DNA from: a virus | Lineage: Duplodnaviria > Heunggongvirae > Uroviricota > Caudoviricetes | Reading direction: 5' to 3' (one strand) | IMG/VR virus record: IMGVR_UViG_2690315748_000001 | Coordinates: 60,652 to 124,651 of that record | Length of the DNA stretch: 64,000 nucleotides | Part shown: piece by piece, positions 1 to 64,000 of the stretch | Numbering within the stretch: position 1 is the stretch's first letter | Layout of the letters: every line of letters begins with the position of its first letter | Notes under the pieces: model-generated | What the model saw: the letters and a program-made list of their open reading frames with translations, nothing else | Told to the model about the DNA's origin: nothing | Database searches by the model: none | Made by a program: the position numbers and the translations under genes

Positions 1-2
1 AG

Positions 3-1091
3 ACTGGCGAAATTACGAGAATCTTTCCTGACGATCTGAAAACTTTTGATGAAATTCCAGTAGGCAATTACAAGGTTGGTTTCCACCCAATGATGGGGTT
101 CTTCTTGGAAGATGCTGATTCCTTCAATGTGAATGAGAAACCTTATGGAAAGCATCCTGACAAAATCGAAAAAGTTATTAGACTTTACAACAACATTGAG
201 CGTAGTGTAGGTGTGATTCTGAGCGGCAGAAAAGGTATGGGCAAATCTATGTTTGCCCGACTCCTTTCAGCTAATTTTGCTGAGACACACAACATGCCAA
301 CGATCATTGTGACCGAAGCATACCCCGGAATTGTTGATTTCATTGAGTCGATTAAGCAAGAGTGTGTTGTTATGTTCGATGAGTTTGAGAAAGTGTTTGA
401 CAATTCTGATAAGAAAGAACCACAAGATAAGCTGCTTAGTTTATTCGATGGACTTTCTCAAACTAAACGCCTGTACGTGGTCACCGTCAACGAGATCAGA
501 CGAGTCAATCAATATATGATCAATCGTCCTGGGCGTTTCCACTATCATTTACAATTCAATTACCCATCTGCTGAGGAAATTGAAATGTACCTGATAGATA
601 AGCTGAGTCCCGAGTATCACAACCAGATCAGCCTTGTTCAGCGCTTCGCTAATCGTTTCGATCTGAACTATGATTCACTAAGAGCAATTGCATTCGAGCT
701 GAATCTTGGATATGGATTCTTAGAAACGATGGAAGATTTGAACATCTCTTCGTCAGAAAATGAAGCTGCTAAATACAATGTGGCTATTCATCACAGCAAT
801 GGAGTTATTGCTAATGCAGAAGTCAATCTTAATTTGCTAAGCTCTCAGACTTCGATTAGATACAGCACTCCTACATCGGAATATGGATACATTGAATTTT
901 CTCCACTTGAAATTGAAATCCAAAGCAAAGAGTCATTTACAGCGCATGCCGATCAAGTACCTATGACAGTAATGTTTGATGAAGAAAATGAAACCATTAC
1001 TGATGAAAATGGAATCAAAGTCGAAAAACTTGTGTTCGCTAAGAAGTACACAACAGTACAATATGGCAAGGAATTTAAAGATTTGGCATAA
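3..1091 (+). CDS. AAA+ family ATPase, 5' partial (reading frame open to window start)
   Basis: Walker A GRKGMGKS, Walker B VVMFDEFE, NRPGRF sensor-like motif; no in-frame stop between position 3 and the ATG at 90. Confidence 0.55.
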   Translation, partial: TGEITRIFPDDLKTFDEIPVGNYKVGFHPMMGFFLEDADSFNVNEKPYGKHPDKIEKVIRLYNNIERSVGVILSGRKGMGKSMFARLLSANFAETHNMPTIIVTEAYPGIVDFIESIKQECVVMFDEFEKVFDNSDKKEPQDKLLSLFDGLSQTKRLYVVTVNEIRRVNQYMINRPGRFHYHLQFNYPSAEEIEMYLIDKLSPEYHNQISLVQRFANRFDLNYDSLRAIAFELNLGYGFLETMEDLNISSSENEAAKYNVAIHHSNGVIANAEVNLNLLSSQTSIRYSTPTSEYGYIEFSPLEIEIQSKESFTAHADQVPMTVMFDEENETITDENGIKVEKLVFAKKYTTVQYGKEFKDLA

Positions 1092-1152
1092 AGTCAATGA
1101 TGTTGATTGTCTACTCCAACCAGCTAGATGTTGATTGGAGTAGACAATCAAA

Positions 1153-1368
1153 ATGGAGGACAAGGCAATGAAATTTGAGTTGAACAATGTAGAGATCGAA
1201 AATTTAAAGCGATTCGATAACGAACACGAATGTATGAACAAGTATGCAGGAGCAATTGGAGGTCGTTTGAGTTTCGTGTTTACTCCAACATCAATTGGAA
1301 GTATGGTAGAGGTCAAGTGCAATATCTGTAAGCGAGTTGAAGATATTACTGATTACGATTGTTTCTAA
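1153..1368 (+). CDS. hypothetical small Cys-containing protein
   Basis: ORF preceded by GGAGGA RBS (aaatggaggacaaggcaatg); CxxC-like pair CNICK near C-terminus. Confidence 0.4.
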   Translation: MEDKAMKFELNNVEIENLKRFDNEHECMNKYAGAIGGRLSFVFTPTSIGSMVEVKCNICKRVEDITDYDCF

Positions 1369-1395
1369 TTAAACATTAAGAATGGAGACACTAAA

Positions 1396-1659
1396 TTGGA
1401 TGTGGGTAGAGGTTGTTTGATATCAGATAAATGGATACCCAAGGGAATATACACAGGAGTTGAAGACCTGAATGGAAAGTCTATTATGACCTCAGACAAG
1501 ATAACATTAACAGGATGTTCTTCTAGGTTTGCTTACGTGGGAAAAGATATGGATGGACTCTTCGTTCTATACTTTGGAAGCAATAGCGGCTCAGTGGCGT
1601 GGGACTTAAACGAAAAAGTTGTACAGAAAAATAAAGTAAGAGTTGTAGAACAAGTCTAA
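1396..1659 (+). CDS. hypothetical protein
   Basis: ORF in dense same-strand array, RBS-like aatggagaca upstream. Confidence 0.35.
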   Translation: MDVGRGCLISDKWIPKGIYTGVEDLNGKSIMTSDKITLTGCSSRFAYVGKDMDGLFVLYFGSNSGSVAWDLNEKVVQKNKVRVVEQV

Positions 1660-1697
1660 ACAAAATGAATCTTCTATTTAGAGTGAGAGTGGTTACA

Positions 1698-1928
1698 ATG
1701 AAAGTTGAACTAATTAGCTGTGATGATTGGGAAGCTTTATATGTTGATGGAAGGAAAATTGTAGAGAATCACAGTCTTTCTGCTTGGCATGTACTTAACG
1801 CATTAGCGAAATCTGGTGTTATTTCAGAGCTTAGTACACTTGACGTTGAACATTTGAGAGATGAAGATAGTGAATCCGTTATTTTTTATGAAGATTCATC
1901 ATTTTTTCACCTAAGCAAGACTAAATAA
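1698..1928 (+). CDS. hypothetical protein
   Basis: ORF; start moved to ATG 1698 which has RBS gagagtgg 6-8 nt upstream (track start 1665 lacks RBS). Confidence 0.4.
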   Translation: MKVELISCDDWEALYVDGRKIVENHSLSAWHVLNALAKSGVISELSTLDVEHLRDEDSESVIFYEDSSFFHLSKTK

Positions 1929-1956
1929 AATACGTGTTCCATTTAGAATTAGGAGG
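1919..1956 (+). repeat. Second repeated intergenic element, copy 1 (gactaaataaaa-N6-TTCCATTTAGAATTAGGAGG)
   Basis: Copies at 1919, 24765, 39554, 61241. Confidence 0.65.
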
Positions 1957-1962
1957 ATGAAA

Positions 1963-2220
1963 ATGAAGGTAGATGTGATGGAAGCGCAGGTAGAATTATC
2001 ACTATATGCTGGAGATGTTGTTGTATTTGGAACTGAACCTTATATATTAATGGAAGTAGCAAATAAATCTGGCGAGTATGAATTGCGCTCATTCAATGGG
2101 GTTTCAGGGGCTTGCGGACGTTGTTCACTCGAAGAGATAAGAGATTATGTAATCGAAAGAAAAGCAAAAGTCTATAGTTCTAACACACATAAACTTATAC
2201 TGAAATCTAAAGTCAATTAA
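1963..2220 (+). CDS. hypothetical protein
   Basis: ORF; AGGAGG at 1951-1956, second ATG at 1963 has better spacing than 1957. Confidence 0.4.
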   Translation: MKVDVMEAQVELSLYAGDVVVFGTEPYILMEVANKSGEYELRSFNGVSGACGRCSLEEIRDYVIERKAKVYSSNTHKLILKSKVN

Positions 2221-2275
2221 GGAGATAGCATATGGAAAAGTATCTGATCGAAATGCCGAAGAAAGTAGTGATAAA

Positions 2276-2920
2276 ATGATACAATGGAAACTAAGCACTG
2301 TAAATCGAAAGCTGAACGAGGAAAAAGAAAAACTCATTAACATTCTTCCATCTCACTTGAGAGAAGAGTTTAATAAAGAAGCATACATTTCTGGTGGATG
2401 TATCTATAGCTTGTACAACTACAAGGAGCCTAAAGACTACGATTTCTTTGTACACAATGAATCTTTCGCTTTAAGTCTGAGGGAATTTTTTATGAGCTTA
2501 GTGATCAACGACGAAGATGATCCAAAAGAGAAAAACATATACGTTGTCCATTATGGTGGAGAGCGAATTGTCATTACGAAGAACGCAATCTCAATAGGTA
2601 AGAAATATCAGATCATCACGAAGTTTTTCGGTACTCCAGCAGAGGTTGTGAATGAGTTTGATTTTAAGCACAATATGTTCTATCACCAAAACGATAATAT
2701 CGAAACTCTAAGCGATTGGGATTTCTTGGATAGCGAGTCCCTTGTATATAACGAACAAAGGGCTAGGGATATATCTGGAACGATCATAAGGGTTCATAGA
2801 TTCTGTGAGCGAGGGATGACAATCACCAATGCTGAGGTGTGCAAGATGCTTCGTAAACTTCGTGAAATCGGATTTACCGAAAGAGAAAACGAAATTATAG
2901 AGAACGTTGGTTCTTATTAA
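2276..2920 (+). CDS. hypothetical protein (214 aa)
   Basis: Long ORF, same-strand array; no recognisable motif. Confidence 0.45.
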   Translation: MIQWKLSTVNRKLNEEKEKLINILPSHLREEFNKEAYISGGCIYSLYNYKEPKDYDFFVHNESFALSLREFFMSLVINDEDDPKEKNIYVVHYGGERIVITKNAISIGKKYQIITKFFGTPAEVVNEFDFKHNMFYHQNDNIETLSDWDFLDSESLVYNEQRARDISGTIIRVHRFCERGMTITNAEVCKMLRKLREIGFTERENEIIENVGSY

Positions 2921-2963
2921 TCTTAAATCTATAAAAAAAATAAATTTTAGGAGATGTTGTTTA

Positions 2964-3464
2964 ATGAGTAAATTCGTAGAAGGTCAAAAAGTAATGGTTC
3001 GTGAAGATTTAGAGAGTGGAAGAAATTATAATGACCTATACTTCGCAGAGAGTATGGAAAAATACAGAGGGAAAGAATTTGAAGTATTAACGGTTAATTG
3101 CGATGATTATATTCTAAGTGGAGACGATGAAGTGGTAGATTGGTACTTTAACGATGAAATGCTAGTCGAAGCAATTCCTGCACCTCCTGCGCTTCCTACT
3201 AAGGTTCTGGAGCTTGGGCAAATCGCTAAACTGGAGATTTATGTTGAACGAGTAATTGTGAATGATCCTGCTACAATTATGTTCTATCGTGTGGCTAACT
3301 TTGATGAAAAAACCAGTGAGTTTATTTCTTGGAGTGACACTAAGAAGGTTGTTGCGAAGGTGAACAAAGATATCGGAGACACGTTTGAAGTTGGAGCTGG
3401 TGTTAATGTTGCATTGCTGAAAGCATACCGCAAGGAGATTGACAAACAGCTACGCAAATTTTAA
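2964..3464 (+). CDS. hypothetical protein
   Basis: ORF; ATG 2964 preceded by ttaggagatg RBS; track start 2907 lies in A-rich intergenic DNA. Confidence 0.45.
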   Translation: MSKFVEGQKVMVREDLESGRNYNDLYFAESMEKYRGKEFEVLTVNCDDYILSGDDEVVDWYFNDEMLVEAIPAPPALPTKVLELGQIAKLEIYVERVIVNDPATIMFYRVANFDEKTSEFISWSDTKKVVAKVNKDIGDTFEVGAGVNVALLKAYRKEIDKQLRKF

Positions 3465-3498
3465 TTGACAGATGTAATTTTAACTAGGGGCGTGTCAA

Positions 3499-3675
3499 AT
3501 GATAAAGTACGAAATGGAAGACGGTAATAACAGTGCTAATATATTTCTCGTTGATGACGAGTTTAACATAAAGATTTTGGTAGCTGTAGTCTTTGACAGG
3601 GCGCATTCCAGAATTATTGTGCGCAAGTTGAATGAGTACATCGTATCTAATCCAGTGAGGACGACTGAGAACTAG
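3499..3675 (+). CDS. hypothetical small protein (58 aa), not in ORF track
   Basis: ATG 3499 preceded by GGGGCGTG RBS-like leader (same leader seen at 12869); ends just before repeated motif at 3681; more plausible than overlapping minus ORF 3484..3717. Confidence 0.3.
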   Translation: MIKYEMEDGNNSANIFLVDDEFNIKILVAVVFDRAHSRIIVRKLNEYIVSNPVRTTEN

Positions 3676-3680
3676 CCAAT

Positions 3681-3724
3681 GAGCCGAAGAAAGTATTGAC
3701 AGTGAGAGGGTTAACATCTATAAT
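3681..3724 (+). promoter_or_regulatory. Repeated motif copy (gagccgaagaaagtat) immediately followed by TTGACA(3696)-17 nt-TATAAT(3719) promoter upstream of Pnkp-like gene
   Basis: Read directly: gagccgaagaaagtaTTGACAgtgagagggttaacatcTATAAT. Confidence 0.6.
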
Positions 3725-3787
3725 GAGAATATAGATGTTAACCTTTTAATTATTTAAAAGAGTTTTAAACATACAAAACATTAGGAG

Positions 3788-6169
3788 ATGATTATTATTC
3801 GTAATTTGGTTCTTTTGCGTGGCGCAATGGGAGCAGGGAAATCATTTTTCATCAAAAAAAACAAGCTGGAACAGTTTGTACTGAGTGCAGATGCAATTCG
3901 CTTGCTTTTCCAAACGCCTGTAATGACTGAATCAGGCAAGTTTTCAATCAACTCAAGAAATGATGGGAAAGTGTGGAAGTTGTTGTTTGAACTTCTCGAA
4001 GAACGTATGAAACGTGGAGAGTTCACGATTATCGACGCTACACACGCTAAACAGGAAATGATTTCACAGTATAAGGATTTAGCACAGAAGTATCGTTATC
4101 GTGTTCATGTGGTTGATTTCTCTGACATTCCTCTGGAAACACTTTTGCTCCAGAACAGAATGAGAGACGAACACAAACATGTTCCTGAACATGTTATCAT
4201 GAATGTTCATGAACGTATGCAAACAGAGCATGTTCCAAAATGGGTTAATGTAATCAAGCCCGAAGAGTTTCATGATACAGTTCAGTTTGAACAAACGATT
4301 TACGAAAACTATGATTACATTCATCATTTTGGAGACATTCATGGAAGTTATGAAGCACTTATGGAGTACTTTGCGAAGACTGGACACGCTTTCTGCCAAG
4401 ATACAGGGTATCCGATTCTAAAGGAAAATGAACTGTATATCTTTGTAGGTGATATCACTGACAGAGGCACACAGAACGCAGAAGTATTAAATTTCTTTCT
4501 AAGTATCTACGCTCTTAAAAATGTTGTAATTCTCGAAGGAAATCATGAAATTCATTTATGGAACTGGGCGAATGACGAAGATGTTCGTAGCAAAGAGTTC
4601 ATCGACTTTACTCAACCACAACTTGAAAAGCCATTCAAGTATTTGATACCAGTTGATGTTGAATTTATTGATGAACTAGAAGAAAAATTGGATGAAGATA
4701 AATTGAAGGAATACAAGAAAGAAGTACGCCAATTCTATCGCAGACTTCGCCAAGTTGTTTGTTATAAGGCTCATGGTAAGGAAGTTGTTGTTACGCATGG
4801 TGGGCTTTCCAAAATGCCCGATAATCTTATGTATCTTGCCACAGAACAACTCATCAAAGGTGTAGGTGACTACGAGGTAGATATCGACAATGCTTGGGAC
4901 AACAATCTTCCATACATTTATGGTGAGTGCATTTACGCAACAGGTGGAGATGGGCTAAAAATTCCTTACGCTTTAGAAGTGTCAAAGAAAGTAGAGTTGT
5001 ATCAAATTCATGGTCATCGCAACATTTTCCGACTGCCTGTACAAGCAGGAAAGTACAGTTTTAACCTTGAAGGACAGGTTGAGTTCGGTGGTCATCTACG
5101 TGTGGTTGCATTAGATGCAGAGGGATTTCATGCGACAGAAGTAAAGAATAACAACTTCAAGATTCGCAAGGGTGTTGTTCCTAAACATATTGACGAGACA
5201 GATACGAGCATTGATCAGCTTATCGCATACATGTCTAATCATGAAATGATTGAAGAGAAGGACTTGGGTGGAAATATCTACTCATACAACTTTACTCGGA
5301 AGGCATTTAAGGATAAAGTTTGGGATGATATCAACGTGAAGGCAAGAGGTTTGTTTATTAACAAGAACACCAAAGAGATCGTTTCTCGATCATACAACAA
5401 GTTCTTCAATGTAAACGAACGCTCTTTCACGAAGATCAATGCGCTTGCCGACAATATGGTATTCCCTGTGCAAGTCTACGACAAACCGAACGGATACCTT
5501 GGAATTGTGGGATATGATTCTGAAAGCGATGAGCTAGTGTTTAGTTCGAAGTCGTCAACTGGTGGAGAATTTGCAGGATGGTTCAAAGAATTGTTTATCG
5601 GTCAGTTTGGAAGTGTTCTGGAAGCGATCAAACAAGAGTTAAAGGACGAAAATATCGCTCTGGTCTTTGAGGTAATCAAAGTGAAAGAAGACCCACACAT
5701 CATTGAATATGCAGAAGACAAATTGGTGCTACTTGATCTGGTGAAACGTACTGTGAAATATGAAAAACTTCCATATGATGATGTAGTTCAATTCGCAAGA
5801 TTCTATGGTTTAGAGCATAAAAATCTCATGCACACATTTGACAATTGGACTGACTTTTATATCTGGTATCGTGATGTGACAAATGACTTTAGTATTGATT
5901 ACAATGAAGGATTTGTTATTGAGGACTCTGCTGGATTCATGACAAAGATCAAGCTTCCTTTCTATAGTTTCTGGAAGCAATTTAGAAACATTAAGGATTT
6001 GTTTGCTAAACGTCACGAGCATACAGTAAAAGGTGGAAGTCTGTACACACCATTGCACAATAGAGTGTTCAAGTGGATGAAGGGTCAAGACCGTCAATGG
6101 TTGAAGAGAACTGATATCATTACTATTCGCAAGGCATACTTACAGGAGCAGTCCAAAGAACTGTTATAG
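3788..6169 (+). CDS. pnkp: Three-domain polynucleotide kinase / 2',3'-phosphoesterase / RNA-ligase-like nucleotidyltransferase (bacterial Pnkp-type RNA repair enzyme)
   Basis: N-term P-loop LRGAMGAGKSF (PNK-type kinase); central calcineurin-like metallophosphoesterase motifs GDIHG, GDITDRG, GNHE; C-term ligase-type motifs KARG (motif I, KxxG variant), EGFVIED (IV), MTKIKLP (V, KxK). Confidence 0.7.
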   Translation: MIIIRNLVLLRGAMGAGKSFFIKKNKLEQFVLSADAIRLLFQTPVMTESGKFSINSRNDGKVWKLLFELLEERMKRGEFTIIDATHAKQEMISQYKDLAQKYRYRVHVVDFSDIPLETLLLQNRMRDEHKHVPEHVIMNVHERMQTEHVPKWVNVIKPEEFHDTVQFEQTIYENYDYIHHFGDIHGSYEALMEYFAKTGHAFCQDTGYPILKENELYIFVGDITDRGTQNAEVLNFFLSIYALKNVVILEGNHEIHLWNWANDEDVRSKEFIDFTQPQLEKPFKYLIPVDVEFIDELEEKLDEDKLKEYKKEVRQFYRRLRQVVCYKAHGKEVVVTHGGLSKMPDNLMYLATEQLIKGVGDYEVDIDNAWDNNLPYIYGECIYATGGDGLKIPYALEVSKKVELYQIHGHRNIFRLPVQAGKYSFNLEGQVEFGGHLRVVALDAEGFHATEVKNNNFKIRKGVVPKHIDETDTSIDQLIAYMSNHEMIEEKDLGGNIYSYNFTRKAFKDKVWDDINVKARGLFINKNTKEIVSRSYNKFFNVNERSFTKINALADNMVFPVQVYDKPNGYLGIVGYDSESDELVFSSKSSTGGEFAGWFKELFIGQFGSVLEAIKQELKDENIALVFEVIKVKEDPHIIEYAEDKLVLLDLVKRTVKYEKLPYDDVVQFARFYGLEHKNLMHTFDNWTDFYIWYRDVTNDFSIDYNEGFVIEDSAGFMTKIKLPFYSFWKQFRNIKDLFAKRHEHTVKGGSLYTPLHNRVFKWMKGQDRQWLKRTDIITIRKAYLQEQSKELL

Positions 6170-6172
6170 CTA

Positions 6173-6190
6173 AGGAGCCGAAGAAAGTAT
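6173..6190 (+). repeat. Repeated motif copy aggagccgaagaaagtat
   Basis: Exact match to family consensus, intergenic downstream of 3788..6169. Confidence 0.7.
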
Positions 6191-6311
6191 TGATTAAAGT
6201 ATAATATTAAGATATAATGGATATAGAAAACATAAGCTGTGAAGAACAGCATCCTAACATGAGCGTGGTTGAGAGAAGATCGAGGTCATAGCAATCATTC
6301 ATTTAGGAGAG

Positions 6312-6899
6312 ATGTTCATGGCAATATTCTGTTTGATCGGTCAGTCTGCAAGTGGGAAGTCAACGGTGGAAAGGCAAATCGAATCATTGGGCTATCCAAG
6401 GATTATCTCATATACTACTCGCCCAATGCGCGAGAAAGAGAAAGATGGAGTCGATTATCACTTTATTAATTACCCCACTTTTACTGAACTGAACGAGTCT
6501 GGATTCTTTGCAGAGAGAGCGCAATACCGCGACTGGCATTATGGGTTGTCTCTGAAAGGTATCGACTACTTGAATAAGAATTACATTGTCGTTGTTACGA
6601 TCCATGGATACGAAGAACTTGTTCGTGTCGTTGGTCAAGAAAATGTAATTGGAATCCATATCAAGGCTGATGAACGAGAGAGAATGATTCGCCAGTTAAA
6701 TCGTGGTGATGATGTAGATGAAGTAATCAGACGCATCCACACCGACAGAGTTGATTTTGCAGGAGTAGAAGATATCTGTCAACATACTGTCGAGAATAGA
6801 CATTTCGATATGACAGTTGATGAAGTGATGGATATTATTTATTTCCAAGGAGCCGAAGAAAGTACTAAGGAGGACTGTTTATGGCTGAACGATATGTGA
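6312..6899 (+). CDS. Guanylate kinase-family nucleoside monophosphate kinase (probable dNMP kinase)
   Basis: P-loop GQSASGKST and TTRPMREKEKDGVDYHF, the guanylate kinase signature. Confidence 0.6.
   Translation: MFMAIFCLIGQSASGKSTVERQIESLGYPRIISYTTRPMREKEKDGVDYHFINYPTFTELNESGFFAERAQYRDWHYGLSLKGIDYLNKNYIVVVTIHGYEELVRVVGQENVIGIHIKADERERMIRQLNRGDDVDEVIRRIHTDRVDFAGVEDICQHTVENRHFDMTVDEVMDIIYFQGAEESTKEDCLWLNDM
6848..6866 (+). repeat. Repeated motif copy aggagccgaagaaagtact (no promoter hexamers; abuts RBS of 6881 gene, lies inside 3' end of 6312..6899)
   Basis: Exact match to family consensus. Confidence 0.7.
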
Positions 6900-7501
6900 A
6901 ATGTCAGTTCTGTGAACAGACAGTCCCTTACAAAGAAAGAGACACCTTAGCCAAAGAAGAGGTTAGGGTGTCCAACAAGGGAAAGACAGCGAACAAGTAC
7001 TGGCACAAAGAATGTTATCCGAAGGAATTGGCTAAACGAGAGTTTCTTTTGGATGAGCAAAAACAGAAGGATGAAATGTACGAAACAGTCAAGAAAATCT
7101 ACAGCATCAACTTCTCTCCCTCTAAAAGTTGGTGGGAGATGATCGCAGATTTGCGAGAGGGAACCAACAGATATCAGAAGTTCTGGAAAAAGCGTTATAA
7201 GCAGGGCGTACCATACAACGTTATCAGAGAAGCCTTTCTTTTAAGCGTGCAAGATATTGAATGGGCGCGAATGAGTAAGAACTTCAAGTCACTAGAACAG
7301 GAAATGCGCTATGGTTTGATGATTATGCAAGGCAAAGTGAATGATGCTTTCCGCAAAATGAAAACGCGAGAGCAACAATCCAAAATCAACGAAGCAATGG
7401 AACAAGTCCACATCGAAGACATGAAGGACAATCGGGAAGTGTCATTCAAGAAGAAACAACAAGAGAATAGAGACTACAGCTATCTTCTTGGAAATGACTA
7501 A
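6881..7501 (+). CDS. hypothetical protein with N-terminal Cys cluster (CQFCEQ ... HKECYPKE)
   Basis: ORF with AGGAGG RBS; possible zinc-binding N-terminus. Confidence 0.45.
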   Translation: MAERYVKCQFCEQTVPYKERDTLAKEEVRVSNKGKTANKYWHKECYPKELAKREFLLDEQKQKDEMYETVKKIYSINFSPSKSWWEMIADLREGTNRYQKFWKKRYKQGVPYNVIREAFLLSVQDIEWARMSKNFKSLEQEMRYGLMIMQGKVNDAFRKMKTREQQSKINEAMEQVHIEDMKDNREVSFKKKQQENRDYSYLLGND

Positions 7502-7513
7502 GGGGTTGATTGT

Positions 7514-9103
7514 TTGAGCATTAAGCAATTGTCTACAGAGAGTTACAACAAGGAAGCAATGTTAGTGGGTATCCTTTGGAATAAACCTGACTTGTTCGAT
7601 GTTTATAACGAAGAGAAGCTTAATAAAAAAACATTTGGTAATGTGATTTGGGCTTTTTATATGGGGATTGCACGAAAACTCCATAAGGATGGCTACATGG
7701 TATTTGACGACATTACTGTTCAAGGCGTTGTAACTGAGCTAAAGCTTAACGAAAAGTTTGAAAAGTATGGTGGGTATTCCATCATTGAAGAGCTGATGGA
7801 AGAAACGAAGAATGCAACAGACAACTTCGAGGGTTATTATGACGAAGTAAAAAAGTACGCATTACTTCGTGAGTATTATCAACTATTCGGTGATAAGGTT
7901 GTCGAGAAAAAAGAAAATTACGATTATAAAACATTAAGTCGTAATGCAATCTCAATGTACTGGAACGATAAATTAAATAGTGTTGACATTGAACACAACG
8001 AGACAAGCATTGTCGCTTACAACCTGTTGGCTAATCTCGACGATTTCATTAATAGGCTGGATATCAATCCTGACTTGGGTATGCCATTCTACAAGGGTAG
8101 AAAGCTTACAGACATTATCAATGGTTGGGCTTATGGGACGCTCAGTATCATCGGAGCATTTTCAGGTAATGGTAAATCGAGTTTTGTAATGGAAAAGCTG
8201 ATCATGTCCTGCATCAAGGAAAGTGAAAAGCTTGCGATTATTGCCAACGAGATGGACTTAGACCAGTATCAGAAGATGTTACTCATTACTGTCATGGGCG
8301 CGGAAATGTATGCCAAGTTTAAAGATTACTTTGAAGAAGATAAAATTCGATTTAATCGTAAATCTATCAATAAAGGTAATTTTACAGCAGCAGAAAAGAT
8401 GAAACTTCAAATGGCTGTCGATTGGGTCAAAGAGATGATCGGTGGAAACGACAGTCTGATTAAGCTGATTCCTCTTGAAGAGTACACGATGGATAATGTT
8501 GAGAAGGTTGTCAAGAAATTCGCTCGTCGTGGCTACAATCGTTGGATTGTTGATACAGCGAAACCATCTGAGGGTGGGCGTAAAGAGCGTTGGCAACAAT
8601 TCGTTGAGGACTTTGACAGACTGTACAAGCTGGCTCGCAAAGATGGTGGCGGTCTTAACTTGGCAATGATGGCGACAGTTCAACAAGCTGATAACTATGT
8701 CGGAAAATACTGGCTGAACGAACAGTGTCTTGCAGATGGTAAGAAGATTAAGAATGTTGCTGATCTTGTGTGGCATTTACGTCCTGTGCATCCACAGGAA
8801 TATCAAGGTGGAGCAAATGAGCTTGAAGTTATCAACTGGATTCGTAAGAGCGATGATATGTTCAACAACGATGAGGTAGATGATGATGTATCGTTCACAA
8901 CTGATGATGGCACTACGCTGATGAAGCAGAAGATCACATTAAAGCAAGGGAAAGTTTATTACTTACTATTCACCAGCAAGAATCGTCGCGGTATGACTAA
9001 CCTGACTGGTCTTGATGTTCTAGTGTTAGAGGTTGACTTTAACTCAAACAGATGGAAAGAGGTTGGCTGGTGTAAGAATGTTAAGCGTGACGATTTTATG
9101 TAG
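7514..9103 (+). CDS. DnaB-like replicative DNA helicase
   Basis: TTG start; Walker A GAFSGNGKSSF, RecA-like core, about 530 aa with N-terminal DnaB-like helical domain. Confidence 0.7.
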   Translation: MSIKQLSTESYNKEAMLVGILWNKPDLFDVYNEEKLNKKTFGNVIWAFYMGIARKLHKDGYMVFDDITVQGVVTELKLNEKFEKYGGYSIIEELMEETKNATDNFEGYYDEVKKYALLREYYQLFGDKVVEKKENYDYKTLSRNAISMYWNDKLNSVDIEHNETSIVAYNLLANLDDFINRLDINPDLGMPFYKGRKLTDIINGWAYGTLSIIGAFSGNGKSSFVMEKLIMSCIKESEKLAIIANEMDLDQYQKMLLITVMGAEMYAKFKDYFEEDKIRFNRKSINKGNFTAAEKMKLQMAVDWVKEMIGGNDSLIKLIPLEEYTMDNVEKVVKKFARRGYNRWIVDTAKPSEGGRKERWQQFVEDFDRLYKLARKDGGGLNLAMMATVQQADNYVGKYWLNEQCLADGKKIKNVADLVWHLRPVHPQEYQGGANELEVINWIRKSDDMFNNDEVDDDVSFTTDDGTTLMKQKITLKQGKVYYLLFTSKNRRGMTNLTGLDVLVLEVDFNSNRWKEVGWCKNVKRDDFM

Positions 9104-9130
9104 AATGCCAAAAAGTATGGTGATAAAAAA

Positions 9131-10219
9131 ATGAACGTAAATGACTTGCCAATAATCAAGGAGAGAATTTATGAGGAAGGTCTGGTAGAGCAAATACTTG
9201 AAGCATTAGAGTGTGAGTATGTTAGACCTATCGGGAATGCAAGATATGAAGCTATGTTGCCTTTACGATTCATGAAAGGGAATAAGAGGGCAGTTCAAGT
9301 GAAAAACACGCCTTCCTTGCCCTCTCACATTTACACAACAGGTGTGAATGGAGATATATTCCTTCTTGTTGGATACATCTTGTATGGAGTGGAAACACAA
9401 GAAGAACTTCAAGATATATTATTTCAATGTAAAGCTTTTGTTTGCAATCTGTTTGGATGGCATGAGTACATCACTTATGAACAAGGCGATGACTTCGAAG
9501 AGATTGTTGAGAAAAGGGATTATCTCGCGTTTTTAAGACCTACTCAGAAAGACAGAAAAAAACGGAATAGGCTTAAAGTTATGAGGGATAAGGAGAACCA
9601 AGTGTTGGACAAAGATACTGTATTCAGTTGGTATCGTCAGATTCCGCAAGGAGCCTTTATTGAGGATGGAATCAGTGTTCGTACACAGAAGGTTTTCGAA
9701 GTAATGTTTGATGAAACAACCATGAGAGTTGTGTTTCCTATCTACAACTCAAATGGTGAATTAGTCTCGATCAAAGGCAGATACATCGGAGATGATGAGT
9801 GGGTTCTTGACGAAATCAAGTATCTATATCTGTATAGCTTCGATAAGAGTATCGAACTATTCAATTATCATAGAGCATTACCATATATCAAAAAATCAGG
9901 TGAAGTAATTGTCTTTGAATCCGAAAAGTCCTGCATGAAAGCATATCAATATGGTTTCAAGAATTGCGTTGCGATTTGCGGCTCTGAATTGAGTCCTGTA
10001 CAGGCACACATGCTCATTATGCTAGGTGTTAATATAACTTTTGCTTTCGACAATGATATGGACGATGAGCATGTAAGAAAGCAAGCGAAGCAGATACGTA
10101 CACGAAAATGCTTCTGGATTAAAGACACCCTCGGACTTCTCGACGAGAAGGACGCGCCTGTCGATAAGGGGAAGATAGCGTGGATAAAATTAATGAACGA
10201 GTGTCGAAGCGTAATTTAG
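9131..10219 (+). CDS. DNA primase (TOPRIM domain)
   Basis: TOPRIM motifs VIVFESEKS ... FAFDNDMDDEH; adjacent to helicase. Confidence 0.6.
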   Translation: MNVNDLPIIKERIYEEGLVEQILEALECEYVRPIGNARYEAMLPLRFMKGNKRAVQVKNTPSLPSHIYTTGVNGDIFLLVGYILYGVETQEELQDILFQCKAFVCNLFGWHEYITYEQGDDFEEIVEKRDYLAFLRPTQKDRKKRNRLKVMRDKENQVLDKDTVFSWYRQIPQGAFIEDGISVRTQKVFEVMFDETTMRVVFPIYNSNGELVSIKGRYIGDDEWVLDEIKYLYLYSFDKSIELFNYHRALPYIKKSGEVIVFESEKSCMKAYQYGFKNCVAICGSELSPVQAHMLIMLGVNITFAFDNDMDDEHVRKQAKQIRTRKCFWIKDTLGLLDEKDAPVDKGKIAWIKLMNECRSVI

Positions 10220-10881
10220 GGTTTACAACACTCGCTATTCTGTTAGCGGTTCTTGCTACTGGATGTGGTCAAAACCATGAAGAAAATAAGGTAGATGTTG
10301 TCGAATCGAATACAGTTGTGTATAATCCAATCTTGGACTTGCAAGTTAAGAAAATCGTGGAAAAGCAAGCTGAGATCGAACGACAAGAGAAGGAAAAGCA
10401 AAAGGCTTTGAAAGCCGCTAAGACCAAAGCAGAAGCTAAGACTAAGGAAAAAGCAGAGAGAAAAGCGGAAGAAAAAACTGTAGCGGCTAAAACGGAAGCT
10501 AAAAAGAAGGCTAGACGAGAGGTAACGACACAAGCAGGAAGTGGTAGTTGGGATTCATATGTTTTAACTCACTATACAGCTACTTGCAGAGGGTGTAGTG
10601 GATTCACTAGAACCGAAATTGATGTTCGTAAAACTACTGAATATCATGGATACAAGGTTTTGTCTGTTGATCCAAGAAGGATTCCTCTCGGTTCGATTGT
10701 AGAGATCAAAGATGGCGATAGAACGTATAAGGCTATTGCTATTGATACAGGTGGTGCGATTAAGGGGAATAAGCTCGACCTACTTGTTGGTAGTAATAAG
10801 GAAGCTGTCAGACTCGGCAAGAAAAATATTAAGTTAAGGATAGTGAGAAGAGGATGGCAAGACGCAAAAAACAAGAGCTAG
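10180..10881 (+). CDS. Lipoprotein with C-terminal 3D (MltA/YabE/Rpf-like) domain
   Basis: Lipobox LAVLATGCGQ; coiled Lys/Ala/Glu-rich linker; 3D-domain signature YTATCRGCSGFT ... AIDTGGAIKGNKLDL. Confidence 0.55.
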   Translation: MDKINERVSKRNLGFTTLAILLAVLATGCGQNHEENKVDVVESNTVVYNPILDLQVKKIVEKQAEIERQEKEKQKALKAAKTKAEAKTKEKAERKAEEKTVAAKTEAKKKARREVTTQAGSGSWDSYVLTHYTATCRGCSGFTRTEIDVRKTTEYHGYKVLSVDPRRIPLGSIVEIKDGDRTYKAIAIDTGGAIKGNKLDLLVGSNKEAVRLGKKNIKLRIVRRGWQDAKNKS

Positions 10882-11117
10882 ACACAGTACCGATTGCAGA
10901 TCATTACGAAACGGTCGTTGCATTCACGCAAAATTGTTTTAAAGATGGTCAGGTAATGTGTATTATGCCGAAGTTTGGCGAGACGTATCAAATAAGTGGC
11001 AAGAATGGAAACTATACTTTTACAGAACAAGTGCTGGAAGACATGCTGGAAACAGGACAAGTGAAGATAACTTGGCGCAATGAAAAAGAAGTAAGTCTCA
11101 TGGGTGTTATAGTATAG
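10854..11117 (+). CDS. hypothetical protein
   Basis: ORF in array. Confidence 0.35.
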   Translation: MARRKKQELDTVPIADHYETVVAFTQNCFKDGQVMCIMPKFGETYQISGKNGNYTFTEQVLEDMLETGQVKITWRNEKEVSLMGVIV

Positions 11118-11139
11118 CCCATGGTTCACTTCTTTTAAT

Positions 11140-11160
11140 GAGCCGAAGAAAGTACTATAA
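11140..11160 (+). repeat. Repeated motif copy gagccgaagaaagtactataat (with TATAAT but weak -35)
   Basis: Exact core; the track ORF start ATG 11138 lies inside this element. Confidence 0.7.
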
Positions 11161-11179
11161 TAATAGGGAGTTGTTGTAT

Positions 11180-12868
11180 TTGGCGAAATGGATAAAGCGC
11201 AACAACGTAAAGGTTAAGAATGATATGTTGCTGATTGAGAAGTTAGCAAAGGTCAGAGGGATTAAGAATCTTGAAGAGTGGATGAACCCTCCTTCTATTT
11301 CAGTGAACAGCCCATACAAGCTGATGAACATTGATTTGATTGTCCAGAGAATCATAAAGGCAATTCACACACAAGAATTGATTGTGATTGTAGCTGACAT
11401 TGATACAGATGGAGTTTGTTCTACAGGAACCATGTTTAACTACCTGAAAGAATTGACTGACAATATCAAGTACATTCACGCACAACGGAGTCATGGTCAT
11501 GGTGTAGAGACTGTAGTAGATCAAATCCAAGAGGATTGTCTGGTGATTATTGTTGACTCGTCATCTAACTCTGTAGAAGGTTGTAAGGTATTGAGCGATA
11601 AGGGCATAGATGTACTCATTATCGACCATCACCAGATAGACGAAGAGAATCCATATGCAACGATTGTGAACTGTCAGCAGGGGGATTATCCAAACAAACA
11701 TCTTTCTGGTAGTGCAATGTGTTATAAGGTGTGTCAGGTTCTTGATGAATACTTAGACATTGATCTTGCTGACGATTTTCTTGATCTTGCGGCAATTGGA
11801 ATCGTAGCAGACATGATGGATATCAGAAACATGGAAAACCGATATCTTATCTACAATGGGATGAATAACATACTCAATCTTGGCATCAGGGAAATTTTGA
11901 AGCAAAGCAAGATTGACTATCAAGATGGCATCACCTCTACCAATATAAGCTTTAAGATTGCACCAATTATAGGCGCTTGCTCTCGTTTTGATAAAATTGA
12001 GTTGGCTCTTGAGCTTGTCACCTGTGAGGATGAAGCAAGAGTGAAAGAATTGGTCAAAGAGATGATTGAGATGAATGAAAAGCGTAAAGTCAATCAGAAG
12101 TTTTATGTTGAAGGTGCTGTCGAAAGTATTGACGATTCTCACAACATTATCGTCTACGTGGATAATGAAATTGATTCTGGCTTTAGAGGATTGATAGCAA
12201 CAGACTTTGTGGAACGATTCAATAAACCAGTATTCGTTCTAGCTGAATTTAAGGATGACGAGGGAAATATTATCGAGTATAAGGGTAGCGCGCGCGCAGT
12301 AGGCGTACTTCCTCTTAAAGAATTATGTGAAAGTACTGGTCTTTTTAATCTGACAAAAGGTCACGAAGGAGCCTTTGGTATTGGTTTTATTGCCGAAAAT
12401 CTCCCTAAGATAATTTCTTTCTTTGATGACACTTTAGATAGTACAGACCTTCAAAAAGTAGTTCAATACGACTTGGAATTGCATTCCAGTGACATTGACG
12501 AGATGGATATTAAACAAGTTGAGAAGTTTTCTCGGATCGTTGGTCAAGGATTCCCTGAACCAAAATTCCTTATAAAAGGATTGGTTGCGGAGGAAGAAGA
12601 AACCAAGAAGCTTGGCAAGTATGTTCGTGCTATACAAGGAGCTAACAAGGATACAATTAAGATTCCTTGCGAAGATGGATTTGCTCTGATGAAGTTCAGA
12701 ACACAAGATACGTATGCGAAGGATGTTGAAGATCATTTCTATGCTAATTTCGCTACTGAAATTGATGCAATCGGAAGCCTCAACATTAATCGTTTCTATC
12801 ATGGCGGTTATAAGCGTTGGATTACAACCAAGCAAGTGTTTTTGGAGGATTACAATATCATTGAATAG
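11180..12868 (+). CDS. DHH-family phosphoesterase, RecJ-like single-strand nuclease
   Basis: DHH motifs VADIDTDG and IIDHHQ, DHHA1-like C-terminal region; start uncertain (track ATG 11138 sits inside repeat/promoter; AGGGAG RBS at 11165 favours TTG 11171-11180). Confidence 0.6.
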   Translation: MAKWIKRNNVKVKNDMLLIEKLAKVRGIKNLEEWMNPPSISVNSPYKLMNIDLIVQRIIKAIHTQELIVIVADIDTDGVCSTGTMFNYLKELTDNIKYIHAQRSHGHGVETVVDQIQEDCLVIIVDSSSNSVEGCKVLSDKGIDVLIIDHHQIDEENPYATIVNCQQGDYPNKHLSGSAMCYKVCQVLDEYLDIDLADDFLDLAAIGIVADMMDIRNMENRYLIYNGMNNILNLGIREILKQSKIDYQDGITSTNISFKIAPIIGACSRFDKIELALELVTCEDEARVKELVKEMIEMNEKRKVNQKFYVEGAVESIDDSHNIIVYVDNEIDSGFRGLIATDFVERFNKPVFVLAEFKDDEGNIIEYKGSARAVGVLPLKELCESTGLFNLTKGHEGAFGIGFIAENLPKIISFFDDTLDSTDLQKVVQYDLELHSSDIDEMDIKQVEKFSRIVGQGFPEPKFLIKGLVAEEEETKKLGKYVRAIQGANKDTIKIPCEDGFALMKFRTQDTYAKDVEDHFYANFATEIDAIGSLNINRFYHGGYKRWITTKQVFLEDYNIIE

Positions 12869-12885
12869 GGGCGTGTGATAGTCAA

Positions 12886-13143
12886 ATGAATGAAGACATT
12901 TTGATTAAGATGTATGTAGAAGCGTCTGATGAAGGTCATGTCATTACAGGCTTAACGGTATCACGATCAGGCTCTATTATCGAGACGATTATTAATGATG
13001 ACAAACATAAAGATATTAGACATTTGAATCAATATGCTGGTGCAGTCATTATGGTTTTTTACAATAGAGAATTTCATGAATCAGGAGTTTTTGAAAAGGC
13101 TGGATTCAATAAAAACTTTGTAACTTCTGTTTATTACAAGTAG
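12886..13143 (+). CDS. hypothetical protein
   Basis: ORF with GGGGCGTG leader. Confidence 0.4.
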   Translation: MNEDILIKMYVEASDEGHVITGLTVSRSGSIIETIINDDKHKDIRHLNQYAGAVIMVFYNREFHESGVFEKAGFNKNFVTSVYYK

Positions 13144-13159
13144 AAAGGGTGATGATGAT

Positions 13160-13534
13160 TTGCTTATCCTTTTCTATTCTAAAACAGGGAATATAAGAAG
13201 ATTTTCAAACAAGCTTACTAAAAGAGGATTTGTTTGTAAAGACATTCTTGAGCATCCAAAAGTTGAAGAGGATTTTGTGCTAATCACGCCTACTCATGGA
13301 TTCGGGCAGATACCAGATGCAGTTCAGTTGTTTCTTAGAAACAATCTTGAACATCTGGTGGCTGTCGCTTCCAGTGGCAATAAGGTGTGGGGGAACGACT
13401 TGTTTGGGAAGAGTGGAGAAACAATTGCAGATGTGTACAATGTTCCCCTTTTACACAAGTTCCAGAGTCAAGGATTTGAATCAGATGTAGATATATTTAT
13501 TGAGAGGGTGTTGAGTCTTGGCAAAATGGATTGA
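13160..13534 (+). CDS. nrdI: NrdI flavodoxin-like protein
   Basis: TTG start; MLILFYSKTGNIRRF N-terminus and size typical of NrdI; immediately upstream of nrdE. Confidence 0.7.
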   Translation: MLILFYSKTGNIRRFSNKLTKRGFVCKDILEHPKVEEDFVLITPTHGFGQIPDAVQLFLRNNLEHLVAVASSGNKVWGNDLFGKSGETIADVYNVPLLHKFQSQGFESDVDIFIERVLSLGKMD

Positions 13535-15647
13535 GTACAATAATGAGGTAAAAATAGCCAAGGATGGCTTGTATCAGTTCGAAAAGGATAAAGAAGCTGT
13601 TAAGGATTACATGGTCAATCATGTAAATCAAAACATGGTATTCTTCCACGATCTTCGTGAGAAAATCAATTACATGATCGAAAACGATTATTATGACGCA
13701 AATCTGTTTGACATGTATACATTCAAGCAAATTAAATCAGTATTTAATAAAGCGTATAGCTTCAAGTTCCGATTCCCATCTTTTATGAGTGCATTCAAGT
13801 TTTATAACAACTATGCGCTCAAGACAGACGATCAGACTAAATTCCTCGAAAGATACGAAGATCGTGTCGCAGTATCTGCGCTTTACTTCGGTAAACTCTA
13901 CGCAAACTCTGACAATCAAGATGATATGTATCAAGAAGCATTGCGTCAGGTTGTTAATATGATGGAGCAAAACTATCAACCAGCAACGCCTACATTCTTG
14001 AATGCTGGAATCAGTAGAGGTGGAGAGAAGGTTTCCTGCTTCCTTTTGAGTACGCCTGATTCTACAGAAGGCATTAACTATGTGAATAATGCTGCATCTC
14101 AATTAAGTCGTCGTGGTGGCGGCGTAGGTATAAACCTTACTAGACTTCGTGCCATTGGTGAACCTATCAATGGTACGGAAGGCGTGTCTGGTGGGGTAGT
14201 TGGGGTAGCCAAACAGCTAGAAGAGCAGTTTAGTTATTTCAATCAGAATGGTAAGCGTGATGGTTCTGGCGTTGCGTATCTAAGCATCTTCCATGCAGAT
14301 ATTAATCGTTTCCTTGATACAAAGAAAGTAAATGCTGATGAAAAGATCAGACTCAAAACTCTCTCTATTGGTATCATTGCACCTAATAAATTCTTTGACT
14401 TAGCTATTGAGGGGAAACCATACTTTGTTTTCTATCCTCACAATGTCTATAAAGAGTATGGCATTGAATTGAATGATATGGATATGGATGAATGGTATGA
14501 CAAACTCGTTAGCAATCATAATATCCGAAAAGATAAGTTAGACCCTCGACAAATGCTAAATAAAGTAGCACAGATTCAACAACAGTCTGGATATCCATAC
14601 TGGATGTTCATCGACAATGCTAATGATGTGCATGTACTTAAAGATATTGGTCGAATCGAAATGTCTAACCTTTGCAACGAAATCTACCAATTATCCAAAC
14701 AAAGTAACATTTCCAAGAATATGTACGATGGAACAAGTGAATGGGGCTACGATGTGTCTTGTAATCTTGGCTCTCTGAACATCGTAAATGTAATGGAAAA
14801 CAAGAAAATCAAAGAAGCTGTTCATCTGGCTGTCAATGCTCTGAATGTTGTTGTGGATGATACAAATATTGAATCAGTTCCTACAGTAGCAAATGGTAAC
14901 AAGAACGTTCGTTCTCTTGGTTTGGGAGTCATGAACCTTCACGGATACTATGCAAAAAACAGCATCTTCTATGACAGTAAAGAAGCGAAAGACTTCGCCA
15001 ACACATTTATGATGAGTGTGAGATTCTATGCTATTCAACGGTCGATGGAGATCGCCAGAGATATGGGTACTGTATTCACAGACTTTGATAAGTCTGAGTA
15101 CGCAAAAGGAAAAGAAGGAAACTTGTTCCCTAAATACTTGAACAATAATTACTCTCCACGAACTGATAAGGTGAAAAAATTGTTTGAGGGAATTTATATT
15201 CCCAATCAATTAGACTGGGAATATTTGATGGAAGATGTTCAGAAGTATGGCATGGCAAATGCATATCTTTTGGCAATCGCTCCTACAGGAAGCATTTCAT
15301 ATATTCAGTCTGCTACTGCTTCGATTTCTCCAATCACTGAGCAAATTGAGACAAGAACTTATGGTGATAGCGTAACTCATTACCCTATGCCTTACATGAC
15401 AAATGACAATATGTTCTTCTATACACCAGCCTATGAGATCGACATGTTTAAGTACATTGATCTGGTGGCAACGATTCAAGAGCATGTATGTCAAGGCATT
15501 TCAACAACGCTGTTCGTTGATAGCAATAAGACAACAGAAGACCTTGCAATGTACTATGTATACGCAAATAAAAAAGGACTGAAAGGTTTGTACTATACGA
15601 GAACAAAGCTTTTGAGCGTAGATGATTGCGTTAGCTGTTCAGTGTAA
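13518..15647 (+). CDS. nrdE: Ribonucleotide reductase class Ib alpha subunit
   Basis: 709 aa; no ATP cone; C-terminal Cys pair CVSCSV; followed by nrdF; uninterrupted (no intron/intein). Confidence 0.85.
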   Translation: MAKWIEYNNEVKIAKDGLYQFEKDKEAVKDYMVNHVNQNMVFFHDLREKINYMIENDYYDANLFDMYTFKQIKSVFNKAYSFKFRFPSFMSAFKFYNNYALKTDDQTKFLERYEDRVAVSALYFGKLYANSDNQDDMYQEALRQVVNMMEQNYQPATPTFLNAGISRGGEKVSCFLLSTPDSTEGINYVNNAASQLSRRGGGVGINLTRLRAIGEPINGTEGVSGGVVGVAKQLEEQFSYFNQNGKRDGSGVAYLSIFHADINRFLDTKKVNADEKIRLKTLSIGIIAPNKFFDLAIEGKPYFVFYPHNVYKEYGIELNDMDMDEWYDKLVSNHNIRKDKLDPRQMLNKVAQIQQQSGYPYWMFIDNANDVHVLKDIGRIEMSNLCNEIYQLSKQSNISKNMYDGTSEWGYDVSCNLGSLNIVNVMENKKIKEAVHLAVNALNVVVDDTNIESVPTVANGNKNVRSLGLGVMNLHGYYAKNSIFYDSKEAKDFANTFMMSVRFYAIQRSMEIARDMGTVFTDFDKSEYAKGKEGNLFPKYLNNNYSPRTDKVKKLFEGIYIPNQLDWEYLMEDVQKYGMANAYLLAIAPTGSISYIQSATASISPITEQIETRTYGDSVTHYPMPYMTNDNMFFYTPAYEIDMFKYIDLVATIQEHVCQGISTTLFVDSNKTTEDLAMYYVYANKKGLKGLYYTRTKLLSVDDCVSCSV

Positions 15648-15699
15648 TGAGTGAGGGGCTTTGCCCCTCAATACTTAAAATAAGGAGAGGTTTAAAAAT

Positions 15700-16695
15700 A
15701 TGACTACATTCCAAGCTGTAAACTGGAATACACCAGAGGATGACTTTACCCTAACGTTTTACGAGCAGAACTTGAAGCAATTTTGGATTGATACTGAGTT
15801 CGTTCCAAGTAAGGATATCAAGGCGTGGGGCAAACTTTCAGACGCAGAAAGGGAAACGTATCGCAAAGTTTTAGGTGGTCTGACTTTGCTGGACACCGAA
15901 CAGAATGGTGTTGGTATGCCGCAAATTTTGGATCACGTTGATGGTTTGCAACGTAAGACTGTTCTTTCATTTATGTCTATGATGGAAGGTATTCACGCTA
16001 AGTCGTACAGCACAATATTTACTACACTAGATTCGAGCGAACAAATTAATGAAGTTTTTGAGTGGGTATCTGAGAATAAGTACCTACAGAAGAAGTTGAA
16101 CATTATTGATGGATACTACAGAAACATTGACTCTCCTAAAAAATTGTATATGGCTATGGTTGCGAGTGTTTTCCTTGAATCCTTCTTATTTTATAGCGGA
16201 TTTTTCTATCCACTGTATCTAGCTGGTCAAGGCAAGATGGTAGCCAGTGGAGAGATTATTAACCTAATTATTCGAGACGAAGCGGTGCATGGCTTGTATG
16301 TTGGGCTACTCGCACAAGAGGTTTATAACAATCTCTCTATTGAAGAGCAAAATGAAATAGAATTTGAAGTCTATGCACTTCTAAGAGAACTGATGGCGAA
16401 TGAAGATTTATATACAGAAGAGATTTACGCTGACATTAACCTTGATGCTGATGTTAAATCATTTCTTCGCTTCAATGCTAATAATGCCTTGATGAACCTT
16501 GGTAGAGAAGCCTTCTATGAAGAGAATGATGTGAATCCAATTGTACTTAATGGTCTTAGTACACAAACCAAAACGTTTGACTTCTTTAGTAATAAGGGGA
16601 ATGGATATCAAAAAGGTAAAGTTGCACCTATCACTGATACTACATTCGCTCATGTGTTTAAAATGCTTGAAAAATCGGAGGATGATAATTTATGA
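15700..16695 (+). CDS. nrdF: Ribonucleotide reductase class Ib beta subunit
   Basis: 331 aa ferritin-like; iron-ligand motifs EGIHAKSY ... RDEAVHG. Confidence 0.85.
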   Translation: MTTFQAVNWNTPEDDFTLTFYEQNLKQFWIDTEFVPSKDIKAWGKLSDAERETYRKVLGGLTLLDTEQNGVGMPQILDHVDGLQRKTVLSFMSMMEGIHAKSYSTIFTTLDSSEQINEVFEWVSENKYLQKKLNIIDGYYRNIDSPKKLYMAMVASVFLESFLFYSGFFYPLYLAGQGKMVASGEIINLIIRDEAVHGLYVGLLAQEVYNNLSIEEQNEIEFEVYALLRELMANEDLYTEEIYADINLDADVKSFLRFNANNALMNLGREAFYEENDVNPIVLNGLSTQTKTFDFFSNKGNGYQKGKVAPITDTTFAHVFKMLEKSEDDNL

Positions 16696-16946
16696 AGATT
16701 GTTAAGTTTGTACAGCCAACTTGCCAACCGTGTCGTATGGTGGATGGGTTTCTGAGTCACTTAGGATTGAAGGTAGATGAAACGATGGATATCGTAGTTG
16801 ATGATAAAGCGTTTGAGTTAGCTACAAGTTTTGGAGTTCGTAGCACTCCAACTCTCATCCTGTTGGACGATGAAGGCAATGAAGTAGATCGTGTTTCTGG
16901 TATGAATCACGAAGGGATTAAGAGATTATTCGAATTGCGTGGTTAA
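16692..16946 (+). CDS. nrdH: NrdH-like glutaredoxin/thioredoxin-fold redoxin
   Basis: CQPC redox motif near N-terminus, 84 aa, adjacent to nrdEF. Confidence 0.6.
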   Translation: MKIVKFVQPTCQPCRMVDGFLSHLGLKVDETMDIVVDDKAFELATSFGVRSTPTLILLDDEGNEVDRVSGMNHEGIKRLFELRG

Positions 16947-16993
16947 AACTTTGTGGCTATGGAGACATAGCCACAATATTCTGGAAGGGGAAT

Positions 16994-18832
16994 GTGAAAA
17001 TGGTCACAGAGAAAAGTTTGATGGAGAAATTTGATGAAATCGTGAGTAGTAACAACAAAGATTTAATTCAAGAAAATGCAAATACAGATGGTATGAGTCC
17101 AATGGGGATGATGTCACTGTTTGCATCAACATCTGCAAAAACATTTGCAGTTGAAAAGCTTCTATCCGAAGAAGCGAGAAATGCTTATCTTGAAGGTTAC
17201 ATTCACATACACGATCTTGATTTCTATGCAACAGGAACTACAACATGTTGTCAAATCCCTCTTGGCAAGCTGCTGAGAAATGGCTTTGATACTGGTCATG
17301 GACATATGAGGGAGCCGAATAACATTATGAGTGCGATGGCATTGACTTCAATTATTCTACAAGCAAATCAAAACCAACAACATGGTGGTCAATCCATTCC
17401 GATGTTTGACTATGACTTGGCTCCATATGTAGAGAAAACATATCAAAAGTGTTTAGAGATGTTGAAGTCTATCGGATTGGTTAATGATATAGAAGAAAAG
17501 GCTTGGAATCTGACTGATAAGCAAGTATATCAAGCCTGTGAAGCATTTGTTCATAATAGTAATTCTATGCATAGTAGGGGCGGTTCTCAAACTCCATTTA
17601 TATCAATTAACCTTGGAACAGATACCTCAAAAGAAGGACGCATGATTACAAAAAATCTCTTGCTTGCAACACAGGCAGGGTTGGGCGATGGAGAAACACC
17701 GATCTTCCCGATCACTGTATTCAAGGTTAAAGATGGAGTTAATTTCAATCCTGACGATCCTAATTACGATTTGTATCAGCTATCACTTGAAACTACATCC
17801 AAACGTTTATTCCCAAACTATGTTTTTATTGATGCGCCTTTTAACCTTCAATATTACAATGGAACACCAGAAAGCGAGATTGCTACGATGGGCTGTAGAA
17901 CAAGAACTATTAGCAATGTTAATGGAGACGAAACCCCTGTCGGAAGAGGGAACCTTTCATTTACATCTATCAATCTTCCTCTATTAGCTATTGAGTCAAG
18001 AGATATTGATGACTTCTTTTTTAAGCTAAATAAATATGTTGATATTAGTATTAAACAGTTATTTGACCGCTATTTATATCAGGCTAGTAAGAGTGTTGCT
18101 AACTTTAAGTTCCTATATAGTCAAGGAATCTGGTCTAATGGAGAGGAACTAGATTCAAACGATAAGCTAGGTGACATTCTCAAGCAAGGAACATTATCTG
18201 TTGGATTCGTAGGCTTGGCAGAAGCACTTGTTGCACTTATTGGAGAGCATCATGGGGAGAGCGAAGAAGCTTGGGAACTTGGGTATAGTATCATTAAATT
18301 TATTCGAGATAAAACAGATGTTGCTACACGAAAATACAATATGAATGTAACAACACTTGCTACCCCCGCTGAATCGTTTGCTGGTAAAGCACTTAAAACC
18401 ACAAGAGAAAAGCATGGAGTCATACAAGGTGTTACAGACAGAGAGTATTTCACAAATGGTTTTCACATCCCTGTGTACTATAAGATCGGTGCATTTAATA
18501 AAATTAAAAAAGAAGCTCCATTTCATAATCTAACTAATGCTGGACATATCACCTACATTGAGCTTGATGGCAATGCTTCCAACAATGTAAAAGCGTTAGA
18601 TGCAATTGTTCGTGCAATGAAGGAGAATGGAATTGGATACGGAAGTATAAATCATCCCGTAGATCGCTGTTTGGACTGCAAACATCAAGGTATCATTAAT
18701 GAAGAATGTCCTAAGTGCGAAAGTAAAAAGATTGAACGCATTCGTAGGATTACAGGATATCTTGTTGGTAGTATGGATAAATGGAACTCAGCCAAACGTG
18801 CGGAAGAAAGAGAACGGGTTAAACACTCATAA
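16994..18832 (+). CDS. nrdD: Anaerobic (class III) ribonucleotide reductase
   Basis: IHIHDLD ... TCCQ N-terminal signature, C-terminal Zn ribbon CLDCKHQ ... CPKCES and glycyl-radical motif RRITGY. Confidence 0.8.
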   Translation: MKMVTEKSLMEKFDEIVSSNNKDLIQENANTDGMSPMGMMSLFASTSAKTFAVEKLLSEEARNAYLEGYIHIHDLDFYATGTTTCCQIPLGKLLRNGFDTGHGHMREPNNIMSAMALTSIILQANQNQQHGGQSIPMFDYDLAPYVEKTYQKCLEMLKSIGLVNDIEEKAWNLTDKQVYQACEAFVHNSNSMHSRGGSQTPFISINLGTDTSKEGRMITKNLLLATQAGLGDGETPIFPITVFKVKDGVNFNPDDPNYDLYQLSLETTSKRLFPNYVFIDAPFNLQYYNGTPESEIATMGCRTRTISNVNGDETPVGRGNLSFTSINLPLLAIESRDIDDFFFKLNKYVDISIKQLFDRYLYQASKSVANFKFLYSQGIWSNGEELDSNDKLGDILKQGTLSVGFVGLAEALVALIGEHHGESEEAWELGYSIIKFIRDKTDVATRKYNMNVTTLATPAESFAGKALKTTREKHGVIQGVTDREYFTNGFHIPVYYKIGAFNKIKKEAPFHNLTNAGHITYIELDGNASNNVKALDAIVRAMKENGIGYGSINHPVDRCLDCKHQGIINEECPKCESKKIERIRRITGYLVGSMDKWNSAKRAEERERVKHS

Positions 18833-18940
18833 AGGCAGTATAAAATTCTTAACTACACCCATAATGTAAAGAATGAAGGTAATTTATGGGGCTTTATATT
18901 CCTGATGCTGGAAAAAATGTAGCCAAAGCACTTGATTTCG

Positions 18941-18996
18941 GAGTATAAGTCCTGTATACTTGTGCAAAGAGCCAAGCACAAGTATACAGGACTTAT
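18941..18996. other. Perfect 23-bp inverted repeat (stem) with 10-nt loop
   Basis: gtataagtcctgtatacttgtgc-aaagagccaa-gcacaagtatacaggacttatac; no T-run. Confidence 0.8.
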
Positions 18997-19141
18997 ACCG
19001 CGCTTTGTTGTTTCACGTATCATATGACGTATAACATGTGAAACTAGGCTCTGCAAGAGAATATTACTCATCAGCCAATCATAAATTATCTCATAATAAA
19101 CATTATGGGGTGAATTTTTGAAAAAGCGGGGAGGGCGTATA

Positions 19142-19321
19142 ATGAGTACTTTGACTATCAAAAGAGGTAATGTATTATTGTTCAAGGAAAGAAATGGTTT
19201 ACATGCAACAAAAAAAACAATACAAGAGTATGTAGAAATGATAAAACCATTTCATCTTCAAAGCGAAGAGTACCAACTTTCAAGCATTGAAGCTATGTAT
19301 GATGATGAGGAAGATGACTGA
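19142..19321 (+). CDS. hypothetical small protein
   Basis: ATG 19142 with GGGGAGGG RBS; TTGAAA..TATAAT-like promoter at 19118-19143. Confidence 0.4.
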   Translation: MSTLTIKRGNVLLFKERNGLHATKKTIQEYVEMIKPFHLQSEEYQLSSIEAMYDDEEDD

Positions 19322-19339
19322 TCTGAAAGGAACAACGCC

Positions 19340-19948
19340 ATGAAGGATATGAATTTTTTTAATCCGTTCACCTATTCTGATAAAGAGCGATGGAAAGACA
19401 TAGAGAAGCAAATGATATTTGAAGCGTGGGTTCCATTTGTATCGAACCGTCCGCTTCAATTTTTTGTGCCTTACCCGAAAAGTGAGGAAGAGGAAGAATC
19501 ACCATTACATACAGGAATTACAAAAGGACACCTTACGAGCATCATCGGTGATGATTCAACATCAAGCACTCATAATGTTGTTAGCACTTTAAAAAGAAGA
19601 AAAGTAGTCGTTCTATCGAGGGACAGCGTGTGCAAAAACGACTATATGCCTGAAATAATAGTGGCAAGGATTTTCTCTATTAAAGATAAACATAGAGAAG
19701 CGCGTTGGTATCCTGATTTGGTGAGTGGAAATCATGAGTGGTTTGTTCATTTGCCAAAACACATTACAGGGAAAGAGTCATATGTTAATATGACGCAAAC
19801 TATGCCAATTGGTAAGAACCTACTGATAGAAAAGTATGGTTTGTTAGATGGAGAACTTATGAAAATGGTAGAAGCAAGATATAAGCATGGGATTGATCTT
19901 GGAGTCATTAAGGAAACAAACGATGGCTTTATGGCATCTAGCGAATAG
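19340..19948 (+). CDS. hypothetical protein (202 aa)
   Basis: ORF with RBS gaaaggaac; no motif recognised. Confidence 0.45.
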   Translation: MKDMNFFNPFTYSDKERWKDIEKQMIFEAWVPFVSNRPLQFFVPYPKSEEEEESPLHTGITKGHLTSIIGDDSTSSTHNVVSTLKRRKVVVLSRDSVCKNDYMPEIIVARIFSIKDKHREARWYPDLVSGNHEWFVHLPKHITGKESYVNMTQTMPIGKNLLIEKYGLLDGELMKMVEARYKHGIDLGVIKETNDGFMASSE

Positions 19949-20034
19949 GAAAGGACAATTGTCCTTTCCTATTTTTTGTTTAGAGTAGACGGTAATCTCG
20001 TTTTCTTTCTTTTTAGGGAGATAATAATAAGTTG

Positions 20035-20064
20035 TTGACAAGGAGCCGAAGAAAGTACTATAAT
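20035..20064 (+). promoter_or_regulatory. Consensus promoter TTGACA-17-TATAAT whose spacer is the repeated motif AGGAGCCGAAGAAAGTA
   Basis: ttgacaaggagccgaagaaagtactataat read directly. Confidence 0.7.
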
Positions 20065-20102
20065 AATAAATGTAAGGAAGAACAAAACAAAGAGGTGAAC
20101 AA

Positions 20103-20300
20103 ATGATCGCAGTAGCTTGTGGAATGGAAGATGATGAAGCGCATAACATCGACAAGAGTTACGCTTCACATAAGTTGCGTCACGAACTTGAAGGCTTAGT
20201 TGTAATGTCAGAGTTTGATTTCATTAATAGGGTTGTAATTAGACGAGAGCCTTTGATACCGCCAATTAGATACTCTCGTAGTCATCGGCAAGGAGAGTAA
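20103..20300 (+). CDS. hypothetical small protein
   Basis: ORF with RBS agaggtg. Confidence 0.4.
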   Translation: MIAVACGMEDDEAHNIDKSYASHKLRHELEGLVVMSEFDFINRVVIRREPLIPPIRYSRSHRQGE

Positions 20301-20302
20301 AT

Positions 20303-21073
20303 ATGATAATTGAGAGAAGTATACTTGTGAAGGCACTGGTTGGCTCACATAACTACAATCTTGCAACGCCAGAGTCAGACAAAGACTACAAGATATTCAC
20401 CATGCCAACGTTCGATGATCTTTACAGAGGTAAAATGTACTCGAAGGCAGATGTTGGATTAGAGTTCGATTTCGATGTGCATGACATTAGGAAAATGGTT
20501 GCTCTGTTCTGGAAAGCAAACATCAACTTCCTTGAAGTCCTCTACTCGAAAGAAAATCACATCTATGATAAAAACATTAAAGAAATATACAATCTGCGGA
20601 AAGATATAGTGAGAATGAATCTACCTTACTTATACAATGCATGTAGAGGAATGCACTTCGAAAAGATGAAGCGTCTGGATAACCCAACAGAAGGAACAGC
20701 ACACTTGATTGAGAAGTATGGCTATAATACCAAAGAAGCATTACATGCTTACAGGGTTCTCGATTTTATTACTCGATTTGCATATACAGACTTCGAGGAT
20801 TTCGAATGGGCAATGACTTACGATGAAAACCTTAGAGAAAGAATGCTTGAAATCAAAAATGGAGAATACCCAAAAGTAACGTTCCAAATGTTGATTCGTC
20901 AAAAGATGAGTCAATTCGAAAAGTTTGACCAAGCATACTATAGTCAAAAGCCCAATGAAGAATTAAAACAGCACATTGATTTAATTATATACAATATGAT
21001 TAAGGAAAATTTTCAAGGAACTAAAGAAAGTACTTTGGGAGGAAATGAAGATGCTCAAACAATTACGCAGTAA
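20303..21073 (+). CDS. Polymerase-beta-superfamily minimal nucleotidyltransferase-domain protein
   Basis: GSHNYNLATPESDKDY matches the hG[GS]x9-13Dh[DE]h NTase signature; 256 aa. Confidence 0.4.
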   Translation: MIIERSILVKALVGSHNYNLATPESDKDYKIFTMPTFDDLYRGKMYSKADVGLEFDFDVHDIRKMVALFWKANINFLEVLYSKENHIYDKNIKEIYNLRKDIVRMNLPYLYNACRGMHFEKMKRLDNPTEGTAHLIEKYGYNTKEALHAYRVLDFITRFAYTDFEDFEWAMTYDENLRERMLEIKNGEYPKVTFQMLIRQKMSQFEKFDQAYYSQKPNEELKQHIDLIIYNMIKENFQGTKESTLGGNEDAQTITQ

Positions 21074-22466
21074 CCCAATTATGTTGACTGACGCATACAA
21101 CTTGTCGCACCAAAACTTGAAGGTTAATACAGATTGGGAAATATCCCATATGTACAATCGTTCCAAGTCAATGATTCTGTTCGGACTTCTTGAAATTATT
21201 AACAACATCTTGGAGACACGAATCAACATGTCAATGATTGACGAAGCTGAATTTCATGCAAATCGTATGGGAATTACATTCCCTAGAAAACTTTGGGAGC
21301 GAGTAGTCAAGGAATGTGGTGGTTATATTCCCTTGGAGATACAAGCTCTACCAGAAGGTACGTACTGCCCTGTAGGAACACCTTTCGCTCAAATTCGTAA
21401 CACAGTTAAGGGTTTTGGTGAAATGGTTACATGGTTCGAGGGCGAATTGATGCACGCTTATTTCCCATCAACCGCTGCTACACAAGCACTTCGTATGCGG
21501 CGTTATCTGGAACAAAAGAAGCGTCAATATGGTTATGATGACAGTTTTATGCTTCGTTTGCACAGCTTTGGATTTCGAGGTCATCGCAGCCTTGAAGACG
21601 CATATTGGGCAGGGATTTCGTGGAATTTATTCTTGTATGGTACAGACGACTTCCACACAGCATTTCACACTCCAAGTGCGAATCTCGTAAGTATCGCAGC
21701 TACTGCACACAAGGTAACACAGCAATTTGACAATGAGTATGAGGGTTATAGACATGTGATCAAGGCAACAGCAGATGTAGGGGAGAAGATCGTAGCAATC
21801 GTAATTGACACATATGATGCATATCGTTTCCTTGATGAATACTTAATTCCATTGGCTAAATACGCCGCATCGCTTGGAGTTCATATGGTAATTCGTCCAG
21901 ACAGTGGCGACACATGGGAACAGGTTGTGATTGCATACAAGAACATTTCTCGTCACTTCATTCCGATCACGAATGTTACTGCTATCATTGGTGAAAGCAT
22001 GGACTTTGAAAATGTGAAAAAGGCAGATGCTTATTTTGAGCAACATGGCGTTCCATTGAACTTCGTATCATATGGAGTTGGTGGAGGATTCTACAACTAT
22101 GCAAATCGAGATACGCTTGGATGGGCAATGAAAACAGCTTACTCTAATGGTAAAGATCGCATGAAATTCTCTGAGAATCCAATCAAACGTAGTATTCCTG
22201 GGGTTGTTGAACTTTATCGCAATGAATATGGTGATTTAGTTGTAGGCAAAGAGAATAGTGTCAAAGAAGGAAAACTCTACGAGACGATCTACTTCCATGA
22301 TGCTGTAGCTGATACGCCGATCATGAAGCAATATTCCGATGAACATTGGTTGTCTGTTCAGGCGACAGCTCTTTCGGCAAACACAGAGCAAGCAAATATC
22401 TATCTCAGCGATGAAGTTCGTACAGAGATTGGCGAGTTCCAAAGACGATACAGAAATCGGGTGTAA
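21051..22466 (+). CDS. nadV: Nicotinamide phosphoribosyltransferase (NadV/Nampt)
   Basis: NPIMLTDAYNLSH N-terminus, FGFRGHRS, IRPDSGD motifs of the type II PRTase/NadV family; start 21051 preferred over 21045 for RBS spacing. Confidence 0.75.
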   Translation: MLKQLRSNPIMLTDAYNLSHQNLKVNTDWEISHMYNRSKSMILFGLLEIINNILETRINMSMIDEAEFHANRMGITFPRKLWERVVKECGGYIPLEIQALPEGTYCPVGTPFAQIRNTVKGFGEMVTWFEGELMHAYFPSTAATQALRMRRYLEQKKRQYGYDDSFMLRLHSFGFRGHRSLEDAYWAGISWNLFLYGTDDFHTAFHTPSANLVSIAATAHKVTQQFDNEYEGYRHVIKATADVGEKIVAIVIDTYDAYRFLDEYLIPLAKYAASLGVHMVIRPDSGDTWEQVVIAYKNISRHFIPITNVTAIIGESMDFENVKKADAYFEQHGVPLNFVSYGVGGGFYNYANRDTLGWAMKTAYSNGKDRMKFSENPIKRSIPGVVELYRNEYGDLVVGKENSVKEGKLYETIYFHDAVADTPIMKQYSDEHWLSVQATALSANTEQANIYLSDEVRTEIGEFQRRYRNRV

Positions 22467-22468
22467 CT

Positions 22469-23086
22469 ATGTCAATGAACCTAAGAAAGTATAAGTTTGG
22501 ATTTGTTATTGGTCGATTCCAGATGCTACATGCAGGACACGAACATCTAATTAATACAGCTTTAGCTCAGTGCGAGAACTTACTAATCCTAGTGGGTTCA
22601 TCGCAAGAGTCTAAAACGTTCAGGAATCCATTTGATGCATTTACTAGAATCCTTATGCTTAAAGAGATTTATGGTGATAATCCAAACGTTTACATTGCAC
22701 ACATTGCAGACCTAACCAATGAAAACGATCATTCACATGATTGGGGTAGGTACTTGTTAAACGAGGTGAATGATTGGGCTGAAATATGCGATATAAAAGA
22801 ACCACTTGACGCGATGTTCTATGGCAATGACGAAGAACGTGAAGACTGGTTTGACCCAAAAGACATTGAAGGAATTGCACAGATTAAGCTTGATCGAGCA
22901 GACATTCTAATCAGTGGGACAACAATGAGAAGCTATCTCGCATGGAACAACTTTACTCTGTGGTCGAAGTTTGCTAATCAGAAGCTTCATAGTTACTTTG
23001 AAACTTTGAGACAAAAACTTTTTGAGGTGGGAAAAGACGATGACGAAGAGACAGTTAAAGATTGGCGACGAAGTAGAGGTAATTAG
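22469..23086 (+). CDS. Nicotinamide-nucleotide adenylyltransferase (NadM/NadR-type NMNAT)
   Basis: GFVIGRFQMLHAGHEHLI, the (H/T)xGH cytidylyltransferase motif in the NadM context, directly downstream of nadV. Confidence 0.7.
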   Translation: MSMNLRKYKFGFVIGRFQMLHAGHEHLINTALAQCENLLILVGSSQESKTFRNPFDAFTRILMLKEIYGDNPNVYIAHIADLTNENDHSHDWGRYLLNEVNDWAEICDIKEPLDAMFYGNDEEREDWFDPKDIEGIAQIKLDRADILISGTTMRSYLAWNNFTLWSKFANQKLHSYFETLRQKLFEVGKDDDEETVKDWRRSRGN

Positions 23087-23579
23087 GAATACGTATAATG
23101 ACTACATCAAAATAGGTATGAAAGGTGTAGTCAAGGATTTACGTTGTAACAATCAGGAAATTGGTGTTTGCTTCAACGAACATGATATTCATGGACACGA
23201 TCTCAATGGAAAGGTCAAATATGGACATGGGTGGTATTTTTATTTAAGTGAGATTAAACATATTGAGCATTCAGAGAAAATCACTGTCATGCTTGAAGGG
23301 AAGAGAACAACTGTCACACTGGAAGATGGAAGTGTTGGTATATCTAATCCAACGTATAAAGATAAATATAATTTAGAAAAAGGCATCGAGATTGCGAAAA
23401 CAAAAGCACTGATTGCACGAAACAAAAAGAAAGGTGAAGAGATGGAAGGGAAGGCACAAAAATTGAGTGTTCAAATTGCTGATCTACAGCGTGAATACTC
23501 AGAAGTAGTGAATCATATCCCATTTATTTACAATGAAATTACTGAATTAGAAGGAAAAGTCAAGGAAATCGGAGGGTAA
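23040..23579 (+). CDS. hypothetical protein with C-terminal coiled coil
   Basis: ORF; GAGGTGG RBS then ATG 23040; overlaps end of NMNAT gene. Confidence 0.4.
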   Translation: MTKRQLKIGDEVEVIRNTYNDYIKIGMKGVVKDLRCNNQEIGVCFNEHDIHGHDLNGKVKYGHGWYFYLSEIKHIEHSEKITVMLEGKRTTVTLEDGSVGISNPTYKDKYNLEKGIEIAKTKALIARNKKKGEEMEGKAQKLSVQIADLQREYSEVVNHIPFIYNEITELEGKVKEIGG

Positions 23580-23582
23580 CAC

Positions 23583-24113
23583 ATGACAACAACACACGAA
23601 TCATTGTACAAGACTCCATGGGTGGAGTTGATGAAACGAACATCGGATGAAGATGGTACATATATCTACATTCGTGAGCCATGGCTAATCAATGGTCAAG
23701 CAATTTCGATTCTTCCATATCGTCTTGATTGCGACGAAATCGAATTGTTGGTTCGATGTGAAGTGGCTGATGTTCCTGTGATGGGTACTATTAAGGGTGG
23801 TTGTGACAAAGAAGGGGAAGCCATTGAAGAAACAGCGGTTCGTGAACTTCTTGAAGAAGCTGGTTACTCAATTCATCCTTCGCAATTAATTCATTTAGGA
23901 ACTGCTAGAACATCGAAGCTCAACACAACAACGATGAATCTGTTTGCAGTCGATCTGACTGATGAAGAGCAAGGTGAAGCAATTGGGGATGGCACGAAGA
24001 ATGAAGCAAATGCTTACTGTAAGTGGATTTCAGAAGAAGAGTCTTTAGATGTACAAGACCCAATCATCCACACTTCGATGGTCAGACTTATAAATCAAAG
24101 TGGAAGATTTTAA
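23583..24113 (+). CDS. Nudix hydrolase (probable ADP-ribose pyrophosphatase)
   Basis: Nudix box GGCDKEGEAIEETAVRELLEEAGY (GX5EX7REUXEEXGU). Confidence 0.7.
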   Translation: MTTTHESLYKTPWVELMKRTSDEDGTYIYIREPWLINGQAISILPYRLDCDEIELLVRCEVADVPVMGTIKGGCDKEGEAIEETAVRELLEEAGYSIHPSQLIHLGTARTSKLNTTTMNLFAVDLTDEEQGEAIGDGTKNEANAYCKWISEEESLDVQDPIIHTSMVRLINQSGRF

Positions 24114-24134
24114 GACGACATAATAGTCTAAATT

Positions 24135-24149
24135 AAAAAAAAAAAAAAA
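24135..24149. repeat. A15 homopolymer tract
   Basis: 15 consecutive A between Nudix gene and next ORF. Confidence 0.9.
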
Positions 24150-24174
24150 TAAATTTATGAATGGAGAATGTTAA

Positions 24175-24462
24175 ATGACTAAAGTATACGCAAATGAAGA
24201 GGTAGTAGTAGTTCAGGATGTAGAATTGGTGCAAGCTGTTGTGGAATTGGCTTTCCTGCGAATGATTGATTATGATGCATACGCTGTAGCTAACAAACTT
24301 CTGGCTGATCTGCTTCGCGAAAGTCTGGAAACAGAATTGGTGATCGGGATTGTGGTTCTGGATGAAGGGACTGTAGGACTGCTGACGTACAACATTCTGG
24401 CTGATGACTATAATCACTTTGTACAGGGTCAAGACGAATACGGATTCTATGTTGAAGTATAA
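24175..24462 (+). CDS. hypothetical acidic protein
   Basis: ORF with RBS atggagaatg. Confidence 0.4.
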   Translation: MTKVYANEEVVVVQDVELVQAVVELAFLRMIDYDAYAVANKLLADLLRESLETELVIGIVVLDEGTVGLLTYNILADDYNHFVQGQDEYGFYVEV

Positions 24463-24465
24463 TTA

Positions 24466-24484
24466 AGGAACCGAAGAAAGTACT
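24466..24484 (+). repeat. Repeated motif copy aggaaccgaagaaagtact
   Basis: One substitution (A for G) from consensus. Confidence 0.65.
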
Positions 24485-24563
24485 TAGTTAATATCTTTGG
24501 AGAGCTAATTCTACTCTCCAAAGAAACAAAAATTTTATTTAGAGTGAAGAGGGTTGGTAAAAA

Positions 24564-24764
24564 TTGAAATGGATTGTTGTAGTAAAAGGTAACTATTATC
24601 CATCTGTAATTGAATGCAAAGATGAGGAAGAAGCGGTAGAAGTATGCGAACAACAGGTTAAACTCCTTGCAGAGCTAGATTCTGATGAATTTCGTGTATA
24701 TATCGCAAAAGTGACGAGATGGGTAGGAAAACACAGTGAAAATGTCGTTCATAGCCTACTTTAA
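24564..24764 (+). CDS. hypothetical small protein
   Basis: ORF with RBS agagggttgg. Confidence 0.4.
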   Translation: MKWIVVVKGNYYPSVIECKDEEEAVEVCEQQVKLLAELDSDEFRVYIAKVTRWVGKHSENVVHSLL

Positions 24765-24802
24765 GACTAAATAAAACTGCGATTCCATTTAGATTTTGGA
24801 GG
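24765..24802 (+). repeat. Second repeated intergenic element, copy 2
   Basis: gactaaataaaactgcgaTTCCATTTAGATTTTGGAGG. Confidence 0.65.
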
Positions 24803-24808
24803 ATAAAA

Positions 24809-25066
24809 ATGCCACATTACAAATTGTTCAAGTACAGCTTAGGTGACTATGAAAGAGAGATAGCGTCTGGAACAGATGAAAATCTAATTGCAGAACATGC
24901 TATTGCTTTATCATCATTTGATGAGCCATACATGTACGCGTACAGACTTGAAGCATGGATTGGTGATAGACAAATTGGTGGATGGAGATTCTTCCAAAAT
25001 GGAAGAGAGTTTACAGAAGATATTCGAAAAGCAGCAATAAAATCATTGAAGGAGATAAATAAATGA
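24809..25066 (+). CDS. hypothetical protein
   Basis: ORF preceded by second repeated element ending in GGAGG. Confidence 0.45.
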   Translation: MPHYKLFKYSLGDYEREIASGTDENLIAEHAIALSSFDEPYMYAYRLEAWIGDRQIGGWRFFQNGREFTEDIRKAAIKSLKEINK

Positions 25067-25287
25067 ACATCTACGAGATTCAAGAATACGCAAAAGATCA
25101 TGGATTTGATTCTCTTAAATTCGCAATGACAAATCGAAATGGAGCTACATTCTATGGACACTTCTTAGATGCTTACTTTGGCATGATTATGATCCCCGAA
25201 ATTGGCGATGGATTCATTGTGATATCTCATCTCATTCAGGAATATGGTTTCGATGAATTTGAATTTACAGTATTAGAGGGGAATTAA
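25063..25287 (+). CDS. hypothetical protein
   Basis: ATGA overlap with previous gene. Confidence 0.4.
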   Translation: MNIYEIQEYAKDHGFDSLKFAMTNRNGATFYGHFLDAYFGMIMIPEIGDGFIVISHLIQEYGFDEFEFTVLEGN

Positions 25288-25290
25288 ACA

Positions 25291-25464
25291 ATGGCACAAA
25301 CACAAGTAACCAATGAATATCTTCTACAATTACAAGAACAACAAGCGAAAGAGTATGGAATGAAGGTTGATGTTTATCACAGTGAAATTGGAAAAACAAT
25401 CGGGGTCTTCCCACATAATGCAATGCCGATACCGCCAAATGCACTTCGAGTAATTAGATATTAA
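25291..25464 (+). CDS. hypothetical small protein (57 aa), not in ORF track
   Basis: ATG 25291 after RBS agaggggaat; fills gap between flanking genes. Confidence 0.35.
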   Translation: MAQTQVTNEYLLQLQEQQAKEYGMKVDVYHSEIGKTIGVFPHNAMPIPPNALRVIRY

Positions 25465-25475
25465 GGAGATGACTG

Positions 25476-25781
25476 TTGAGCATGGATACAAGATATATAG
25501 TGACTAAGGTCACCGAGCTTGATCGAGTTACACCGAAGACTGCTTTGCCTGAACAAAACATGGACTATGATTTAGTCGTGAAATGCGAGTATGCCGCACA
25601 CTTCAATCCATATTTGGGGCGATCAATGGTCTTAATCCCAACAAAACCGAATGACGATATCAATTCAATGAATATCTACACCTCATCTGTATTCAGCATT
25701 GAAGACAATGGAGACGAATTGATTGTAGTGACAAGAAACACAGTTTACTATTTCGAGAAAAGAGAGGTAGGAAACTGTTAA
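25476..25781 (+). CDS. hypothetical protein
   Basis: ORF with RBS aaggagatg. Confidence 0.4.
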   Translation: MSMDTRYIVTKVTELDRVTPKTALPEQNMDYDLVVKCEYAAHFNPYLGRSMVLIPTKPNDDINSMNIYTSSVFSIEDNGDELIVVTRNTVYYFEKREVGNC

Positions 25782-25810
25782 TTATTACTAAATAAAAGGG
25801 GATAAACACA

Positions 25811-26257
25811 ATGACAATCAAGCAACGCCTGACAGATGAAATGAAAGAAGCAATGCGTAACAAGAATAAAGGCACACTAGCTACGATCAGACTGCTTATT
25901 GATCGCATTCAGAAAAAAGAAAAGGATGCATTGCGTGATCTGACAGAAGAAGAAGCTGTTCAAGTGCTTCAAACGTTCAAGAAGCAAGTTCGTGAGGAAG
26001 CTGATGCCTTTGCAAATGCAGGGAAGTTCAGTAGGGAAGCGGAACTGGTTGACTCTATCTTTTTGGTGGACAGGTTCTTGCCACAACAAATGAGCAAAGA
26101 AGAGATTGACATTCAAGTTCAACTTGTAATTTCTGAAATAACTTCAAATGGACAAGTGCCAAATAAAGGTTTGGTTATGAAAAACCTGATGCCATTAGTA
26201 AAAGGAAAGGCTGACAACAAGCTGGTGAATGAGGTTGTCACTGAGACATTGGCATGA
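25811..26257 (+). CDS. GatB/YqeY-domain protein
   Basis: MTIKQRLTDEMKEAMRNKNK ... typical YqeY N-terminus and size. Confidence 0.55.
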   Translation: MTIKQRLTDEMKEAMRNKNKGTLATIRLLIDRIQKKEKDALRDLTEEEAVQVLQTFKKQVREEADAFANAGKFSREAELVDSIFLVDRFLPQQMSKEEIDIQVQLVISEITSNGQVPNKGLVMKNLMPLVKGKADNKLVNEVVTETLA

Positions 26258-26475
26258 TGTTCTGGAAGAAAAAGAAAGCTCAACCTAAACCTATTTGTGA
26301 TCATGAGTGGGTCAACCTTGATGAAGGAATGTCAAGTGCAATGGTTGAAATATATTGTCCAAAATGCACTCAAAGCCGAAATGTAACTAATTCAGAAGCG
26401 AGAAAACAAGTGAAGAAATCAAAGTTGAGAAAGGAATATCTCGACAAGATGAAAGAAGAGAGGTTGTTATCATGA
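26254..26475 (+). CDS. hypothetical small protein with zinc-ribbon-like Cys pairs
   Basis: CDHEW ... CPKC. Confidence 0.35.
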   Translation: MMFWKKKKAQPKPICDHEWVNLDEGMSSAMVEIYCPKCTQSRNVTNSEARKQVKKSKLRKEYLDKMKEERLLS

Positions 26476-26927
26476 AGTATGGTCAGCGAGAAATAATTGA
26501 TTTAACTATTTATGATGAGCTGGGAAATAAAGTTGCACATTTGGATTCTCTCAAAGAAAGCTATCTAGGCAAGCACACTGTATTTGTAAAAGATGCTTTG
26601 CTTGACTTAGACCTTCTTAAATTTATGGGTAAAGCTGAAGACAAATTTGTTAGTGATTATGAATCGGAAAGTTCTCGTGAAAAATACGATACTACAATTG
26701 TATTTAATCATAACACAACAAAACCCTGTAAACTGATTGGCAAAGGTGTTATTAGAAGTCAAGAAACTGGTAGAGATGTTGAGTTTATGTATGAAGTTCC
26801 AAAAGCTGAAATCTCATTAAACTACACTATGATCGTAGAAAGTTCTCCTAACGTTTCAGATCATGATTTCTCTTTCGATATTCTCCCATTCAATGAAGAG
26901 GGAGATATGTATAAGTTGCATATCTAG
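26472..26927 (+). CDS. hypothetical protein
   Basis: ORF, ATGA overlap with upstream. Confidence 0.4.
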   Translation: MKYGQREIIDLTIYDELGNKVAHLDSLKESYLGKHTVFVKDALLDLDLLKFMGKAEDKFVSDYESESSREKYDTTIVFNHNTTKPCKLIGKGVIRSQETGRDVEFMYEVPKAEISLNYTMIVESSPNVSDHDFSFDILPFNEEGDMYKLHI

Positions 26928-26938
26928 GAGGTTGTCAA

Positions 26939-27154
26939 ATGAGTATACAAGTGCCAGTGAAAGTGACCAACTGTGATAAGTGTCCATATGCAGAAGTAAG
27001 GAAGGTATGGACTTTGGATTCTTGGGATGATGTTCGAGCAATCAAATGTACTAAGTTGGACAAGGATGTTTATGGGTATCTTGATTGGTACGATAATTCT
27101 CCTGTTCCTGATGAGTGTCCATTTGTAGTGGAGGTAGGAAATGAAGCTGATTAA
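26939..27154 (+). CDS. hypothetical small Cys-rich protein
   Basis: CDKCPY ... C...C. Confidence 0.35.
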   Translation: MSIQVPVKVTNCDKCPYAEVRKVWTLDSWDDVRAIKCTKLDKDVYGYLDWYDNSPVPDECPFVVEVGNEAD

Positions 27155-27269
27155 CTTCATATTGCATATGTTTGGCGGTTGTCCTGATGAGGATTTAGTT
27201 GAAGCAAAACGTGGAAAGATGAAGTGTTCGAAGTGTGAGCGAGAGTATTTTGTATTCAAAACATATTAA
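27141..27269 (+). CDS. hypothetical 42-aa zinc-ribbon peptide, not in ORF track
   Basis: GGAGGTAGG RBS; CP..D and CSKC pairs. Confidence 0.3.
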   Translation: MKLINFILHMFGGCPDEDLVEAKRGKMKCSKCEREYFVFKTY

Positions 27270-27281
27270 GGAGTGTTAAAC

Positions 27282-27713
27282 ATGGGAGTAGTATTGAAGA
27301 TTAAAGGTGACAATCTAACTATTGAAGATTTGCAGGAAATGAAGGAGAACATAGAAGAAGCTATTACTAAAAAGAAGAAAGAAATGGCTTTAGCTATGTC
27401 TGGATGGCTTGAAGATGTTATCAGGGATGGTAAGGAACGAATTGTTGATCAAGAATACTTTTTAGAAGTTACGGATTTATCAGAAGTTTTATTTATCAAA
27501 TGGTATGTGAATCACAAGTTAAAGCAACGAGATTATCTACCTAAATACATTCACAAATGTACAAGCAAAAAAGTTCCAGAAACTACTTATGTATTTGATG
27601 ATAGCAAGAAAAGTATCGGATTGAGCGCTGGCAAGAAACATGCTTTAGTGATTCATGACGAAAGTCTCCCTTATTTGAAAGAAGAGTTTGAAGAATGGAG
27701 CTGGAAGCAATGA
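27282..27713 (+). CDS. hypothetical protein
   Basis: ATG 27282 after taaggagtg RBS. Confidence 0.4.
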   Translation: MGVVLKIKGDNLTIEDLQEMKENIEEAITKKKKEMALAMSGWLEDVIRDGKERIVDQEYFLEVTDLSEVLFIKWYVNHKLKQRDYLPKYIHKCTSKKVPETTYVFDDSKKSIGLSAGKKHALVIHDESLPYLKEEFEEWSWKQ

Positions 27714-27928
27714 GTGAATATGCAAAGATTTATGCTTATATTGAGATAGGAAAATACTTGTATCGAGATGGAACGAGCAAATTCTATAACGACTTGAAGG
27801 AAGTTTACGGACTGCAAGATCATCCTAAGTTTGACCTTCTGTACAGCATTTCGTGGGAGCGTGGACATGCATATGGATTAACTGATGTACTTGGAGTGTT
27901 TAATGATCTGGTGGAGTTGATTCGATAG
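27695..27928 (+). CDS. hypothetical protein
   Basis: ORF overlapping upstream gene end. Confidence 0.35.
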   Translation: MELEAMSEYAKIYAYIEIGKYLYRDGTSKFYNDLKEVYGLQDHPKFDLLYSISWERGHAYGLTDVLGVFNDLVELIR

Positions 27929-27940
27929 GAGTGATTTCTT

Positions 27941-28246
27941 ATGTTCTATAGACACTATAAGGGTGGTATTTATTACACTTTAGGGTTGACTTCGCTCTAC
28001 GAAGGAACAGGTTTGGAAAGAGAGTGGACACACAACTATTTAAGCGCTATCCACACAGAAACAGGGAGAAAGATTGCTGTATCGCTGATTGATGGTAGAT
28101 TCCATGTGCTAGATGAAGAGGATACAAACTTGGTTCTTTATTTAGATATGGTTGGTCGTTTCTGGCTCAGACCAAGAGACATTTTCTTTGAAACAGTAAA
28201 AGTGGATGGAAAAGAAATAAGACGCTTTTTAAATTATTATAAGTGA
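27941..28246 (+). CDS. hypothetical protein
   Basis: ORF with RBS taggagtg. Confidence 0.4.
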   Translation: MFYRHYKGGIYYTLGLTSLYEGTGLEREWTHNYLSAIHTETGRKIAVSLIDGRFHVLDEEDTNLVLYLDMVGRFWLRPRDIFFETVKVDGKEIRRFLNYYK

Positions 28247-28270
28247 CAAAGAAAGTATTGGGGGAGTTAT

Positions 28271-29563
28271 ATGCAGACTGTGATGGAAATATTTAGGGAG
28301 ATTAAAGAAACATCAAGCAGAACAGGCAAGGAAGCTATTCTAAAAGCAAATGTTGATAATCAAGATTTTCGTAAAATTTTGGAGTTTCTCTACAATCCAT
28401 TCGTCCTGACAGGAATTAAAGCAAAGAAGTTACAGAAGTTCTCTGATTATAACGCTCATCACATTCAATTTTTTAATGTTTTTGAAGCTATTAACTTCAT
28501 CGTTAAGAATAATACAGGTCGAGATGAAGATGTTAAGGCGATTGCTAACTTCATTAATAGTCGCACAGGTGAAGTTCATGATTTCCTCCAAGATATGTTC
28601 ACGAAGGATTACAAGTGTGGCATCACTGCCAGTACGATCAACAAGGTATATGGCAAGGGAACAATCCCTGAGTTCGATGTATTGCTTGCTAAAGCGTACA
28701 AAGATCATGGTCATAAGCTAAAAGGTCGCTTCTACATTACGTTAAAACTTGATGGAATCCGATGTGTTGCGATTAAGAAGAATGGTGTAGTTCAGTTCTT
28801 CACTCGTCAAGGTCAACCTATTGACGATCTGGTTGATATTGAGGATGAGATTACACGCAACTTCCCTGACAACTTCGTTTACGATGGAGAATTGCTTCTG
28901 AAAAATCCTCTTGGACTGCCAAGTGATACTCTGTTCCGAGCAACGCAGAAAGTTGTTCGGAAGGATGGAGTCAAGAAGGACTTAGAGTTCCATGTATTTG
29001 ATGGACTTCCAATTGATGAGTTTATGGAAGGAAAGTCTAAGCTGACATATGAGCAACGTAGATCAGAATTGGATAGTGGGATATTCAGTACAAGCCATGA
29101 ACATGTACATTATCTGCCGATCCTTTACGTGGGTGAAGATAAGACTGTTATCAGTGATATCCTAGCAGAAGTTGTCTCATTGGGTCATGAAGGTCTGATG
29201 ATTAATACAGCCAAAGGACACTATGTAACCAAACGATCTGATGTGTTATTAAAGGTTAAAGAGATGCACACAGTTGACCTGAAAGTCCTTGGACTTGAAG
29301 AGGGTAGTGGTAAGTATAAAGGTACTCTAGGCGCTATCATCGTAGATTACAAAGGGTACGAAGTTAGAGTTGGTTCTGGATTCACCGATCCCGAACGAAA
29401 CATGCTGTGGAACACTAAAAATATCAAGGAATTGAGTCTTGTAAATAAGATAGCTGAAATTCAATATTTCGAGGAATCGACAAATCAGGATGGCGGTATC
29501 TCGCTGAGATTCCCTGTATTTTTACGCATCAGAGATGACAAGACGGAGCCTAGTCTACATTGA
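28271..29563 (+). CDS. ATP-dependent DNA ligase
   Basis: Adenylation motif I KLDGIRC (KxDG) plus downstream nucleotidyltransferase/OB region; 430 aa. Confidence 0.75.
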   Translation: MQTVMEIFREIKETSSRTGKEAILKANVDNQDFRKILEFLYNPFVLTGIKAKKLQKFSDYNAHHIQFFNVFEAINFIVKNNTGRDEDVKAIANFINSRTGEVHDFLQDMFTKDYKCGITASTINKVYGKGTIPEFDVLLAKAYKDHGHKLKGRFYITLKLDGIRCVAIKKNGVVQFFTRQGQPIDDLVDIEDEITRNFPDNFVYDGELLLKNPLGLPSDTLFRATQKVVRKDGVKKDLEFHVFDGLPIDEFMEGKSKLTYEQRRSELDSGIFSTSHEHVHYLPILYVGEDKTVISDILAEVVSLGHEGLMINTAKGHYVTKRSDVLLKVKEMHTVDLKVLGLEEGSGKYKGTLGAIIVDYKGYEVRVGSGFTDPERNMLWNTKNIKELSLVNKIAEIQYFEESTNQDGGISLRFPVFLRIRDDKTEPSLH

Positions 29564-29805
29564 TGAAGGCAGAGATTCGCAAGGAAAGACTGCGGTTGTT
29601 GTCGGAAATAGACACCATAGAGAAAGCTTGTGAAGGTTGCCCAACACGCGCTCATTTCAACAACCTGAAAGACGCTACAGGGTTAATTCAAGCCTGTAGA
29701 GAGTGTCCTGTATTTGCTGATTTAAGTCAGTATGGTGAGAGGTTATTGAAGTTGTCTGAACCGAGAAAAAAGATATCTATAGGAACCGAAGAAAGTATTG
29801 ACTAG
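29560..29805 (+). CDS. hypothetical Cys-containing protein
   Basis: CEGCP ... CRECP. Confidence 0.35.
   Translation: MMKAEIRKERLRLLSEIDTIEKACEGCPTRAHFNNLKDATGLIQACRECPVFADLSQYGERLLKLSEPRKKISIGTEESID
29781..29803 (+). repeat. Repeated motif copy aggaaccgaagaaagtat followed by TTGACT
   Basis: Read directly. Confidence 0.65.
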
Positions 29806-29862
29806 ATGTAAAAACAATGATAAGATATTAAATATAAGGCGGTCGTGATAAAGAATCATTCA

Positions 29863-29882
29863 AGGAGCCGAAGAAAGTACTA
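29863..29882 (+). repeat. Repeated motif copy aggagccgaagaaagtacta (second copy 80 bp after the first, upstream of dUTPase)
   Basis: Exact consensus. Confidence 0.7.
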
Positions 29883-29900
29883 TTAACTGGAGGAATGTAA

Positions 29901-30641
29901 ATGTCAACACAAAACACAGCAAAGCGATACTATAAGGTTGAAGAAACAGTTTGGGTGAAACCTGAAAGCAAGCTTGGAGTAATTAAGGAACTGAAAATTG
30001 ATCCAAAGTTAAATATTTATGAAGCTATCGTTCATTTGATTGACCCAAGAGGGGAAGAGTACACCAGCGATGTTATCAAAGTAAACCTTTGGGAAATTGA
30101 TAAGAACAAGAAGGCTCAGTTTAAGGTGAAAGAGAAGGGCTATGTGAAGCAAAAGAAACCGACTATTCTTTTTGCAAAGGTAGCTGAGGATGCGATTATT
30201 CCATCGAAGATCGAAGAGAATGCTGGATACGATATCTATGCAAACTTTGAGAATGAGTTCCTTACATTTGCACCTCATGAAACAAAGCTTGTTCCAACTG
30301 GCATTGCGTCTAGTGTGACAAAAGAATATACTCTTGTCGCTAAAGAGCGTGGTTCTACTGGTAGCAAAGGAATGGGATTGCGAGCAGGGGTTGTTGACTC
30401 TGGATATCGCGGTGAAATCTTCATTGGAATGACGAATGAGAACGACAAAACTCTGGTAATCGCAAAGAACCCTGAGCTGTTCGATGCAGAAAAAAACATC
30501 GTGTATCCTTATGCGAAAGCAATTGCTCAACTTCTTCTCCTTCCAGTTATCGACGCGTATGTGAAAGAGATTCCCCTTGAATCACTTCAAGCAATCCCTT
30601 CTGTTCGCGGTAAAGGCAAAGTAGGGTCTTCTGGTAAATAG
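29901..30641 (+). CDS. dut: dUTP diphosphatase (dUTPase) with N-terminal extension
   Basis: AGYDIYA, GVVDSGYRGEI, trimeric dUTPase motifs; about 90-aa extra N-terminal domain. Confidence 0.7.
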   Translation: MSTQNTAKRYYKVEETVWVKPESKLGVIKELKIDPKLNIYEAIVHLIDPRGEEYTSDVIKVNLWEIDKNKKAQFKVKEKGYVKQKKPTILFAKVAEDAIIPSKIEENAGYDIYANFENEFLTFAPHETKLVPTGIASSVTKEYTLVAKERGSTGSKGMGLRAGVVDSGYRGEIFIGMTNENDKTLVIAKNPELFDAEKNIVYPYAKAIAQLLLLPVIDAYVKEIPLESLQAIPSVRGKGKVGSSGK

Positions 30642-30646
30642 CGTTA

Positions 30647-30684
30647 AGGAGCTAAAGAAAGTACTAACGGGGAGTTCGCTCCCC
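30647..30684 (+). repeat. Variant motif copy aggagctaaagaaagtacta followed by GGGGAG-ttcg-CTCCCC hairpin
   Basis: Read directly after dUTPase stop. Confidence 0.55.
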
Positions 30685-30714
30685 TTAAATTATGCTTATG
30701 AGGTGAAACAACGA

Positions 30715-31008
30715 ATGACAATTACGAGGGGAACAAAACGAAACTCGTATCGCATCACCAAGAAGACATTGGGGGAAAGGCAAACCCAAGTATTAAATGA
30801 GCTGATGCTACATCCAGATGGTGTGACAGCTAGTGAATTAGCTCTAAGTATGTGGGATAAGGGATTCTTCGTAATGCCTGACAGAAACAATGTTCATCCA
30901 CGATTGAATGAACTTGTCGAACTAATGTTAGTCGAAGTCACTGGTAAACGATCTTGTAGCGTAACTAACAGGACTGTCGCAGTTTACCAAGTAAAGGGAG
31001 AGATTTAA
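30715..31008 (+). CDS. hypothetical protein
   Basis: GAGGTG RBS then ATG 30715. Confidence 0.4.
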   Translation: MTITRGTKRNSYRITKKTLGERQTQVLNELMLHPDGVTASELALSMWDKGFFVMPDRNNVHPRLNELVELMLVEVTGKRSCSVTNRTVAVYQVKGEI

Positions 31009-31009
31009 T

Positions 31010-31261
31010 ATGGCAAGAATCACAGTCAAATCAAGAAGTCGAATTGATGCAAGGTTTACACAAGCGGAGATCAACACTCTAACTATCGCACTTGCATTGC
31101 TGGACATTGAAACAATGGAGACAGAGCTAAAAGAACAAGGAATCGACTTTTCTAAGGCTGAGTACGACCACTTGACTTTGTTCAAGAAACTAACAGATGT
31201 AACAGGTTTATATCCTCAAGTACAGCTTGATGATCAACCACAGGAGGATGAGACAACATGA
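31010..31261 (+). CDS. hypothetical protein
   Basis: ORF in array. Confidence 0.4.
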   Translation: MARITVKSRSRIDARFTQAEINTLTIALALLDIETMETELKEQGIDFSKAEYDHLTLFKKLTDVTGLYPQVQLDDQPQEDETT

Positions 31262-31452
31262 AGATTTGTGGAGTTTGCAAGGGTTCAGGAGCTCTAAATC
31301 AAGACATTTGTGAAGCATGTGATGGCGAAGGTATTGATAGCAATTCGACATTCGCAGTGGGCAAGGTTCAACGCCGAAAGAGTGCAGAGTTCGAGGTCGA
31401 ACAGAAGAAGGTCAAGTTTGACAAGAAAAATGCAAGTAGGAGTGAAGCTTAA
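31258..31452 (+). CDS. hypothetical zinc-ribbon protein
   Basis: CGVCKGSG ... CEACDGEG. Confidence 0.4.
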   Translation: MKICGVCKGSGALNQDICEACDGEGIDSNSTFAVGKVQRRKSAEFEVEQKKVKFDKKNASRSEA

Positions 31453-31589
31453 TGTTCTACATTATGTTCTGGCTTGTAGCAGTAGCTTTTTTCATTTTGC
31501 TGATCGCTGGTGGAGCGCACAAGAAGGTTCAGGATAAAACAACTAAATTCATTGAAAAAATCTTCGAAGACGAAAAGGAGAATGTATAA
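31452..31589 (+). CDS. small membrane protein (45 aa), not in ORF track; NfeD-like partner candidate of the SPFH protein
   Basis: TAATG overlap with upstream stop; hydrophobic FYIMFWLVAVAFFILLIAGGA; directly precedes band-7 gene. Confidence 0.4.
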   Translation: MFYIMFWLVAVAFFILLIAGGAHKKVQDKTTKFIEKIFEDEKENV

Positions 31590-32414
31590 ATGAGTAAACG
31601 TATCGTAGGTATCGCAGGGGTTGGAGCGGCAGTGATTATCGGTGGAATTTTCACGCTTATGTCTTTAACTACCATTGATCAAGGACATGTAGGTGTTATT
31701 TACAACCGAAATGGTGGTGTAGAAAACCAAACATTGCCACAAGGTATGCACTTGATATCTCCAATGAAGAAGGTTACTCAATATCCTGTAGCTCTAGAAA
31801 CAGTTGAATATAAAGATGTTCAACTCGCTACAAAAGATGGTAAACCCCTCACAATGGGTATGACATTCAACTATATGAATGACCCTACCGAAGTTGTTGA
31901 TATTTTCAACAAATTTAAGGGTGCAAAACCAGAGGATATCGAACAATCCTTTATCCTTTCTCGAATCAAGGAAGCTGCGCTATCTGTAACATCTAAATAT
32001 ACAATTCTCGAAATCTTCCAAAACCGCGAACAGATCAAAATTGAGATTTCTAAAGAATTTACTGAGGACATGAAAAAGCAAGGTTTCACTGTTACTGACT
32101 TTGTTCTTGGTACGCCAACTCCTGACCAAAGTACAGCTAAAGCAATTCAAGCAGTTGTAGACGCTCAACAGCAACTTGAAGCGCTAAAAGTTGAGAAGCA
32201 AAAAGCTAAAGAAGTTGCCGAAAAACAAAAGATTGAAGCAGAGGGTAAAGCACAAGCAGCTATTGCAGAAGCAAAAGGTACAGCAGAAGCCAATCGTCTA
32301 ATGCAGCAATCCATCACTCCTGAACTTCTGAAAAAAATGGAGATGGAAGCACGTATGAAGTGGGGATGGGTCACTATCCAAGGTGCTAATGCTGTCGTAA
32401 CTGAAAAGAAGTAA
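31590..32414 (+). CDS. SPFH/band-7 (stomatin/prohibitin/HflK-like) membrane protein
   Basis: N-terminal TM helix, SPFH core, C-terminal Ala/Glu/Lys coiled coil. Confidence 0.65.
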   Translation: MSKRIVGIAGVGAAVIIGGIFTLMSLTTIDQGHVGVIYNRNGGVENQTLPQGMHLISPMKKVTQYPVALETVEYKDVQLATKDGKPLTMGMTFNYMNDPTEVVDIFNKFKGAKPEDIEQSFILSRIKEAALSVTSKYTILEIFQNREQIKIEISKEFTEDMKKQGFTVTDFVLGTPTPDQSTAKAIQAVVDAQQQLEALKVEKQKAKEVAEKQKIEAEGKAQAAIAEAKGTAEANRLMQQSITPELLKKMEMEARMKWGWVTIQGANAVVTEKK

Positions 32415-32428
32415 TACATTAATTTCGA

Positions 32429-32460
32429 TAAAGCCCACTATAGAAAGGTGGGCTTTTCTA
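32429..32460 (+). terminator. Rho-independent terminator
   Basis: aaagcccac-tatagaaag-gtgggcttttc. Confidence 0.6.
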
Positions 32461-32474
32461 CTAGGAGGTTTTAC

Positions 32475-32633
32475 ATGAAAAAAGTGACTAAAAGAAGATT
32501 ATCAGTGTTTGCATTCTACTTTTTTGTTTTCGTGTCGCTTGTGCAGGGCGTGTATCCATACAGCATTCCTCCTGCGATCCTTGAAGAAACCAAAGATCAC
32601 ACACCACATCCGAAAGTAGTGAAACGAAAATGA
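32475..32633 (+). CDS. small membrane protein
   Basis: ATG 32475 after AGGAGG; hydrophobic segment. Confidence 0.4.
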   Translation: MKKVTKRRLSVFAFYFFVFVSLVQGVYPYSIPPAILEETKDHTPHPKVVKRK

Positions 32634-33466
32634 ATAAATCTGATAGATATTTCCTAACCAATCTGGACTTGATTCTTGAATATGGTAGTGAGGATGTAAA
32701 CCCAAGACCAAAGTATGAAGATGGAACTCCTGCTCATACAATCTACATTACACAGGTATTTGAAAAGTACGATCTAACTGATAACGAATTTCCTATCACA
32801 ACACTTAGACCTATTCCGATCAAAAATGGGATCAAAGAGGTTCAATGGATTTATCAAGATCAGTCTTCCGACCTGTCCAGATTAGAAGGGGAGTATGGGA
32901 TTAAATGGTGGCGACCATGGAATATTGGTGATGGCACAATTGGTCAAAGATATGGAGCAACAGTCAGGAAATATGATTTGATGAACAACCTTCTGAAAGG
33001 TCTTCTTAATGACCCGTTTGGTCGAAGACATATTATATCTCTTTGGCAAGAAGACGACTTTAACGAATCAGAAGGATTGCTACCTTGTGCGTTCCAAACA
33101 ATTTTCTCTGTTCGAAGAAAAAATGGTTACATGTATTTGGACATGACACTTATTCAACGTAGCTCAGACTATCTGGTAGCTGGTCACATTAACAAAATGC
33201 AATATGTAGCGTTTCAGATGATGATTGCTAAACACTGTGGCTATGAAGTAGGGACATTTGCTCATTTTGTTCAGAACCTTCATATATATGATCGTCATAT
33301 CGAACAGGCAGGAGAGATTCTTTGGAGAGATGCTTCAAAGAAAAACCCAATTTTGCAGCTTAACGTTCCTGATGGGACTAACTTCTATGATATTAGCGCG
33401 AAGCACTTCGAACTGATTGACTATGAGCCAGTCGAACCACAATTGAAATTTGAGTTAGGAGTGTGA
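32630..33466 (+). CDS. thyA: Thymidylate synthase-family protein (ThyA-like; active-site region PCAFQ instead of canonical PCH)
   Basis: FPITTLR, DPFGRRHIISLW, LLPCAFQ, QRSSDYLVAGHINKMQY align to ThyA core; followed by DHFR. Confidence 0.65.
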   Translation: MNKSDRYFLTNLDLILEYGSEDVNPRPKYEDGTPAHTIYITQVFEKYDLTDNEFPITTLRPIPIKNGIKEVQWIYQDQSSDLSRLEGEYGIKWWRPWNIGDGTIGQRYGATVRKYDLMNNLLKGLLNDPFGRRHIISLWQEDDFNESEGLLPCAFQTIFSVRRKNGYMYLDMTLIQRSSDYLVAGHINKMQYVAFQMMIAKHCGYEVGTFAHFVQNLHIYDRHIEQAGEILWRDASKKNPILQLNVPDGTNFYDISAKHFELIDYEPVEPQLKFELGV

Positions 33467-33470
33467 TTAT

Positions 33471-33707
33471 ATGACGTGGATAGGATGCATTGCGTATCTG
33501 ATAATTGGTTTTTGGTTTCTATTCATTATTAAAGGTTATGGTAACATCTTACCACCAATGCGATTTGTTCCTGCTGATAATGGTGGATACAAGCTCAAAG
33601 AGTGGATTCCAATGCCATTATGGTTGTGGAACGTTGTACTGACGGTCATTTGGCTCCCATATATTATTTATTACTTAATTATGATTCTCAAAGAGTTTAA
33701 ACTATAA
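33471..33707 (+). CDS. small membrane protein
   Basis: Two hydrophobic helices. Confidence 0.4.
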   Translation: MTWIGCIAYLIIGFWFLFIIKGYGNILPPMRFVPADNGGYKLKEWIPMPLWLWNVVLTVIWLPYIIYYLIMILKEFKL

Positions 33708-33718
33708 GGAGAATAGAT

Positions 33719-34246
33719 ATGAAGGAAGTAATCGCAATAACAGCAATGGACGAAAATAATGCAATTGGCAAGGACAACAAACTACTTTGCACTCTAAAAG
33801 ACGACATGGAATACTTTCGATCAGTGACCGAGGGACACATTGTTGTCATGGGAAGGAACACATATCGGAGTATTGGCAGACCTTTGCCGAACAGGATCAA
33901 TATAATCCTGACCAAAGATAAAAACTTTCCTATTCCTAAATGCCTTGGATGTAGAGTCATGCATTCAGTGAGCGAAGTGTTAAGCTTTCATAGCAATCTG
34001 AACAACGATAAAGATATGTTCATTATAGGTGGAGAACAGGTATACGAGTCGTTTCTGCCATACTGCAACAAGCTTATCGTGAGTCATATACTGGCATCTT
34101 TCGATGACGTTGATGCACACTTTCCAGAGGTAGACTGGACAAAATGGGAGCCTATAGGTCATCCATTAGGTGAAGAAGGATGGGTTTCTGCCGATGATCG
34201 GAATGAATATGCATTCAGTACAGTTATATATAGGAAGACCGTCTAA
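33719..34246 (+). CDS. folA: Dihydrofolate reductase
   Basis: VIAITAMDENNAIGKDNKLLC ... MGRNTYRSIG ... typical DHFR. Confidence 0.8.
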   Translation: MKEVIAITAMDENNAIGKDNKLLCTLKDDMEYFRSVTEGHIVVMGRNTYRSIGRPLPNRINIILTKDKNFPIPKCLGCRVMHSVSEVLSFHSNLNNDKDMFIIGGEQVYESFLPYCNKLIVSHILASFDDVDAHFPEVDWTKWEPIGHPLGEEGWVSADDRNEYAFSTVIYRKTV

Positions 34247-34272
34247 CAGGGGAGTAATCCCCTGTTTTTTAT
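34246..34272 (+). terminator. Rho-independent terminator
   Basis: caggggagtaatcccctg + TTTTTT. Confidence 0.75.
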
Positions 34273-34293
34273 TTAAAATTATCCTAACAACCG

Positions 34294-34323
34294 TTGACAA
34301 GGAACCGAAGAAAGTACTATAAT
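34294..34323 (+). promoter_or_regulatory. Consensus promoter TTGACA-17-TATAAT with repeated-motif spacer
   Basis: ttgacaaggaaccgaagaaagtactataat. Confidence 0.7.
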
Positions 34324-34361
34324 GAATACATAAGTTAAATGAATGGAAGGGGGCAACTAAG

Positions 34362-35042
34362 TTGGGCAAAACGAGAGAGCGGCGTTATGCAAAACCGATA
34401 GGCGAATATGAGAAACAATTTAATATACATATTCGCGAGATGATAGAAATGATTAAGCACGAACGAGTGAAAACCAATTTGTATGTAAAAGCAGTAAAGT
34501 TGTCAGCCCACGCTTTTGCGCGAATGGAAGAACACTTTGATATTTCTAATCTTGCTACAGCAACAAAGCTGGCGAAAGATATGTTGAAACACGCTGTTCG
34601 AATTGGCACAGTGTTGTCCTACGATGGTCGTATCAATGTCTTGTATGCTTATCGACAAACAGCATTCTTCCTGTCTCCTGACTTGAAGACAGTAGTAACA
34701 GTCAACAAGTTTCAAAAAGTTTCTTACAAACCATTCATGAAGATCGCCAAAGAGGGTGCAGATCGTGACACATTGCTTGAAATGCACTTTAACCTTCTCC
34801 GTGAGATCGAACAGAAAGAAGAAGATCAAATTCGTCTGATTCTTTCAATTGAACAGAAGGTAAGAGAAGCGAATGAACAATGTACTACAATGTTGAAACT
34901 GATCAAAGGTGGAGGACGCAAGAGAAGCATCAAGCAACTCATATCCGAACAGAACCATCAATTAAAGATGGAAGGTCGTAAACTGTTTGATTTAAAAATT
35001 AAGAAACGTCATTTGTGTAAGTCTATTGTTTCCTTACATTAA
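34362..35042 (+). CDS. hypothetical protein (226 aa, TTG start)
   Basis: ORF with GGGGGCAACTAAG leader. Confidence 0.45.
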   Translation: MGKTRERRYAKPIGEYEKQFNIHIREMIEMIKHERVKTNLYVKAVKLSAHAFARMEEHFDISNLATATKLAKDMLKHAVRIGTVLSYDGRINVLYAYRQTAFFLSPDLKTVVTVNKFQKVSYKPFMKIAKEGADRDTLLEMHFNLLREIEQKEEDQIRLILSIEQKVREANEQCTTMLKLIKGGGRKRSIKQLISEQNHQLKMEGRKLFDLKIKKRHLCKSIVSLH

Positions 35043-35061
35043 GGAGCCGAAGAAAGTACTA
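35042..35061 (+). repeat. Repeated motif copy aggagccgaagaaagtacta abutting RBS
   Basis: Exact consensus; no promoter hexamers. Confidence 0.7.
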
Positions 35062-35077
35062 AGGAAAGGTGATATAA

Positions 35078-35383
35078 ATGAATACAGTAGAAGTAATGAC
35101 TAAAGAAATTGAAGTGAAACATATTGACATTACCAGAGAAGCGAAATTTATCTTTGGGGAAATTGTTGAACAGGCTTATATAGCAATGCCCAAATGGTCT
35201 GATGAACATGATTTCCTACGGAACAACAAGGTTGCCTGTGAAGTTGCGATTGAGCCAGAGGATGGTTATCCTGTGTTGGTTAAGTTCGGCAATGGTAAGG
35301 CTGTCAAACTTACTTCCTCGGAATGGGGTGGGGTTTACTCAATTACAGAAGACGATTATCTCAGAGATACATTCGCAGATTAA
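35078..35383 (+). CDS. hypothetical protein
   Basis: ORF. Confidence 0.4.
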   Translation: MNTVEVMTKEIEVKHIDITREAKFIFGEIVEQAYIAMPKWSDEHDFLRNNKVACEVAIEPEDGYPVLVKFGNGKAVKLTSSEWGGVYSITEDDYLRDTFAD

Positions 35384-35396
35384 AGGAGATGTGTAA

Positions 35397-35690
35397 ATGT
35401 TTTTGTTTTTCTTGTTTTGGATAGTATCCACAGTAATAGTGTTCTTCCTGCTATTTCTCATTTTTAATCTCGATGAGAAATATGCTTATGGATTAACAAG
35501 AAACTTGGTTGAAGATAAATGGGTGTTATTTTTGATCTTATCAATTATACCCTATATTCAGCTTGTTGTAGTCCTCTTTACGCTTGTAATCTTCGTCATC
35601 ATATGGATTTTAGAGATGATAGATGACTACGACTTAGATGGCGAGGATGTACTAAAAAAAATCTTCTTTATAAAGGATGAAAAGAATTAA
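35397..35690 (+). CDS. membrane protein (two TM helices)
   Basis: Hydrophobic FLFFLFWIVSTVIVFFLLFLIF. Confidence 0.4.
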   Translation: MFLFFLFWIVSTVIVFFLLFLIFNLDEKYAYGLTRNLVEDKWVLFLILSIIPYIQLVVVLFTLVIFVIIWILEMIDDYDLDGEDVLKKIFFIKDEKN

Positions 35691-36277
35691 TGACAACATA
35701 TCAGCAAGAGCGTGTAGGCGATTATATTCAAGTAAACTCTGGTCGAAGATTTTATGTACTCGATCCAAGAGCAGAAGACATTACGATGATTGATATCGCT
35801 CATGCTCTATCAAACTTGTGTCGATTCACTGGACATGGTGATCGCTTTTACTGTGTAGGAGAACATTCAATCCAATGTGCAAGGGTAGCGCGTAAGCTTG
35901 GATACTCCACACTGATCCAATTATATTGTCTTCTACATGATGGAAGCGAAGCAGTTGTGAACGACTTGGCACGACCTGTGAAACAGAATATTCCACAGTA
36001 CAAAGAGGTTGAAGATCGAATCATGGCAGTCGTTTGGGGAGTAGCTGGACTTCCGAGTCCTACAGAGGATGACTATAAAATAGTTAAGACCATAGACAAT
36101 ACGCTGTTGGTTAATGAAATGGAACAGTTGATGAAGCGTAGCGACATTCCTGACGTTGAACATGAAAAGGTATTTGTTGATCTGTCTGTTGGATACAATG
36201 CAGGAGAGTCTAAGATGCCTTTCTTGAATATGTATGTTTCACTGATGGAAGAGTTTATCGAAGGGATTGAAGTTTAA
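35690..36277 (+). CDS. HD-domain phosphohydrolase (YfbR-like 5'-deoxynucleotidase family)
   Basis: H..H and LLHDGSEA (HD) metal-binding motifs, about 195 aa. Confidence 0.6.
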   Translation: MTTYQQERVGDYIQVNSGRRFYVLDPRAEDITMIDIAHALSNLCRFTGHGDRFYCVGEHSIQCARVARKLGYSTLIQLYCLLHDGSEAVVNDLARPVKQNIPQYKEVEDRIMAVVWGVAGLPSPTEDDYKIVKTIDNTLLVNEMEQLMKRSDIPDVEHEKVFVDLSVGYNAGESKMPFLNMYVSLMEEFIEGIEV

Positions 36278-36278
36278 G

Positions 36279-36524
36279 ATGTATCAATGCTCACATCCCG
36301 ATTGCTCTCATGTTGCCGAGTTTATCACTAACATACATTGCGTTGATACTCATGGCAAATCAAAGGCGGCTATACATGCTGAATTTGGCAAACCAGAAAA
36401 GCTAGTTGTAAATGGCATTAAGCTCAGTCAGAACACTAAGCGAGAGAAAGAAACAAATCCCTTTGCAAGAAGAGGGAGCGGAAGAAGTGACGTACAAAGA
36501 CGAATGGATAGATACTACAGTTAG
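36279..36524 (+). CDS. hypothetical protein
   Basis: ORF; Cys/His-containing N-terminus. Confidence 0.35.
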   Translation: MYQCSHPDCSHVAEFITNIHCVDTHGKSKAAIHAEFGKPEKLVVNGIKLSQNTKREKETNPFARRGSGRSDVQRRMDRYYS

Positions 36525-36535
36525 GAGATAAAAGA

Positions 36536-36811
36536 ATGAGTAAACAAATGGCGAAAAAAGAAATACTCAATCTATACTCTTTGATGATAATGATTTCCGT
36601 TAGCAAGAATGGTGAATCTGTTATCGAAGCGACTGGATTTACAGAAGAAAACATGGATAAAATGATGCGTGTTCTCGTGAGTTCGTTCGATGAAGATGAA
36701 GTAAAGGCAAATAAGTATATTGTCAAAGAAGTAAATAAGCTTTTGAAAAAGCTTGATGATCATGAAGTGTCAGAGAACCAAAGAAAGTACTTTCCAAAAG
36801 GAGATAAATAA
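36536..36811 (+). CDS. hypothetical protein
   Basis: ORF. Confidence 0.4.
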   Translation: MSKQMAKKEILNLYSLMIMISVSKNGESVIEATGFTEENMDKMMRVLVSSFDEDEVKANKYIVKEVNKLLKKLDDHEVSENQRKYFPKGDK

Positions 36812-36813
36812 AA

Positions 36814-37170
36814 ATGAAAACATTTGCTACTGCTGAATTGCTAGACAAGTTGGATATTGGTCAACAGGCTGAGATGTTGGAGCCTGTAACAGATATTGTC
36901 ATAAAAAGAACTAATGATGGAATTGTCGTAGTGAAGGATGCAATGTCTTCCAAACACATTGGTCTTCCCTTACCGCTTTCACCAACAGTATTGAGAGCAA
37001 CTTGGAGATTGGAGCGTAAACAGATTAGCTTTGATCGAGCGCTCACCTATCTTCGTGTAGGCAGAAAGGTAAGTTGTGAATATGATAGTCAGCTTATAAC
37101 CTATGAAAGCCTGGGAGACATTATTTTCATTGCAGAAGCGGTTGATGGTAAATGGTATTTGGAGGAATAA
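36814..37170 (+). CDS. hypothetical protein
   Basis: ORF. Confidence 0.4.
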   Translation: MKTFATAELLDKLDIGQQAEMLEPVTDIVIKRTNDGIVVVKDAMSSKHIGLPLPLSPTVLRATWRLERKQISFDRALTYLRVGRKVSCEYDSQLITYESLGDIIFIAEAVDGKWYLEE

Positions 37171-37173
37171 CAA

Positions 37174-37695
37174 ATGGCGAAAGAGATTCATCTTTGGGGC
37201 GATGGCTCAAGCGTGAATAATGGAAAAGAAAAAGGTCTTGGTGGGTATGGATATACTCTCTTGTTCGGTGAATTTGAGGGTGTAGATATTAAGACAGAAT
37301 ATGGTGACAGAAATAAGATGCTTACAGGTTGGGATGGATTTACAAATACTACTAACCAAAAAGAGGAAATTAAAGCGATTATTTATGGACTAAAGCGTAT
37401 AAAGCCAAGCGCTTATAACATACCTATTCAAGTTTTTTCTGATTCAGCATATCTTGTGAATTGTATGAATGATCGTTGGTATGATCATTGGAGAACCCAT
37501 GACTGGAATACAAAAGGAAAGAAGCCTGTAGATAGTCCTGAATTATGGAAAGAATTATTGCAAATTATAGAGGATAATTTCTTGCGAATACACTTCAATA
37601 AAGTTAAGGGACATTCAAAAATATTTTATAACGAACAATGCGATAAGCTTGCAAGACAAGGCTTAGACAGAGCTAGAGAAATGGTGAGCCTATGA
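37174..37695 (+). CDS. rnhA: Ribonuclease H
   Basis: WGDGSS N-terminal catalytic Asp region; KGHS ... NEQCDKLA C-terminal RNase HI motifs. Confidence 0.65.
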   Translation: MAKEIHLWGDGSSVNNGKEKGLGGYGYTLLFGEFEGVDIKTEYGDRNKMLTGWDGFTNTTNQKEEIKAIIYGLKRIKPSAYNIPIQVFSDSAYLVNCMNDRWYDHWRTHDWNTKGKKPVDSPELWKELLQIIEDNFLRIHFNKVKGHSKIFYNEQCDKLARQGLDRAREMVSL

Positions 37696-37937
37696 GAAGA
37701 TGTTCAATATACGATGTTCTTGATGCTGTTGACGCGAAGACTGGTAGAGCATTCGTTTATACAAGTTTAAAAGGTTTTAAACAATTAAAAGGTGGCGACT
37801 CCTTCTATATATGGACTCCTATGTACTGTAAAGAAGGCGATATTGCCTTAGAGGTCTTCGAGAAGGACTTGGCAGAAGACAGCAACGGGTATGTTTACTG
37901 TGTTGATGGATTGGATGTAATTGTTTTAGAAGGGTAA
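37692..37937 (+). CDS. hypothetical protein
   Basis: ORF. Confidence 0.4.
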   Translation: MRRCSIYDVLDAVDAKTGRAFVYTSLKGFKQLKGGDSFYIWTPMYCKEGDIALEVFEKDLAEDSNGYVYCVDGLDVIVLEG

Positions 37938-38089
37938 GGTGACAGTTATGAGACTTAACGAGCTTGATATTGAAGGGAAACATGTCGCAGAAATAACGTT
38001 TGTTGATCTTCACAGCAACAAGACTGTTCTGCATCTTCGCACCTTGAAAGCCATAGATGTTGAGATAAAGAAAAATGAGGTGCGAACAT

Positions 38090-38671
38090 ATGGCGAAATT
38101 GATATTTAGGTATGGCTCCATGAATGCCAGCAAATCTGCAAACCTTATCATGGACTGGTATGGTCATAAAGCTAATGGTAAAAGTGTTTTAACCTTCAAG
38201 TCCACCTTGGATGCTAGAGATTATGGCTACATAACATCCAGAGCAATCGAAACAAAGATTCCAGCGAGTCTTATTGCTCCTGATATGGATGGTGTGATGT
38301 TCAATATGACAGAGACATTCATGCCGAGAATGGTTTTCATTGATGAGGTTCAATTCCTGACTGCCAAACAGATCGAGGAACTATCTGCGATTGTTGACAA
38401 GCTTGGCGTAACTGTACAGGCATATGGGTTAATGACAGACTTCAAACGCGAACTATTTGAAGGTAGTAAAAGGCTTGTAGAACTAGCTGACGTTGTAGAG
38501 CGTATTCGATCTGAATGCACTGAATGTTCTAATGAAGGGCTAATGAATGCTCGATTCATAGACGGTGTGTTGCAATCAGAGGGGCAGACGGTAATGATTG
38601 GTGCAGAGCAAACATATAAGGTTCTTTGTCGGAGTTGTTATGCGAAATCAATAGAAAGGCTAACCGTCTAA
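38090..38671 (+). CDS. tdk: Thymidine kinase
   Basis: P-loop YGSMNASKS; C-terminal zinc motif CTEC ... CRSC; GAGGTG RBS before ATG 38090. Confidence 0.8.
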   Translation: MAKLIFRYGSMNASKSANLIMDWYGHKANGKSVLTFKSTLDARDYGYITSRAIETKIPASLIAPDMDGVMFNMTETFMPRMVFIDEVQFLTAKQIEELSAIVDKLGVTVQAYGLMTDFKRELFEGSKRLVELADVVERIRSECTECSNEGLMNARFIDGVLQSEGQTVMIGAEQTYKVLCRSCYAKSIERLTV

Positions 38672-38700
38672 GGAGAGATAAAGTGTCTCTCCTTTTCTTA
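38671..38700 (+). terminator. Rho-independent terminator
   Basis: aggagaga-taaagtg-tctctcct + TTTTCTT. Confidence 0.7.
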
Positions 38701-38708
38701 TTAAAACA

Positions 38709-38738
38709 TTGACAAGGAGCCGAAGAAAGTACTATAAT
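38709..38738 (+). promoter_or_regulatory. Consensus promoter TTGACA-17-TATAAT with repeated-motif spacer
   Basis: ttgacaaggagccgaagaaagtactataat. Confidence 0.7.
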
Positions 38739-38768
38739 AAATGTATACAAAATGAAAGGAAGAACAAC

Positions 38769-39071
38769 ATGGGAATCAGCAATATGGCAAGAGACTTGAA
38801 GGGACATGCTGGCGTTCTGATCGAACAGTGGGCAGATGGAAAGTTCTATATTGTGAAGAACCGATATAGCGGATATTCATCCATAAATCAAGAGAAGATA
38901 TCGCCAATTCACCCAAACGAAGTCATCAAAATGCTAACTAATTACAATGATGTTGTTGTTGTGAATTACAAGTCGATTAAAGGCTACAACCACAGACCTA
39001 TTTCAGCGGAAATGGCAGAGCCGCTATGGTTGCAGCTTGAAGATTTTGATGAGGACGATTGGGGTCTTTAA
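38769..39071 (+). CDS. hypothetical protein
   Basis: ATG 38769 with RBS aaaggaag; track start 38709 lies inside promoter. Confidence 0.45.
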   Translation: MGISNMARDLKGHAGVLIEQWADGKFYIVKNRYSGYSSINQEKISPIHPNEVIKMLTNYNDVVVVNYKSIKGYNHRPISAEMAEPLWLQLEDFDEDDWGL

Positions 39072-39099
39072 TTAAATTTAGGTCAGGAGTGAAGTTAAT

Positions 39100-39270
39100 A
39101 TGTTCTTAGAGATGCTTATTGAGTTTCTTATTGGATTCCTTATGTATGTAGCAATTACAGTTGTTTGGCAGATCACAGAAAAGCTAATCTATGGAAAAAC
39201 ATCACCTAGATTAATAGATGATGTGGTCGCTGTCATTTTGTCAATCTCGTTGTACCATAACTTTTTCTAA
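39100..39270 (+). CDS. small membrane peptide (56 aa), not in ORF track
   Basis: RBS caggagtgaag; hydrophobic LIEFLIGFLMYVAITVVW. Confidence 0.3.
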   Translation: MFLEMLIEFLIGFLMYVAITVVWQITEKLIYGKTSPRLIDDVVAVILSISLYHNFF

Positions 39271-39356
39271 AGGAGAATGGTTTTCTTGTTACTTTAAATT
39301 TGAGACTAAATGAAACAAATCTTCAATTTAGATAGGAGAAATGAGGTGGGATATTA

Positions 39357-39566
39357 ATGGCAAATACCATTAAATTAACTGGTGTTGTCAAGAGTGATGA
39401 AGAGGGTGTTAGTAAGCGTGGCTACAAAATTGTTAAGTTATTTGAGACAAACGAGGAAGCGGTGCTATTTCTCAACGAAAAACAAGCAGAGGTTGATGAA
39501 ACTAATAAAAGTAGATTTTCATTGAAGAATTTTGCAATGACTATACTTTCAGTCTCAATAAAATAA
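39357..39566 (+). CDS. hypothetical protein
   Basis: RBS gaggtgg. Confidence 0.4.
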   Translation: MANTIKLTGVVKSDEEGVSKRGYKIVKLFETNEEAVLFLNEKQAEVDETNKSRFSLKNFAMTILSVSIK

Positions 39567-39590
39567 GGGTTCCATTTAGAAATTAGGAGG
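39554..39590 (+). repeat. Second repeated intergenic element, copy 3
   Basis: ctcaataaaataagggTTCCATTTAGAAATTAGGAGG. Confidence 0.65.
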
Positions 39591-39749
39591 GAAGCAGATG
39601 ACAGAAGAACAGCGGAGCGAATTTGTTAAGGCGCTTGAAAACAGACAAATTTTCAACGACTATCATAAAAGACATTTAGTGCGTTTGTTGTGGGAGGAAA
39701 ATCAAGAACTTCGCAAAAAGTTAGAACAACATGGGGAGGGGTGAAATAA

Positions 39750-39932
39750 GTGAGCGCCCACAAAGATGTTTGTGATCTATTCAACGAAGTGCTTGAAGAA
39801 CTCAAGAAAGAATATGCGGCATATAACTTTGAGCGCGGAATCTGCAACGTAAACAAGGATGGAATTACAGAAAGAGAAAGACTGCATCTGCATAATTATA
39901 GAGAGAAGCTTAGTCAAATTTATATTCCATGA
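39750..39932 (+). CDS. hypothetical protein
   Basis: ORF. Confidence 0.35.
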   Translation: MSAHKDVCDLFNEVLEELKKEYAAYNFERGICNVNKDGITERERLHLHNYREKLSQIYIP

Positions 39933-39944
39933 TGGAGGAATTGG

Positions 39945-40205
39945 ATGCATATACAAGAACGCATTGCTAAGATTATCGAAGCTGTCCGAAAAGAAATAAA
40001 AAGTAATGAGACAATGGCTGATTATGAAATGAGAGGTTCTAGCAGATACAAACACCGCGCAGAACTTTTATTCAATCAGATAAAGTTTTTTGAGTATGGT
40101 AGAGAGGGTGTTGTTCCTCCTGAATGGAATCACGAATATGGTCATTTGCTAGATGATGAATGGACTGAATACCAACGTCTAAAAGAGAAATTCAATGGTA
40201 AGTAG
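39945..40205 (+). CDS. hypothetical protein
   Basis: RBS tggaggaattgg. Confidence 0.4.
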   Translation: MHIQERIAKIIEAVRKEIKSNETMADYEMRGSSRYKHRAELLFNQIKFFEYGREGVVPPEWNHEYGHLLDDEWTEYQRLKEKFNGK

Positions 40206-40208
40206 TTA

Positions 40209-40436
40209 ATGACCAGATTCATGAAAAATGATGAAAGTCTTGGTGCAGTTCATCTTTACACCTCTCTGGATGATCGAATACTTCGGGTTCGAAGACAAAA
40301 GAGAAATAAGCTTGAACATCAATGTGAATATTGCAAGTCAGTTATTGAAGCAGGGAATGGATCATATTACATTACAGGCATGAGTGCTGGAAGGTTTTAC
40401 AACTTTCATACTTGTCTGAATTGCTATGAAGAATAG
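40209..40436 (+). CDS. hypothetical zinc-finger protein
   Basis: CEYCK ... CLNC. Confidence 0.4.
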   Translation: MTRFMKNDESLGAVHLYTSLDDRILRVRRQKRNKLEHQCEYCKSVIEAGNGSYYITGMSAGRFYNFHTCLNCYEE

Positions 40437-40461
40437 AACAAAAACATTTGGAGGTAATAAG

Positions 40462-40638
40462 ATGAAGCCAAACGATATTGTTTATGTTTTGTATCAGGAT
40501 ATGTGGGGTGGGTACAGAGACTATTACACAGATCATGCAACAGAAGCAGAAGCACGTAAGGCACAACGAAAACATCCGAACAACGTATCTCTCATTATCA
40601 TGACCAAGGAAGAGTATGACAATTTAGAGGATTTCTAA
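40462..40638 (+). CDS. hypothetical protein
   Basis: ATG 40462 after tggaggtaataag. Confidence 0.4.
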   Translation: MKPNDIVYVLYQDMWGGYRDYYTDHATEAEARKAQRKHPNNVSLIIMTKEEYDNLEDF

Positions 40639-40656
40639 GGAGCGGAAGAAAGTATT
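40638..40656 (+). repeat. Variant motif copy aggagcggaagaaagtat
   Basis: One substitution (G for C). Confidence 0.6.
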
Positions 40657-40680
40657 GATATGTAGAGGTGAAAAAATGAA

Positions 40681-40911
40681 ATGTTCGTAAAATTAACTCA
40701 TGATTATTCAGGCGAGATGATGTATGTCAAAGCGGACACAATCCATACGATCAGGGTTAAGGAAGATGGAAGAACACTGATTGTTGGTGAGCGAGGAATG
40801 TATGTAAGAGAAGATGCTGATCTTGTCAGAGACATGGTTGAAGCAATTGTGTCTAATGCAATAAACATTCAAGTTGAAAGGACGATGGAAAGTGTTCAAG
40901 AAAAAGGGTAA
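40681..40911 (+). CDS. hypothetical protein
   Basis: ORF. Confidence 0.4.
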   Translation: MFVKLTHDYSGEMMYVKADTIHTIRVKEDGRTLIVGERGMYVREDADLVRDMVEAIVSNAINIQVERTMESVQEKG

Positions 40912-41281
40912 GGATGCTAGTCAGAATGCAGGAGCTAATGTCGATAATAATAAGTATGAATTTATTGCCAAGGTTCAATATAGCAACGAAACGAGTTTTA
41001 CAAAAACGATAGAGTTACATTTAAAATATAGATTGTTAAATAGTAACTCTTCTTATAAATCGAAAAGATTTGTGATCGTTTCCGAGTTTACTGATACAGA
41101 AGAGCAGTTTGTCAAGAGGGGTAATGAATTTATGGATAACTTTAAGGATAGAGTTATTGAGTATGCCAAGAGAATTATTTTGTCGAACAGGAAAGAAATA
41201 CAGAGCAAGGAAGACAAAAAATATCTATTAAAAAGAATTGCTTCGATGAATGAATATGAATTTGTGATTGAAGTTGACTAA
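40874..41281 (+). CDS. hypothetical protein (start uncertain)
   Basis: ORF overlapping previous by 38 nt. Confidence 0.35.
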   Translation: MKGRWKVFKKKGKDASQNAGANVDNNKYEFIAKVQYSNETSFTKTIELHLKYRLLNSNSSYKSKRFVIVSEFTDTEEQFVKRGNEFMDNFKDRVIEYAKRIILSNRKEIQSKEDKKYLLKRIASMNEYEFVIEVD

Positions 41282-41293
41282 GGAGAATGAAAA

Positions 41294-41617
41294 ATGAAGC
41301 TGAAACTCACAGAAGAACAAAGAAAATCAATCTTGCTTGAAAAAGACATTGAAGGCTTTGACTATGAAAGTGTAGAGCAATCTGATTGGGAAGACCAAGG
41401 CAAGTTCCAATCTTGCGAAGTGATCTTTAAGCATGAAGGAAAATATTATGCATTCTACGCATATCGTCATGGAAGCTATTGGTCTAGCTATGAGATTGAT
41501 TTTTATGACGACGATGTTACAGAGGTTACAAAGGAAGCTTACACTTCATATCGTTGGGTTCAGGTTAAAGCGGAAGAGAATCCTCCTGAATCAGTCTCTT
41601 GCTATTCAGAAGAATAA
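41294..41617 (+). CDS. hypothetical protein
   Basis: RBS aaggagaatg. Confidence 0.45.
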   Translation: MKLKLTEEQRKSILLEKDIEGFDYESVEQSDWEDQGKFQSCEVIFKHEGKYYAFYAYRHGSYWSSYEIDFYDDDVTEVTKEAYTSYRWVQVKAEENPPESVSCYSEE

Positions 41618-41620
41618 CTA

Positions 41621-41638
41621 AGGTGCTAAAGAAAGTAC
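41621..41638 (+). repeat. Variant motif copy aggtgctaaagaaagtac
   Basis: Degenerate. Confidence 0.5.
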
Positions 41639-41651
41639 AAGGAGTGATAAT

Positions 41652-41900
41652 ATGGTTAAGGAACAGAATTATTCACAGTGTTATGGTCGATGTGAGCGAC
41701 TTGCAGAATTGCATCGTGATTATTTAGTACCTCGCGAAGAGTATGACAAGATGATGGAGCAAATGCAGTCGCCAACAACATTGACTACAACAGTCAATAT
41801 CACAATCAATAATGATGTTAATAGCGATCCTGATGCAATAGCAAAACAAATAGTGAATGCCATTCACGAAAGGGTTAGACGAGGTGGTTCTATTGTCTAA
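41652..41900 (+). CDS. hypothetical protein
   Basis: RBS aaggagtg. Confidence 0.4.
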   Translation: MVKEQNYSQCYGRCERLAELHRDYLVPREEYDKMMEQMQSPTTLTTTVNITINNDVNSDPDAIAKQIVNAIHERVRRGGSIV

Positions 41901-42204
41901 AAGAAAATCAACAAAAGGCACACAGCTAACAGATGATCAGATCGAGTTGATTCGCGTGAAACCAGAAGATACAGCCAAGCGATTGGCTAGTCTTCCTTAC
42001 ACAATCACACCTCGACCTGACGAGAAGCCACCAAAAGGCAAGTTGTGGTGTCCATACGATGCTTCTTGGCAGAAGTTCATAACGAATCATCCTAAAGTTC
42101 CGCTGTCATCGTATCCAAGGTGTGAATGCTGTGGCATATCGACTGAGGATTATTACATCAAGACTGAGAACAAACTTTGGGGCGACAAAATCAAAGAAAG
42201 ATAA
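41857..42204 (+). CDS. hypothetical protein (start uncertain)
   Basis: ORF. Confidence 0.35.
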   Translation: MPFTKGLDEVVLLSKRKSTKGTQLTDDQIELIRVKPEDTAKRLASLPYTITPRPDEKPPKGKLWCPYDASWQKFITNHPKVPLSSYPRCECCGISTEDYYIKTENKLWGDKIKER

Positions 42205-42219
42205 AAGTGAGGAATGAAC

Positions 42220-42693
42220 ATGAAGGGTTGCACAATCTGTAACGTAAGGAATCGGGCTTTCTACGTTTCCTCTAAAGGTGTGTACATGTGTCCAAAACAT
42301 AGAACGATGTTTCTTGACGAGAAGTTGGAAGAAGCATTGCAATTCAAGAAGAATAAATTCACTCCTATTGACAAGTGGACTGCCGAAATGTCTGTCTACA
42401 ACAAAAGGTATGAGGAAAAGTCATACAAGGTACTCGTTGATATCGAAGACATTCCTTTATTACAGGAAGTTCGATGGAGACAGTATGCTGATGGCTTTGT
42501 AGTAACCACTGTCAATAGGAATGGTCAATATCTGACTGTGAATATGATTGACTTCCTTATGTATATGACGATGGGGATTGAATCACCTACATATCATGGG
42601 AATCAGAAAAAACTTGATTGTCGGAAAGTCAATATCCGCGTCAAGAAAGACAGGAGAACTGACAAGTCCTCAATCAAGAACCTCATATATTAG
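42220..42693 (+). CDS. HNH-family endonuclease (possible homing endonuclease)
   Basis: N-terminal zinc ribbon CTICN ... CPKH and HNH motif YHGNQKKLDCRKVNIR (H-N-D-R-N pattern). Confidence 0.45.
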   Translation: MKGCTICNVRNRAFYVSSKGVYMCPKHRTMFLDEKLEEALQFKKNKFTPIDKWTAEMSVYNKRYEEKSYKVLVDIEDIPLLQEVRWRQYADGFVVTTVNRNGQYLTVNMIDFLMYMTMGIESPTYHGNQKKLDCRKVNIRVKKDRRTDKSSIKNLIY

Positions 42694-42704
42694 GAGATGA
42701 TTGA

Positions 42705-43019
42705 ATGGGCTATTGCACTAGCTATGAGTTGAGTATTGTAGGTGGTCATTACGATTTACTGGAGAGCATTATTGATTCTGATAAAGAGATGTTCTATGGT
42801 TTGGAGCCAGACGGAAGTACTTACGATTCTGTTAAGTGGTATGACCATGAACAGGACATGAAATATATCTCAAAGTTATACTCCAACCATATTTTTAAGT
42901 TGTGTGGCGAAGGCGAAGATAACAGCGACATTTGGGTCAAATACTTCAAGGATGGAAAGATGCAGGTGTGTCGAGCGAAGATAACCTTCGATGAATATGA
43001 CGAAAAAAAATTGGTTTAG
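42705..43019 (+). CDS. hypothetical protein
   Basis: RBS taggagatg. Confidence 0.4.
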   Translation: MGYCTSYELSIVGGHYDLLESIIDSDKEMFYGLEPDGSTYDSVKWYDHEQDMKYISKLYSNHIFKLCGEGEDNSDIWVKYFKDGKMQVCRAKITFDEYDEKKLV

Positions 43020-43031
43020 GGGGCGATTGAT

Positions 43032-43352
43032 ATGGGGGTAGACTTTTACACTTGTAATAACTGTAGAGATACATTTCCTGATTGTGGAGACTTCACAGGC
43101 TGCGAATGCGGAAAACACTGGTGTTGCGATGAATGTGCTGAATCACAGGGATATAGATGGGAAGAGGATGGCTATCTTCCAAAGGGTGCTAATTATGAAC
43201 AAACCACGAGCTGTAGTTATTGTAGAAATGAAAATTATCCAGACGAAGATTTGCTGGAGTTTGCATTGCATAAACTGCGACTTACGAGAGATGAACTTAT
43301 CGTAGAGTATACGAGGTTCGCTGACTATCCACATCAAGAAGAAGGTGCTTAA
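43032..43352 (+). CDS. hypothetical Cys-rich protein
   Basis: CNNC ... C.C ... CC.EC ... CSYC. Confidence 0.4.
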   Translation: MGVDFYTCNNCRDTFPDCGDFTGCECGKHWCCDECAESQGYRWEEDGYLPKGANYEQTTSCSYCRNENYPDEDLLEFALHKLRLTRDELIVEYTRFADYPHQEEGA

Positions 43353-43354
43353 TA

Positions 43355-46300
43355 TTGTGTCAGACTTGCGGCAATGCATTATTAGTCCACGCGACACCAA
43401 AGGATTATGATGGATTTGTCAACCTTCATCTTCACACAGCTTACTCTTTGCTTGATGGCATGAGTAAGCCAGAAGATGTAATTAAAAAGGTGGCAAGCCT
43501 AAAACAGACTTCTGTAGCAGTAACAGAACATGGCAATGTGTTCTCTGCTGTGAAAGTTCACAAACTGGCGAAAGAAGCCAATATAAAGCACATCTATGGT
43601 GCTGAGTTCTATGTCACTGACGACAGGTTCGCTCAGGATAAGACAAAGAAGTACTTCCATATAACTGTTCTTGCAAAGAATGAGCAGGGGAGACGAAATA
43701 TTAATAAACTTGCTTCACTTGGTTATCTTGAAGGGTTCTATTTCAAACCACGTATCGACCATAGCCTTCTTAAACAATACAGTGAAGGGCTTATTGTTAT
43801 GTCGGGCTGTATGGCTAGTGAAGTTCAGCAAGCACTAGCAGGAGGTAAAATTGGTGATGGTGATATTGAAATCACTGATGCGAATATCCAAAATGCTAAA
43901 GAGATTATATGCATGTATAGAAAGATATTCGGTAATGATTATTATCTTGAAGTTCAGGCTCACAGGGACAGTAGGCAGCAACAACTCAATCGGGCAATCG
44001 TTGACATTGCTCTGGAATTGGGCATTGAGTATGTGGCTACAACGGACTCACACTTCGTAGACGAAGAAGACTTTGAATTGCATGGTATCTTCATTCAGAT
44101 CGGAACTAATCGTGAGACAGGAGAGACTTATCAAGACACTCACATCATGGGCGCTGATGAGGTAACTGTTAAGCTGCTTGGGTCTATGACTAATGACGAA
44201 GCGGAGTTGGCAGTAAGAACTTCATTGCTGATCGCTGACAAATGTAATGTTAGTCTACCACTGTCTGAGCCTATCATTCCTCACGTTGATATTCCAGAAG
44301 GCTTCCCCGATGAGATGAGTTACCTGAAAGAACTTATCAATAAAGGCTGGAAGCGAAGAGAAATCAAGAAAAGAAAGAATGTTCAAGAGTACAAAGGGCG
44401 CTTAAACTATGAGTTCAATTCCATTACCAAGATGGGATTTGAAGGATACTTTCTCCTTGTAGAAAGCTACGTAAACTCTGTTAAGCGTAGAGGTATTGCG
44501 CGTGGTTCTTCTGGCGGCAGCTTGATTGCTTACTTGTTAGGGATCACTGAGATTGACCCTATTCCATATGGTCTGTACTTCGAACGTTTCATAGACGTGG
44601 GCGCACTTGATCTTTTAGCAGATGGGACGATTACTCGTAAAGAGTTAAAAATCCCTGACGTTGATTCTGACTTTGGAGCGACAGATCGTGATAAGGTTGT
44701 TGATTTCATCACCAAGCGATATGGAGAAGAGAAGTTCGCTGCTATCGGACAATTCGGATATATTTGGGATAAATCTGCTGTTAAAGACGTTGGTCGAGTA
44801 CTTAACATTCCTTACACTGTAACAAATACAATGACTCAACAGATGGGTGATTTGACGATCACTTACATGAGAGAAGCAGGATTATTTCCTCATTGGTTTG
44901 AAGAGTATCCCAAACTGTTTGAATATGCTGAGAAAATTGCAGGACTGCCCAAAAGCTTTGGTGTCCATCCATGCGGCAAGATCATTTCGATTCAGGATGT
45001 TGACTACTACACAGCTATTGCATCTAATGATGGAACAATTGTCTTTCAGGGCGATATGGATGACACTGATGATCTTGGCTTGGTAAAGGTTGACCTTCTT
45101 GGGTTGAAGTCGATTGACGTTATCTATGACACATTAGAGATGATCGGCAAAGACTACGATTACATTAATCCTGATAAACTAGACTTTGCTGATGAAAACA
45201 TCCTCAAGCTATTCAGAGAGGGAAGAACAGATGGAGTGTTCCAATTTGAGTCCATTGGTATGAAGGAAACACTTCGACAAGTACTTCCTGATGGAATCTC
45301 TGACTTGGGTGTGTGTAATGCGTTGTTCAGACCAGCATCTATGAAGCATATTGAACATTATGCGAAGCGCAAGAAGGGTGCTGAAAAGTTCAAGTATCTT
45401 CATCCTGACCTTGAAGATGTTCTCAACCCAACCTATGGTATTTTGGTCTTCCAAGAGCAGTTGATCGAAATTGGAAGAATCGCCAAGATGAGAAACCCTG
45501 ACGAAATTCGTCAAGCAACAGCCAAGAAGAAAATCGAGAAGATGAAAAAGGTTCGTAAAGAACTGTTTGCTGGTCTTAAAGCAAGAGGATGGACAACTGA
45601 GCAACTTGAAACTCTATGGGAAATCATGATTGATTTTGCATCCTACTCCTTTAACAAATCTCATGCGTTGGCTTATGCGATCATCGCTTGGCAAATGGCA
45701 AAGCTGAAACACTACCATCCAGTAGAGTTCATGACAGCCTTGCTTAACAGTAAAATTGGTAAGATAGAAGAATTGTCTCACTATCTTAGTGAATGTAAGC
45801 GAATGGGCATTAAAGTGAATGTTCCAGATATCAATGAGAGCCAAAGAAAGTTCACAGCAAAAAAAGGTGAGATTGTTTTTGGACTTACAGCTATTCGTGC
45901 AATAGGCGATCCTACTGTTGACTTGATAGAAGAGTTACGAGTAAATTTCAGAAAAATTAACAAAAGAAACTTTGAATCATTCAAAGAGTTCTATGACTTC
46001 AACCGCGAGTTGCCTTTAGTTGAAATGATGCCATCTGACGCAATCATTAACCTTATCAAGTCTGGTGCGTTTGGTGATAACAAGAACGAAATGCTGACTC
46101 AATATGCTGAAACCTTGTACATTTCATTGAAGTGGATTCCGAAGAAGGGCGTACCTTCCAAGAAAGACTTCGACACCAAAGGATATAAGATCAGTGAAGA
46201 ACACTTTGCTGACAAAGCTATCAGATGTGAAATCTTTAATGCACTCAAGCTGGCAGAACACATCGAAAAAGATAAAGCGAGAAGACAGAAGCACATTGAC

Positions 46301-46738
46301 ACCTTCTTCGATAAGTATGTAGGCGATCCTGAGTGTTATGAGTTCGATACGATGGGTGCTTATCTTACAATCAGCCCATTTGACAAATACATCAAGTCAA
46401 TCAAAGACTTCTACACTTATGAAGATGGAACTGACAAGGTTCTGGTTGTTGGAACAATTGTGAGCAAAGACGTTAAGAAATCTGGTAGAGGTGGACAATA
46501 TGCCAAGCTGAAAGTCCTTACTCCACATGGAGTTGTTAACGCCAAAGCTTACTCCAACCAATACAGTGAGTTCAAGCACATGCTTGATAAAGGCACATCT
46601 GTTGTCATTCTGGCGAAGCGTAGCAAAGACGAAGCGATTGTTTCTAAGATGAAGACATTTGATGAATGGACGATCATCATCGAAAGAAAGATGGCGAAGA
46701 AAATTCAAGATAAAACTAAAGGGGTTGCTGTTAAATGA
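43355..46738 (+). CDS. DNA polymerase III alpha-type (PolC/DnaE-family) replicative polymerase with N-terminal PHP domain
   Basis: PHP motifs HLHTAYSLLDG, AVTEHGN; polymerase-core motifs (GSSGGSL, FERFIDVG) and 1127 aa; TTG start. Confidence 0.8.
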   Translation: MCQTCGNALLVHATPKDYDGFVNLHLHTAYSLLDGMSKPEDVIKKVASLKQTSVAVTEHGNVFSAVKVHKLAKEANIKHIYGAEFYVTDDRFAQDKTKKYFHITVLAKNEQGRRNINKLASLGYLEGFYFKPRIDHSLLKQYSEGLIVMSGCMASEVQQALAGGKIGDGDIEITDANIQNAKEIICMYRKIFGNDYYLEVQAHRDSRQQQLNRAIVDIALELGIEYVATTDSHFVDEEDFELHGIFIQIGTNRETGETYQDTHIMGADEVTVKLLGSMTNDEAELAVRTSLLIADKCNVSLPLSEPIIPHVDIPEGFPDEMSYLKELINKGWKRREIKKRKNVQEYKGRLNYEFNSITKMGFEGYFLLVESYVNSVKRRGIARGSSGGSLIAYLLGITEIDPIPYGLYFERFIDVGALDLLADGTITRKELKIPDVDSDFGATDRDKVVDFITKRYGEEKFAAIGQFGYIWDKSAVKDVGRVLNIPYTVTNTMTQQMGDLTITYMREAGLFPHWFEEYPKLFEYAEKIAGLPKSFGVHPCGKIISIQDVDYYTAIASNDGTIVFQGDMDDTDDLGLVKVDLLGLKSIDVIYDTLEMIGKDYDYINPDKLDFADENILKLFREGRTDGVFQFESIGMKETLRQVLPDGISDLGVCNALFRPASMKHIEHYAKRKKGAEKFKYLHPDLEDVLNPTYGILVFQEQLIEIGRIAKMRNPDEIRQATAKKKIEKMKKVRKELFAGLKARGWTTEQLETLWEIMIDFASYSFNKSHALAYAIIAWQMAKLKHYHPVEFMTALLNSKIGKIEELSHYLSECKRMGIKVNVPDINESQRKFTAKKGEIVFGLTAIRAIGDPTVDLIEELRVNFRKINKRNFESFKEFYDFNRELPLVEMMPSDAIINLIKSGAFGDNKNEMLTQYAETLYISLKWIPKKGVPSKKDFDTKGYKISEEHFADKAIRCEIFNALKLAEHIEKDKARRQKHIDTFFDKYVGDPECYEFDTMGAYLTISPFDKYIKSIKDFYTYEDGTDKVLVVGTIVSKDVKKSGRGGQYAKLKVLTPHGVVNAKAYSNQYSEFKHMLDKGTSVVILAKRSKDEAIVSKMKTFDEWTIIIERKMAKKIQDKTKGVAVK

Positions 46739-46974
46739 AGGTACTTACAGAAGTGCAATCGAAGGCTCTGTTTCTAAGTTTGTTGATCGAACTATTCGAA
46801 AGAGGACTTGGGATTCCAATCCTGACAGAAGAAGAGATGGAAAAACTGCTGTTGAAGATTGATGAGGTAAACGAAGGTCAATCTCAAACCGAAACGTCAG
46901 AGCGGACATTAGGCACCATTAAACTTTTGCTTATTGAGTTGGGGATTCACGATGAGCAAAAAATACTCCATTAA
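46735..46974 (+). CDS. hypothetical protein
   Basis: ATGA overlap with polymerase stop. Confidence 0.4.
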   Translation: MKVLTEVQSKALFLSLLIELFERGLGIPILTEEEMEKLLLKIDEVNEGQSQTETSERTLGTIKLLLIELGIHDEQKILH

Positions 46975-47218
46975 AGCTAACGAAAGACTGTTCGAGGATT
47001 GGATGAGGGTTTCAGCAAGCCCTCATTCCAAACTTGGATTACATGGTGCTTGGATTGTCCAGAACGACATGGAACTGACTGGACAAGAATTGAACGACTG
47101 GTATAAGGAAACTGGTCGCCTAATAGAAACGACAGAAGAACACTTTGAACAAGTGATAAGCGACATGAAAGCACTTCGCGAACGATCTGTGAAATACATT
47201 AAACAATTAAATAAATAA
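46934..47218 (+). CDS. hypothetical protein
   Basis: ORF. Confidence 0.35.
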   Translation: MSWGFTMSKKYSIKANERLFEDWMRVSASPHSKLGLHGAWIVQNDMELTGQELNDWYKETGRLIETTEEHFEQVISDMKALRERSVKYIKQLNK

Positions 47219-47230
47219 TTAGGAGATGAT

Positions 47231-47413
47231 TTGATGCATCATTATTTTATCTACTACAAAGGTAAAAAGAATGGAGAAGTTTTTGATGGTATGGCTGGAT
47301 TTGATTTGGAATATCCTATCGCTACCTTTGGCGACATTCAAGCTATCTCAGAAAAGATAACCGAAGAGACTGACACTGACAATGTTATTATTTCTAATTT
47401 TATCAAATTGTAA
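47231..47413 (+). CDS. hypothetical protein
   Basis: RBS aggagatg. Confidence 0.4.
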   Translation: MMHHYFIYYKGKKNGEVFDGMAGFDLEYPIATFGDIQAISEKITEETDTDNVIISNFIKL

Positions 47414-47427
47414 TGGAGATGATTTTA

Positions 47428-47694
47428 ATGAACGAAATCAAACGAGGGCAAATGGTAAAAGTGGTTGACACAGGAGAGACTTACAGCACTTACACAGATA
47501 TGTTTAATCATATGAGAGCAAAACTCGGATTTGCAGACTTCACACATGCGCGTGGACTCCAACCAGAAAAAGATAAAGTATATATGGTGCTTGCTGTCGA
47601 AAAACACTTTAATAATAACGATTCAGTGGCATTGATTCACAATGACAACCAAAAAGGCTACCTGATTTCAATTGATGGACTTGAATTAATTTAA
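47428..47694 (+). CDS. hypothetical protein
   Basis: ATG 47428 after tggagatg. Confidence 0.4.
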   Translation: MNEIKRGQMVKVVDTGETYSTYTDMFNHMRAKLGFADFTHARGLQPEKDKVYMVLAVEKHFNNNDSVALIHNDNQKGYLISIDGLELI

Positions 47695-47700
47695 GCTTTA

Positions 47701-47723
47701 CCTCCTAGTACTTTCTTGGCTTC
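47701..47723 (-). repeat. Repeated motif copy in inverted orientation (minus strand reads gaagccaagaaagtactaggagg)
   Basis: Only minus-strand copy of the family seen in the window. Confidence 0.55.
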
Positions 47724-47766
47724 TACACTCCTACACGCCAAATGAAATTACTAGGAGTGGTTATAA

Positions 47767-48348
47767 ATGGAACTTAATCTTACTTTGCCTGTACCAACAT
47801 CAATCAATAAATTATACATTAACGAGTATCAGTATGACGCAAGGATAAAACAGCGTGTGCCAACTGGACGAAGAATCCTCTCTAAAGATGGTCGAAAAGT
47901 GAAAGCACAAATTCAAGGTCGTGCAAGGATACAGTTGCTTGACCAGCCTGATTGGGATTATGAATGGACAAAGGAAAACTTTGTTTATCAGGATGCAGTC
48001 ATTTATTTCGCAAGACGCGGTAGTGATGACAATAATATCTACAAACTTCTGAACGATTCTCTTGAAGGTATTGTGTATGACAATGACTCTAGGGTTTTAG
48101 TTCGGACTCAGCACATTGTATATGACTCTAGTAATCCTCGTATCGAGGTTTCCATTAAACCCGTTGACTTTGTTGGCATCTTCAAAGACAAAGACGTTTA
48201 CAAAGAGTTCTCTGCTAAATGTACTGGATGTTCCAGATATCGCAACGGGTCTTGTTCGATCTTAAAGGATTCGGTTGCAGGAACCGTCAGAGAGGAAATC
48301 GGAAGCATTAATAGTCCGATATGTACAAGCTTCAAAGCCAAAAAGTAG
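47767..48348 (+). CDS. RusA-like Holliday-junction resolvase with C-terminal Cys-rich extension
   Basis: PVPTSINKLY and DDNNIYKLLNDSLEGIVYDND match RusA catalytic Asp motifs; CTGCSRYRNGSC tail. Confidence 0.55.
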   Translation: MELNLTLPVPTSINKLYINEYQYDARIKQRVPTGRRILSKDGRKVKAQIQGRARIQLLDQPDWDYEWTKENFVYQDAVIYFARRGSDDNNIYKLLNDSLEGIVYDNDSRVLVRTQHIVYDSSNPRIEVSIKPVDFVGIFKDKDVYKEFSAKCTGCSRYRNGSCSILKDSVAGTVREEIGSINSPICTSFKAKK

Positions 48349-48376
48349 ACTGCCGCCTATGGCAGTCTTTTTATTT
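48347..48376 (+). terminator. Rho-independent terminator
   Basis: agactgccgcctatggcagtct + TTTTTATTT. Confidence 0.8.
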
Positions 48377-48392
48377 ATATAAGATTATTGAC

Positions 48393-48470
48393 GAGGAAAA
48401 TTCTGGAGTTTATACTATAGCTAGTAACCATTGTTACTATAGTAATACATGTTACTATAGTAACATGAGA
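48393..48470 (+). promoter_or_regulatory. Promoter TTGACG-17-TATACT followed by two tandem palindromic operator-like sites with core TTACTATAGTAA (second is the 18-bp perfect palindrome ATGTTACTATAGTAACAT)
   Basis: Read directly; sites lie between -10 and RBS of the RHH gene. Confidence 0.65.
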
Positions 48471-48472
48471 AG

Positions 48473-48676
48473 GTGGTATGTGTTATGGCTAGAAGAAAAA
48501 CTTTCCCGTTAAAATTTGAAGATAATTTTTCAGAGAAGATTAACTGGTTTGTATTCCACATGAAATCAGAATCAAAACAACAATACATTATTGATGCAAT
48601 ACGAGATAAGATGGAAAAAGATGAGATTGCCCTTAGAAAAAAGGGGATAATTTATGATGAAACATTGGGAATATGA
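48473..48676 (+). CDS. Ribbon-helix-helix (CopG/Arc-like) DNA-binding protein, probable autoregulator
   Basis: N-terminal beta-strand KTFPLKF followed by two helices; 67 aa; directly downstream of palindromic sites. Confidence 0.5.
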   Translation: MVCVMARRKTFPLKFEDNFSEKINWFVFHMKSESKQQYIIDAIRDKMEKDEIALRKKGIIYDETLGI

Positions 48677-49526
48677 AAAGTTATTCAACGATGATGTTCG
48701 TGAAAAGAAGCGTGTAGCTAACAACATTCACAAAAGAGTTGCCACTAGAAAAGGTGGTAAAAATTCACCTTTGCGGACTCCATATTATTTCATGTCCAAC
48801 AAAGATAAAAAGACTTTAAATGGAAAGGTGACGACGATCAAATTGAAAGAAGTAATGAGTAATGCTGAATTTAAAAAATTAGATGATGAGACTCAAAAGT
48901 TATTGCTGACTGAGTGGAGAGATAATTTTCAAATGAAAGAAATAGTTGAAAAGATGGGGGTTTCTCCTGAGACATTCTATTCCCATATGAGAAGGCTTGA
49001 CATTCCAAGAACAATGCGGTCTAAACCCACATTTAGTGGAGATAAACCATTCAAGGTCAATGACTATTATACGTTGACCTACAATGAATTTAAAAAAATG
49101 AAGAAGAAGCATAAAGTTGATGTAGCCAAGATTATCTTTGATAAATATACTACAGCGGAAATCGTTGAAAAATGGGGAGTTACCGAAAAAGCAGTATGCA
49201 GTTTAAGGTGGAGGTTACTTGGGAATATCAATGACAATGAACAAAAAAATGATACGATTAACGAAGGAACGCTGAATGAGAATCTATCTAACGATACAAG
49301 GTTGATTGTCGAAGTTGCTCCAGAAAAAAATGAGATTGTTAGCACACATGATTCTGGATCAACCAATGAAATTTTAGAGGATTTCTTTTTCACTTTTAAC
49401 AAAAGAGGTGGAGACAGAAAAGCAATAATACGAAAATTAAAATATCTTATAGAAGAGATGGAAGAAACAAATGAAAGCACTGTTTTTGATATCCATGTTA
49501 CAGTGAGAGGAATAGATAAAAAATGA
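48654..49526 (+). CDS. DNA-binding protein with two HTH-like segments
   Basis: EIVEKMGVSPETFYSHMRRL and EIVEKWGVTEKAVCSLRWRL resemble sigma-70 region-4/terminase-small-subunit-type HTH. Confidence 0.4.
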   Translation: MMKHWEYEKLFNDDVREKKRVANNIHKRVATRKGGKNSPLRTPYYFMSNKDKKTLNGKVTTIKLKEVMSNAEFKKLDDETQKLLLTEWRDNFQMKEIVEKMGVSPETFYSHMRRLDIPRTMRSKPTFSGDKPFKVNDYYTLTYNEFKKMKKKHKVDVAKIIFDKYTTAEIVEKWGVTEKAVCSLRWRLLGNINDNEQKNDTINEGTLNENLSNDTRLIVEVAPEKNEIVSTHDSGSTNEILEDFFFTFNKRGGDRKAIIRKLKYLIEEMEETNESTVFDIHVTVRGIDKK

Positions 49527-50113
49527 AGTTAAATAAAAAGTTCTTTGAATCTACATTTGACAGCACAAAGAGAATGTTTGAGAGTAAAATGATGAAGATT
49601 CCACATGAGGTAATCATCAAGTTTCAATCGAAAGAAGATTACCTTGTCGCAGTCAAAGAAAATCCTCTTATTCAAACTCAAATCAATCTTGGATTTTACA
49701 AGGATATCGAGAAAGAATATGTTGGCTTCGCTGTGGTTTATGCCAATGATAAATTAGAGTTACGCACTATCATGGGGTTGCCTTACGCGATAACTATCTG
49801 TGATGAGATTGCAAAAGATGTGTTGAAGCCTTTTACTTCAACAGAAATAAAGGCGTATTTAACCCATGTATATCTTCACGAATTGACCCATATTTTCGAT
49901 AATAAACTAAAGGAAACTTTTCCAGATATGTGGCAAGAAAATCTTTCCAAGACCAATCAAAATGTGCCAATGGCTAATGAATTGTTTGCAGAGAGTATTC
50001 CACCAATCGTTATGGGTGAGAAAGACATTTCCATTTATAAAAGCGTTGAAAAGAAACTCTGGTCTAAAGTTATTCTTAGGGCAGAACAAGCAAAAAGACA
50101 GAGGAGATTATAA
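49523..50113 (+). CDS. HEXXH zinc metallopeptidase-motif protein (ImmA/IrrE-like candidate)
   Basis: VYLHELTHIFD contains HExxH; about 196 aa. Confidence 0.45.
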   Translation: MKLNKKFFESTFDSTKRMFESKMMKIPHEVIIKFQSKEDYLVAVKENPLIQTQINLGFYKDIEKEYVGFAVVYANDKLELRTIMGLPYAITICDEIAKDVLKPFTSTEIKAYLTHVYLHELTHIFDNKLKETFPDMWQENLSKTNQNVPMANELFAESIPPIVMGEKDISIYKSVEKKLWSKVILRAEQAKRQRRL

Positions 50114-50727
50114 TGGACGATATAGAATTATGTGAGATTAAAGTTGGAGAAAGGTTTCCTCTTTTTGCTAACAGCATAGAAAAACTTAAAGGAATTGACG
50201 GAGCAAAATTTGAAGCAACCGATTTCAATCAAGGTTATTTCTTCTGCATACATTTAACTGACATTAGCTTTATGGATAAACAATCGTTCCGAAACGACAA
50301 GATCGCGGTCAAAGTGTTACAAGGTGATGGTGGAATGATTCTTCCGATGATCATGTTTGGGAAGTCTATGATATTTGAAATGAAATTTGATCCAACTCTA
50401 TATGATGATGAAAGAGTTTTTCAGCTTGCGGAAGGGTACAATATTCTTACGATATTCCTAATCGAGAGTAATAATGGGGTCGTCAAGGCAATCCGTCAAT
50501 GCAACTTACCTTTAAAAATGGTTCAAATTTGCAAAGAAGCTTGGGGTAGAGCAATGCTTGACTTAGACTTCTCAAGCAAATTTCAAGCATGGACAACACG
50601 TTTGAACAATTATTCTTTACAAACCTTATGGGACAGAGCGACTAAGGTTGGCTCCATGGGGGAGACATATGATCTAAACGAAATAAAAACACCAAACGCC
50701 TATAGACCACAAGGAGACATAGAATGA
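50113..50727 (+). CDS. hypothetical protein
   Basis: ORF, ATGA-type overlap. Confidence 0.45.
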   Translation: MDDIELCEIKVGERFPLFANSIEKLKGIDGAKFEATDFNQGYFFCIHLTDISFMDKQSFRNDKIAVKVLQGDGGMILPMIMFGKSMIFEMKFDPTLYDDERVFQLAEGYNILTIFLIESNNGVVKAIRQCNLPLKMVQICKEAWGRAMLDLDFSSKFQAWTTRLNNYSLQTLWDRATKVGSMGETYDLNEIKTPNAYRPQGDIE

Positions 50728-51164
50728 AGAAGGCGATTATAATTTTAACGCTATTATCATTATCACTTACAGCCTGTGCATCGGCGGAAAAAGAGAAAAA
50801 AGAAGAAGAGCTTCAAAAATCATATGAGCAAATGCAAGAAGAATCACGAATTAAGAATCAACAGAAAAAGGAGTCAAGCGAATATCTATTTGGATTTTTG
50901 CAAATTGACGACTTCACTATTGACAATTCAGGAAGTAAACCCAAAGCTAAAGCAAGATTGACTAACAATTATAGTGGAACATTAGTTGGTCATATCGGTT
51001 TGGTTGTTTATGATAAGGATATGAACATCCTTGACACTCAATATGTCGCTTTGCCAAGCGTTGGAGTTAAATATGATGAATCCTTCTTAGTCGATGAATA
51101 TATTCAAAAAGAAGACTACTACACACTAAAGTTTGCTGATGCAGATATGCTTCGTTTGAAGTAG
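50724..51164 (+). CDS. lipoprotein
   Basis: Signal peptide with lipobox LSLTACAS. Confidence 0.55.
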   Translation: MKKAIIILTLLSLSLTACASAEKEKKEEELQKSYEQMQEESRIKNQQKKESSEYLFGFLQIDDFTIDNSGSKPKAKARLTNNYSGTLVGHIGLVVYDKDMNILDTQYVALPSVGVKYDESFLVDEYIQKEDYYTLKFADADMLRLK

Positions 51165-51205
51165 TATAAAAGATTATTATTTCGTTTTCGAGAGAAGAGA
51201 TATGA

Positions 51206-51418
51206 ATGAGCAATAAGATACTTTCATGTAATTTAAAGAATATTTTACGAGAAAAGGGTTTAGATCAGAAAGATCTATCTCAAATGACTGGAGTCAGAGA
51301 AGCTACAATTTCTGAAATGGTCAGAAATAAAAACAAGATGTTTTCTCGACAAGTCCTTGAAAAAATAATGAATGCCTTGGACATAGACGATATTGGAAAA
51401 CTGCTAGAGATTAAATGA
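51206..51418 (+). CDS. XRE/Cro-C1-family HTH transcriptional regulator
   Basis: LKNILREKGLDQKDLSQMTGVREATISEMVRNKN canonical HTH_3. Confidence 0.65.
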   Translation: MSNKILSCNLKNILREKGLDQKDLSQMTGVREATISEMVRNKNKMFSRQVLEKIMNALDIDDIGKLLEIK

Positions 51419-51454
51419 TTGAAAATGACGTTTTGAACATGATATACTAAAAAA

Positions 51455-51645
51455 GAGCAGGGATGCGCAAACATCCCCACTCTTTTACAACAGCCGCCTT
51501 GAAGAGCGGTCAGCAGTAGGCTTGGTTCAGAAATAGACCGTTACCTTTGGATGAGGCGGTCAGCCGTGTTCTGGTTCAACGAAATAGACCGTTTACCTTT
51601 GCACAGGGCGGTCTATTTCTTTTTGTTTTTTTGTAAAAACTTGTC
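51455..51645 (+). ncRNA. Candidate structured RNA / repeat-containing leader ending in terminator
   Basis: Promoter TTGAAA-18-TATACT at 51419; two ~49-nt tandem units (GCGGTCAGC..CTGGTTCA..AAATAGACCGTT.ACCTTTG); terminal hairpin gaaatagaccg/cggtctatttc + TTTTTGTTTTTTT. Confidence 0.35.
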
Positions 51646-51668
51646 ACCAAATATACTTAACTAAGTAA

Positions 51669-51697
51669 TTGACCGCTGCCTAAATATGTTATAGTAT
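51669..51697 (+). promoter_or_regulatory. Promoter TTGACC-17-TAGTAT upstream of 51729 gene
   Basis: Read directly. Confidence 0.5.
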
Positions 51698-51728
51698 GGT
51701 TAAAAATGTAATCAGGAGGTAAAGCTAC

Positions 51729-52610
51729 ATGTTCAAATCAGCAATTTTGGAATCAGTAAGCGACATAAACCTTTTGACAGACATATTAAAAGAAGAGTTT
51801 TCTAACGAAAACTGGGAATCTATGGTGCATATTGCGGACAAGCTTTATACGTCGATTAAAGGATTGTACGAAGAAAACCAACTTCGGCAAGCAAAAGAAC
51901 AGCCGAGAGTTGATACTGGAAGACTTAAAAGAAGTGTCGCTTTCTATTTCGGGTTTTCGATGGTAATGAAAGGTATTGCATTACAGAAGATGGGTGATTA
52001 CGAAGGAACCCGTGACTGCATTGAAAAATACTCTGAGTTGGGATGGATGTACGGGTTGGGCGAGGAAGGTCAAGCTGATGTGGCTCATTTCAAGATGCTT
52101 GCACGAGCAAATACATACGTCCTTGACTTACTAGAGGGAAAAATGGATGTGCTCCCTGAGTACGTTCAATTCATACACAATGCCGAGGAAGTAGAGTTGC
52201 TGCCGGGAATTATAACAATTCTGGAATCAGCTATAAAAAATAATCATAATGTTGATTGGGCATTAGAAGAATTTGAAATTCAGCTAAACGCTCTGGACGG
52301 AGAGTACGAAGAGGAAGCCAATATACGTTATTATATAGACCATCTATATCTTATGGCACTATATAACTTTAAAAATGGGAGATATTTCAATGCACTAAAC
52401 ATTACACTTAATGGTTTGCGAATGTCTGATAAACTTAAAGATGATACAGGGTATAAAAAAATCAATGCATTATTTGTTACATTTAGTACCCATGCAACTA
52501 AAGAGCAGCTAAATGAATATAATGCATTGAACAAAACTATCCTTGAAAGGGTGTTAAAAGATGAAAAAGGCATTAGGTTTGATGGTAGTAGCTTTGTTTC
52601 TGTTCGGTAG
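51729..52610 (+). CDS. TPR-like all-helical protein (Rap-like receptor candidate, no HTH)
   Basis: 293 aa, repeated helical hairpins rich in Y/L/A/N; 3' end overlapped by a signal-peptide pro-peptide gene. Confidence 0.45.
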   Translation: MFKSAILESVSDINLLTDILKEEFSNENWESMVHIADKLYTSIKGLYEENQLRQAKEQPRVDTGRLKRSVAFYFGFSMVMKGIALQKMGDYEGTRDCIEKYSELGWMYGLGEEGQADVAHFKMLARANTYVLDLLEGKMDVLPEYVQFIHNAEEVELLPGIITILESAIKNNHNVDWALEEFEIQLNALDGEYEEEANIRYYIDHLYLMALYNFKNGRYFNALNITLNGLRMSDKLKDDTGYKKINALFVTFSTHATKEQLNEYNALNKTILERVLKDEKGIRFDGSSFVSVR

Positions 52611-52698
52611 CGTGAGCGGTATCGGAGGGTTCGCCCCGAACAATCATGGAGCGAATAGCTTCCAACTCCAACCTTATAATCATGGAGCGAATAGCTAA
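52561..52698 (+). CDS. Secreted pre-pro-peptide (45 aa) with tandem NHGANS repeats (Phr-like candidate), not in ORF track
   Basis: Signal peptide MKKALGLMVVALFLFGSVSG; C-terminal PNNHGANSFQLQPYNHGANS; 19-nt exact DNA duplication aatcatggagcgaatagct; overlaps 3' end of TPR gene in another frame. Confidence 0.5.
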   Translation: MKKALGLMVVALFLFGSVSGIGGFAPNNHGANSFQLQPYNHGANS

Positions 52699-52863
52699 TT
52701 TCAATCATCTCTTGAAGCCCCTTCATAGTGGAAGGGGTTTTTATTTTGGTAAAATAGTTCCAAAGAATCATTTTCCAAAATTCTTATATTTTTATACAGA
52801 CATTTCCTTTTATTGTGGTATAATGGCTAAGTATTCCACATATTATAGAAAAGGAAGTGCTCG

Positions 52864-53610
52864 TTGAAAATGAAGAAAACAGCAATTATCCTTACTGGTG
52901 TCTTAGCTCTTATGGCAGTAGCTCCGATGGCTGCTTCTGCCCAAACAACAAGCATTGAACCCACTACTGAACAGACTACCTCTAAAACACAACAACAGCA
53001 AGTCGAAATTAACTCTCCGTCAGATTACATTAAATGGCTTAAAGGTCAAGATGGTGCCGAGGAAACTTTAGAACAATTTTCCAAGTTGTCTGAATCTGAT
53101 CAAGATAAGTTCATTAAGTATTTGAACGATGTGGATGTACAAAAGCAAGTTGTAAAAGCGTTCGGTAGCGAGAAGGACGTTTCACTTTTTGGTGGAGATA
53201 TTGTAGTAAGCCATAAAGAGGACGCTCCGTCCAAAGATACTTCATCTAAAGTCACTCCGCAGGCAATGAATTATACGGTTTCTGATAGTTCCAAAGGAAC
53301 GTTTTTAGGTATAACCGTAAGTGAACTTCGGTCTACTGTTACCTACAGAGTAAGCGGTACTCCAGGCAACCAACAGATTGAGGTGCTTAGTGGAGGTGGT
53401 ATGGTCGTACGCAATTACAACCCTATTATCGGCATTACAGTAAACCAAGAAAGACCTTACACATCAGCAGATCGCCAGTATGCTTACCAAGTCAACTACT
53501 TTGCACATGACTTTAAAGGTACATGGGGATTGACTTACGGAACAGTTAAACACACTTTGTCAGGTGATACACAAGGAAGAGAGGTAAGACTTATCTCTGA
53601 AACGCTCTAA
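52864..53610 (+). CDS. secreted protein (248 aa)
   Basis: Signal peptide MKMKKTAIILTGVLALMAVAPMAASAQ; extended -10 TGGTATAAT promoter at about 52819. Confidence 0.55.
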   Translation: MKMKKTAIILTGVLALMAVAPMAASAQTTSIEPTTEQTTSKTQQQQVEINSPSDYIKWLKGQDGAEETLEQFSKLSESDQDKFIKYLNDVDVQKQVVKAFGSEKDVSLFGGDIVVSHKEDAPSKDTSSKVTPQAMNYTVSDSSKGTFLGITVSELRSTVTYRVSGTPGNQQIEVLSGGGMVVRNYNPIIGITVNQERPYTSADRQYAYQVNYFAHDFKGTWGLTYGTVKHTLSGDTQGREVRLISETL

Positions 53611-53640
53611 TGCTACACTGACAACAGGGGGGGTGCTGGA

Positions 53641-53757
53641 TTGAATAAGAAAAAAGTATGGAAGATTGTGGGATTTTCTGTTTTGGGTATTGTTGTGATT
53701 TATCTTTTTCTGGTCGTTGTAGGGATCTCGCAATTTGTCACCAATGTAAAACCTTGA
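53641..53757 (+). CDS. possible small membrane protein (38 aa, TTG start)
   Basis: GGGGGGTG RBS-like then TTG; hydrophobic core. Confidence 0.25.
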   Translation: MNKKKVWKIVGFSVLGIVVIYLFLVVVGISQFVTNVKP

Positions 53758-53791
53758 CTTTATATAGTTGCAGTAAAAAAAACAACAAAGC

Positions 53792-53829
53792 AAAAGGATT
53801 GCCTGAGCTTCATACTAGGCAATCCTTTT
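53792..53829 (+). terminator. Terminator hairpin aaaaggattgcct-loop-aggcaatcctttt
   Basis: Read directly; related hairpins at 56243 and 56571. Confidence 0.55.
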
Positions 53830-53857
53830 GCCATTATTCAGCAGGAGGATTTTAACT

Positions 53858-54313
53858 GTGAAAAGCACTGGAATGACTCGCCCATTAGACAACCTTGGAA
53901 GAATAGTAATTCCAAAAGAAATGAGAGAAACGATGGGGATTGACATCGGTGATCCATTAGAAATATTTGTAGACAAAGATTCTGGAATGCTGGCTTTTAG
54001 ACAATATATTGGAGTCGCCTGTAAAACTTGTGGTTCGATTGATAGATTATTATATTTTAAAGATAGTTTTATTTGCTCTGATTGTGCATACGATTTGAAG
54101 GAAGGTAAAATTTCTCCAAAAATATCAAATGACAAAATATCTAAAGTTGAAAAACCGAAGAGACGCATTTATCAGAAGCCTGAAATAATGCTTAAAAAAC
54201 TCAACGATTTAATGCTGGAACACCCATCGTATACGCAAAAGCAATACGCAGAAATATTGGGTGTATCTCAATGTCGTGTAAGTCAACTAAAAGGTAAATT
54301 AAGAGAGCAATAA
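53858..54313 (+). CDS. AbrB/MazE/SpoVT-type swapped-hairpin DNA-binding domain fused to a zinc ribbon and C-terminal HTH
   Basis: GTG start after AGGAGG; KSTGMTRPLDNLGRIVIPKEMRETMGIDIGDPLEI (AbrB-N signature); CKTCGS...CSDC; YTQKQYAEILGVSQCRVSQLKGK HTH. Confidence 0.55.
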   Translation: MKSTGMTRPLDNLGRIVIPKEMRETMGIDIGDPLEIFVDKDSGMLAFRQYIGVACKTCGSIDRLLYFKDSFICSDCAYDLKEGKISPKISNDKISKVEKPKRRIYQKPEIMLKKLNDLMLEHPSYTQKQYAEILGVSQCRVSQLKGKLREQ

Positions 54314-54598
54314 TAATAAAAGACTAACTATCCTTGTAGTTAGTCTTTTATTATTATTTTATAAATTCTTTTTTAGAATATCTTCAAACGAATTGTAGCT
54401 TTTTCTTCCGATACTTTTAATCATAAAATCCTCGAAAAACTATCCTAAAGGTATCTAAAATACATATATGAAATGTATATGATTTTATTCCAAAAGATGG
54501 TACAATCAAGAAGGGTATTCTACTACTTGTTTCAGAACTACATAATAATTTTAACTATGCATCGTATTGTTAGTCTACGTTGAAAGGGTGGTTTATTG

Positions 54599-56014
54599 AT
54601 GAAAATTGCACCCACGATTCGAGCAGAATTAGACAGATTTCTACAACAAGAAAGCTTAACATTATCGCAATTTGGACAAATCGCAGGGATGAATAGGGGA
54701 GCAGTAAGCGCTATTGTAACAGGGAATAAGCCTTTGTCTGTTAACCAGCTTGACTTAATTACTAAGGCTATGGGTTTGCCAGAGGGTCACTTTTACGACT
54801 TGTTCGCGGAAAATTACATCATAGATCACCCTCCAAATATGAAACGAATTGAGCCATTTTTGTTTCGCTGTGCAGAGTTGGACAAGTTAGATGCGATCCG
54901 TCGAGTGGTGGGAGCCATCATGGACAATCTAATGTATTCGCCCAAACTATTTGAAATTGCAGAAGGATTGTTGGCGCAGAAAAAGCTAGAAGCTGCATTG
55001 ATACTCTATGAAGGGGTAGCCGAAGCGGAGAGATATCAACATTCTGAACGTTTAGCCATCTGTCAATATCGGATTTTCAAAATCCAAATTGGAGATGATC
55101 AAAACCGTAATCTTAGTGCAGCTACGATTTTTGAAGTTTTTGTTGAGCGCCTTAATGAAATAGACCAACTTGACGCATTGAAGGATTTAGCAAACGTATA
55201 CAGGTCTTTACGTAAATGGGATAAGGTTGAGGAAATCGCTAAAAAAATGAGAGCTAAGGCGGAAATCCAATACACTTTGAAACATCAACAGAACAGTCGA
55301 GAACGTGATGAATCTACTAAAAGTCTAACTCGTCCCTTGTTTGTATACATCACCTATGCTGATCTATTGTGTGCTAGTGTCTGCGAAGCCAAAGGCGATT
55401 ATCAACAAGCTCTACAATATACTTACGCCTACGCCAATTTAGATTGGGTCAAAGAGACTGACGAAGATACCCAATACTGGATCGATTTGTACAAAACTTG
55501 GGCAGAAGGTAATACTCACGTTAATAAGCTCCTGTCTGGAGATACCAGTGTGCTAACGGAGTATGTTGAATACATTGCTGTTTCAGCCAATAAAGCAGAT
55601 AAAGAAATGGTCACCAAACTGTTAAATGTTTTGATGGCGGCTAATCGTTATAAGCTGGATGTAGATGACATACTTCGGCGCTTTGAAATTGATTCTTTTA
55701 CTCAGCAGCAACAGCCGTCAACGGATATGTATACGAAACAAGTTATACCAGAGCAATCCGCACGTTTGAGTTATGAATTAGCTTATTACCATCTACATCG
55801 AGGTTCATACGATGATGGTTTTAAATACTTGATGTATTCGTTGGTAAGTTACCATATACTAAACAACGAGAGCTATTATATAAACTGTATAGGGCTGTTT
55901 GAGCATTTCCGTACTCATGCGGTTCCTGAGACATTGAGCGAGTTCTCAAAAATAATTGAAAAGGTGTGGTTAGATAATGTTGAAAAAGGTTGCTTTTCTG
56001 ATCATCGCGACTAG
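54599..56014 (+). CDS. RRNPP-family (AimR/NprR/PlcR-like) HTH plus TPR peptide-sensing transcriptional regulator
   Basis: N-terminal XRE-type HTH LSQFGQIAGMNRGAVSAIVTGNKPLS; about 400-aa helical/TPR-like C-terminus; small secreted peptide gene overlaps its 3' end. Confidence 0.55.
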   Translation: MKIAPTIRAELDRFLQQESLTLSQFGQIAGMNRGAVSAIVTGNKPLSVNQLDLITKAMGLPEGHFYDLFAENYIIDHPPNMKRIEPFLFRCAELDKLDAIRRVVGAIMDNLMYSPKLFEIAEGLLAQKKLEAALILYEGVAEAERYQHSERLAICQYRIFKIQIGDDQNRNLSAATIFEVFVERLNEIDQLDALKDLANVYRSLRKWDKVEEIAKKMRAKAEIQYTLKHQQNSRERDESTKSLTRPLFVYITYADLLCASVCEAKGDYQQALQYTYAYANLDWVKETDEDTQYWIDLYKTWAEGNTHVNKLLSGDTSVLTEYVEYIAVSANKADKEMVTKLLNVLMAANRYKLDVDDILRRFEIDSFTQQQQPSTDMYTKQVIPEQSARLSYELAYYHLHRGSYDDGFKYLMYSLVSYHILNNESYYINCIGLFEHFRTHAVPETLSEFSKIIEKVWLDNVEKGCFSDHRD

Positions 56015-56093
56015 CTTTTTGTTATTTGTCACTGTACCTGTTCAGTTGCATAGTCAGGTTATTCATCTTAACGATCAAATTGGAGGTTCTTAA
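55977..56093 (+). CDS. Secreted signalling pre-pro-peptide candidate (38 aa; C-terminus LNDQIGGS), not in ORF track
   Basis: RBS aaaggtg; signal-peptide-like MLKKVAFLIIATSFLLFVTVPVQL; overlaps end of regulator gene in a different frame. Confidence 0.45.
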   Translation: MLKKVAFLIIATSFLLFVTVPVQLHSQVIHLNDQIGGS

Positions 56094-56146
56094 ACGTGTA
56101 TTAAATTTCGCTAAATGTTGCTTGTTTCACTGAACAAAAATCGGAC

Positions 56147-56290
56147 TTGACTCATTACTTACAACTATTGTATATTATATAAGTAGGGTTGCCAAACTTT
56201 TCGACGGGTCGGGTAATCCGATGACTAAAGAAAAAATGTAGAGGATTACCAAACTTTGGCGGGTGGGGTAGTCCTCTTTTATTATCTACA
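56147..56290 (+). ncRNA. Candidate small RNA (AimX-like position): promoter TTGACT-17-TGTATATTAT then about 110-nt transcript with two direct repeat units and terminator
   Basis: Repeats ttgccaaacttttcgacgggtcgggtaatcc / ttaccaaactttggcgggtggggtagtcc; hairpin gaggattacc...ggtagtcctc + TTTTATT. Confidence 0.35.
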
Positions 56291-56313
56291 TAGAAATAAG
56301 GAGTTGAACTGTT

Positions 56314-56517
56314 GTGAAAATGAGCGTACAGGACGTTCAATGGGTTGCTGGTCAACTAGAAAATATAGCTAACAGTATGACTGATTCCCTAAAGGCTAGA
56401 CAAGATTTAGGTGAGCTTGTAGATGACCATCACATTCGTATTTGTCTAAAGCAAGCTTTAGAGTTGTCTAAAGAAGCTATTGAAAAACATTATTACCAGT
56501 CGAAAGAAGTTGAATAA
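56314..56517 (+). CDS. hypothetical small protein
   Basis: AAGGAG RBS, GTG start; terminator at 56571. Confidence 0.4.
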   Translation: MKMSVQDVQWVAGQLENIANSMTDSLKARQDLGELVDDHHIRICLKQALELSKEAIEKHYYQSKEVE

Positions 56518-56570
56518 TCTGTTTGTTATAGGGTATAATAGTTACATCAATACAAAAGAAATTCCCGATA

Positions 56571-56610
56571 AAAGGATTACCTGAGCAATTAGGTAGTCCT
56601 TTTATTTTTC
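56571..56610 (+). terminator. Rho-independent terminator aaaaggattacct-loop-aggtagtcctttt + TTTTTC
   Basis: Read directly. Confidence 0.65.
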
Positions 56611-56616
56611 TCCCAT

Positions 56617-56654
56617 AAACATATGCACAAAAGTCGTGTTTTGTACATATGTTT
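56617..56654. other. Near-perfect 16-bp-arm palindrome aaacatatgcacaaaa-gtcgtg-ttttgtacatatgttt at the convergent junction
   Basis: One mismatch between arms. Confidence 0.7.
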
Positions 56655-56778
56655 ATATATGTAACTATAGACATATTAGATCAGACAAAATAAAACACGC
56701 CCTATCAAGGACGTGTCTGGTTAAGGGGAAAATTCTAAGGTGTACTAATATAATACCCATTTTTTCGTTACGTAAACA

Positions 56779-57132
56779 TCAAAATGCTCCAGCGGCTTTG
56801 CCGCTTTCTCTTATATAGGAGAAAGTCATATCCTTTTTATTTATAAGTATCCCAAGTTGCGTGAAACGTGCATCCATGTCTTTGGATATAAGAAGGATTT
56901 CTTCTTCGCTCATTCTTTCAAGCAGAGCTTTTAAAAGCTTCCGATCAGAGGGTTCGCTGCTATCTTCGTTATATGGAAACAATCCATCCTCAAACACTGT
57001 GCTAGGAGTCAACGTTGAAAGTTGTTCCTTTGTAAGCCCAAGAAACGTACCTAACAGTAACGCTATGTCTTCTTGCTTTTCTAATTCGGTTATAAAATTA
57101 AAAAATTCAATTCTCTTCATTGGTTCGTTCAT
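56779..57132 (-). CDS. hypothetical protein
   Basis: ORF; minus-strand terminator agcggcaaagccgct+T-run just downstream of its stop. Confidence 0.45.
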   Translation of the reverse strand: MNEPMKRIEFFNFITELEKQEDIALLLGTFLGLTKEQLSTLTPSTVFEDGLFPYNEDSSEPSDRKLLKALLERMSEEEILLISKDMDARFTQLGILINKKDMTFSYIRESGKAAGAF

Positions 57133-57242
57133 TTGGTATTCTCTCCTTTGAGCAATATACGAACGATTTATGTACTTCCGGAATTTGAATGTTCGGTTAT
57201 ATAGATTTTGGCCACCAGGAATGAGCTGATGATTGTTCGTGT

Positions 57243-57518
57243 TTAACGAGAAAAGTATTCATCGGCATCCGTGAGCTGAAATTCCTCTACAAGCTCCACA
57301 TCACCATCTAATTTGAGTTCGATTTTTGCCATCACGTCTTGGCAATCACTAATAATCGCTTTAAGCAAATGATAAGATTCCTTGTATTTTTCACTCTTTG
57401 TCATTTCTTTTAATTTAGAAGATTGATCGTCTAAATTACCAATCATTTTTTCTAAAGTAGCATTCAAGTTAAGATCGTTTTTATACGCTTCTATAAATTT
57501 TCTTTTTGCTTCACCCAT
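57243..57518 (-). CDS. hypothetical coiled-coil protein
   Basis: ORF with RBS on minus strand (agaggtgaaaag). Confidence 0.45.
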   Translation of the reverse strand: MGEAKRKFIEAYKNDLNLNATLEKMIGNLDDQSSKLKEMTKSEKYKESYHLLKAIISDCQDVMAKIELKLDGDVELVEEFQLTDADEYFSR

Positions 57519-57778
57519 TCTCTTTTCACCTCTTTATATTTATATTAACAAAAGCCCTCCTATGGGATGGAAGGCTTTTGGGTGGAACTCTGAATATGGC
57601 AATTCAGCTTAATTATAAGTATGAGAAAGTGTAAAGTCAAACTTTATTCCGAACCCTTAACATAAAAATAAATCCATACCATCACTATATCTATCTTTGA
57701 TTTCTTTTTCCTCTTTAAATTTCTCAAAATCCTCTTGTGTTTTTAAAGAAAACCTAGACAAATAATCACCTCATATAA

Positions 57779-57815
57779 AAAAATGGTCTGCCTTTCAAAA
57801 AGTCAGACCATTAAC
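57779..57815 (-). terminator. Rho-independent terminator on minus strand
   Basis: Minus strand reads aatggtctgactttttgaaaggcagaccatt + TTTTTTT. Confidence 0.7.
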
Positions 57816-58193
57816 ATTGGGTAATAATGTTGAATATGCACTATCCTTTATTTTAGCATAACCCCCTTCCTTAGTCAAAGGGTTTGGTGAACTTTACTTT
57901 TGTGAATTTTTCAAAGCCTGAAAATTTCATTATAGTTTTATTAATTCGGTTCTTGTTACTACTGTCTATGAATCATCATGCCATCATACCTAAACGAATA
58001 AAAGACGGTAGCAATTTTTGACCACATAAATAGCCGAAACTATATGGTGGATTCGCTACCGTCCTCTTGCTCAATATACCCTCCAAATAAGGTACAAAAG
58101 TATTATGTCCGCTCTGATCATTTTATATTCATTATTTAATCACTCTATAAACGACAAAATTGCACCCTCCCATTTAAGGGAAGGTGCTTAGTT

Positions 58194-58454
58194 TTACTTA
58201 GTGCTTTCTTTCTTGCCAAGAAGGTCAGCGACGATTTCGATGGTGAAGCTTACGATTTCTGCGACAGTCTTGGAATCGACCTTATCTTTAATACTCTGAG
58301 GGAGTTTATTATACAACCCATAGACAATCTCGCCTTCTTTACTCTGTAGAGTCCCTACCAACGAACCGATCACAACGTCATACACCTTGTTTGGCTGTTT
58401 GATGTAGAGGATAACAATAATAGCGATAATCAATAAAGCAACAATATATTCCAT
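58194..58454 (-). CDS. small membrane protein (possible holin-like)
   Basis: N-terminal TM helix IVALLIIAIIVILYI. Confidence 0.4.
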   Translation of the reverse strand: MEYIVALLIIAIIVILYIKQPNKVYDVVIGSLVGTLQSKEGEIVYGLYNKLPQSIKDKVDSKTVAEIVSFTIEIVADLLGKKESTK

Positions 58455-58469
58455 CTTGAATCATCTCCT

Positions 58470-58709
58470 TTATTTCATTTGTACAAGAATCTTTTGTAGC
58501 AGTTGAACGTAGTCACGCAAATCAGGCTTGCTCATCGTTTGAACAACCGAGAAAGAAACCGATTCGTCAATGCTTTCCAGCTTGACGATATCGGCATCTC
58601 CTGCTTGGTTGGATTCAATGCTGATGACATTACGTTTATCTGCGTCAATAGGAATCTGAACCTCTTTGATCACTTCCGAAAAATCAGAATATCGAACTAC
58701 AACTTCCAT
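58470..58709 (-). CDS. hypothetical protein
   Basis: ORF. Confidence 0.4.
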   Translation of the reverse strand: MEVVVRYSDFSEVIKEVQIPIDADKRNVISIESNQAGDADIVKLESIDESVSFSVVQTMSKPDLRDYVQLLQKILVQMK

Positions 58710-58724
58710 TGACGATCACCCACC

Positions 58725-58988
58725 TTAATTAATCTTCTTCAAAAGCAGGAACAGCTTGGACACAAGACCTCTATCTGTGAGCCATTCATCACCTTTGTCT
58801 TCGAGAATGTCAAGCTGTTCACCCTGCTCAATTCCCTTGCCATCAACGATAAGGTTGGTTGTAGCGATACCCAAAGAAATAGGTTTAGCTTTCACTTCTA
58901 CCCCTACTTCCACTTCAACCTTCTCTACGACCTCTGATTCCTGAACTGCCTTAGCGCGTGGTTTTCTTGTCTGTACTTTCTCCTGCAT
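58725..58988 (-). CDS. hypothetical protein
   Basis: ORF. Confidence 0.4.
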   Translation of the reverse strand: MQEKVQTRKPRAKAVQESEVVEKVEVEVGVEVKAKPISLGIATTNLIVDGKGIEQGEQLDILEDKGDEWLTDRGLVSKLFLLLKKIN

Positions 58989-59002
58989 TTAAAGCCCTCC
59001 TT

Positions 59003-59947
59003 TTAGTTCTGTGTTCTGCTAACGATTGCGAATGTCAGTGTAGCCAATTCACCAGCAGTAAGTGTTCCTTTATTAACCTTGTCAATCCACGTTTGCGGAC
59101 TGTTGATTACAGGCTCACCATCAACGATCACTTTGTTATACTTCTTGACTCCTTCGATGATTGTGGTTTTCTGCCATTGTGCCAGCTCCATAGGTTCATC
59201 ATCTCCCTTGTCTGTCTTAGTATCAATATTGCTTTCAGTCTTAGTCTTAGCAGCGTCCAATACAGCATTAAGCTTTTTCAGTGTTGTTTGACCAGCAATA
59301 CCATCAGCGGTTAAAGCATATTTTTTCTGGAAACTTGCTACAGCATCATAAGTAGCTTTTCCAAAATCACCATCAGCAGCAAGACTATAACCAACAGCAT
59401 TAAGCTTCTGTTGTAGAGCAACAACATTGTTATTATTGTCTCCCATTTGAATTACACCACTTGAACTGGCTGAGTTGCTTGTGCCACTTGTTGAAGGAAC
59501 AGATGTAGGTGGCATTGCTCCTGCTCTCAACTGTGCTGTAGTAAGACCAAATGTGAGCTGGAAGTGAGGAATATCTTTAATTGACTTAAAATCTCCACCC
59601 CATTCAAGACCCAACGATTTACCAATTGCACCAACTCGTTTCCATCTGCTGTCTATAGTCCAATTGATGGTTTTACCATCAGAATTATATACTGCAAAAT
59701 CAAACGCCAGTCCAAAGTTGTGGTAGCTTGTACCACCCTTTGCATTTGTCACGATCTTGCCAGATGTTGTTCTTCCTTGGGCATACAATGCATTTTGCTC
59801 TGCAATTGTTCTTAGCCCTTGTGTAACTAAAATCCAAATACCTTCGGAGTAAGCTTTTTCAATTAATTGAATGGCTTTAGCTTTCAGTGTGGGGTTAATT
59901 GCATTCAATTTTGTCTCACTCTTTTTGAGTAATGACTGCAAGTCCAT
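59003..59947 (-). CDS. Endolysin: M15 (VanY/CwlK-type) L-alanyl-D-glutamate peptidase with C-terminal PG_binding_1 domain
   Basis: SYHNFGLAFDF ... DIPHF LAS-type zinc motifs; C-terminal GYSLAADGDFGKATYDAVASFQKKYALTADGIAG peptidoglycan-binding repeat. Confidence 0.7.
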   Translation of the reverse strand: MDLQSLLKKSETKLNAINPTLKAKAIQLIEKAYSEGIWILVTQGLRTIAEQNALYAQGRTTSGKIVTNAKGGTSYHNFGLAFDFAVYNSDGKTINWTIDSRWKRVGAIGKSLGLEWGGDFKSIKDIPHFQLTFGLTTAQLRAGAMPPTSVPSTSGTSNSASSSGVIQMGDNNNNVVALQQKLNAVGYSLAADGDFGKATYDAVASFQKKYALTADGIAGQTTLKKLNAVLDAAKTKTESNIDTKTDKGDDEPMELAQWQKTTIIEGVKKYNKVIVDGEPVINSPQTWIDKVNKGTLTAGELATLTFAIVSRTQN

Positions 59948-60000
59948 ACACCATTACCTCCTTTTATTATAGTACTTTCTTTAGCTCCCTTAAAAGTTAA

Positions 60001-60261
60001 TTACGGAAGCTTTGTGCCTGTGTCGTCCATACTTGATGAATCATCGTATGTAACGACACTCTTCTTCGTTGTGAATGTCTCTGCAACTTTGATGCCTGTG
60101 AATGCTCCTAGCTCGTAGGCAAGTAACATCAGCATATTGTCTGAAATATCACCAAAATTTACAGCCTGATACAGAGCAACCACCAATGTAATGAAGAAAG
60201 CTAGAATCAATGCCGATATTTTAGTTTCATCCATCGACAGACCATCCTTAATCCATTTCAT
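60001..60261 (-). CDS. holin-like membrane protein
   Basis: Two TM helices; adjacent to endolysin. Confidence 0.5.
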   Translation of the reverse strand: MKWIKDGLSMDETKISALILAFFITLVVALYQAVNFGDISDNMLMLLAYELGAFTGIKVAETFTTKKSVVTYDDSSSMDDTGTKLP

Positions 60262-60267
60262 AGGTCA

Positions 60268-60612
60268 TCACACCTCTCTGCCTTTGAACGCTTGCAGTTC
60301 AGTACGCAAATCGTCAACCTTCACTTGCAGACGCTTGTTCTCCAACGTCAAATCAAGATTGATTTTATGAAGCTGTGTAACTTCTTCGCTCAAAGTCCTG
60401 ATTTCTTCCCTTGCTTCGTCAAGGTCATTCTTATACCCATTAAGAGTATCCATCAAGCCTTGCCTAAACGCTTTCTCATCCTCGGATAATGACATTCTAT
60501 CGTTCAGCGTTATATCTTTCTTGTTAGTGTTTTTTGTTGCCAAAAACGTACCAACAGATGCAACAATCGCTGTCAGTGCAGGAACGACGATTTGCATAAC
60601 CTCTGGTGTCAT
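60268..60612 (-). CDS. XhlA-like membrane/coiled-coil lysis-associated protein
   Basis: N-terminal TM helix then long coiled coil; position upstream of holin/endolysin. Confidence 0.45.
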   Translation of the reverse strand: MTPEVMQIVVPALTAIVASVGTFLATKNTNKKDITLNDRMSLSEDEKAFRQGLMDTLNGYKNDLDEAREEIRTLSEEVTQLHKINLDLTLENKRLQVKVDDLRTELQAFKGREV

Positions 60613-60762
60613 CGGGAATCACACCCCTTTACTAGAAAATTAGTTTATCACTCCCTCTCTCTATATAAAGTGATGAGGGGTTATTCTGTTTGATGTATTG
60701 ACAACGATTCTGTACAAACAAAAATAAGAGGAATGCCACATTGGACATTCCTCTTATTTGCC

Positions 60763-61131
60763 TTACAGTTGTACTTCTGTAGTACCAGTGAAGCTATCCG
60801 ATTTCGCTTTCAAAGCTGTGATAGCAGTTTGTACTCGTTCAGAGATTGTGTCTGCGAATGCATTTGCAACAACTTGCGCTTTATCGCCATATTGCGCTTG
60901 CGTGAATACACGAACAATCGGAAAGTCCGTTGGAAGATACTTGAAGGAATCACCAATGGTTGCTTCTGGTGTGGTACCACCAGTAACCTTTAGTTCACCG
61001 CCGATGTTGATCTGAATCTTGCCATAATCATTAAAGAGTTCAGTTTCAACTTCCTGAATGTCGGCAACTGCGATACTCACCTCGTAGTTATTGTTCGCCA
61101 ACTTCTTCTCGATAACCAATTTCATATGCAC
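60763..61131 (-). CDS. hypothetical protein
   Basis: ORF. Confidence 0.45.
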   Translation of the reverse strand: MHMKLVIEKKLANNNYEVSIAVADIQEVETELFNDYGKIQINIGGELKVTGGTTPEATIGDSFKYLPTDFPIVRVFTQAQYGDKAQVVANAFADTISERVQTAITALKAKSDSFTGTTEVQL

Positions 61132-61240
61132 TACCTCGCTTCATTGTCAATTTAGGGTTCAATATAGAAAGTGTTTACTGGAGTCTATATTCCCCTATTT
61201 TTAGACCCTAGTAATTTACTGCATTTTCTCTCCTATACTT

Positions 61241-61275
61241 CTCAATAAAATCCAGATTCCATTTAGAAATTAATC
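61241..61275 (+). repeat. Second repeated intergenic element, copy 4 (plus-strand orientation inside a minus-strand gene cluster; lacks GGAGG)
   Basis: ctcaataaaatccagaTTCCATTTAGAAATTAATCCTCG. Confidence 0.6.
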
Positions 61276-61665
61276 CTCGAAATGAGGAAGGAACGAACCT
61301 GTAATGCTCACTATCTTTTGATCACTTTTCGATTGGAAAACCATACAATTATATCTCTTGTTTTCACCTCGAACACCACCAACATAACATTTTATAGGCA
61401 CTCCCGAACTTTCAAGCTGACGATTAAACTCATCTACAAGGTCAGCCCTTCGTACTACGCCATTAAAACCATAAGTACCAGCAGGAATACCTACGGTGTA
61501 TGTTGTACCATCTGCCACTTCGAACGTTAGTAAATTCATTGATGCAGGAATGTCTATACTATTTGTGATATCTCCATCTCCCCAAACACGATTATATGCA
61601 TCAACATATTGAGTCATATGAACATCTCCTTCAATAATAATGATAGCCCTATAGCTTTTCGCCAT
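61270..61665 (-). CDS. hypothetical protein
   Basis: ORF. Confidence 0.45.
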   Translation of the reverse strand: MAKSYRAIIIIEGDVHMTQYVDAYNRVWGDGDITNSIDIPASMNLLTFEVADGTTYTVGIPAGTYGFNGVVRRADLVDEFNRQLESSGVPIKCYVGGVRGENKRYNCMVFQSKSDQKIVSITGSFLPHFED

Positions 61666-61677
61666 AGGGCTTGTTTG

Positions 61678-63399
61678 TTAAATGATGAAGTAGTAAGCCC
61701 CCATCAATCCTCCAACACTCAGGTATGATCCAAGGTCACTTGCATCTCTTGCTCTTATATAGGCAAACGTCTCTATATCATCTTCTCCACTAATTCTAGG
61801 ATACAGGAATCCATGGAGATTTTTCTTACTGACAGTAAGTGTGCCATCGACTTGAACCATGTATTTAACATCCATTGTCGATATCAACTCTGTTACACTT
61901 CTGACAAACATTGTTCCAGTCATGTATTCACGTTCTTTTACATACAGCGTTGCGTCTTTCTGCTCTACATTATGAATATCAAAGAAACCAAGAAGCTCAT
62001 CCCTTGATACTCCAATCGTACTTTCTACATAACTGTAGTTTGGAACCTCAATAATCGCTTCCAGAGGTGATTCATTAATACCAATGATTCGCATTGTACC
62101 AACAAGCTCTTCTCTTGAAACAGCAAATGTAGCTTCACGATCTTCATTCAGATCATAGCGAACCATTAGCGTTGCTTCGAGACTAATATTAGGGTCAACC
62201 GTAAGTCTCGCTGCGAAGTCTGGTTTACTGATGCCTAGTTTAGATTGTTTGTCTTCGTTTCTATATCCATATACAGTCAGCGTTGCTGGTCTACTATCTT
62301 CATCACGAATGGTGATTTTCATAGTAGCGTGTTGATCTGGCTTAGACGCAATCAAGTTAGCCTTCACATCATAAGGAACTGGATACTCGGCTCTGTGAAC
62401 ATAGAGTGAAGCAGTAAATTGATCGTCGTTAGTGTAAGTACTATCTACAGTCAACCTACCATTTATATCAACATCTCCTCCACCAATGATGAACATTGTA
62501 GAGTTTATATCAGCTCTACCAGGACTGTAGATTTTGTTGGAGATGTACTTTATATCTATGAAAGGCTTCATTCTACCTTCTCTTGTGTAGAAGCTTGTTG
62601 CATACTTATTGTTCGATGCGATAATTAAACCAAAGTTGTCCGTTTGTTCATTACGCCATCTCATTACCAATTCCTTGATATCAAACTCAACATACCTTTC
62701 GACAGTATTGATGGTGTAGGAGCTAGTAATCAATTCAATTGGGCTTGGTCTGTTTGCATGTGTGATACCATACTCATACCAGATTTTGTCTGGAAGGTAC
62801 AACGAAAGGTCAACGTCTTCTATGAAGTCACCTACATAGTACAATCTTAGGTTTGCTTTCTCTAGGAGTTGCAAGTCTTGAAGATAATCTTTGATGTTCC
62901 CAAACTTAATGAATGATTCCATGTACTCTTCACCATCAGTAGTTGAGGTTGATCTACCAACCATCATACGTTGAGAATCACCATAGTTAATCGTCATTAG
63001 GTCTGGTCTACTACGAGTTGTTGAATCTTCTGTGCTAAACGCTTCTTTTAATACTCTTGGAGGTGGTAGGATTTCAAATATACCAAACATCCTATTGTTA
63101 GGTCTGATTTCTAAATAAGAATCAAGGTATGTTGATCCTATAACTTCTAGGAAACTTTCAAATTGATCGTCGTTTCCACGATACTTGATATCCATTGTCG
63201 CCCTTAAATCTGACTCTTTTTGAGTCCTAACTGAAAGGTGAGAGACAAGAGGATTTTCATCTTTAATCTTGACAATCATGGTTGAATCCATGTCTTTGTC
63301 GTCCACTTGATACAGCTTAAAAACACCCTCCATTCTGTTAGAGGGTGTCCTTATCATTAAGGTGCTGTTTACATCATCATAGAACCAAATGTCGTTCAT
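61678..63399 (-). CDS. large phage structural protein (tail/baseplate candidate)
   Basis: 573 aa, beta-rich, late-module position. Confidence 0.4.
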   Translation of the reverse strand: MNDIWFYDDVNSTLMIRTPSNRMEGVFKLYQVDDKDMDSTMIVKIKDENPLVSHLSVRTQKESDLRATMDIKYRGNDDQFESFLEVIGSTYLDSYLEIRPNNRMFGIFEILPPPRVLKEAFSTEDSTTRSRPDLMTINYGDSQRMMVGRSTSTTDGEEYMESFIKFGNIKDYLQDLQLLEKANLRLYYVGDFIEDVDLSLYLPDKIWYEYGITHANRPSPIELITSSYTINTVERYVEFDIKELVMRWRNEQTDNFGLIIASNNKYATSFYTREGRMKPFIDIKYISNKIYSPGRADINSTMFIIGGGDVDINGRLTVDSTYTNDDQFTASLYVHRAEYPVPYDVKANLIASKPDQHATMKITIRDEDSRPATLTVYGYRNEDKQSKLGISKPDFAARLTVDPNISLEATLMVRYDLNEDREATFAVSREELVGTMRIIGINESPLEAIIEVPNYSYVESTIGVSRDELLGFFDIHNVEQKDATLYVKEREYMTGTMFVRSVTELISTMDVKYMVQVDGTLTVSKKNLHGFLYPRISGEDDIETFAYIRARDASDLGSYLSVGGLMGAYYFII

Positions 63400-63430
63400 C
63401 TATCTCACTTCCGATCTCATTGTATTGAGA

Positions 63431-63916
63431 CTAAATAACTCTGTCTGCATTTACCCGAATATCAAACTTGCCAGATGGTTCTTCATCTGCCGTAATTGTA
63501 GTTGCAATCCGCACAGCAAATCCCACTGAATCCCCTGTCGAAAGCACATCTGGATAAAAGAGTTCAGGAAGTGGAATAAATGGCGTTTGTTCTTTTGACA
63601 ACTCGACAGTTACACCATTAAGTGGGGTGCCATTACGCATTGGCTGTATAGCCGTAAGCGATACGTTTTCCACATCGTAACCAATGTTATTTACCAATAG
63701 AACCTTATAATCAACTGTTGTTTGTCCTGCAATGATCTGACCGAAGTCTAGGTTCTTCAACACTTCGCCAAATGCTGTGGTGTAGAAGCTGCCCGACTCA
63801 TCTGTAAACACCAATCCAGAGTGAGTTCCGATAAAAGTCATCGTCCAAGCGTCTACAAGACCCCAATAATCCTGAAACTCTACTTTTACTGTATTGTTTA
63901 CACCAAAGTTAATCAT
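63431..63916 (-). CDS. phage structural protein candidate
   Basis: ORF in late module. Confidence 0.4.
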   Translation of the reverse strand: MINFGVNNTVKVEFQDYWGLVDAWTMTFIGTHSGLVFTDESGSFYTTAFGEVLKNLDFGQIIAGQTTVDYKVLLVNNIGYDVENVSLTAIQPMRNGTPLNGVTVELSKEQTPFIPLPELFYPDVLSTGDSVGFAVRIATTITADEEPSGKFDIRVNADRVI

Positions 63917-64000
63917 CCTATCATCGACAACGATGTTAATGTCGTATGGAGAAGCAAGTAACTCCGTAAAATGACCAGTCGCAGGATAGTATGGGTTTCC
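63914..64000 (-). CDS. 3' end of another minus-strand gene (partial, continues past window)
   Basis: Open frame to window edge ending in TGA overlapping ATG of 63431..63916 gene (ATGA overlap). Confidence 0.3.

Follow-up and report, generated by a model that had tools for sequence, protein, structure and literature searches.

Introduction

MrpR is a protein of tyrosine-recombinase fold that has lost recombination and now works as a transcription factor, and to our knowledge it has so far been known only with the repeated element SPBRE in phage SPbeta. In phage P1, the C1 repressor has ~17 to 20 asymmetric 17-bp operators, ATTGCTCTAATAAATTT, dispersed over a plasmid prophage, and the promoters of T7-type single-subunit RNA polymerases are contiguous conserved blocks of ~20 nt that stand in one orientation before genes. 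SPBRE (SPbeta repeated element) is the target of MrpR/YopR, the master repressor of the Bacillus phage SPbeta (Lazarevic 1999; Kohm et al. 2023, PMC10516654); MrpR binding was demonstrated by ChAP-seq and EMSA, and promoter repression was shown in SPbeta (PMC10516654). The SPBRE sequence used here, AAATACAAAWAATATGTATA, was derived from ten peak promoters, the MEME motif of the ChAP-seq peaks being 15 bp. Brevibacillus phages Jenst and SecTim467 carry a repeated promoter-like motif (Berg et al. 2016, PMC4909266), which the same paper states was not found in phage Sundance.

The DNA analyzed here, a stretch of 64 kb referred to as the window, comes from a new phage related to Brevibacillus phage Sundance and to pPAV141, a phage-plasmid of Paenibacillus alvei. 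Window and Sundance are syntenic, with 50 to 83% amino acid identity, and replication and nucleotide-metabolism genes of SPbeta are also present in the window. An earlier note on this DNA had described a repeated 20-nt element and proposed it as a repressor operator, with SPBRE as a possible parallel.

Results

The repeated element is real. The 20-mer AGGAGCCGAAGAAAGTACTA occurs 14 times in the 64-kb window with three or fewer mismatches, against 0 expected from 100 shuffles, and a weight-matrix (PWM) scan returns 19 copies above 12 bits, where the null maximum is 9.3 bits. Thirteen of the 14 are on the plus strand, starting at 3679, 6173, 6848, 11138, 20041, 24466, 29781, 29863, 30647, 34300, 35042, 38715, and 40638; the fourteenth, on the minus strand at 59970-59989, was missing from the earlier list, the copies of which were otherwise confirmed. 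The PWM scan adds those at 21016, 36773, 22475, 41621, and 2251, and two degenerate copies, one of them at 28241, lie beyond these 19. A 14-nt core, GCYRAAKAAAGTAY, is found 21 times with at most one mismatch (0.35 expected). The copy placed earlier near 47701 is inverted, as reported, but proves to be a variant with a one-base deletion at 47706-47725 on the minus strand; the intergenic region, 72 nt long, also has a degenerate forward copy, at ~47735-47749, which it faces. The window version of the element opens with a Shine-Dalgarno-like AGGAG.

Placement is not random, and the intergenic setting first described is borne out: none of the 20 good copies lies deep in a gene interior (P ~5e-12), all are at gene boundaries, and every copy has the orientation of its neighboring genes. 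The element, at ~20 copies per 64 kb, is a multi-copy, phage-restricted sequence of ~15 to 20 bp, far above chance, that is repeated among early genes, is found in the intergenic stretches where early and regulatory genes have their promoters, overlaps sigma-A promoters, and is co-oriented with transcription. We distinguish copies that form the spacer between -35 and -10 (class A), copies that overlap the -35 from upstream (class B), and promoter-less copies shortly before start codons (class C). Promoter scores reach at least the 99th percentile of background in 6 of 20 copies, and a recognizable promoter is absent in about half.

Only four sigma-A promoters in the window match the consensus at 12 of 12 positions, and all four have the element in exact register. 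The earlier note had made the element the 17-nt spacer of these promoters; all four are indeed perfect, but the spacer is 18 nt in three of them (20035, 34294, and 38709; TTGACA-AGGAGCCGAAGAAAGTAC-TATAAT), and at 3696, the sole perfect promoter with a 17-nt spacer, the element lies upstream and shares its TTG with the -35. The element core is written GAAGAAAGTAC in the three spacer-embedded promoters. All copies described below are on the plus strand unless stated otherwise. The exact-consensus copy at 20041-20060 occupies the 18-nt spacer of the promoter at 20035-20064, with a terminator at 19943-19974 just upstream; the copy at 34300-34319 does the same in the promoter at 34294-34323 (terminator at 34245-34266), as does that at 38715-38734 in the promoter at 38709-38738 (terminator at 38670-38694). 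The orthologous junction of the 34300 copy has a copy of the same class in Sundance, L043, and L042. Two further class A copies have weak -35 hexamers: one at 11138-11157, within TTTTAA-17-TATAAT at 11133-11161 and upstream of a RecJ-like gene, and the minus-strand copy at 59970-59989, within TTTAAG-17-TATAAT and 22 nt upstream of an endolysin-like gene (59003-59947, minus strand). An intrinsic terminator is found 15 to 60 nt upstream of each class A copy. These copies are essentially untranscribed DNA. Those embedded in spacers have an intrinsic terminator on one side and the transcription start on the other, which means that their action must be at the DNA level.

The weak -35 hexamers at 11138 and 59989 have the look of activator-dependent promoters, which bears on a second explanation, that the element is the DNA site of some other phage-encoded protein, be it a different repressor or a factor (an activator, or one that appropriates sigma) redirecting the host polymerase at early or middle promoters in the manner of the T4 MotA box. 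We consider this doubtful. The three best copies belong to promoters with a full sigma-A match, which need no activator, and in class C copies a -10 is lacking, as is the space for one ahead of the ribosome-binding site.

Being asymmetric, unbroken over ~20 nt, and set ahead of genes in their own orientation, the element could also be a promoter of the T7 kind, read by an RNA polymerase or unusual sigma factor of the phage's own, and the hairpin that follows some copies could then be a 5' stem-loop. This seems highly improbable, as T7-type promoters and the element differ in several respects. Perfect host -35 and -10 hexamers enclose the element, an exact fit that recurs in four phages, and the late-gene arm of the window is almost free of it in the PWM scan. 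Among 17 window proteins scanned, which are part of the proteome (a count that leaves aside Sundance gp013, scanned alongside), none showed an RNA polymerase or sigma domain, and no YonO homologue was detected. The analog SPBRE, moreover, is a repressor site (PMC10516654).

Class B copies abut or enter the -35. The 3' TTG of the copy at 3679-3698 starts the -35 of the perfect promoter at 3696-3724 (N17), with a Pnkp/RNA-ligase gene downstream; the copy at 6173-6192 overlaps the -35 of a promoter at 6190-6218 (TTGATT-17-TATAAT), and a class B copy is present at the orthologous site of Sundance. The copy at 29781-29800 overlaps the -35 of TTGACT-17-TAAGAT (29798-29826) and is the first of a pair spaced by 82 bp, the second of which, a class C copy at 29863-29882, ends 18 nt before the start codon of a dUTPase-like gene. 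The spacing of this pair is kept at 80 to 82 bp in four phages. Between classes B and C is the copy at 40638-40657, which ends in TTG and has a start codon 23 nt on.

Class C copies lie 10 to 23 nt ahead of start codons, with seven to eight copies ending at that distance. They include the copy at 6848-6867, which is within the last codons of a guanylate kinase gene, 9 nt after a 10/12 promoter at 6810-6838 and 13 nt before the next start codon; the copy at 21016-21035 (28.8 bits), followed after 15 nt by an NAMPT-like gene; the exact-consensus copy at 35042-35061 (start codon 16 nt on); those at 36773-36792 (20.4 bits, 21 nt) and 41621-41640 (16.2 bits, 11 nt); and the degenerate copy at 28241-28260, with a DNA ligase gene starting 10 nt on and a likewise degenerate counterpart at this junction in Sundance. 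Two promoter-less copies are located between a stop codon and a hairpin. At 24466-24485 the stop codon is immediately 5' and a hairpin without a T-run follows; at 30647-30666 it is the dUTPase stop codon that is immediately 5', with a GGGGAG/CTCCCC hairpin thereafter, an arrangement kept in Sundance, L043, and L042. Weak copies at 22475-22494 (16.8 bits, 5' end of a coding region) and 2251-2270 (12.7 bits, intergenic) are of uncertain status.

Such positions invite the reading that the element, at least in its promoter-less copies, acts in RNA as a cleavage or processing site, a stabilizer, or a translation signal 5' of the ribosome-binding site. Every copy is on the sense strand, and this strict co-orientation would fit an RNA-level signal as well as a phage polymerase promoter. 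The distance of seven to eight copies from their start codons, the AGGAG start in the window, and the hairpin without a T-run after the element downstream of the dUTPase gene in four phages also speak for it. We nevertheless judge it very unlikely, and RNA processing, raised earlier as the alternative to an operator, is not supported as a general account. Class A copies are outside mRNA, the element has no match in Rfam at the gathering threshold, and the mean folding energy downstream equals random background in four phages, with no enrichment of structure. AGGAG is not kept in relatives, which have AAAGCC or GATGCC there, and SPBRE, the known analog, is bound as DNA (PMC10516654).

Comparison with relatives points to a DNA-binding protein encoded by the phages themselves. 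In Sundance (~30 copies), pPAV141 (L043/L049), and L042, the element recurs at matching gene junctions with its class retained, in concerted lineage-specific variants, GGA-GCCGAAGAAAGTAC, AAA-GCYAAATAAAGTAC, and GAT-GCYAAAGAAAGTAC, which vary at core position 7 (G or T) and in the flanks (GGA, AAA, or GAT). Concerted variants of this kind are predicted by co-evolution with a phage-encoded reader, an argument that draws on a few lineages and would suit a protein other than MrpR as well.

A candidate is nonetheless apparent. By the family definition used here (Pfam PF22822 plus PF22823), Sundance gp157 is an MrpR protein, passing MrpR_N_CB with 82.6 bits and MrpR_C_cat with 50.1 bits, and homologues 52 to 57% identical are found in pPAV141 and four other Paenibacillus loci. 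AAAKAAAGTAC-type elements lie within ~2 kb of the gp157-like gene in four of the five loci, the exception being P. xylaniclasticus, and in relatives of the window phage the MrpR-family gene adjoins that phage's own element variant. No MrpR-like gene or other obvious cognate repressor is present in the 64-kb window; by synteny, the MrpR gene of the window phage would lie upstream, a few kb beyond window position 1. A reader other than MrpR could be sought among further DNA-binding candidates in the window, an AbrB/MazE-HTH protein (53828-54313) and a weak TetR-like HTH (48654-49526). It is also compatible with a second repeat family, GTGTGWTTTT-N12-TTACATTAATATA, just upstream of the MrpR gene in Sundance, which could equally be the MrpR target there. 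That family is absent from the pPAV141 flank covered here (L049, which extends to ~5.7 kb upstream of its MrpR gene), and across lineages MrpR is the sole factor seen to co-occur with the element.

Discussion

On balance, we think it reasonably probable that the element is the operator array of a phage-encoded master repressor, most likely of the MrpR family, the gene for which would be outside the window. The earlier proposal of a repressor that shuts many early promoters is supported in part, by the SPBRE-like placements, by the spacer-embedded copies that must act as DNA, and by the MrpR genes beside the element in relatives, with the repressor gene itself lacking from the window. What the sequences show is the element with its statistics, placement, and conservation, and its company with MrpR genes in relatives; that a protein binds it, that this protein is MrpR, and that class C copies act as roadblocks as described below is what we infer.

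During lysogeny, with the phage probably in plasmid-like form, ~20 asymmetric sites, each oriented as transcription runs, would be filled by the repressor. At class A copies, repressor on the 18-nt spacer would exclude the host sigma-A RNA polymerase, and at class B copies repressor lying over the -35 from upstream would likewise do so. The two copies 82 bp apart, one on each side of the dUTPase promoter, might act together or form a loop. At class C copies, repressor bound 10 to 23 nt before start codons may block read-through transcription. A bolder and rather unlikely extension is that the promoter-less copies are not classical operators at all, and serve instead as polar roadblocks at nearly every operon junction or are read a second time in mRNA, in processing or translation. 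In the roadblock version, a recombinase-derived repressor coating approximately one site per 3 kb would silence a 130-kb plasmid prophage, a mechanism undescribed for SPbeta; if either version is true, the element would amount to a silencing code of dual use that spans the genome and evolves in step with the protein reading it.

Under the operator reading, the design of one repressor with a repeated operator would reach a distant clade, the large Brevibacillus and Paenibacillus phage-plasmids, including the window phage, Sundance, pPAV141, and other Paenibacillus elements. The operator words of each lineage would then provide a natural specificity-swap series on how a recombinase fold reads DNA. 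The element may also allow annotation of the early regulon and offer strong, tightly repressible promoters for honeybee-associated Firmicutes.

Among other known systems, the C1 operators of P1 are alike in working mode, in that one repressor serves many oriented, asymmetric operators spread over a large plasmid-type prophage and overlapping many operon promoters. The likeness is not one of membership, as repressor fold and sequence are unrelated and P1 is a phage of Gram-negative bacteria. The motif of Jenst and SecTim467 is similar in being repeated, intergenic, and upstream of DNA-metabolism genes in Brevibacillus phages, and a Sundance-type element is unreported in that paper (PMC4909266).

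SPBRE remains the closest parallel, and the likeness suggested in the earlier note holds for layout but not for sequence. The two consensus sequences, AAATACAAAWAATATGTATA and AGGAGCCGAAGAAAGTACTA, are different, with only a loose AAATAA...GTA resemblance, and the SPbeta genome has no window-type copies at four or fewer mismatches. The spacer is 18 nt in the window whereas it is 17 for SPBRE, the promoter-less share of copies is larger in the window, and density is higher (~20 copies in 64 kb, and ~30 in Sundance, against ~13 in 134 kb of SPbeta). SPbeta is a Bacillus phage, whereas the window phage is of a kind with Brevibacillus and Paenibacillus hosts and a prophage that is probably plasmid-borne; Pfam-verified MrpR is found in its relatives and not within the 64 kb themselves. 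Yet both elements are multi-copy and asymmetric, measure ~15 to 20 bp, occur in the phage alone, and run in the direction of transcription, and both take the same three placements, in the sigma-A spacer, against the -35, and just 5' of the ribosome-binding site. Both have paired copies (64/68 bp apart in SPbeta, 82 bp in the window), both serve genes of replication, nucleotide metabolism, and regulation, and a replication module is common to the two phages. Judged from these sequence comparisons, the element is most likely the SPBRE/MrpR switch of SPbeta in a new sequence form.

Results

The window carries a repeated 20-mer, AGGAGCCGAAGAAAGTACTA (the element, of which GAAGAAAGTAC is a part), with 14 copies at ≤3 mismatches compared to 0 in 100 dinucleotide-preserving shuffles. 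Thirteen are on the plus strand and one, at 59970-59989, is on the minus strand; the latter was overlooked in an earlier note, whose description of a repeat array is otherwise borne out. Scanning the window with a weight matrix built from these 14 copies gave 19 sites above 12 bits, against a top null score of 9.3, with sites added at starts 21016, 36773, 22475, 41621, and 2251; a degenerate copy lies at 28241. The 14-nt core, GCYRAAKAAAGTAY, occurs 21 times with ≤1 mismatch against 0.35 expected. By our own approximate gene calls, no good copy lies >60 nt inside a gene, a depth that applies to 73% of the window (P about 5e-12), and element copies are all co-directed with adjacent genes. Just upstream of a RusA-like gene (47695-47766), an inverted copy with one base deleted (47706-47725, minus strand) faces a degenerate forward copy at ~47735-47749; the same junction in Brevibacillus phage Sundance (NC_028749) has one forward copy only. 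No IMG/VR or GTDB genome contains the exact 19-mer, and an 18-mer has three matches in metagenomes, all unrelated single copies.

A 12/12 match to TTGACA/TATAAT is seen at only four sigma-A-type promoters of the window, and the element is present in all of them. At 20035, 34294, and 38709 it forms the spacer, as had been proposed, with a length of 18 nt rather than the 17 nt claimed. The promoter at 3696 has a 17-nt spacer; here the element precedes the -35 and overlaps it by TTG. Copies fall into four placement classes. The element forms the promoter spacer in class A (20041, 34300, and 38715, with weak -35 hexamers at 11138 and, on the minus strand, 59989) and overlaps the -35 from upstream in class B (3679, 6173, 29781, and probably 40638). 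Class C copies are 10-23 nt 5' of a start codon without a convincing promoter (6848, 21016, 28241, 29863, 35042, 36773, and 41621), and class D copies come just 3' of a stop codon and precede a hairpin that lacks a T-run (24466 and 30647). Because intrinsic terminators (19943-19974, 34245-34266, and 38670-38694) lie 15-60 nt upstream of the three perfect class A promoters, these copies are essentially untranscribed and must act as DNA.

Action at the RNA level, which the earlier note had offered as a processing site, is not supported in general, though it may apply to class C and D copies: there is no Rfam match, sequence 3' of the element shows no excess of structure, and relatives do not keep AGGAG. 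The last point also led us to reject a decoy Shine-Dalgarno or STAB-SD role, and a general tie of the element to RNA hairpins was likewise rejected. No Rfam families or tRNAs were found. That the element is a promoter for a phage polymerase is unlikely, as host hexamers frame it exactly and no polymerase or sigma candidate was detected among the proteins scanned. The Spo0A box is TGNCGAA; a resemblance to it in GCCGAA was dismissed, since relatives have GCCAAA or GCTAAA.

No GenBank phage is a near match to the window. The best distant match is Sundance (70%), syntenic with the window across the equivalent of its 57-110 kb, with proteins 50-83% identical. The window and SPbeta have in common a helicase, YorJ, a RecJ-like protein, YorM, NrdIEF, thioredoxin, and DNA polymerase (20-59% identity). 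Synteny with Sundance and the genes shared with SPbeta together assign the window, as a new member, to a Sundance-like branch within the wider SPbeta-like group. Two Sundance-like phage genomes with MrpR (YopR; the SPbeta master repressor), Sak4, and the element array are the 141-kb Paenibacillus alvei DSM 29 plasmid pPAV141 (L089/L043/L049, NZ_AMBZ01000022.1; IMG/VR contig 2827179085) and a 140.9-kb P. agilis contig (L090). ParA is also encoded by Sundance. The evidence suggests that the Sundance-like clade lysogenises as a plasmid.

Sundance has ~30 copies of AAAGCYAAATAAAGTAY, of the element-type AGCYAAATAAAGTAC family, in the same placement classes as the window; the pPAV141 word is GATGCYAAAGAAAGTAY, and a further relative, contig L042, has a GCCAAAKAAAGTA variant. 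For ten window copies, Sundance carries a counterpart between the corresponding orthologous genes, usually of matching class. Among these, the two copies on either side of the dUTPase promoter are 80-82 bp apart in each of the four phages. The dUTPase stop codon is immediately followed by the element and then by a GC-rich hairpin without a T-run (window 30647-30686, Sundance 86563, L043:9017, and L042:8806), an arrangement kept in 4/4 phages that promoter occlusion does not explain.

Copies are homogeneous inside each phage and differ in concert between lineages. Core position 7 is G in 20/21 window copies, T in 28/29 from Sundance, and G in 23/24 from pPAV141; position 4 is G in 13/21, A in 28/29, and A in 23/24, respectively; and the 5' flanks are GGA, AAA, and GAT. 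Such lineage-wise variants are the pattern that co-evolution with a phage-encoded reader predicts, and they argue against a conserved host factor in that role.

A candidate reader is the MrpR family. Aligned over its entire length, Sundance gp157 shares 28% identity with MrpR/YopR (E = 5e-25), and it passes both Pfam models, scoring 82.6 bits for MrpR_N_CB and 50.1 bits for MrpR_C_cat (cut-off 27 each). A search for close MrpR relatives with gp157 alone returned only Sundance itself. The pPAV141 homologue is 56% identical to gp157, with the first element copies ~2 kb downstream of its gene. Homologues at four more Paenibacillus loci are 52-57% identical, and AAAKAAAGTAC-type words lie within ~2 kb of the gene in three of the four; none was seen near the homologue at the P. 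xylaniclasticus locus. No MrpR homologue is encoded in the 64-kb window; synteny predicts that the gene is located upstream of position 1. The reader could instead be some other DNA-binding protein of the phage. Immediately 5' of its MrpR gene, Sundance has ~17 copies of a two-block repeat, GCGTGTGWTTTT-N12-TTACATTAATATA (also written GCGTGTGWTTTT-N12-TTACATTAATATATGAAG; 121.6-134 kb of NC_028749, minus strand, plus the terminal repeat; L007:275-8130). This repeat, unrelated to the element, precedes small genes and resembles a separate class of promoter; neither the window nor the pPAV141 flank, examined to ~5.7 kb upstream of the MrpR gene, contains it. In Sundance, MrpR may target either the element family or the TTACATTAATATA family.

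One window gene (3788-6169, plus strand), which lacks a homologue in Sundance or SPbeta, encodes a 793-aa fusion of polynucleotide kinase (AAA_33), metallophosphatase, and T4-type RNA ligase 1 that looks like an enzyme for RNA repair. Driving it is the perfect promoter at 3696-3724, whose -10 and start region lie within an 18-pair inverted repeat (3705-3747) that might serve as a second operator or form a 5' stem-loop. At 54596-56014 (plus strand), a 472-aa protein that weakly matches TPR is overlapped by a 38-aa ORF with a signal-peptide-like N terminus, MLKKVAFLIIATSFLLFVTVPVQLHSQVIHLNDQIGGS (55977-56093, plus strand), a layout as in Rap-Phr or AimR-AimP type quorum-sensing pairs; the 472-aa protein has no similarity to SPbeta AimR by BLASTP. 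The regulator encoded at 53828-54313 (plus strand) combines an AbrB/MazE-type N-terminal domain with a C-terminal helix-turn-helix, and the product of 19340-19948 (plus strand) gives a weak PemK/MazF-like match; the two recall reported connections of MazEF to lysogeny control in SPbeta and phi3T. The window also encodes a NAD-salvage cluster (NAMPT-like, cytidylyltransferase/NMNAT-like, and NUDIX) and ribonucleotide reductases of both kinds, aerobic NrdI/E/F plus thioredoxin and anaerobic NrdD (21045-24113 and 13160-18832, plus strand); NAMPT and NrdD had no match in the protein comparison with Sundance.

Discussion

From the anatomy of the element and its comparative pattern, we infer that, in the lysogen, the element sites are occupied by an MrpR-type master repressor. 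Bound at sites of classes A and B, it would exclude host polymerase; within the 82-bp pair, the two sites may cooperate. Sites of classes C and D would serve as roadblocks to read-through transcription.

In SPbeta, MrpR ChAP-seq peaks lie at ten promoters sharing a 15-bp motif, SPBRE, with binding confirmed by EMSA (PMC10516654). We derived the SPBRE word from those ten promoter regions, extracted from SPbeta. The word common to them, AAATACAAAWAATATGTATA, differs from that of the window, which is absent from SPbeta, and identity of the element with SPBRE is rejected. By BLASTP, homologues of YonO, YonP, YopS, and AimR were found in neither the window nor Sundance. The Sundance genome paper does not report the element, and the MrpR papers deal with SPbeta only.

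The likeness to SPBRE raised in the earlier note is one of architecture, not of sequence. SPBRE is the 17-nt spacer of TAGACA...TATAAT promoters at yorE, yorZ, yosX, and yonP; it lies just upstream of the -35 at aimR and in the first yonX copy, and immediately 5' of the ribosome-binding site at yopM, yopV, and in the second yonX copy. SPBRE is always oriented with transcription and includes two pairs, at spacings of 64 and 68 bp. The window shares this architecture of spacer, near -35, and pre-ribosome-binding-site placement, co-orientation, and pairing, whereas its array is denser than that of SPbeta, with many promoter-less copies. The element is probably a new sequence version of an already described type of system and occurs in a new phage clade.

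What the first reader, a model, noticed from the sequence alone, without database searches (positions are those of the whole stretch)
3788..6169. Phage-encoded three-domain Pnkp-like RNA repair enzyme (kinase, metallophosphoesterase, ligase-like adenylyltransferase)
A single 793-aa polypeptide combines a PNK-type P-loop kinase, a calcineurin-like 2',3'-phosphoesterase and a C-terminal nucleotidyltransferase domain with ligase motifs I, IV and V. This is the architecture of bacterial Pnkp, which normally works with Hen1. In phages the canonical analogue is T4 Pnk plus Rnl1, which heals tRNAs cut by anticodon nucleases. A fused Pnkp in a Bacillus phage suggests a counter-defence against host tRNA or rRNA-cleaving ribotoxins. 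No Hen1-like methyltransferase partner is evident nearby. Either the C-domain is a fully competent ligase, or sealing follows a T4-like path without methylation.
Basis: partly seen in the sequence, partly recalled or inferred. Interest (0 to 1): 0.65.

Follow-up and report, generated by a model that had tools for sequence, protein, structure and literature searches.

The report
Phage heal-and-seal RNA repair enzyme
A Paenibacillus phage encodes one protein predicted to carry out all three steps of mending cut RNA; its sealing part is built like the tRNA-splicing ligase of fungi, not like bacterial Pnkp, so it should not need the helper protein Hen1.

The parts
3696..3724 (+). Sigma-70/SigA-type promoter, TTGACA-17 nt-TATAAT, about 64 nt upstream of the ATG
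   Evidence: 12 of 12 consensus match. It is the only perfect match in the 64-kb window. A promoter at the equivalent position (11 of 12) precedes the orthologue in a P. alvei phage contig.
3705..3747 (+). 18-bp-stem inverted repeat followed by a T-rich tail. It overlaps the -10 box and is probably the intrinsic terminator of the upstream transcription unit.
   Evidence: Terminator-like hit. The 13-nt arms GTTAACATCTATA are perfect and unique in the window. An equivalent hairpin that uses G-T pairs lies at the same place in L002, which favours an RNA structure over a DNA operator. This reading is inference.
3783..3787 (+). Shine-Dalgarno sequence AGGAG
   Evidence: Read directly from the sequence. 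It abuts ATG 3788, and its spacing would suit an ATT start at 3794 or 3797 better.
3788..6169 (+). CDS of the three-domain RNA repair enzyme (793 aa including the three residues M-I-I, which may precede the true start)
   Evidence: PHROG 8238, 777 bits, full length; identical NCBI protein.
3797..4282 (+). Domain 1 (aa ~4-165): P-loop polynucleotide 5'-OH kinase with K18, S19, D35, R38 and R126
   Evidence: Pfam AAA_33. Sequence match to CthPnkp kinase 4gp7/4mde and fold match with TM 0.74. The listed residues are invariant in 119-120 of 120 homologues, except S19 (112 of 120).
4295..5152 (+). Domain 2 (aa ~170-455): binuclear metallophosphoesterase, the predicted 2',3'-cyclic phosphodiesterase / 2'(3')-phosphatase
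   Evidence: Aligned to CthPnkp phosphatase 4j6o with D183=D187, H185=H189, D222=D233, R226=R237, N252=N263 and H253=H264. Fold match to 4j6o and to lambda phosphatase. H337, H408 and H410 are invariant. Lineage-specific insertions lie at aa 200-210, 281-309 and 378-402.
5195..5965 (+). Domain 3a (aa ~470-726): ligase adenylyltransferase module, made of the Rnl1-like N sub-domain and the NTase core. Residues: R520, K538, K566 (motif I nucleophile), K588, E628 (motif III), H637, E707/G708 (motif IV), K720/K722 (motif V).
   Evidence: Pfam PF09511, 2e-38. Residue equivalences to Chaetomium Trl1-LIG: K148, E218, H227, K323/K325. All listed residues are invariant.
5483..5485 (+). Codon of K566, the predicted AMP-accepting lysine
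   Evidence: Invariant KxNG motif. It aligns with CtTrl1 K148 in TLKENG and with T4 Rnl1 K99 in KEDG.
5966..6166 (+). Domain 3b (aa ~727-793): all-helical C-domain of Trl1-LIG (Rnl6) type, with K730, R733 and R781
20303..21073 (+). Possible accessory gene, 14 kb downstream: RlaP-family (RNA-ligase-associated Pol-beta) nucleotidyltransferase. Any link to the ligase is unproven.
   Evidence: Pfam PF10127, 26.7 bits against a cut-off of 23. PHROG 388 nucleotidyltransferase, 1.6e-32. Family role as described in PMC12776372 and PMC7824862.

Best explanation
The gene encodes a self-sufficient, Hen1-independent RNA 'heal-and-seal' enzyme of an SPbeta-related Paenibacillus phage.

Predicted steps:
1. 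The N-terminal P-loop kinase (K18, D35) phosphorylates the 5'-OH end of a broken RNA.
2. The central binuclear metallophosphoesterase has a complete CthPnkp-type active site, including H185, the counterpart of H189. It opens the 2',3'-cyclic phosphate to a 3'-OH,2'-PO4 end and, by analogy with wild-type CthPnkp, then removes the 2'-phosphate.
3. The C-terminal ATP-dependent ligase is adenylylated on K566, transfers AMP to the 5'-phosphate and seals the break.

The ligase is of the fungal Trl1-LIG (Rnl6) type, not the Pnkp (Rnl4) type. The protein is therefore a hybrid of Pnkp-like healing modules and a Trl1-like sealing module.

The gene is transcribed from its own consensus promoter, at the head of the replication and nucleotide-metabolism module. 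Its most likely job is to reverse cleavage of tRNA, or of other RNAs, by host ribotoxin-type defences, as T4 Pnkp plus Rnl1 do.

Shown in silico: domain identity, intact catalytic residues, fold, and absence of Hen1 and Tpt1 in the window. Inferred: all enzymatic activities, the end chemistry, the substrate and the counter-defence role.
For: - Three domains score above the Pfam thresholds.
- The match to PHROG 8238 'RNA ligase' is full length.
- The full-length AF2 model has pLDDT 91 and pTM 0.82. Its fold matches are kinase to CthPnkp kinase, phosphatase to CthPnkp phosphatase and lambda phosphatase, and ligase to Trl1-LIG ahead of T4 Rnl1.
- The family profile hits C. glabrata Trl1-LIG at E 1e-30 and aligns through the C-domain.
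- All catalytic residues of the three domains are invariant or nearly so in 120 homologues down to 42% identity, and in a Staphylococcus phage orthologue at 38%.
- The phosphatase active-site residues map one-to-one onto CthPnkp.
- CthPnkp healing followed by Rnl1-type sealing of tRNA halves has been shown experimentally (PMC1920235).
- No methyltransferase, Hen1 or Tpt1 is found among the window ORFs of 100 aa or more, nor among the shorter ORFs flanking the gene that were scanned.
- The gene has a perfect promoter.
- Neighbouring genes include a Gad2-like nucleotidyltransferase two genes upstream, and further downstream an RlaP nucleotidyltransferase and a NAMPT/NMNAT pair.
Against: - There is no biochemical or genetic evidence for any member of the family. 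I found none in the searchable literature.
- The ligase keeps the Trl1 2'-PO4-binding triad (H637, K730, R733), which fits a 2'-phosphate-dependent route better than the T4-like route.
- Homologues also occur at ordinary chromosomal sites in Bacillus haynesii and Desmospora, so the function is not strictly a phage counter-defence.
- The rest of the 154-kb contig, about 90 kb, could not be inspected for Hen1 or Tpt1.
- No host ribotoxin has been identified.
Confidence: 0.7

Rival explanations
1. Yeast-type route. The Trl1-like ligase captures the 3'-OH,2'-PO4 intermediate made by the phosphoesterase and seals it. This leaves a 2'-phosphate at the junction. That phosphate is either removed by a host Tpt1/KptA or kept, in which case it would block re-cleavage much as Hen1 2'-O-methylation does.
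For: - H637, K730 and R733 occupy the positions of the fungal 2'-PO4 (sulfate) ligands H227, R334 and R337. They are invariant or nearly so (K730 is K in 118 and R in 2 of 120). T4 Rnl1 has Ile at the His position and no counterpart of the two basic residues (PMC11404444; PMC6379707).
- The Trl1-type C-domain is present.
- CthPnkp opens the cyclic phosphate to a 2'-PO4 intermediate. The H189D mutant stops there, and its ends are sealed by yeast Trl1-LIG (PMC1920235).
- In this family the equivalent His185 is Gln in 12 of 120 homologues. This needs at least 7 changes on a neighbour-joining tree, with every other catalytic residue kept.
- Asn or Gln replacements of the essential CthPnkp histidines did not restore the 2'/3'-monoesterase (PMC3675462).
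Against: - The window's own protein has His185, so it should be a full phosphatase.
- There is no Tpt1/KptA in the window.
- In the phage collection the genera carrying KptA (Erwinia, Dickeya, Klebsiella, Clostridioides and others) barely overlap with those carrying this enzyme (Staphylococcus, Streptomyces, Lactobacillus, SPbeta-like Bacillus phages).
- K730 is Lys, not Arg.
- Plant tRNA ligase requires a 2'-PO4 yet lacks the two arginines (PMC12440814), so the triad is not a reliable predictor of end specificity.
Confidence: 0.22
2. One reading: a bona fide bacterial Pnkp whose ligase-like domain needs a Hen1 partner encoded elsewhere in the genome.
For: The domain order kinase-phosphoesterase-adenylyltransferase is the same as in Pnkp. 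The two N-terminal domains match CthPnkp structures best. About 90 kb of the contig was not inspected.
Against: - TIGR04075 scores 87.5 bits against a 750-bit cut-off and matches only profile positions 9-307 of 851.
- No Rnl4 structure appears in the top 50 Foldseek hits.
- No methyltransferase or Hen1_L domain is found in the window.
- The orthologue neighbourhoods that carry Pfam labels (L002-L005, L009, L010) show no Hen1 domain; the only methyltransferase there is a SpoU-family gene in L010.
Confidence: 0.03
3. The enzyme is not a counter-defence factor. It is a general nucleic-acid end-processing enzyme that serves RNA quality control or stress repair, or DNA-end repair, and is simply carried by phages and cells alike.
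For: Stand-alone chromosomal copies lie outside prophages in B. haynesii (between rap-phr and ypuD-rib) and in Desmospora activa. In the phage the gene sits in the DNA replication and nucleotide-metabolism module. CthPnkp kinase also phosphorylates DNA ends (PMC1920235).
Against: The ligase belongs to RNA-specific clades (Rnl1/Rnl6). The phage already encodes an ATP-dependent DNA ligase at 28271-29563. The only experimentally understood phage analogue, T4 Pnkp plus Rnl1, is a counter-defence system.
Confidence: 0.12

Closest known systems
Fungal tRNA ligase Trl1, LIG domain (Rnl6 clade; Chaetomium thermophilum 6N0T/6N67/8RBJ, Candida glabrata 9QW7)
   Different: The domain order is kinase-phosphoesterase-ligase, whereas Trl1 is ligase-kinase-CPD. 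The 3'-end healer is a binuclear metallophosphoesterase, not a 2H cyclic phosphodiesterase. The first basic residue of the triad is Lys. Sequence identity is only 20-23%. The source is bacterial and viral, with no tRNA introns to splice. Dependence on a 2'-PO4 is unknown.
Bacterial Pnkp (Clostridium thermocellum Pnkp) of the Pnkp-Hen1 RNA repair system
   Same: The N-terminal P-loop kinase and the central binuclear metallophosphoesterase are homologous, with the same active-site residues. The overall domain order is the same.
   Different: The C-terminal ligase belongs to another family: Rnl1/Rnl6 here, Rnl4 in Pnkp. It lacks the features that make Pnkp depend on the Hen1 N-terminal domain. 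It fails the equivalog cut-off (87.5 against 750 bits). No Hen1 was found.
Bacteriophage T4 Pnkp + Rnl1 tRNA repair (counter to the PrrC anticodon nuclease)
   Different: T4 uses two proteins. Its phosphatase is a DxDxT (HAD) acylphosphatase, not a metallophosphoesterase. The tRNA-specific C-domain of T4 Rnl1 is not shared: the alignment stops at motif V.
Pnkp1-Rnl-Hen1 complex (Capnocytophaga gingivalis; 4XRP)
   Same: It combines a Pnkp-like kinase-phosphatase with a separate, competent RNA ligase.

Membership tests
Bacterial Pnkp (NCBIfam TIGR04075 equivalog) | Full-length match above the curated cut-off of 750 bits | tested here: not met
   87.5 bits. Only aa 6-299 match, against profile positions 9-307 of 851.
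Bacterial Pnkp | N-terminal P-loop polynucleotide 5'-kinase with a P-loop Lys/Ser and an Asp general base | tested here: met
   GAMGAGKS at 12-19, D35 and R38. K18, D35 and R38 are invariant and S19 is nearly so (112 of 120). The best PDB sequence and fold match is CthPnkp kinase.
Bacterial Pnkp | Central binuclear metallophosphoesterase with Asp187, His189, Asp233, Arg237, Asn263, His264, His323 and His376 | tested here: met
   D183, H185, D222, R226, N252 and H253 align residue for residue. H337 and H408/H410 are invariant and are presumed to be the counterparts of H323 and H376 (that part of the alignment was not printed).
Bacterial Pnkp | C-terminal Rnl4-type adenylyltransferase domain that needs Hen1-N to seal | tested here: not met
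Bacterial Pnkp-Hen1 system | Hen1 2'-O-methyltransferase partner gene | tested here: not met
   No methyltransferase or Hen1_L domain is found in the window ORFs of 100 aa or more, nor in the shorter flanking ORFs scanned. No Hen1 domain appears in the orthologue neighbourhoods that carry Pfam labels. About 90 kb of the source contig could not be fetched.
Rnl1 family (Pfam PF09511; T4 RNA ligase 1) | Adenylyltransferase with motifs I (KxxG), III, IV and V plus the Rnl1-like N sub-domain | tested here: met
Rnl1 family sensu stricto (T4 Rnl1) | The T4 Rnl1-specific C-terminal domain that confers tRNA specificity | tested here: not met
   Profile alignments to T4 Rnl1 end at residue 247-249, just after motif V.
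Rnl6 clade (Trl1-LIG) | The distinctive all-helical C-domain appended to the Rnl1-like adenylyltransferase | tested here: met
Rnl6 clade (Trl1-LIG) | His-Arg-Arg triad that binds the terminal 2'-PO4 (CthLIG H227, R334, R337) | tested here: inconclusive
   H637 lies 9 residues after the motif III Glu, as in fungi. K730 is Lys (K in 118, R in 2 of 120) and R733 is invariant. The positions are conserved, but the first basic residue is Lys.
Rnl6 clade (Trl1-LIG) | A 2'-PO4 is required for sealing | not testable with these tools
   This needs ligation assays with pRNA-2'OH against pRNA-2'p substrates.
Fungal/plant Trl1 holoenzyme | LIG-KIN-CPD domain order with a 2H-family cyclic phosphodiesterase | tested here: not met
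   The order here is KIN-metallophosphoesterase-LIG, and there is no 2H domain.
T4 Pnkp | DxDxT (HAD) 3'-phosphatase domain fused to the kinase | tested here: not met
   The phosphatase is calcineurin-like. No HAD match was found.

The most novel reading that the evidence does not exclude
Bacteria and their phages have a Trl1-type (Rnl6) ligase, a clade so far described only from fungi and provisionally from kinetoplastids. In this fusion the ligase would take the 3'-OH,2'-PO4 intermediate directly from the adjacent Pnkp-type phosphoesterase and leave a 2'-phosphate at the repaired junction. That mark would make the mended tRNA resistant to a second cut, a functional analogue of Hen1 methylation. 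It would also give bacterial Tpt1/KptA, an enzyme with no known substrate in bacteria, a natural one. The recurrent His185-to-Gln variants would then be natural 'cyclic-phosphodiesterase-only' versions committed to this route.
Probability: 0.17. Interest if true: 0.8.

Novelty: new variant of a known kind. Interest (0 to 1): 0.5.

Why it matters
RNA repair as a phage counter-defence is understood experimentally almost only through T4 Pnkp plus Rnl1, even though tRNA-cleaving defences are now known to be common. This family is large: more than 3000 database proteins, 165 phage genomes including Staphylococcus and SPbeta-like Bacillus phages, and also bacterial chromosomes.

It joins Pnkp-type healing modules to a Trl1-type ligase in one chain. 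None of the characterised systems has that combination. It shows that the 'fungal' Rnl6 ligase design, including its C-domain and the positions of its 2'-phosphate pocket, exists in prokaryotic viruses. This bears on where eukaryotic tRNA ligase came from. It also raises a simple testable question: does the enzyme seal 2'-OH or 2'-phosphate ends?

A single-polypeptide enzyme that heals and seals 2',3'>P / 5'-OH RNA could also be a useful reagent.

Caveat: the gene itself is an ordinary, already deposited and annotated ('RNA ligase') member of the family. Comparative-genomics surveys that I could not open may already list this architecture.

Tried and rejected
- Megablast of the gene and of window 1-25000 against the phage collection gave no near-identical phage.
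- Burroughs & Aravind 2016 (NAR 44:8525), the most likely prior catalogue of this architecture, is not held.
- Literature searches for a characterised phage or bacterial Trl1-like/Rnl6 ligase, or for this fusion, found nothing specific.
- Tpt1/KptA coupling. I fetched E. coli kptA. tblastn against the window gave a best E of 0.68. In the phage collection KptA occurs in 98 records, of genera almost disjoint from the 165 that carry this enzyme. The kptA neighbourhood in phiCD211 has no RNA ligase. So there is no support for an obligate Tpt1 partner.
- I tested whether the Gad2-like nucleotidyltransferase (2276-2920) and the RlaP nucleotidyltransferase (20303-21073) are paralogues. They are not significantly similar (E 1.3), and the former has no PDB sequence match.
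- Attempts to extend beyond the window, to search the rest of the 154-kb contig for Hen1 or Tpt1, failed. The flanking proteins are not on record, or only short Logan contigs without DNA were returned.
- Three consecutive 87-aa ORFs (1396-2220) looked like tandem paralogues but are unrelated in sequence.
- The inverted repeat over the -10 box was considered as a DNA operator. The orthologous hairpin in L002 keeps its pairing through G-T pairs, which favours an RNA terminator.
- No tRNA genes lie in the window, so the phage does not obviously use the alternative 'bring your own tRNA' strategy here.
Full report
**Observation**

The ORF at 3788..6169 (+) exists and translates to 793 aa without interruption. 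Pfam places three domains above their gathering thresholds:
- an AAA_33 P-loop kinase, aa 7-145;
- a calcineurin-like metallophosphoesterase, aa 178-348;
- RNA_lig_T4_1 (PF09511), aa 518-726, covering the whole profile at E 2e-38.

PHROG 8238 ('RNA ligase') matches from end to end at 777 bits. The identical protein is already in NCBI as 'RNA ligase [Paenibacillus sp. Mc5Re-14]' on a 154,442-bp contig. The host is therefore Paenibacillus, not Bacillus.

The window is phage-like and SPbeta-related. It encodes YorH-, helicase-, primase- and RecJ-like genes, NrdIEF and NrdD, and an M15 endolysin and tail genes. No near-identical phage is in the phage collection.

**What the three domains are**

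I aligned 120 homologues, from 84% down to 42% identity. Every expected catalytic residue is invariant or nearly so:
- kinase: K18, D35, R38, R126;
- phosphoesterase: D183, D222, D225, R226, N252, H253, H337, H408, H410;
- ligase: R520, K538, K566-x-N568-G569, K588, E628, E707-G708, K720, K722.

A Staphylococcus phage orthologue at 38% identity keeps all of them.

Direct alignment to the crystallised CthPnkp phosphatase gives D183=D187, H185=H189, D222=D233, R226=R237, N252=N263 and H253=H264.

The AlphaFold2 model is confident (pLDDT 91, pTM 0.82). Foldseek assigns the kinase to CthPnkp kinase (TM 0.74) and the phosphatase to CthPnkp phosphatase and lambda phosphatase. It assigns the ligase first to fungal Trl1-LIG and then to T4 Rnl1. 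No Pnkp ligase structure appears in the top 50.

**The ligase is not Pnkp-like**

- The NCBIfam Pnkp equivalog scores 87.5 bits against a 750-bit cut-off and matches only the first two domains.
- A profile of the family hits Candida glabrata Trl1-LIG at E 1e-30 and Chaetomium Trl1-LIG at about 3e-18. These alignments run through the Trl1 C-terminal helical domain to the end of the protein. T4 Rnl1 (E 6e-11) aligns only as far as motif V.

I counted residues in the printed alignment, using 6N0V native numbering. This gives K566=K148 (the Trl1 nucleophile, mutated as K148N in PMC12440814), R520=R99, K588=K169, E628=E218 and K720/K722=K323/K325.

K518 varies across homologues (K 86, R 28, H 2, L 1, Q 1). 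The conserved residue in that motif is R520, which corresponds to an RNA 5'-end contact in Trl1.

**The 2'-phosphate question**

Fungal Trl1-LIG needs a 2'-PO4 on the 3'-OH end. The pocket is formed by H227, which lies nine residues after the motif III Glu, and by R334 and R337 just after motif V (PMC11404444, PMC6379707, PMC12440814).

In this family H637 lies exactly nine residues after E628 and is invariant. K730 (K 118, R 2) and R733 (invariant) align with R334 and R337. I verified my recalled T4 Rnl1 sequence as 100% identical to 2C5U. T4 Rnl1 has Ile167 at the His position and nothing alignable at the two basic positions.

On the healing side, wild-type CthPnkp opens the cyclic phosphate to a 2'-PO4 intermediate and then removes it, giving ends that T4 Rnl1 seals. 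The H189D mutant stops at 3'-OH,2'-PO4, and those ends are sealed by yeast Trl1-LIG instead (PMC1920235). Asn or Gln substitutions of the essential histidines did not restore monoesterase activity (PMC3675462).

The window's protein has His185. However, 12 of 120 homologues carry Gln there with every other catalytic residue intact. These include the close Paenibacillus and Brevibacillus relatives. On a neighbour-joining tree this needs at least seven changes.

Both routes are therefore chemically coherent. I rank the T4-like route (2'-OH ends) first for this particular protein because of His185, and because no Tpt1 is present. I keep the yeast-like route as a serious rival.

Evidence against an obligate 2'-phosphate junction:
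- There is no Tpt1/KptA in the window.
- Phage genera with KptA barely overlap with those carrying this enzyme.
- Plant tRNA ligase needs a 2'-PO4 yet lacks the arginines (PMC12440814), so the triad does not predict end specificity reliably.

**Partners and context**

No methyltransferase or Hen1 domain occurs among the window ORFs of 100 aa or more, nor among the shorter ORFs flanking the gene that were scanned. No Hen1 domain appears in the neighbourhoods of orthologues that carry Pfam labels. The remaining 90 kb or so of the contig could not be retrieved.

The gene has its own perfect TTGACA-17-TATAAT promoter at 3696-3724. This overlaps a terminator-like hairpin at 3705-3747. The same arrangement precedes the orthologue in a P. 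alvei phage contig.

Other genes in the window:
- Two genes upstream lies a nucleotidyltransferase, 73% identical to a protein that carries the Pfam Gad2 (anti-Gabija) label.
- Fourteen kb downstream lies an RlaP-family 'RNA-ligase-associated' nucleotidyltransferase. It is directly followed by NAMPT, an NMNAT-like gene and a Nudix gene.

These neighbours fit an anti-defence gene set, but that is only association.

The family is not restricted to phages. It lies in SPbeta-like prophages, and also at ordinary chromosomal sites in Bacillus haynesii and Desmospora activa.

**Comparison and novelty**

Functionally, the protein should work like T4 Pnkp plus Rnl1, or like fungal Trl1, in a single chain. 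It is not a member of bacterial Pnkp, because the equivalog score, the Rnl4 ligase and Hen1 all fail. It is not T4 Rnl1 sensu stricto, because the C-domain differs. It is not Trl1 holoenzyme, because the domain order and the 3'-end healing fold differ. Its ligase module does meet the structural definition of the Rnl6 clade, on a predicted model.

I found no paper describing an Rnl6-type ligase in bacteria or phages, or characterising this fusion. The jumbo-phage survey mentions only in passing that calcineurin-like phosphatases sometimes accompany phage RNA ligases.

The gene is thus an ordinary, already annotated member of a big family, and the family is an uncharacterised hybrid variant of known RNA repair systems. 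I score interest at 0.5 and rate it a new variant of a known kind.

Noticed in passing
window 3696-3747; L002 9911-9959: A perfect sigma-70-type promoter has its -10 box inside the left arm of an 18-bp hairpin followed by a T-run. This looks like a terminator and promoter overlapping. The same arrangement precedes the orthologous gene in a P. alvei phage contig, where pairing is kept partly through G-T pairs.
   Followed up: partly
window 3783-3799: The AGGAG Shine-Dalgarno sequence directly abuts the annotated ATG, which is followed by three ATT codons (ATG ATT ATT ATT). 107 of 120 homologues begin one residue before the conserved Arg. The true start may therefore be the ATT at 3797 (or 3794), an unusual start codon shared by the seven closest relatives.
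   Followed up: partly
window 2276-2920: A 214-aa nucleotidyltransferase-like protein lies two genes upstream of the ligase gene and is syntenic in the P. alvei phage. It is 73% identical to a protein with a precomputed Pfam 'Gad2' (anti-Gabija) hit and matches the PHROG 1614 nucleotidyltransferase family. The local Pfam copy gave no such hit for it.
   Followed up: partly
window 20303-24113: An RlaP-family (RNA-ligase-associated Pol-beta) nucleotidyltransferase is immediately followed by NAMPT, an NMNAT-like cytidylyltransferase and a Nudix hydrolase. This looks like an NAD+ salvage set of the kind phages use against NAD-depleting defences.
   Followed up: no
window 19340-19948 and 53828-54313: A 202-aa ORF has a weak PemK/MazF-toxin-like C-terminal domain (20.9 bits, below the cut-off) and lies just upstream of the RlaP gene. 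A separate 161-aa ORF has a MazE/AbrB-type N-terminal domain. [quoted passage not shown]
   Followed up: no
aa 185 of the protein (window 4340-4342) across homologues P0005-8, P0010, P0015, P0017, P0019, P0033, P0063, P0067, P0115: The metal-ligand His equivalent to CthPnkp His189 is replaced by Gln again and again (at least 7 changes on a neighbour-joining tree), with all other catalytic residues kept. In CthPnkp, changes at this residue abolish the monoesterase step, and H189D redirects repair to the 2'-phosphate route.
   Followed up: partly
aa 200-210, 281-309 and 378-402 (window ~4385-4417, 4628-4714, 4919-4993): The phosphoesterase domain carries insertions specific to this lineage (family median length 736 aa against 793 here). 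They are modelled as extra beta-hairpins. The last one has lower confidence (pLDDT 60-79).
   Followed up: no
L010 (Desmospora activa chromosome) 8001-13000; L003 (Bacillus haynesii) 7877-12797: Chromosomal, non-prophage copies of the three-domain gene exist. In Desmospora the gene lies 1.4-2.8 kb from a SpoU-family 2'-O-methyltransferase and a barnase-type ribonuclease/barstar pair. In B. haynesii it lies next to a rap-phr cassette, inserted before ypuD-ribDEAH.
   Followed up: no
table (contig lengths of P0001, P0002, P0004, P0008, P0010, P0013): The closest homologues all sit on contigs of 139-154 kb in Paenibacillus assemblies. This suggests complete phage genomes assembled as separate replicons, either an extrachromosomal or pseudolysogenic state or phage carried along in the culture.
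   Followed up: no

Follow-up and report, generated by a model that had tools for sequence, protein, structure and literature searches.

The stretch of phage DNA analysed here, 64 kb long and hereafter the window, carries genes for NadV, an NMN adenylyltransferase (NMNAT) and a Nudix hydrolase interspersed with other open reading frames, raising the question of whether this group restores NAD+ by a known route or by a new one. We conclude, with a probability of roughly 0.75, that the group is a NARP2-type NAD+ salvage cassette with two accessory genes, orf65 and orf179, and that a neighbouring nucleotidyltransferase (NTase) stands apart from the pathway. Gene content, intact motifs, synteny and domain fusions are observed directly, and every feature named in a preliminary description of the locus is present where it had been placed.

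The cassette begins downstream of a strong intrinsic terminator on the + strand (19943-19974; a T run after a 14-bp stem; -21.8 kcal/mol, z = -6.6), which closes the upstream unit, the PemK-like ORF at 19340-19948. A consensus sigma-70-type promoter lies 60 nt downstream of the terminator hairpin, on the same strand (20035-20064), with TTGACA at 20035-20040, an 18-nt spacer and TATAAT at 20059-20064, the two hexamers together matching the consensus at 12/12 positions. This 30-mer recurs at 38709 with 0 mismatches and at 34294 with 1 mismatch, where 0 occurrences are expected by chance, and the label "repeat-element promoter" given to it previously is therefore correct. The spacer itself belongs to a dispersed repeat of 18 nt, GAGCCGAAGAAAGTACTA (20043-20060 for this copy), whose core occurs 12 times in the window versus 0 expected. 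Six tightly packed + strand genes follow the promoter, in the order orf65, NTase, NadV, NMNAT, orf179 and Nudix, separated by +2, -23, +2, -47 and +3 nt. The earlier proposal of one transcription unit starting at 20035 holds for these co-oriented genes behind a single consensus promoter, but not for its end: we found no terminator-like site on the + strand from 19974 to 34245, and only a weak hairpin (~24494-24523) 3' of the Nudix gene, so the unit probably continues well past 24113. The cassette would then occupy the promoter-proximal end of a long operon, of early or middle class, in a ~154-kb Paenibacillus phage. Genes for ribonucleotide reductases, thioredoxin, ThyA, DHFR, thymidine kinase, dUTPase and DNA ligase share this operon.

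NadV (21051-22466, + strand) belongs to the nicotinamide phosphoribosyltransferase (Nampt) family, with matches to PF04095 (2e-13), PF18127 and phrog_448 (1e-66), and to NAMPTs in the PDB (2.5e-28 to 1e-24). Starts at 21045 and 21051 are both possible; spacing from the ribosome-binding site and homologues favour the ATG at 21051, giving 471 aa. The protein retains equivalents of human Y18, F193, R196, D219, H247, R311, D313, G383-G384 and R392. We compared 87 NadV loci, comprising the window, the 80 most similar IMG/VR loci and six others fetched earlier. An adjacent NMNAT is present at 75 of the 87, and a Prs-like gene at only two, both deliberately added outliers. Within the clade to which the window NadV belongs, every member combines NadV with an NMN adenylyltransferase (a stand-alone NMNAT, or NadR) and has a Nudix gene downstream. 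In a neighbour-joining tree this clade forms a deep third branch, joining neither the main NMNAT-linked clade nor the Prs-linked (NARP1-type) sequences. That placement outside both groups, and bit scores of 133 against NARP1-type neighbours such as LeBron gp72, which lies beside a Prs-like gene, only slightly below the 155 against NARP2-type Nampts, would fit a NARP1-type Namat using ADPR-PP instead of PRPP. However, no Prs/Adps-like gene is present in the cassette or among the scanned window ORFs of 270-340 aa (64 kb of ~154 kb), and an NMN adenylyltransferase lies 3' of NadV in every clade member, an enzyme with no purpose if NAD+ were the direct product of NadV; a Namat is thus highly improbable. 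We instead predict that NadV is a PRPP-using Nampt, based on its residues and its NMNAT partner and not on phylogeny.

The stand-alone NMNAT (22469-23086, + strand) is of the archaeal/NadM type, matching PF01467 (2.5e-13), TIGR01527 (9e-17) and the M. jannaschii NMNAT in the PDB (2e-10), and its HxGH and ISxTxxR motifs are intact (GRFQMLHAGH, aa 15-24; ISGTTMR, aa 148-154). Checked for lost catalytic residues, NadV and NMNAT both retain intact catalytic motifs in alignments.

The third enzyme is a stand-alone Nudix hydrolase (23583-24113, + strand; PF00293, 3.6e-8) with an intact Nudix box, GCDKEGEAIEETAVRELLEEAGY, at aa 73-95. It is probably an ADP-ribose or ADP-sugar pyrophosphatase, judging from its family matches: its top three NCBIfam matches are NudE, YffH/AdpP and NudF, at 17-19 bits, weak scores far under every NCBIfam cutoff, and a profile of its clade matches NudJ in the PDB at 6e-7, followed by Act, NudF and ADPRases at 2e-5 to 7e-5. 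The Nudix genes of sister cassettes have their best matches among the NudE and YffH/AdpP ADP-sugar hydrolases (3e-22 to 2e-8), and a homologue 38% identical to the window Nudix likewise lies 3' of NadV-NMNAT in L133. A different substrate, with the enzyme limiting NAD(H), removing NAD caps from RNA or cleaving a nucleotide immune signal, is conceivable but doubtful. The weak family scores would be consistent with it, as would the single best PDB profile match, NudJ, which we take not to be an ADPRase, and the size of the clade, which has 22 homologues and is nearly absent from sequenced phages. The Nudix domain of NadM has also been proposed to regulate NAD+ by cleaving it (PMC9503650). Nevertheless, the top three NCBIfam matches and most of the PDB profile matches are ADP-sugar or ADPR hydrolases that align through the N-terminal region, the positional equivalents in L003, L052 and L002 are clear NudE/YffH-type enzymes, and the window Nudix has no match to a NudC-type family.

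The family assignments of NadV, NMNAT and Nudix, like that of the NTase, lie well outside what chance would give. From these assignments we infer the enzyme substrates and the anti-defence benefit. NadV would convert nicotinamide and PRPP to NMN, and NMNAT would convert NMN and ATP to NAD+. NADase immune effectors also release ADP-ribose, which the Nudix hydrolase most likely splits into AMP and ribose-5-phosphate, so that the ribose could return to PRPP synthesis through host Prs. The net effect would be to keep or restore NAD+ during infection, including in hosts with NAD+-depleting abortive-infection systems (TIR, SIR2, SEFIR and similar). A general metabolic role, in which the NAD+ gained through the cassette serves the phage's nucleotide and DNA metabolism and not counter-defence, was reportedly first proposed for KVP40, and is a tentative possibility here. 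The nucleotide-metabolism genes in the operon, among them those for ribonucleotide reductases, ThyA and DHFR, would suit such a booster, and phages with NARP2 make an excess of NAD+ even when no defence system is present (bioRxiv 10.1101/2024.02.11.579819). On the other hand, the phage DNA ligase is ATP-dependent (PF01068), so that no phage enzyme in the window stands out as a consumer of NAD+, and NARP2, the combination of Nampt and Nmnat, experimentally rescued phages from NAD-depleting defence, overcoming Thoeris and other such systems; phage SBSphiJ escaped Thoeris only after NARP was knocked in (bioRxiv 10.1101/2024.02.11.579819). The booster and counter-defence roles are mutually compatible.

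The preliminary description had suggested that the NTase, the ORF between NMNAT and Nudix, or both extend the pathway chemically, with ADP-ribose or cyclic-ADPR derivatives, for example, being nucleotidylated or otherwise processed, which would amount to a new NAD route. We consider this very unlikely. The NTase (20303-21073, + strand; 256 aa) is a polymerase-beta-type enzyme of the RlaP family, matching PF10127 at 1e-6 (29.2 bits; gathering cutoff 23) and phrog_388 at 1.6e-32. Within its GS...DKD motif (aa 14-28), G14-S15 and D26-x-D28 are invariant across 24 homologues, and its AF2 model (pLDDT 91.6) has a generic NTase fold. RlaP enzymes add 1-2 NMP to RNA 3'-OH ends and act in tRNA repair, T4 NrdC.11 being a member (PMC12776372), and in jumbo phages their distribution mirrors that of RNA ligases (PMC7824862). 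Position would favour pathway membership: the NTase gene and NadV overlap by 23 nt and are co-transcribed, and RlaP-NadV adjacency is retained in four related phages (the window, L004, L006 and L130). In addition, L001 has a 34%-identical, divergent NTase paralogue on the other side, 1 kb 3' of its cassette, and an RlaP homologue in L017 lies 4.4 kb from paired Prs and NadV-like genes. Because of this overlap, the co-transcription, the recurrence beside NadV and the L001 paralogue, there may be a lineage-specific functional link between the NTase and NadV.

By contrast, a NadV-like gene lies within 8 kb of an NTase homologue at only 1 of 41 other IMG/VR loci, where it is beside a Prs-like gene, and NMNAT or Nudix at none of the 41; no gene family is common to more than 7 of 44 NTase neighbourhoods. 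Among sequenced phages, 109 encode the NTase, including the NARP-less SBSphiJ5-7, and the whole cassette persists in L135 and L136 in its absence. A CCA-adding-type NTase lies near the cassette instead of RlaP in L136 and L132/133. We therefore rejected the NTase as a component of the NAD pathway, given its RNA 3'-end family, the 40 of 41 other loci without NAD genes and the cassettes that do without it. It probably repairs RNA 3' ends, and its presence beside the cassette varies. A likely functional partner is encoded outside the cassette (3788-6169, + strand), behind a perfect TTGACA-N17-TATAAT at 3696-3724: a 793-aa fusion of polynucleotide kinase, phosphatase and Rnl1-type RNA ligase (AAA_33, 1.7e-17; Metallophos, 3.3e-12; RNA_lig_T4_1, 2e-38). 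Together, the two proteins would repair cleaved tRNA or other RNA.

The ORF between NMNAT and Nudix had been described as a 185-aa coiled-coil protein. Its junction position and cassette membership stand, but it is not merely a coiled coil. The 185-aa frame spans 23022-23579; the ATG at 23040 is the likelier start, giving 179 aa (orf179; 23040-23579, + strand) in agreement with the public annotation P0121. The protein comprises an SH3-like beta-barrel (~aa 5-76), a three-stranded beta-meander module ('TTVTLEDGS...EKGIEIAKxKA', ~aa 78-125) and a C-terminal 65-residue helix ending -IGG; in its AF2 model (pLDDT 88.5), strands span residues 11-102 and a helix covers 112-176. Parts of the fold resemble the Xrn1 SH3-like domain and Tudor/KOW domains, but none of these local matches is significant. 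We looked for a catalytic motif or an enzyme-fold match in the sequence and predicted structure and found neither, which speaks against orf179 acting on ADPR or cADPR derivatives.

HMMER recovers 172 relatives of orf179, and no other ORF in the window matches the SH3 or mid-module HMMs. Counterparts occupy the NMNAT-Nudix junction in four cassettes (the window, L004/5, L135 and L136), and in L006, L130, L131 and P0137 an SH3 domain of the same type is fused to the Nudix N-terminus. Chance insertion of orf179 as an unrelated moron would be compatible with the absence of an SH3 protein from the L001 and L132/133 cassettes, with the direct overlap of NMNAT stop and Nudix start in L001, and with the wide distribution of this SH3-like domain family across phages and contexts. 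It is nonetheless unlikely, given that the module is at the junction in 8 of 9 Paenibacillus-clade cassettes examined (38-72% identity, with C-terminal regions that differ) and that four distinct sequences have it as an in-frame fusion with Nudix. Moreover, the closest full-length relative among those checked for context, P0157, is sequence-identical to the L136 junction ORF and lies in the same cassette, and the L135 junction protein has the layout of P0146 (two SH3, mid-module, helix). Because it is conserved at the junction or has its SH3 domain fused to Nudix, orf179 is a real, uncharacterised component of the cassette, although dispensable for the core chemistry, since L001 and L132/133 run the cassette without the SH3 protein. 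The fusion of the same SH3-like domain to the Nudix N-terminus in sister phages suggests an adaptor that would bind Nudix, or tether or oligomerise it with other enzymes.

The first cassette gene, orf65 (20103-20300, + strand), has a good ribosome-binding site and no match in Pfam, PHROG, NCBIfam or PADLOC. Homologues 38-83% identical lie 5' of NadV in L004, L006, L130, L135 and L136; orf65 is kept in that position in 6 cassettes, whether or not the NTase is present. The clade adds two conserved non-enzymatic parts to the cassette, the 57-65-aa orf65 at its 5' end and orf179 at the junction.

The NARP2-type NAD+ salvage module is itself already known, and the assignment of NadV and NMNAT to it is borne out, since NadV, a NadM-type NMNAT and a separate Nudix match NARP2 enzymology. 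In the window cassette the NARP2 layout is unusually split: the Nudix has a gene of its own, and two small conserved genes of uncharacterised function are present as well. The usual phage NadM-Nudix (NatV) is bifunctional, its C-terminal Nudix domain doing the job proposed here for the separate hydrolase, and ~85% of related phage loci differ from the window, where NMNAT and Nudix are encoded by separate genes.

The NadV cassette of this large Paenibacillus phage lies in surroundings that are co-oriented throughout, and its neighbours encode ribonucleotide reductases, thioredoxin, DNA ligase, dUTPase, ThyA, DHFR, thymidine kinase and a PolIII-alpha-type polymerase, giving the window the look of a large phage. 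A strong intrinsic terminator (19943-19974; -21.8 kcal/mol, z = -6.6) is followed, 60 nt further on, by a TTGACA-18-TATAAT promoter (20035-20064) that matches the consensus at 12/12 positions. We observed further copies of the promoter 30-mer at 38709 (exact) and 34294 (one mismatch), where none is expected by chance, and a terminator hairpin precedes the 30-mer at each of its sites. Six + strand genes follow the promoter at 20035, with inter-ORF gaps of +2, -23, +2, -47 and +3 nt: orf65 (20103-20300), a 256-aa nucleotidyltransferase (NTase; 20303-21073), NadV (21051-22466, with the start at 21051 favoured by RBS spacing and homologues), NMNAT (22469-23086), orf179 (likely ATG at 23040, giving 179 aa in agreement with the public annotation; previously listed as a 185-aa ORF) and Nudix (23583-24113). 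The six ORFs, the promoter match and the repeated 30-mer confirm the gene set and the promoter at 20035 reported in the preliminary description. No + strand terminator-like site was found between the promoter and 34245, indicating that the transcription unit probably continues well beyond the Nudix gene. A hairpin after 24486 was considered as the operon end and rejected, being weak (z = -1.5) and without a U tract. The 61-nt spacer past the Nudix gene (24114-24174) contains 15 consecutive A residues and no stable structure. When the 4.2-kb region was compared by megablast with 50,697 phage records, no match was returned, indicating that none of the sequenced phages in those records is closely related to this one. 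An Rfam scan over the full window found nothing, nor did tRNA scans, and PADLOC gave no match for six of the seven proteins scanned, with a marginal match for Nudix alone (PDC-S07, E 0.0079, 13.8 bits).

NadV matched PF04095, PF18127 and phrog_448 (1e-66), and its matches to NAMPTs of known structure ranged from 2.5e-28 to 1e-24. When aligned with human and Xanthomonas NAMPT, it keeps the equivalents of human Y18, F193, R196, D219, the phospho-histidine H247, R311, D313, G383/G384 and R392, and has E at the position of D354. The best family for NMNAT is the archaeal NMN adenylyltransferase (TIGR01527, 9e-17; M. jannaschii structure, 2e-10), and the protein contains GRFQMLHAGH and ISGTTMR, corresponding to the HxGH and ISxTxxR motifs. 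In neither protein have the catalytic residues or motifs been lost, a loss that the preliminary description took as a sign of inactive enzymes. NARP2, a phage NAD+ reconstitution pathway that lets phages escape NAD-depleting defence, consists of Nampt and Nmnat (Osterman et al., bioRxiv 10.1101/2024.02.11.579819). Consistent with this composition, we found a Nampt-family enzyme with intact catalytic residues and, starting 2 nt past its stop codon, an Nmnat in the same phage. The alternative is the NARP1 arrangement, in which a Prs-like Adps acts with Namat. We detected no Adps/Prs-like partner in the cassette or among the Pfam-scanned ORFs of 270-340 aa in the window, which covers 64 of roughly 154 kb. 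In a neighbour-joining tree, the clade of the window NadV was at a distance of 0.77 from NMNAT-linked sequences and of 0.82-0.86 from Prs-linked sequences, which places it with neither group, yet every NadV of this clade is linked to NMNAT or NadR. We agree with the core of the preliminary description, which read NadV, NMNAT and Nudix as NARP2-type NAD+ salvage, on the basis of protein families, motifs and gene order: the locus is predicted to work like NARP2, with NadV, NMNAT and Nudix together predicted to supply its enzymatic steps.

To place the layout among related loci, we compared 87 NadV loci, comprising the 80 IMG/VR loci with the greatest similarity to the window NadV, the window itself and six earlier loci (related viral loci are designated L001-L136). 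NMNAT and Nudix ORFs were sorted by ORF length and motifs because fused proteins had contaminated both iterative HMM profiles, merging the NMNAT and Nudix matches. An NMNAT-type ORF was present in 75 of the 87 loci, and 67 of the 79 NMNAT-type ORFs were 300-400 aa long, the size of a fused NadM-Nudix protein. Clear stand-alone NMNAT genes (188-232 aa) occurred only in the window's own NadV clade, and Prs-like, NARP1-type partners only in LeBron and L017, both of which had been added on purpose. The window NadV groups with those of L004, L001, L006, L002, L052 and L003 in a deep third branch of the neighbour-joining tree, which joins neither the fused-NMNAT clade nor the Prs-linked sequences. 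In every member of this branch, NadV is accompanied by an NMN adenylyltransferase, and a Nudix lies downstream; in L003 and L052 the partners are NMNAT and a NudE/YffH-type Nudix. A Viridibacillus locus (L133) also has the order NadV-NMNAT-Nudix, with a Nudix 38% identical to that of the window.

The exception in gene content within the third branch is L002, whose NadV is 74% identical to that of the window and which carries PnuC (163 bits, cutoff 42) and NadR (243 bits, cutoff 201) in the cassette position of NMNAT, followed by a Nudix. PnuC and NadR constitute NARP3 (PMC13464706); the window itself has neither. The replacement shows the adenylyltransferase slot to be modular. In L002 (IMGVR_UViG_3300025534_000013), positions 6004-10186 form a single cassette of NadV, PnuC, orf116, NadR and Nudix, joining the Nampt of NARP2 with a transporter/NadR pair of the NARP3 type.

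The window Nudix has an intact Nudix box (GX5EX7REUXEEXGU; GCDKEGEAIEETAVRELLEEAGY, aa 73-95). Its best NCBIfam matches are NudE, YffH/AdpP and NudF, all ADP-sugar hydrolases, at weak scores of 17-19 bits against cutoffs of 80-248. A profile of the 17-member Nudix clade, searched against the PDB, matched NudJ first (6e-7), followed at 2e-5 to 7e-5 by the ADPRase-type "Act", NudF and two ADP-ribose pyrophosphatases; the alignment to Bdellovibrio NudF covered positions 6-136. The subfamily is rare, with 22 homologues, almost all on ~140-kb contigs from Paenibacillus assemblies. Among sequenced phages, a similar Nudix occurred only in Tenacibaculum phage pT24, whose neighbourhood proved uninformative. 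In the cassettes of the window's NadV clade, a Nudix is always kept after the adenylyltransferase, although the enzymes come from at least two subfamilies, which argues for a functional need. From family resemblance and the precedent of NatV, the most economical role would be hydrolysis of ADP-ribose to AMP and ribose-5-phosphate.

We next consider the two cassette genes with no enzymatic assignment. A word-indexed search found a single homologue of orf179, and exhaustive HMMER found 172 at E <= 1e-3. The AF2 model (pLDDT 88.5) has three parts. A small beta-barrel spans roughly aa 5-76, and a three-stranded module carrying the motif TTVTLEDGS...EKGIEIAKxKA covers roughly aa 78-125; the third part is a single 65-residue helix with a terminal -IGG. 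The N-terminal 75 residues superpose on Xrn1 SH3-like and TDRD3 Tudor domains at 2.4-3.1 A, with local superpositions on Xrn1 SH3-like and Tudor/KOW barrels in the PDB all at E > 0.02 and none below 0.001. A Pfam scan gave no match for orf179 itself; its L136 orthologue matched PF18129 (SH3_12) weakly and other relatives matched it strongly. A direct PDB sequence search yielded nothing useful, and Foldseek against the PDB and BFVD returned only small-barrel matches and uncharacterised phage proteins, the latter accounting for all viral structural neighbours. The beta-meander and the -IGG helix have no characterised counterpart. Pfam scans of 20 larger SH3-family relatives found no recurring enzyme partner, and HMMs of the barrel and the middle module matched only orf179 in the 64-kb window.

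Homologues of orf179 occupy the same NMNAT-Nudix junction in L004/5 (177 aa, 72% identity), L135 (271 aa, two barrels) and L136 (147 aa, short helix). Elsewhere Nudix itself carries the barrel, without the other parts, as an in-frame N-terminal fusion, in proteins of 252-261 aa (P0130 of L006, P0139 of L130, P0134 of L131, and P0137); the only cassettes without a barrel are L001 and the distant L132/133. This split-or-fused pattern indicates that the barrel is tied to Nudix and suggests, at low confidence, an adaptor or oligomerisation role for orf179. The preliminary description had regarded the ORF wedged between NMNAT and Nudix as a novel feature that may modify or extend the pathway, for example through ADP-ribose or cyclic ADPR derivatives. 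Its junction position and fusions support the spirit of that proposal, in that orf179 is a real cassette component, but not the chemistry, since no catalytic role is indicated. We also observed a conserved -(I/L)GG directly before the stop codon throughout the orf179 family, whatever the helix length (23568-23576 in orf179; also P0122, P0145, P0146, P0156, P0157 and L135:5183-5998). In the distant cassette of L052 (IMGVR_UViG_3300042922_000346, positions 5347-6728; NadV 53% identical), NMNAT and a NudF-like Nudix are separated by a 92-aa ORF, and the gene directly past the Nudix encodes a 187-aa protein that combines a barrel-like N terminus and a coiled coil with the middle module seen in orf179 (E 1e-5). 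For orf65 no family match was found. In L004, L006, L130, L135 and L136 a homologue of 38-83% identity is encoded upstream of NadV, and retention of orf65 with or without the NTase indicates that it is a conserved component of the cassette.

The main novelty put forward in the preliminary description was the NTase, which it thought may modify or extend the NAD pathway. We find that this was wrong. The NTase matches PF10127 (RlaP) at 29.2 bits, above the gathering cutoff of 23, over aa 6-153, and phrog_388 at 1.6e-32; most of its homologues have a precomputed PF10127 match, and 24 homologues show no variation at G14-S15 and D26-x-D28. Pseudomonas RlaP enzymes add 1-2 NMP to RNA 3'-OH ends, favour damaged tRNA mimics and are inactive on DNA or protein, and T4 NrdC.11 belongs to the same family (PMC12776372). 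The NTase resembles PfRlaP, PaRlaP and T4 NrdC.11 in its above-threshold Pfam score and its GS and DxD motifs, and resembles T4 nrdC.11 in being phage-borne within an nrd/nucleotide-metabolism region. It differs in that only the N-terminal 150 residues fit the Pfam model and in belonging to a Bacillales-phage subfamily (phrog_388), whereas the biochemistry is that of the Pseudomonas enzymes only. The AF2 model is confident (pLDDT 91.6) and its fold matches are generic: Foldseek returned only polymerase-beta NTases at TM about 0.4 (Hailong HalB, kanamycin NTase, LinB). A function shared with HalB was rejected as a reading of this generic match. A direct PDB sequence search with the NTase gave no match. 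Its sequence is 100% identical to that of a protein from a contig of 154,442 bp that bears the label Paenibacillus sp. Mc5Re-14.

The distribution of the NTase also places it outside the pathway. Among 41 IMG/VR loci with NTase homologues (26-61% identity), a NadV-like gene lies within 8 kb only in L017, where it adjoins a Prs-like gene, and no NMNAT or Nudix was found within 8 kb in any of the 41. The most widely shared neighbour family occurs in at most 7 of 44 loci, and Thg1-like genes adjoin distant homologues in L044-L047. Of the 109 sequenced phages that carry a homologue, 98 are Bacillus phages, and SBSphiJ5-7 are among the 109; SBSphiJ was the NARP-less recipient in the NARP work (bioRxiv 10.1101/2024.02.11.579819). 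The gene lies between orf65 and NadV in the window, L004/5, L006 and L130, is absent from L135, and has a 34%-identical paralogue 1 kb downstream of the cassette in L001. In jumbo phages, the distribution of the RlaP family mirrors that of RNA ligases (PMC7824862). The genome that encodes the NTase also encodes an RNA ligase and an end-healing enzyme, in the form of a 793-aa fusion (3788-6169, + strand) that joins an Rnl1-type RNA ligase to a polynucleotide kinase (AAA_33) and a Metallophos phosphatase. This fusion is predicted to be a single-chain RNA end-healing and sealing enzyme and is the expected, putative partner of the NTase, although the two lie 16 kb apart and are associated at the level of the genome rather than the operon. 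We conclude that the NTase, as a family member and variable neighbour of the cassette, is a putative RNA-end repair enzyme outside NAD chemistry; as a member of the RNA-repair RlaP family it should not be annotated as a NAD-pathway enzyme, which removes a false lead.

Just upstream of the NadV cassette in L136 (1929-3263) and L132/L133 (1365-2714) is a CCA-adding-type tRNA nucleotidyltransferase (PF01743), with a P-loop kinase upstream of it in L132/133; it stands there in place of the RlaP NTase that the window's lineage has in this neighbourhood. RlaP and the CCA-adding type look like non-orthologous RNA 3'-end repair enzymes in one neighbourhood. The presence of another RNA 3'-end NTase there in sister phages fits the reading of the NTase as an RNA-repair neighbour, and hints that functions reversing host-inflicted damage cluster here.

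Several other features of the region were observed. An 18-nt core, GAGCCGAAGAAAGTACTA, occurs 12 times in the window with at most 2 mismatches, where 0 copies are expected: on the + strand at 3681, 6175, 6850, 11140, 20043, 24468, 29865, 30649, 34302, 35044 and 38717, and on the - strand at 59970. AAG usually lies directly 5' of the core. Eleven of the 12 copies are intergenic, that at 11140 coinciding with the listed start of the ORF at 11138-12868, and all 12 share the orientation of the flanking genes. In 3 copies the core lies as the spacer between the hexamers of a perfect sigma-70-type promoter, its 3' end overlaps a -35 hexamer in 2, an RBS and ATG directly follow in 3, and a hairpin follows 2. 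A search of relatives L001, L004 and L006 did not find it. The core could be a phage-specific promoter/operator or an RNA-level signal. A perfect TTGACA-N17-TATAAT is present at 3696-3724, upstream of the 793-aa fusion gene. The 202-aa ORF just upstream of the terminator (19340-19948, +) has a sub-threshold PemK/MazF-like toxin match (E 4e-4); ORFs at the equivalent position in L006 and L130 also match PemK, and homologues of 42-96% identity occur in L001, L004, L135 and L136. It is curious to find a phage MazF-fold protein beside genes for RNA repair and NAD. In addition to the class I NrdE/NrdF pair, the window encodes an anaerobic ribonucleotide reductase (NrdD-like, 612 aa; 16994-18832, +); the anaerobic enzyme is missing at that position in the closest relative, L004, and present in L001 and L136.

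NAD+ depletion ranks among the most frequent results of bacterial immunity against phages. Three routes by which phages rebuild NAD+ are known, NARP2 among them. The locus adds nothing to the core NAD+ chemistry. Its interest lies in a variant from a Gram-positive phage clade, in which the usually fused NMNAT-Nudix is split and the Nampt is very divergent, and in two uncharacterised proteins that travel with the NAD enzymes, one of them repeatedly fused to Nudix. Should orf65 and orf179 turn out to be functional subunits, phage NAD+ reconstitution would gain its first described accessory factors. We consider it unlikely, taken as a whole, that NARP2 in this clade is a five-part machine with orf65 and the orf179-type protein as real subunits or regulators, and that the RNA-repair NTase recurring beside it (RlaP or the CCA-adding type) marks a repair island. 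Under such an arrangement, orf65 and orf179 could assemble NadV, NMNAT and Nudix into a complex, channelling ADPR-derived ribose back into NAD+, or could target Nudix to a host factor; the functions grouped in the island would reverse both tRNA cleavage and NAD+ depletion, two forms of damage done by abortive infection.

The NadV/NatV pair of Vibrio phage KVP40 was reportedly described by Lee, Li & Miller in 2017. The window cassette resembles NARP2 in that a Nampt-family enzyme is followed at once by an NMN adenylyltransferase with Nudix activity encoded alongside, in its position in a phage early or nucleotide-metabolism region, and in its predicted chemistry (nicotinamide + PRPP -> NMN -> NAD+). 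The standard phage arrangement has the Nudix domain at the C terminus of NadM/NatV (PMC9503650). By contrast with this bifunctional polypeptide, which is the norm elsewhere among related NadV loci, the window architecture is not of the NatV type: NMNAT (22469-23086) and Nudix (23583-24113) are separate ORFs with orf179 between them. Compared with KVP40-like NARP2, therefore, the cassette is a variant with a split NMNAT and Nudix, a Nudix from a small, different and rare subfamily, a NadV on a deep, separate branch of divergent Nampt enzymes, and two additional conserved non-enzymatic genes, which encode the accessory proteins orf65 and SH3-like orf179.
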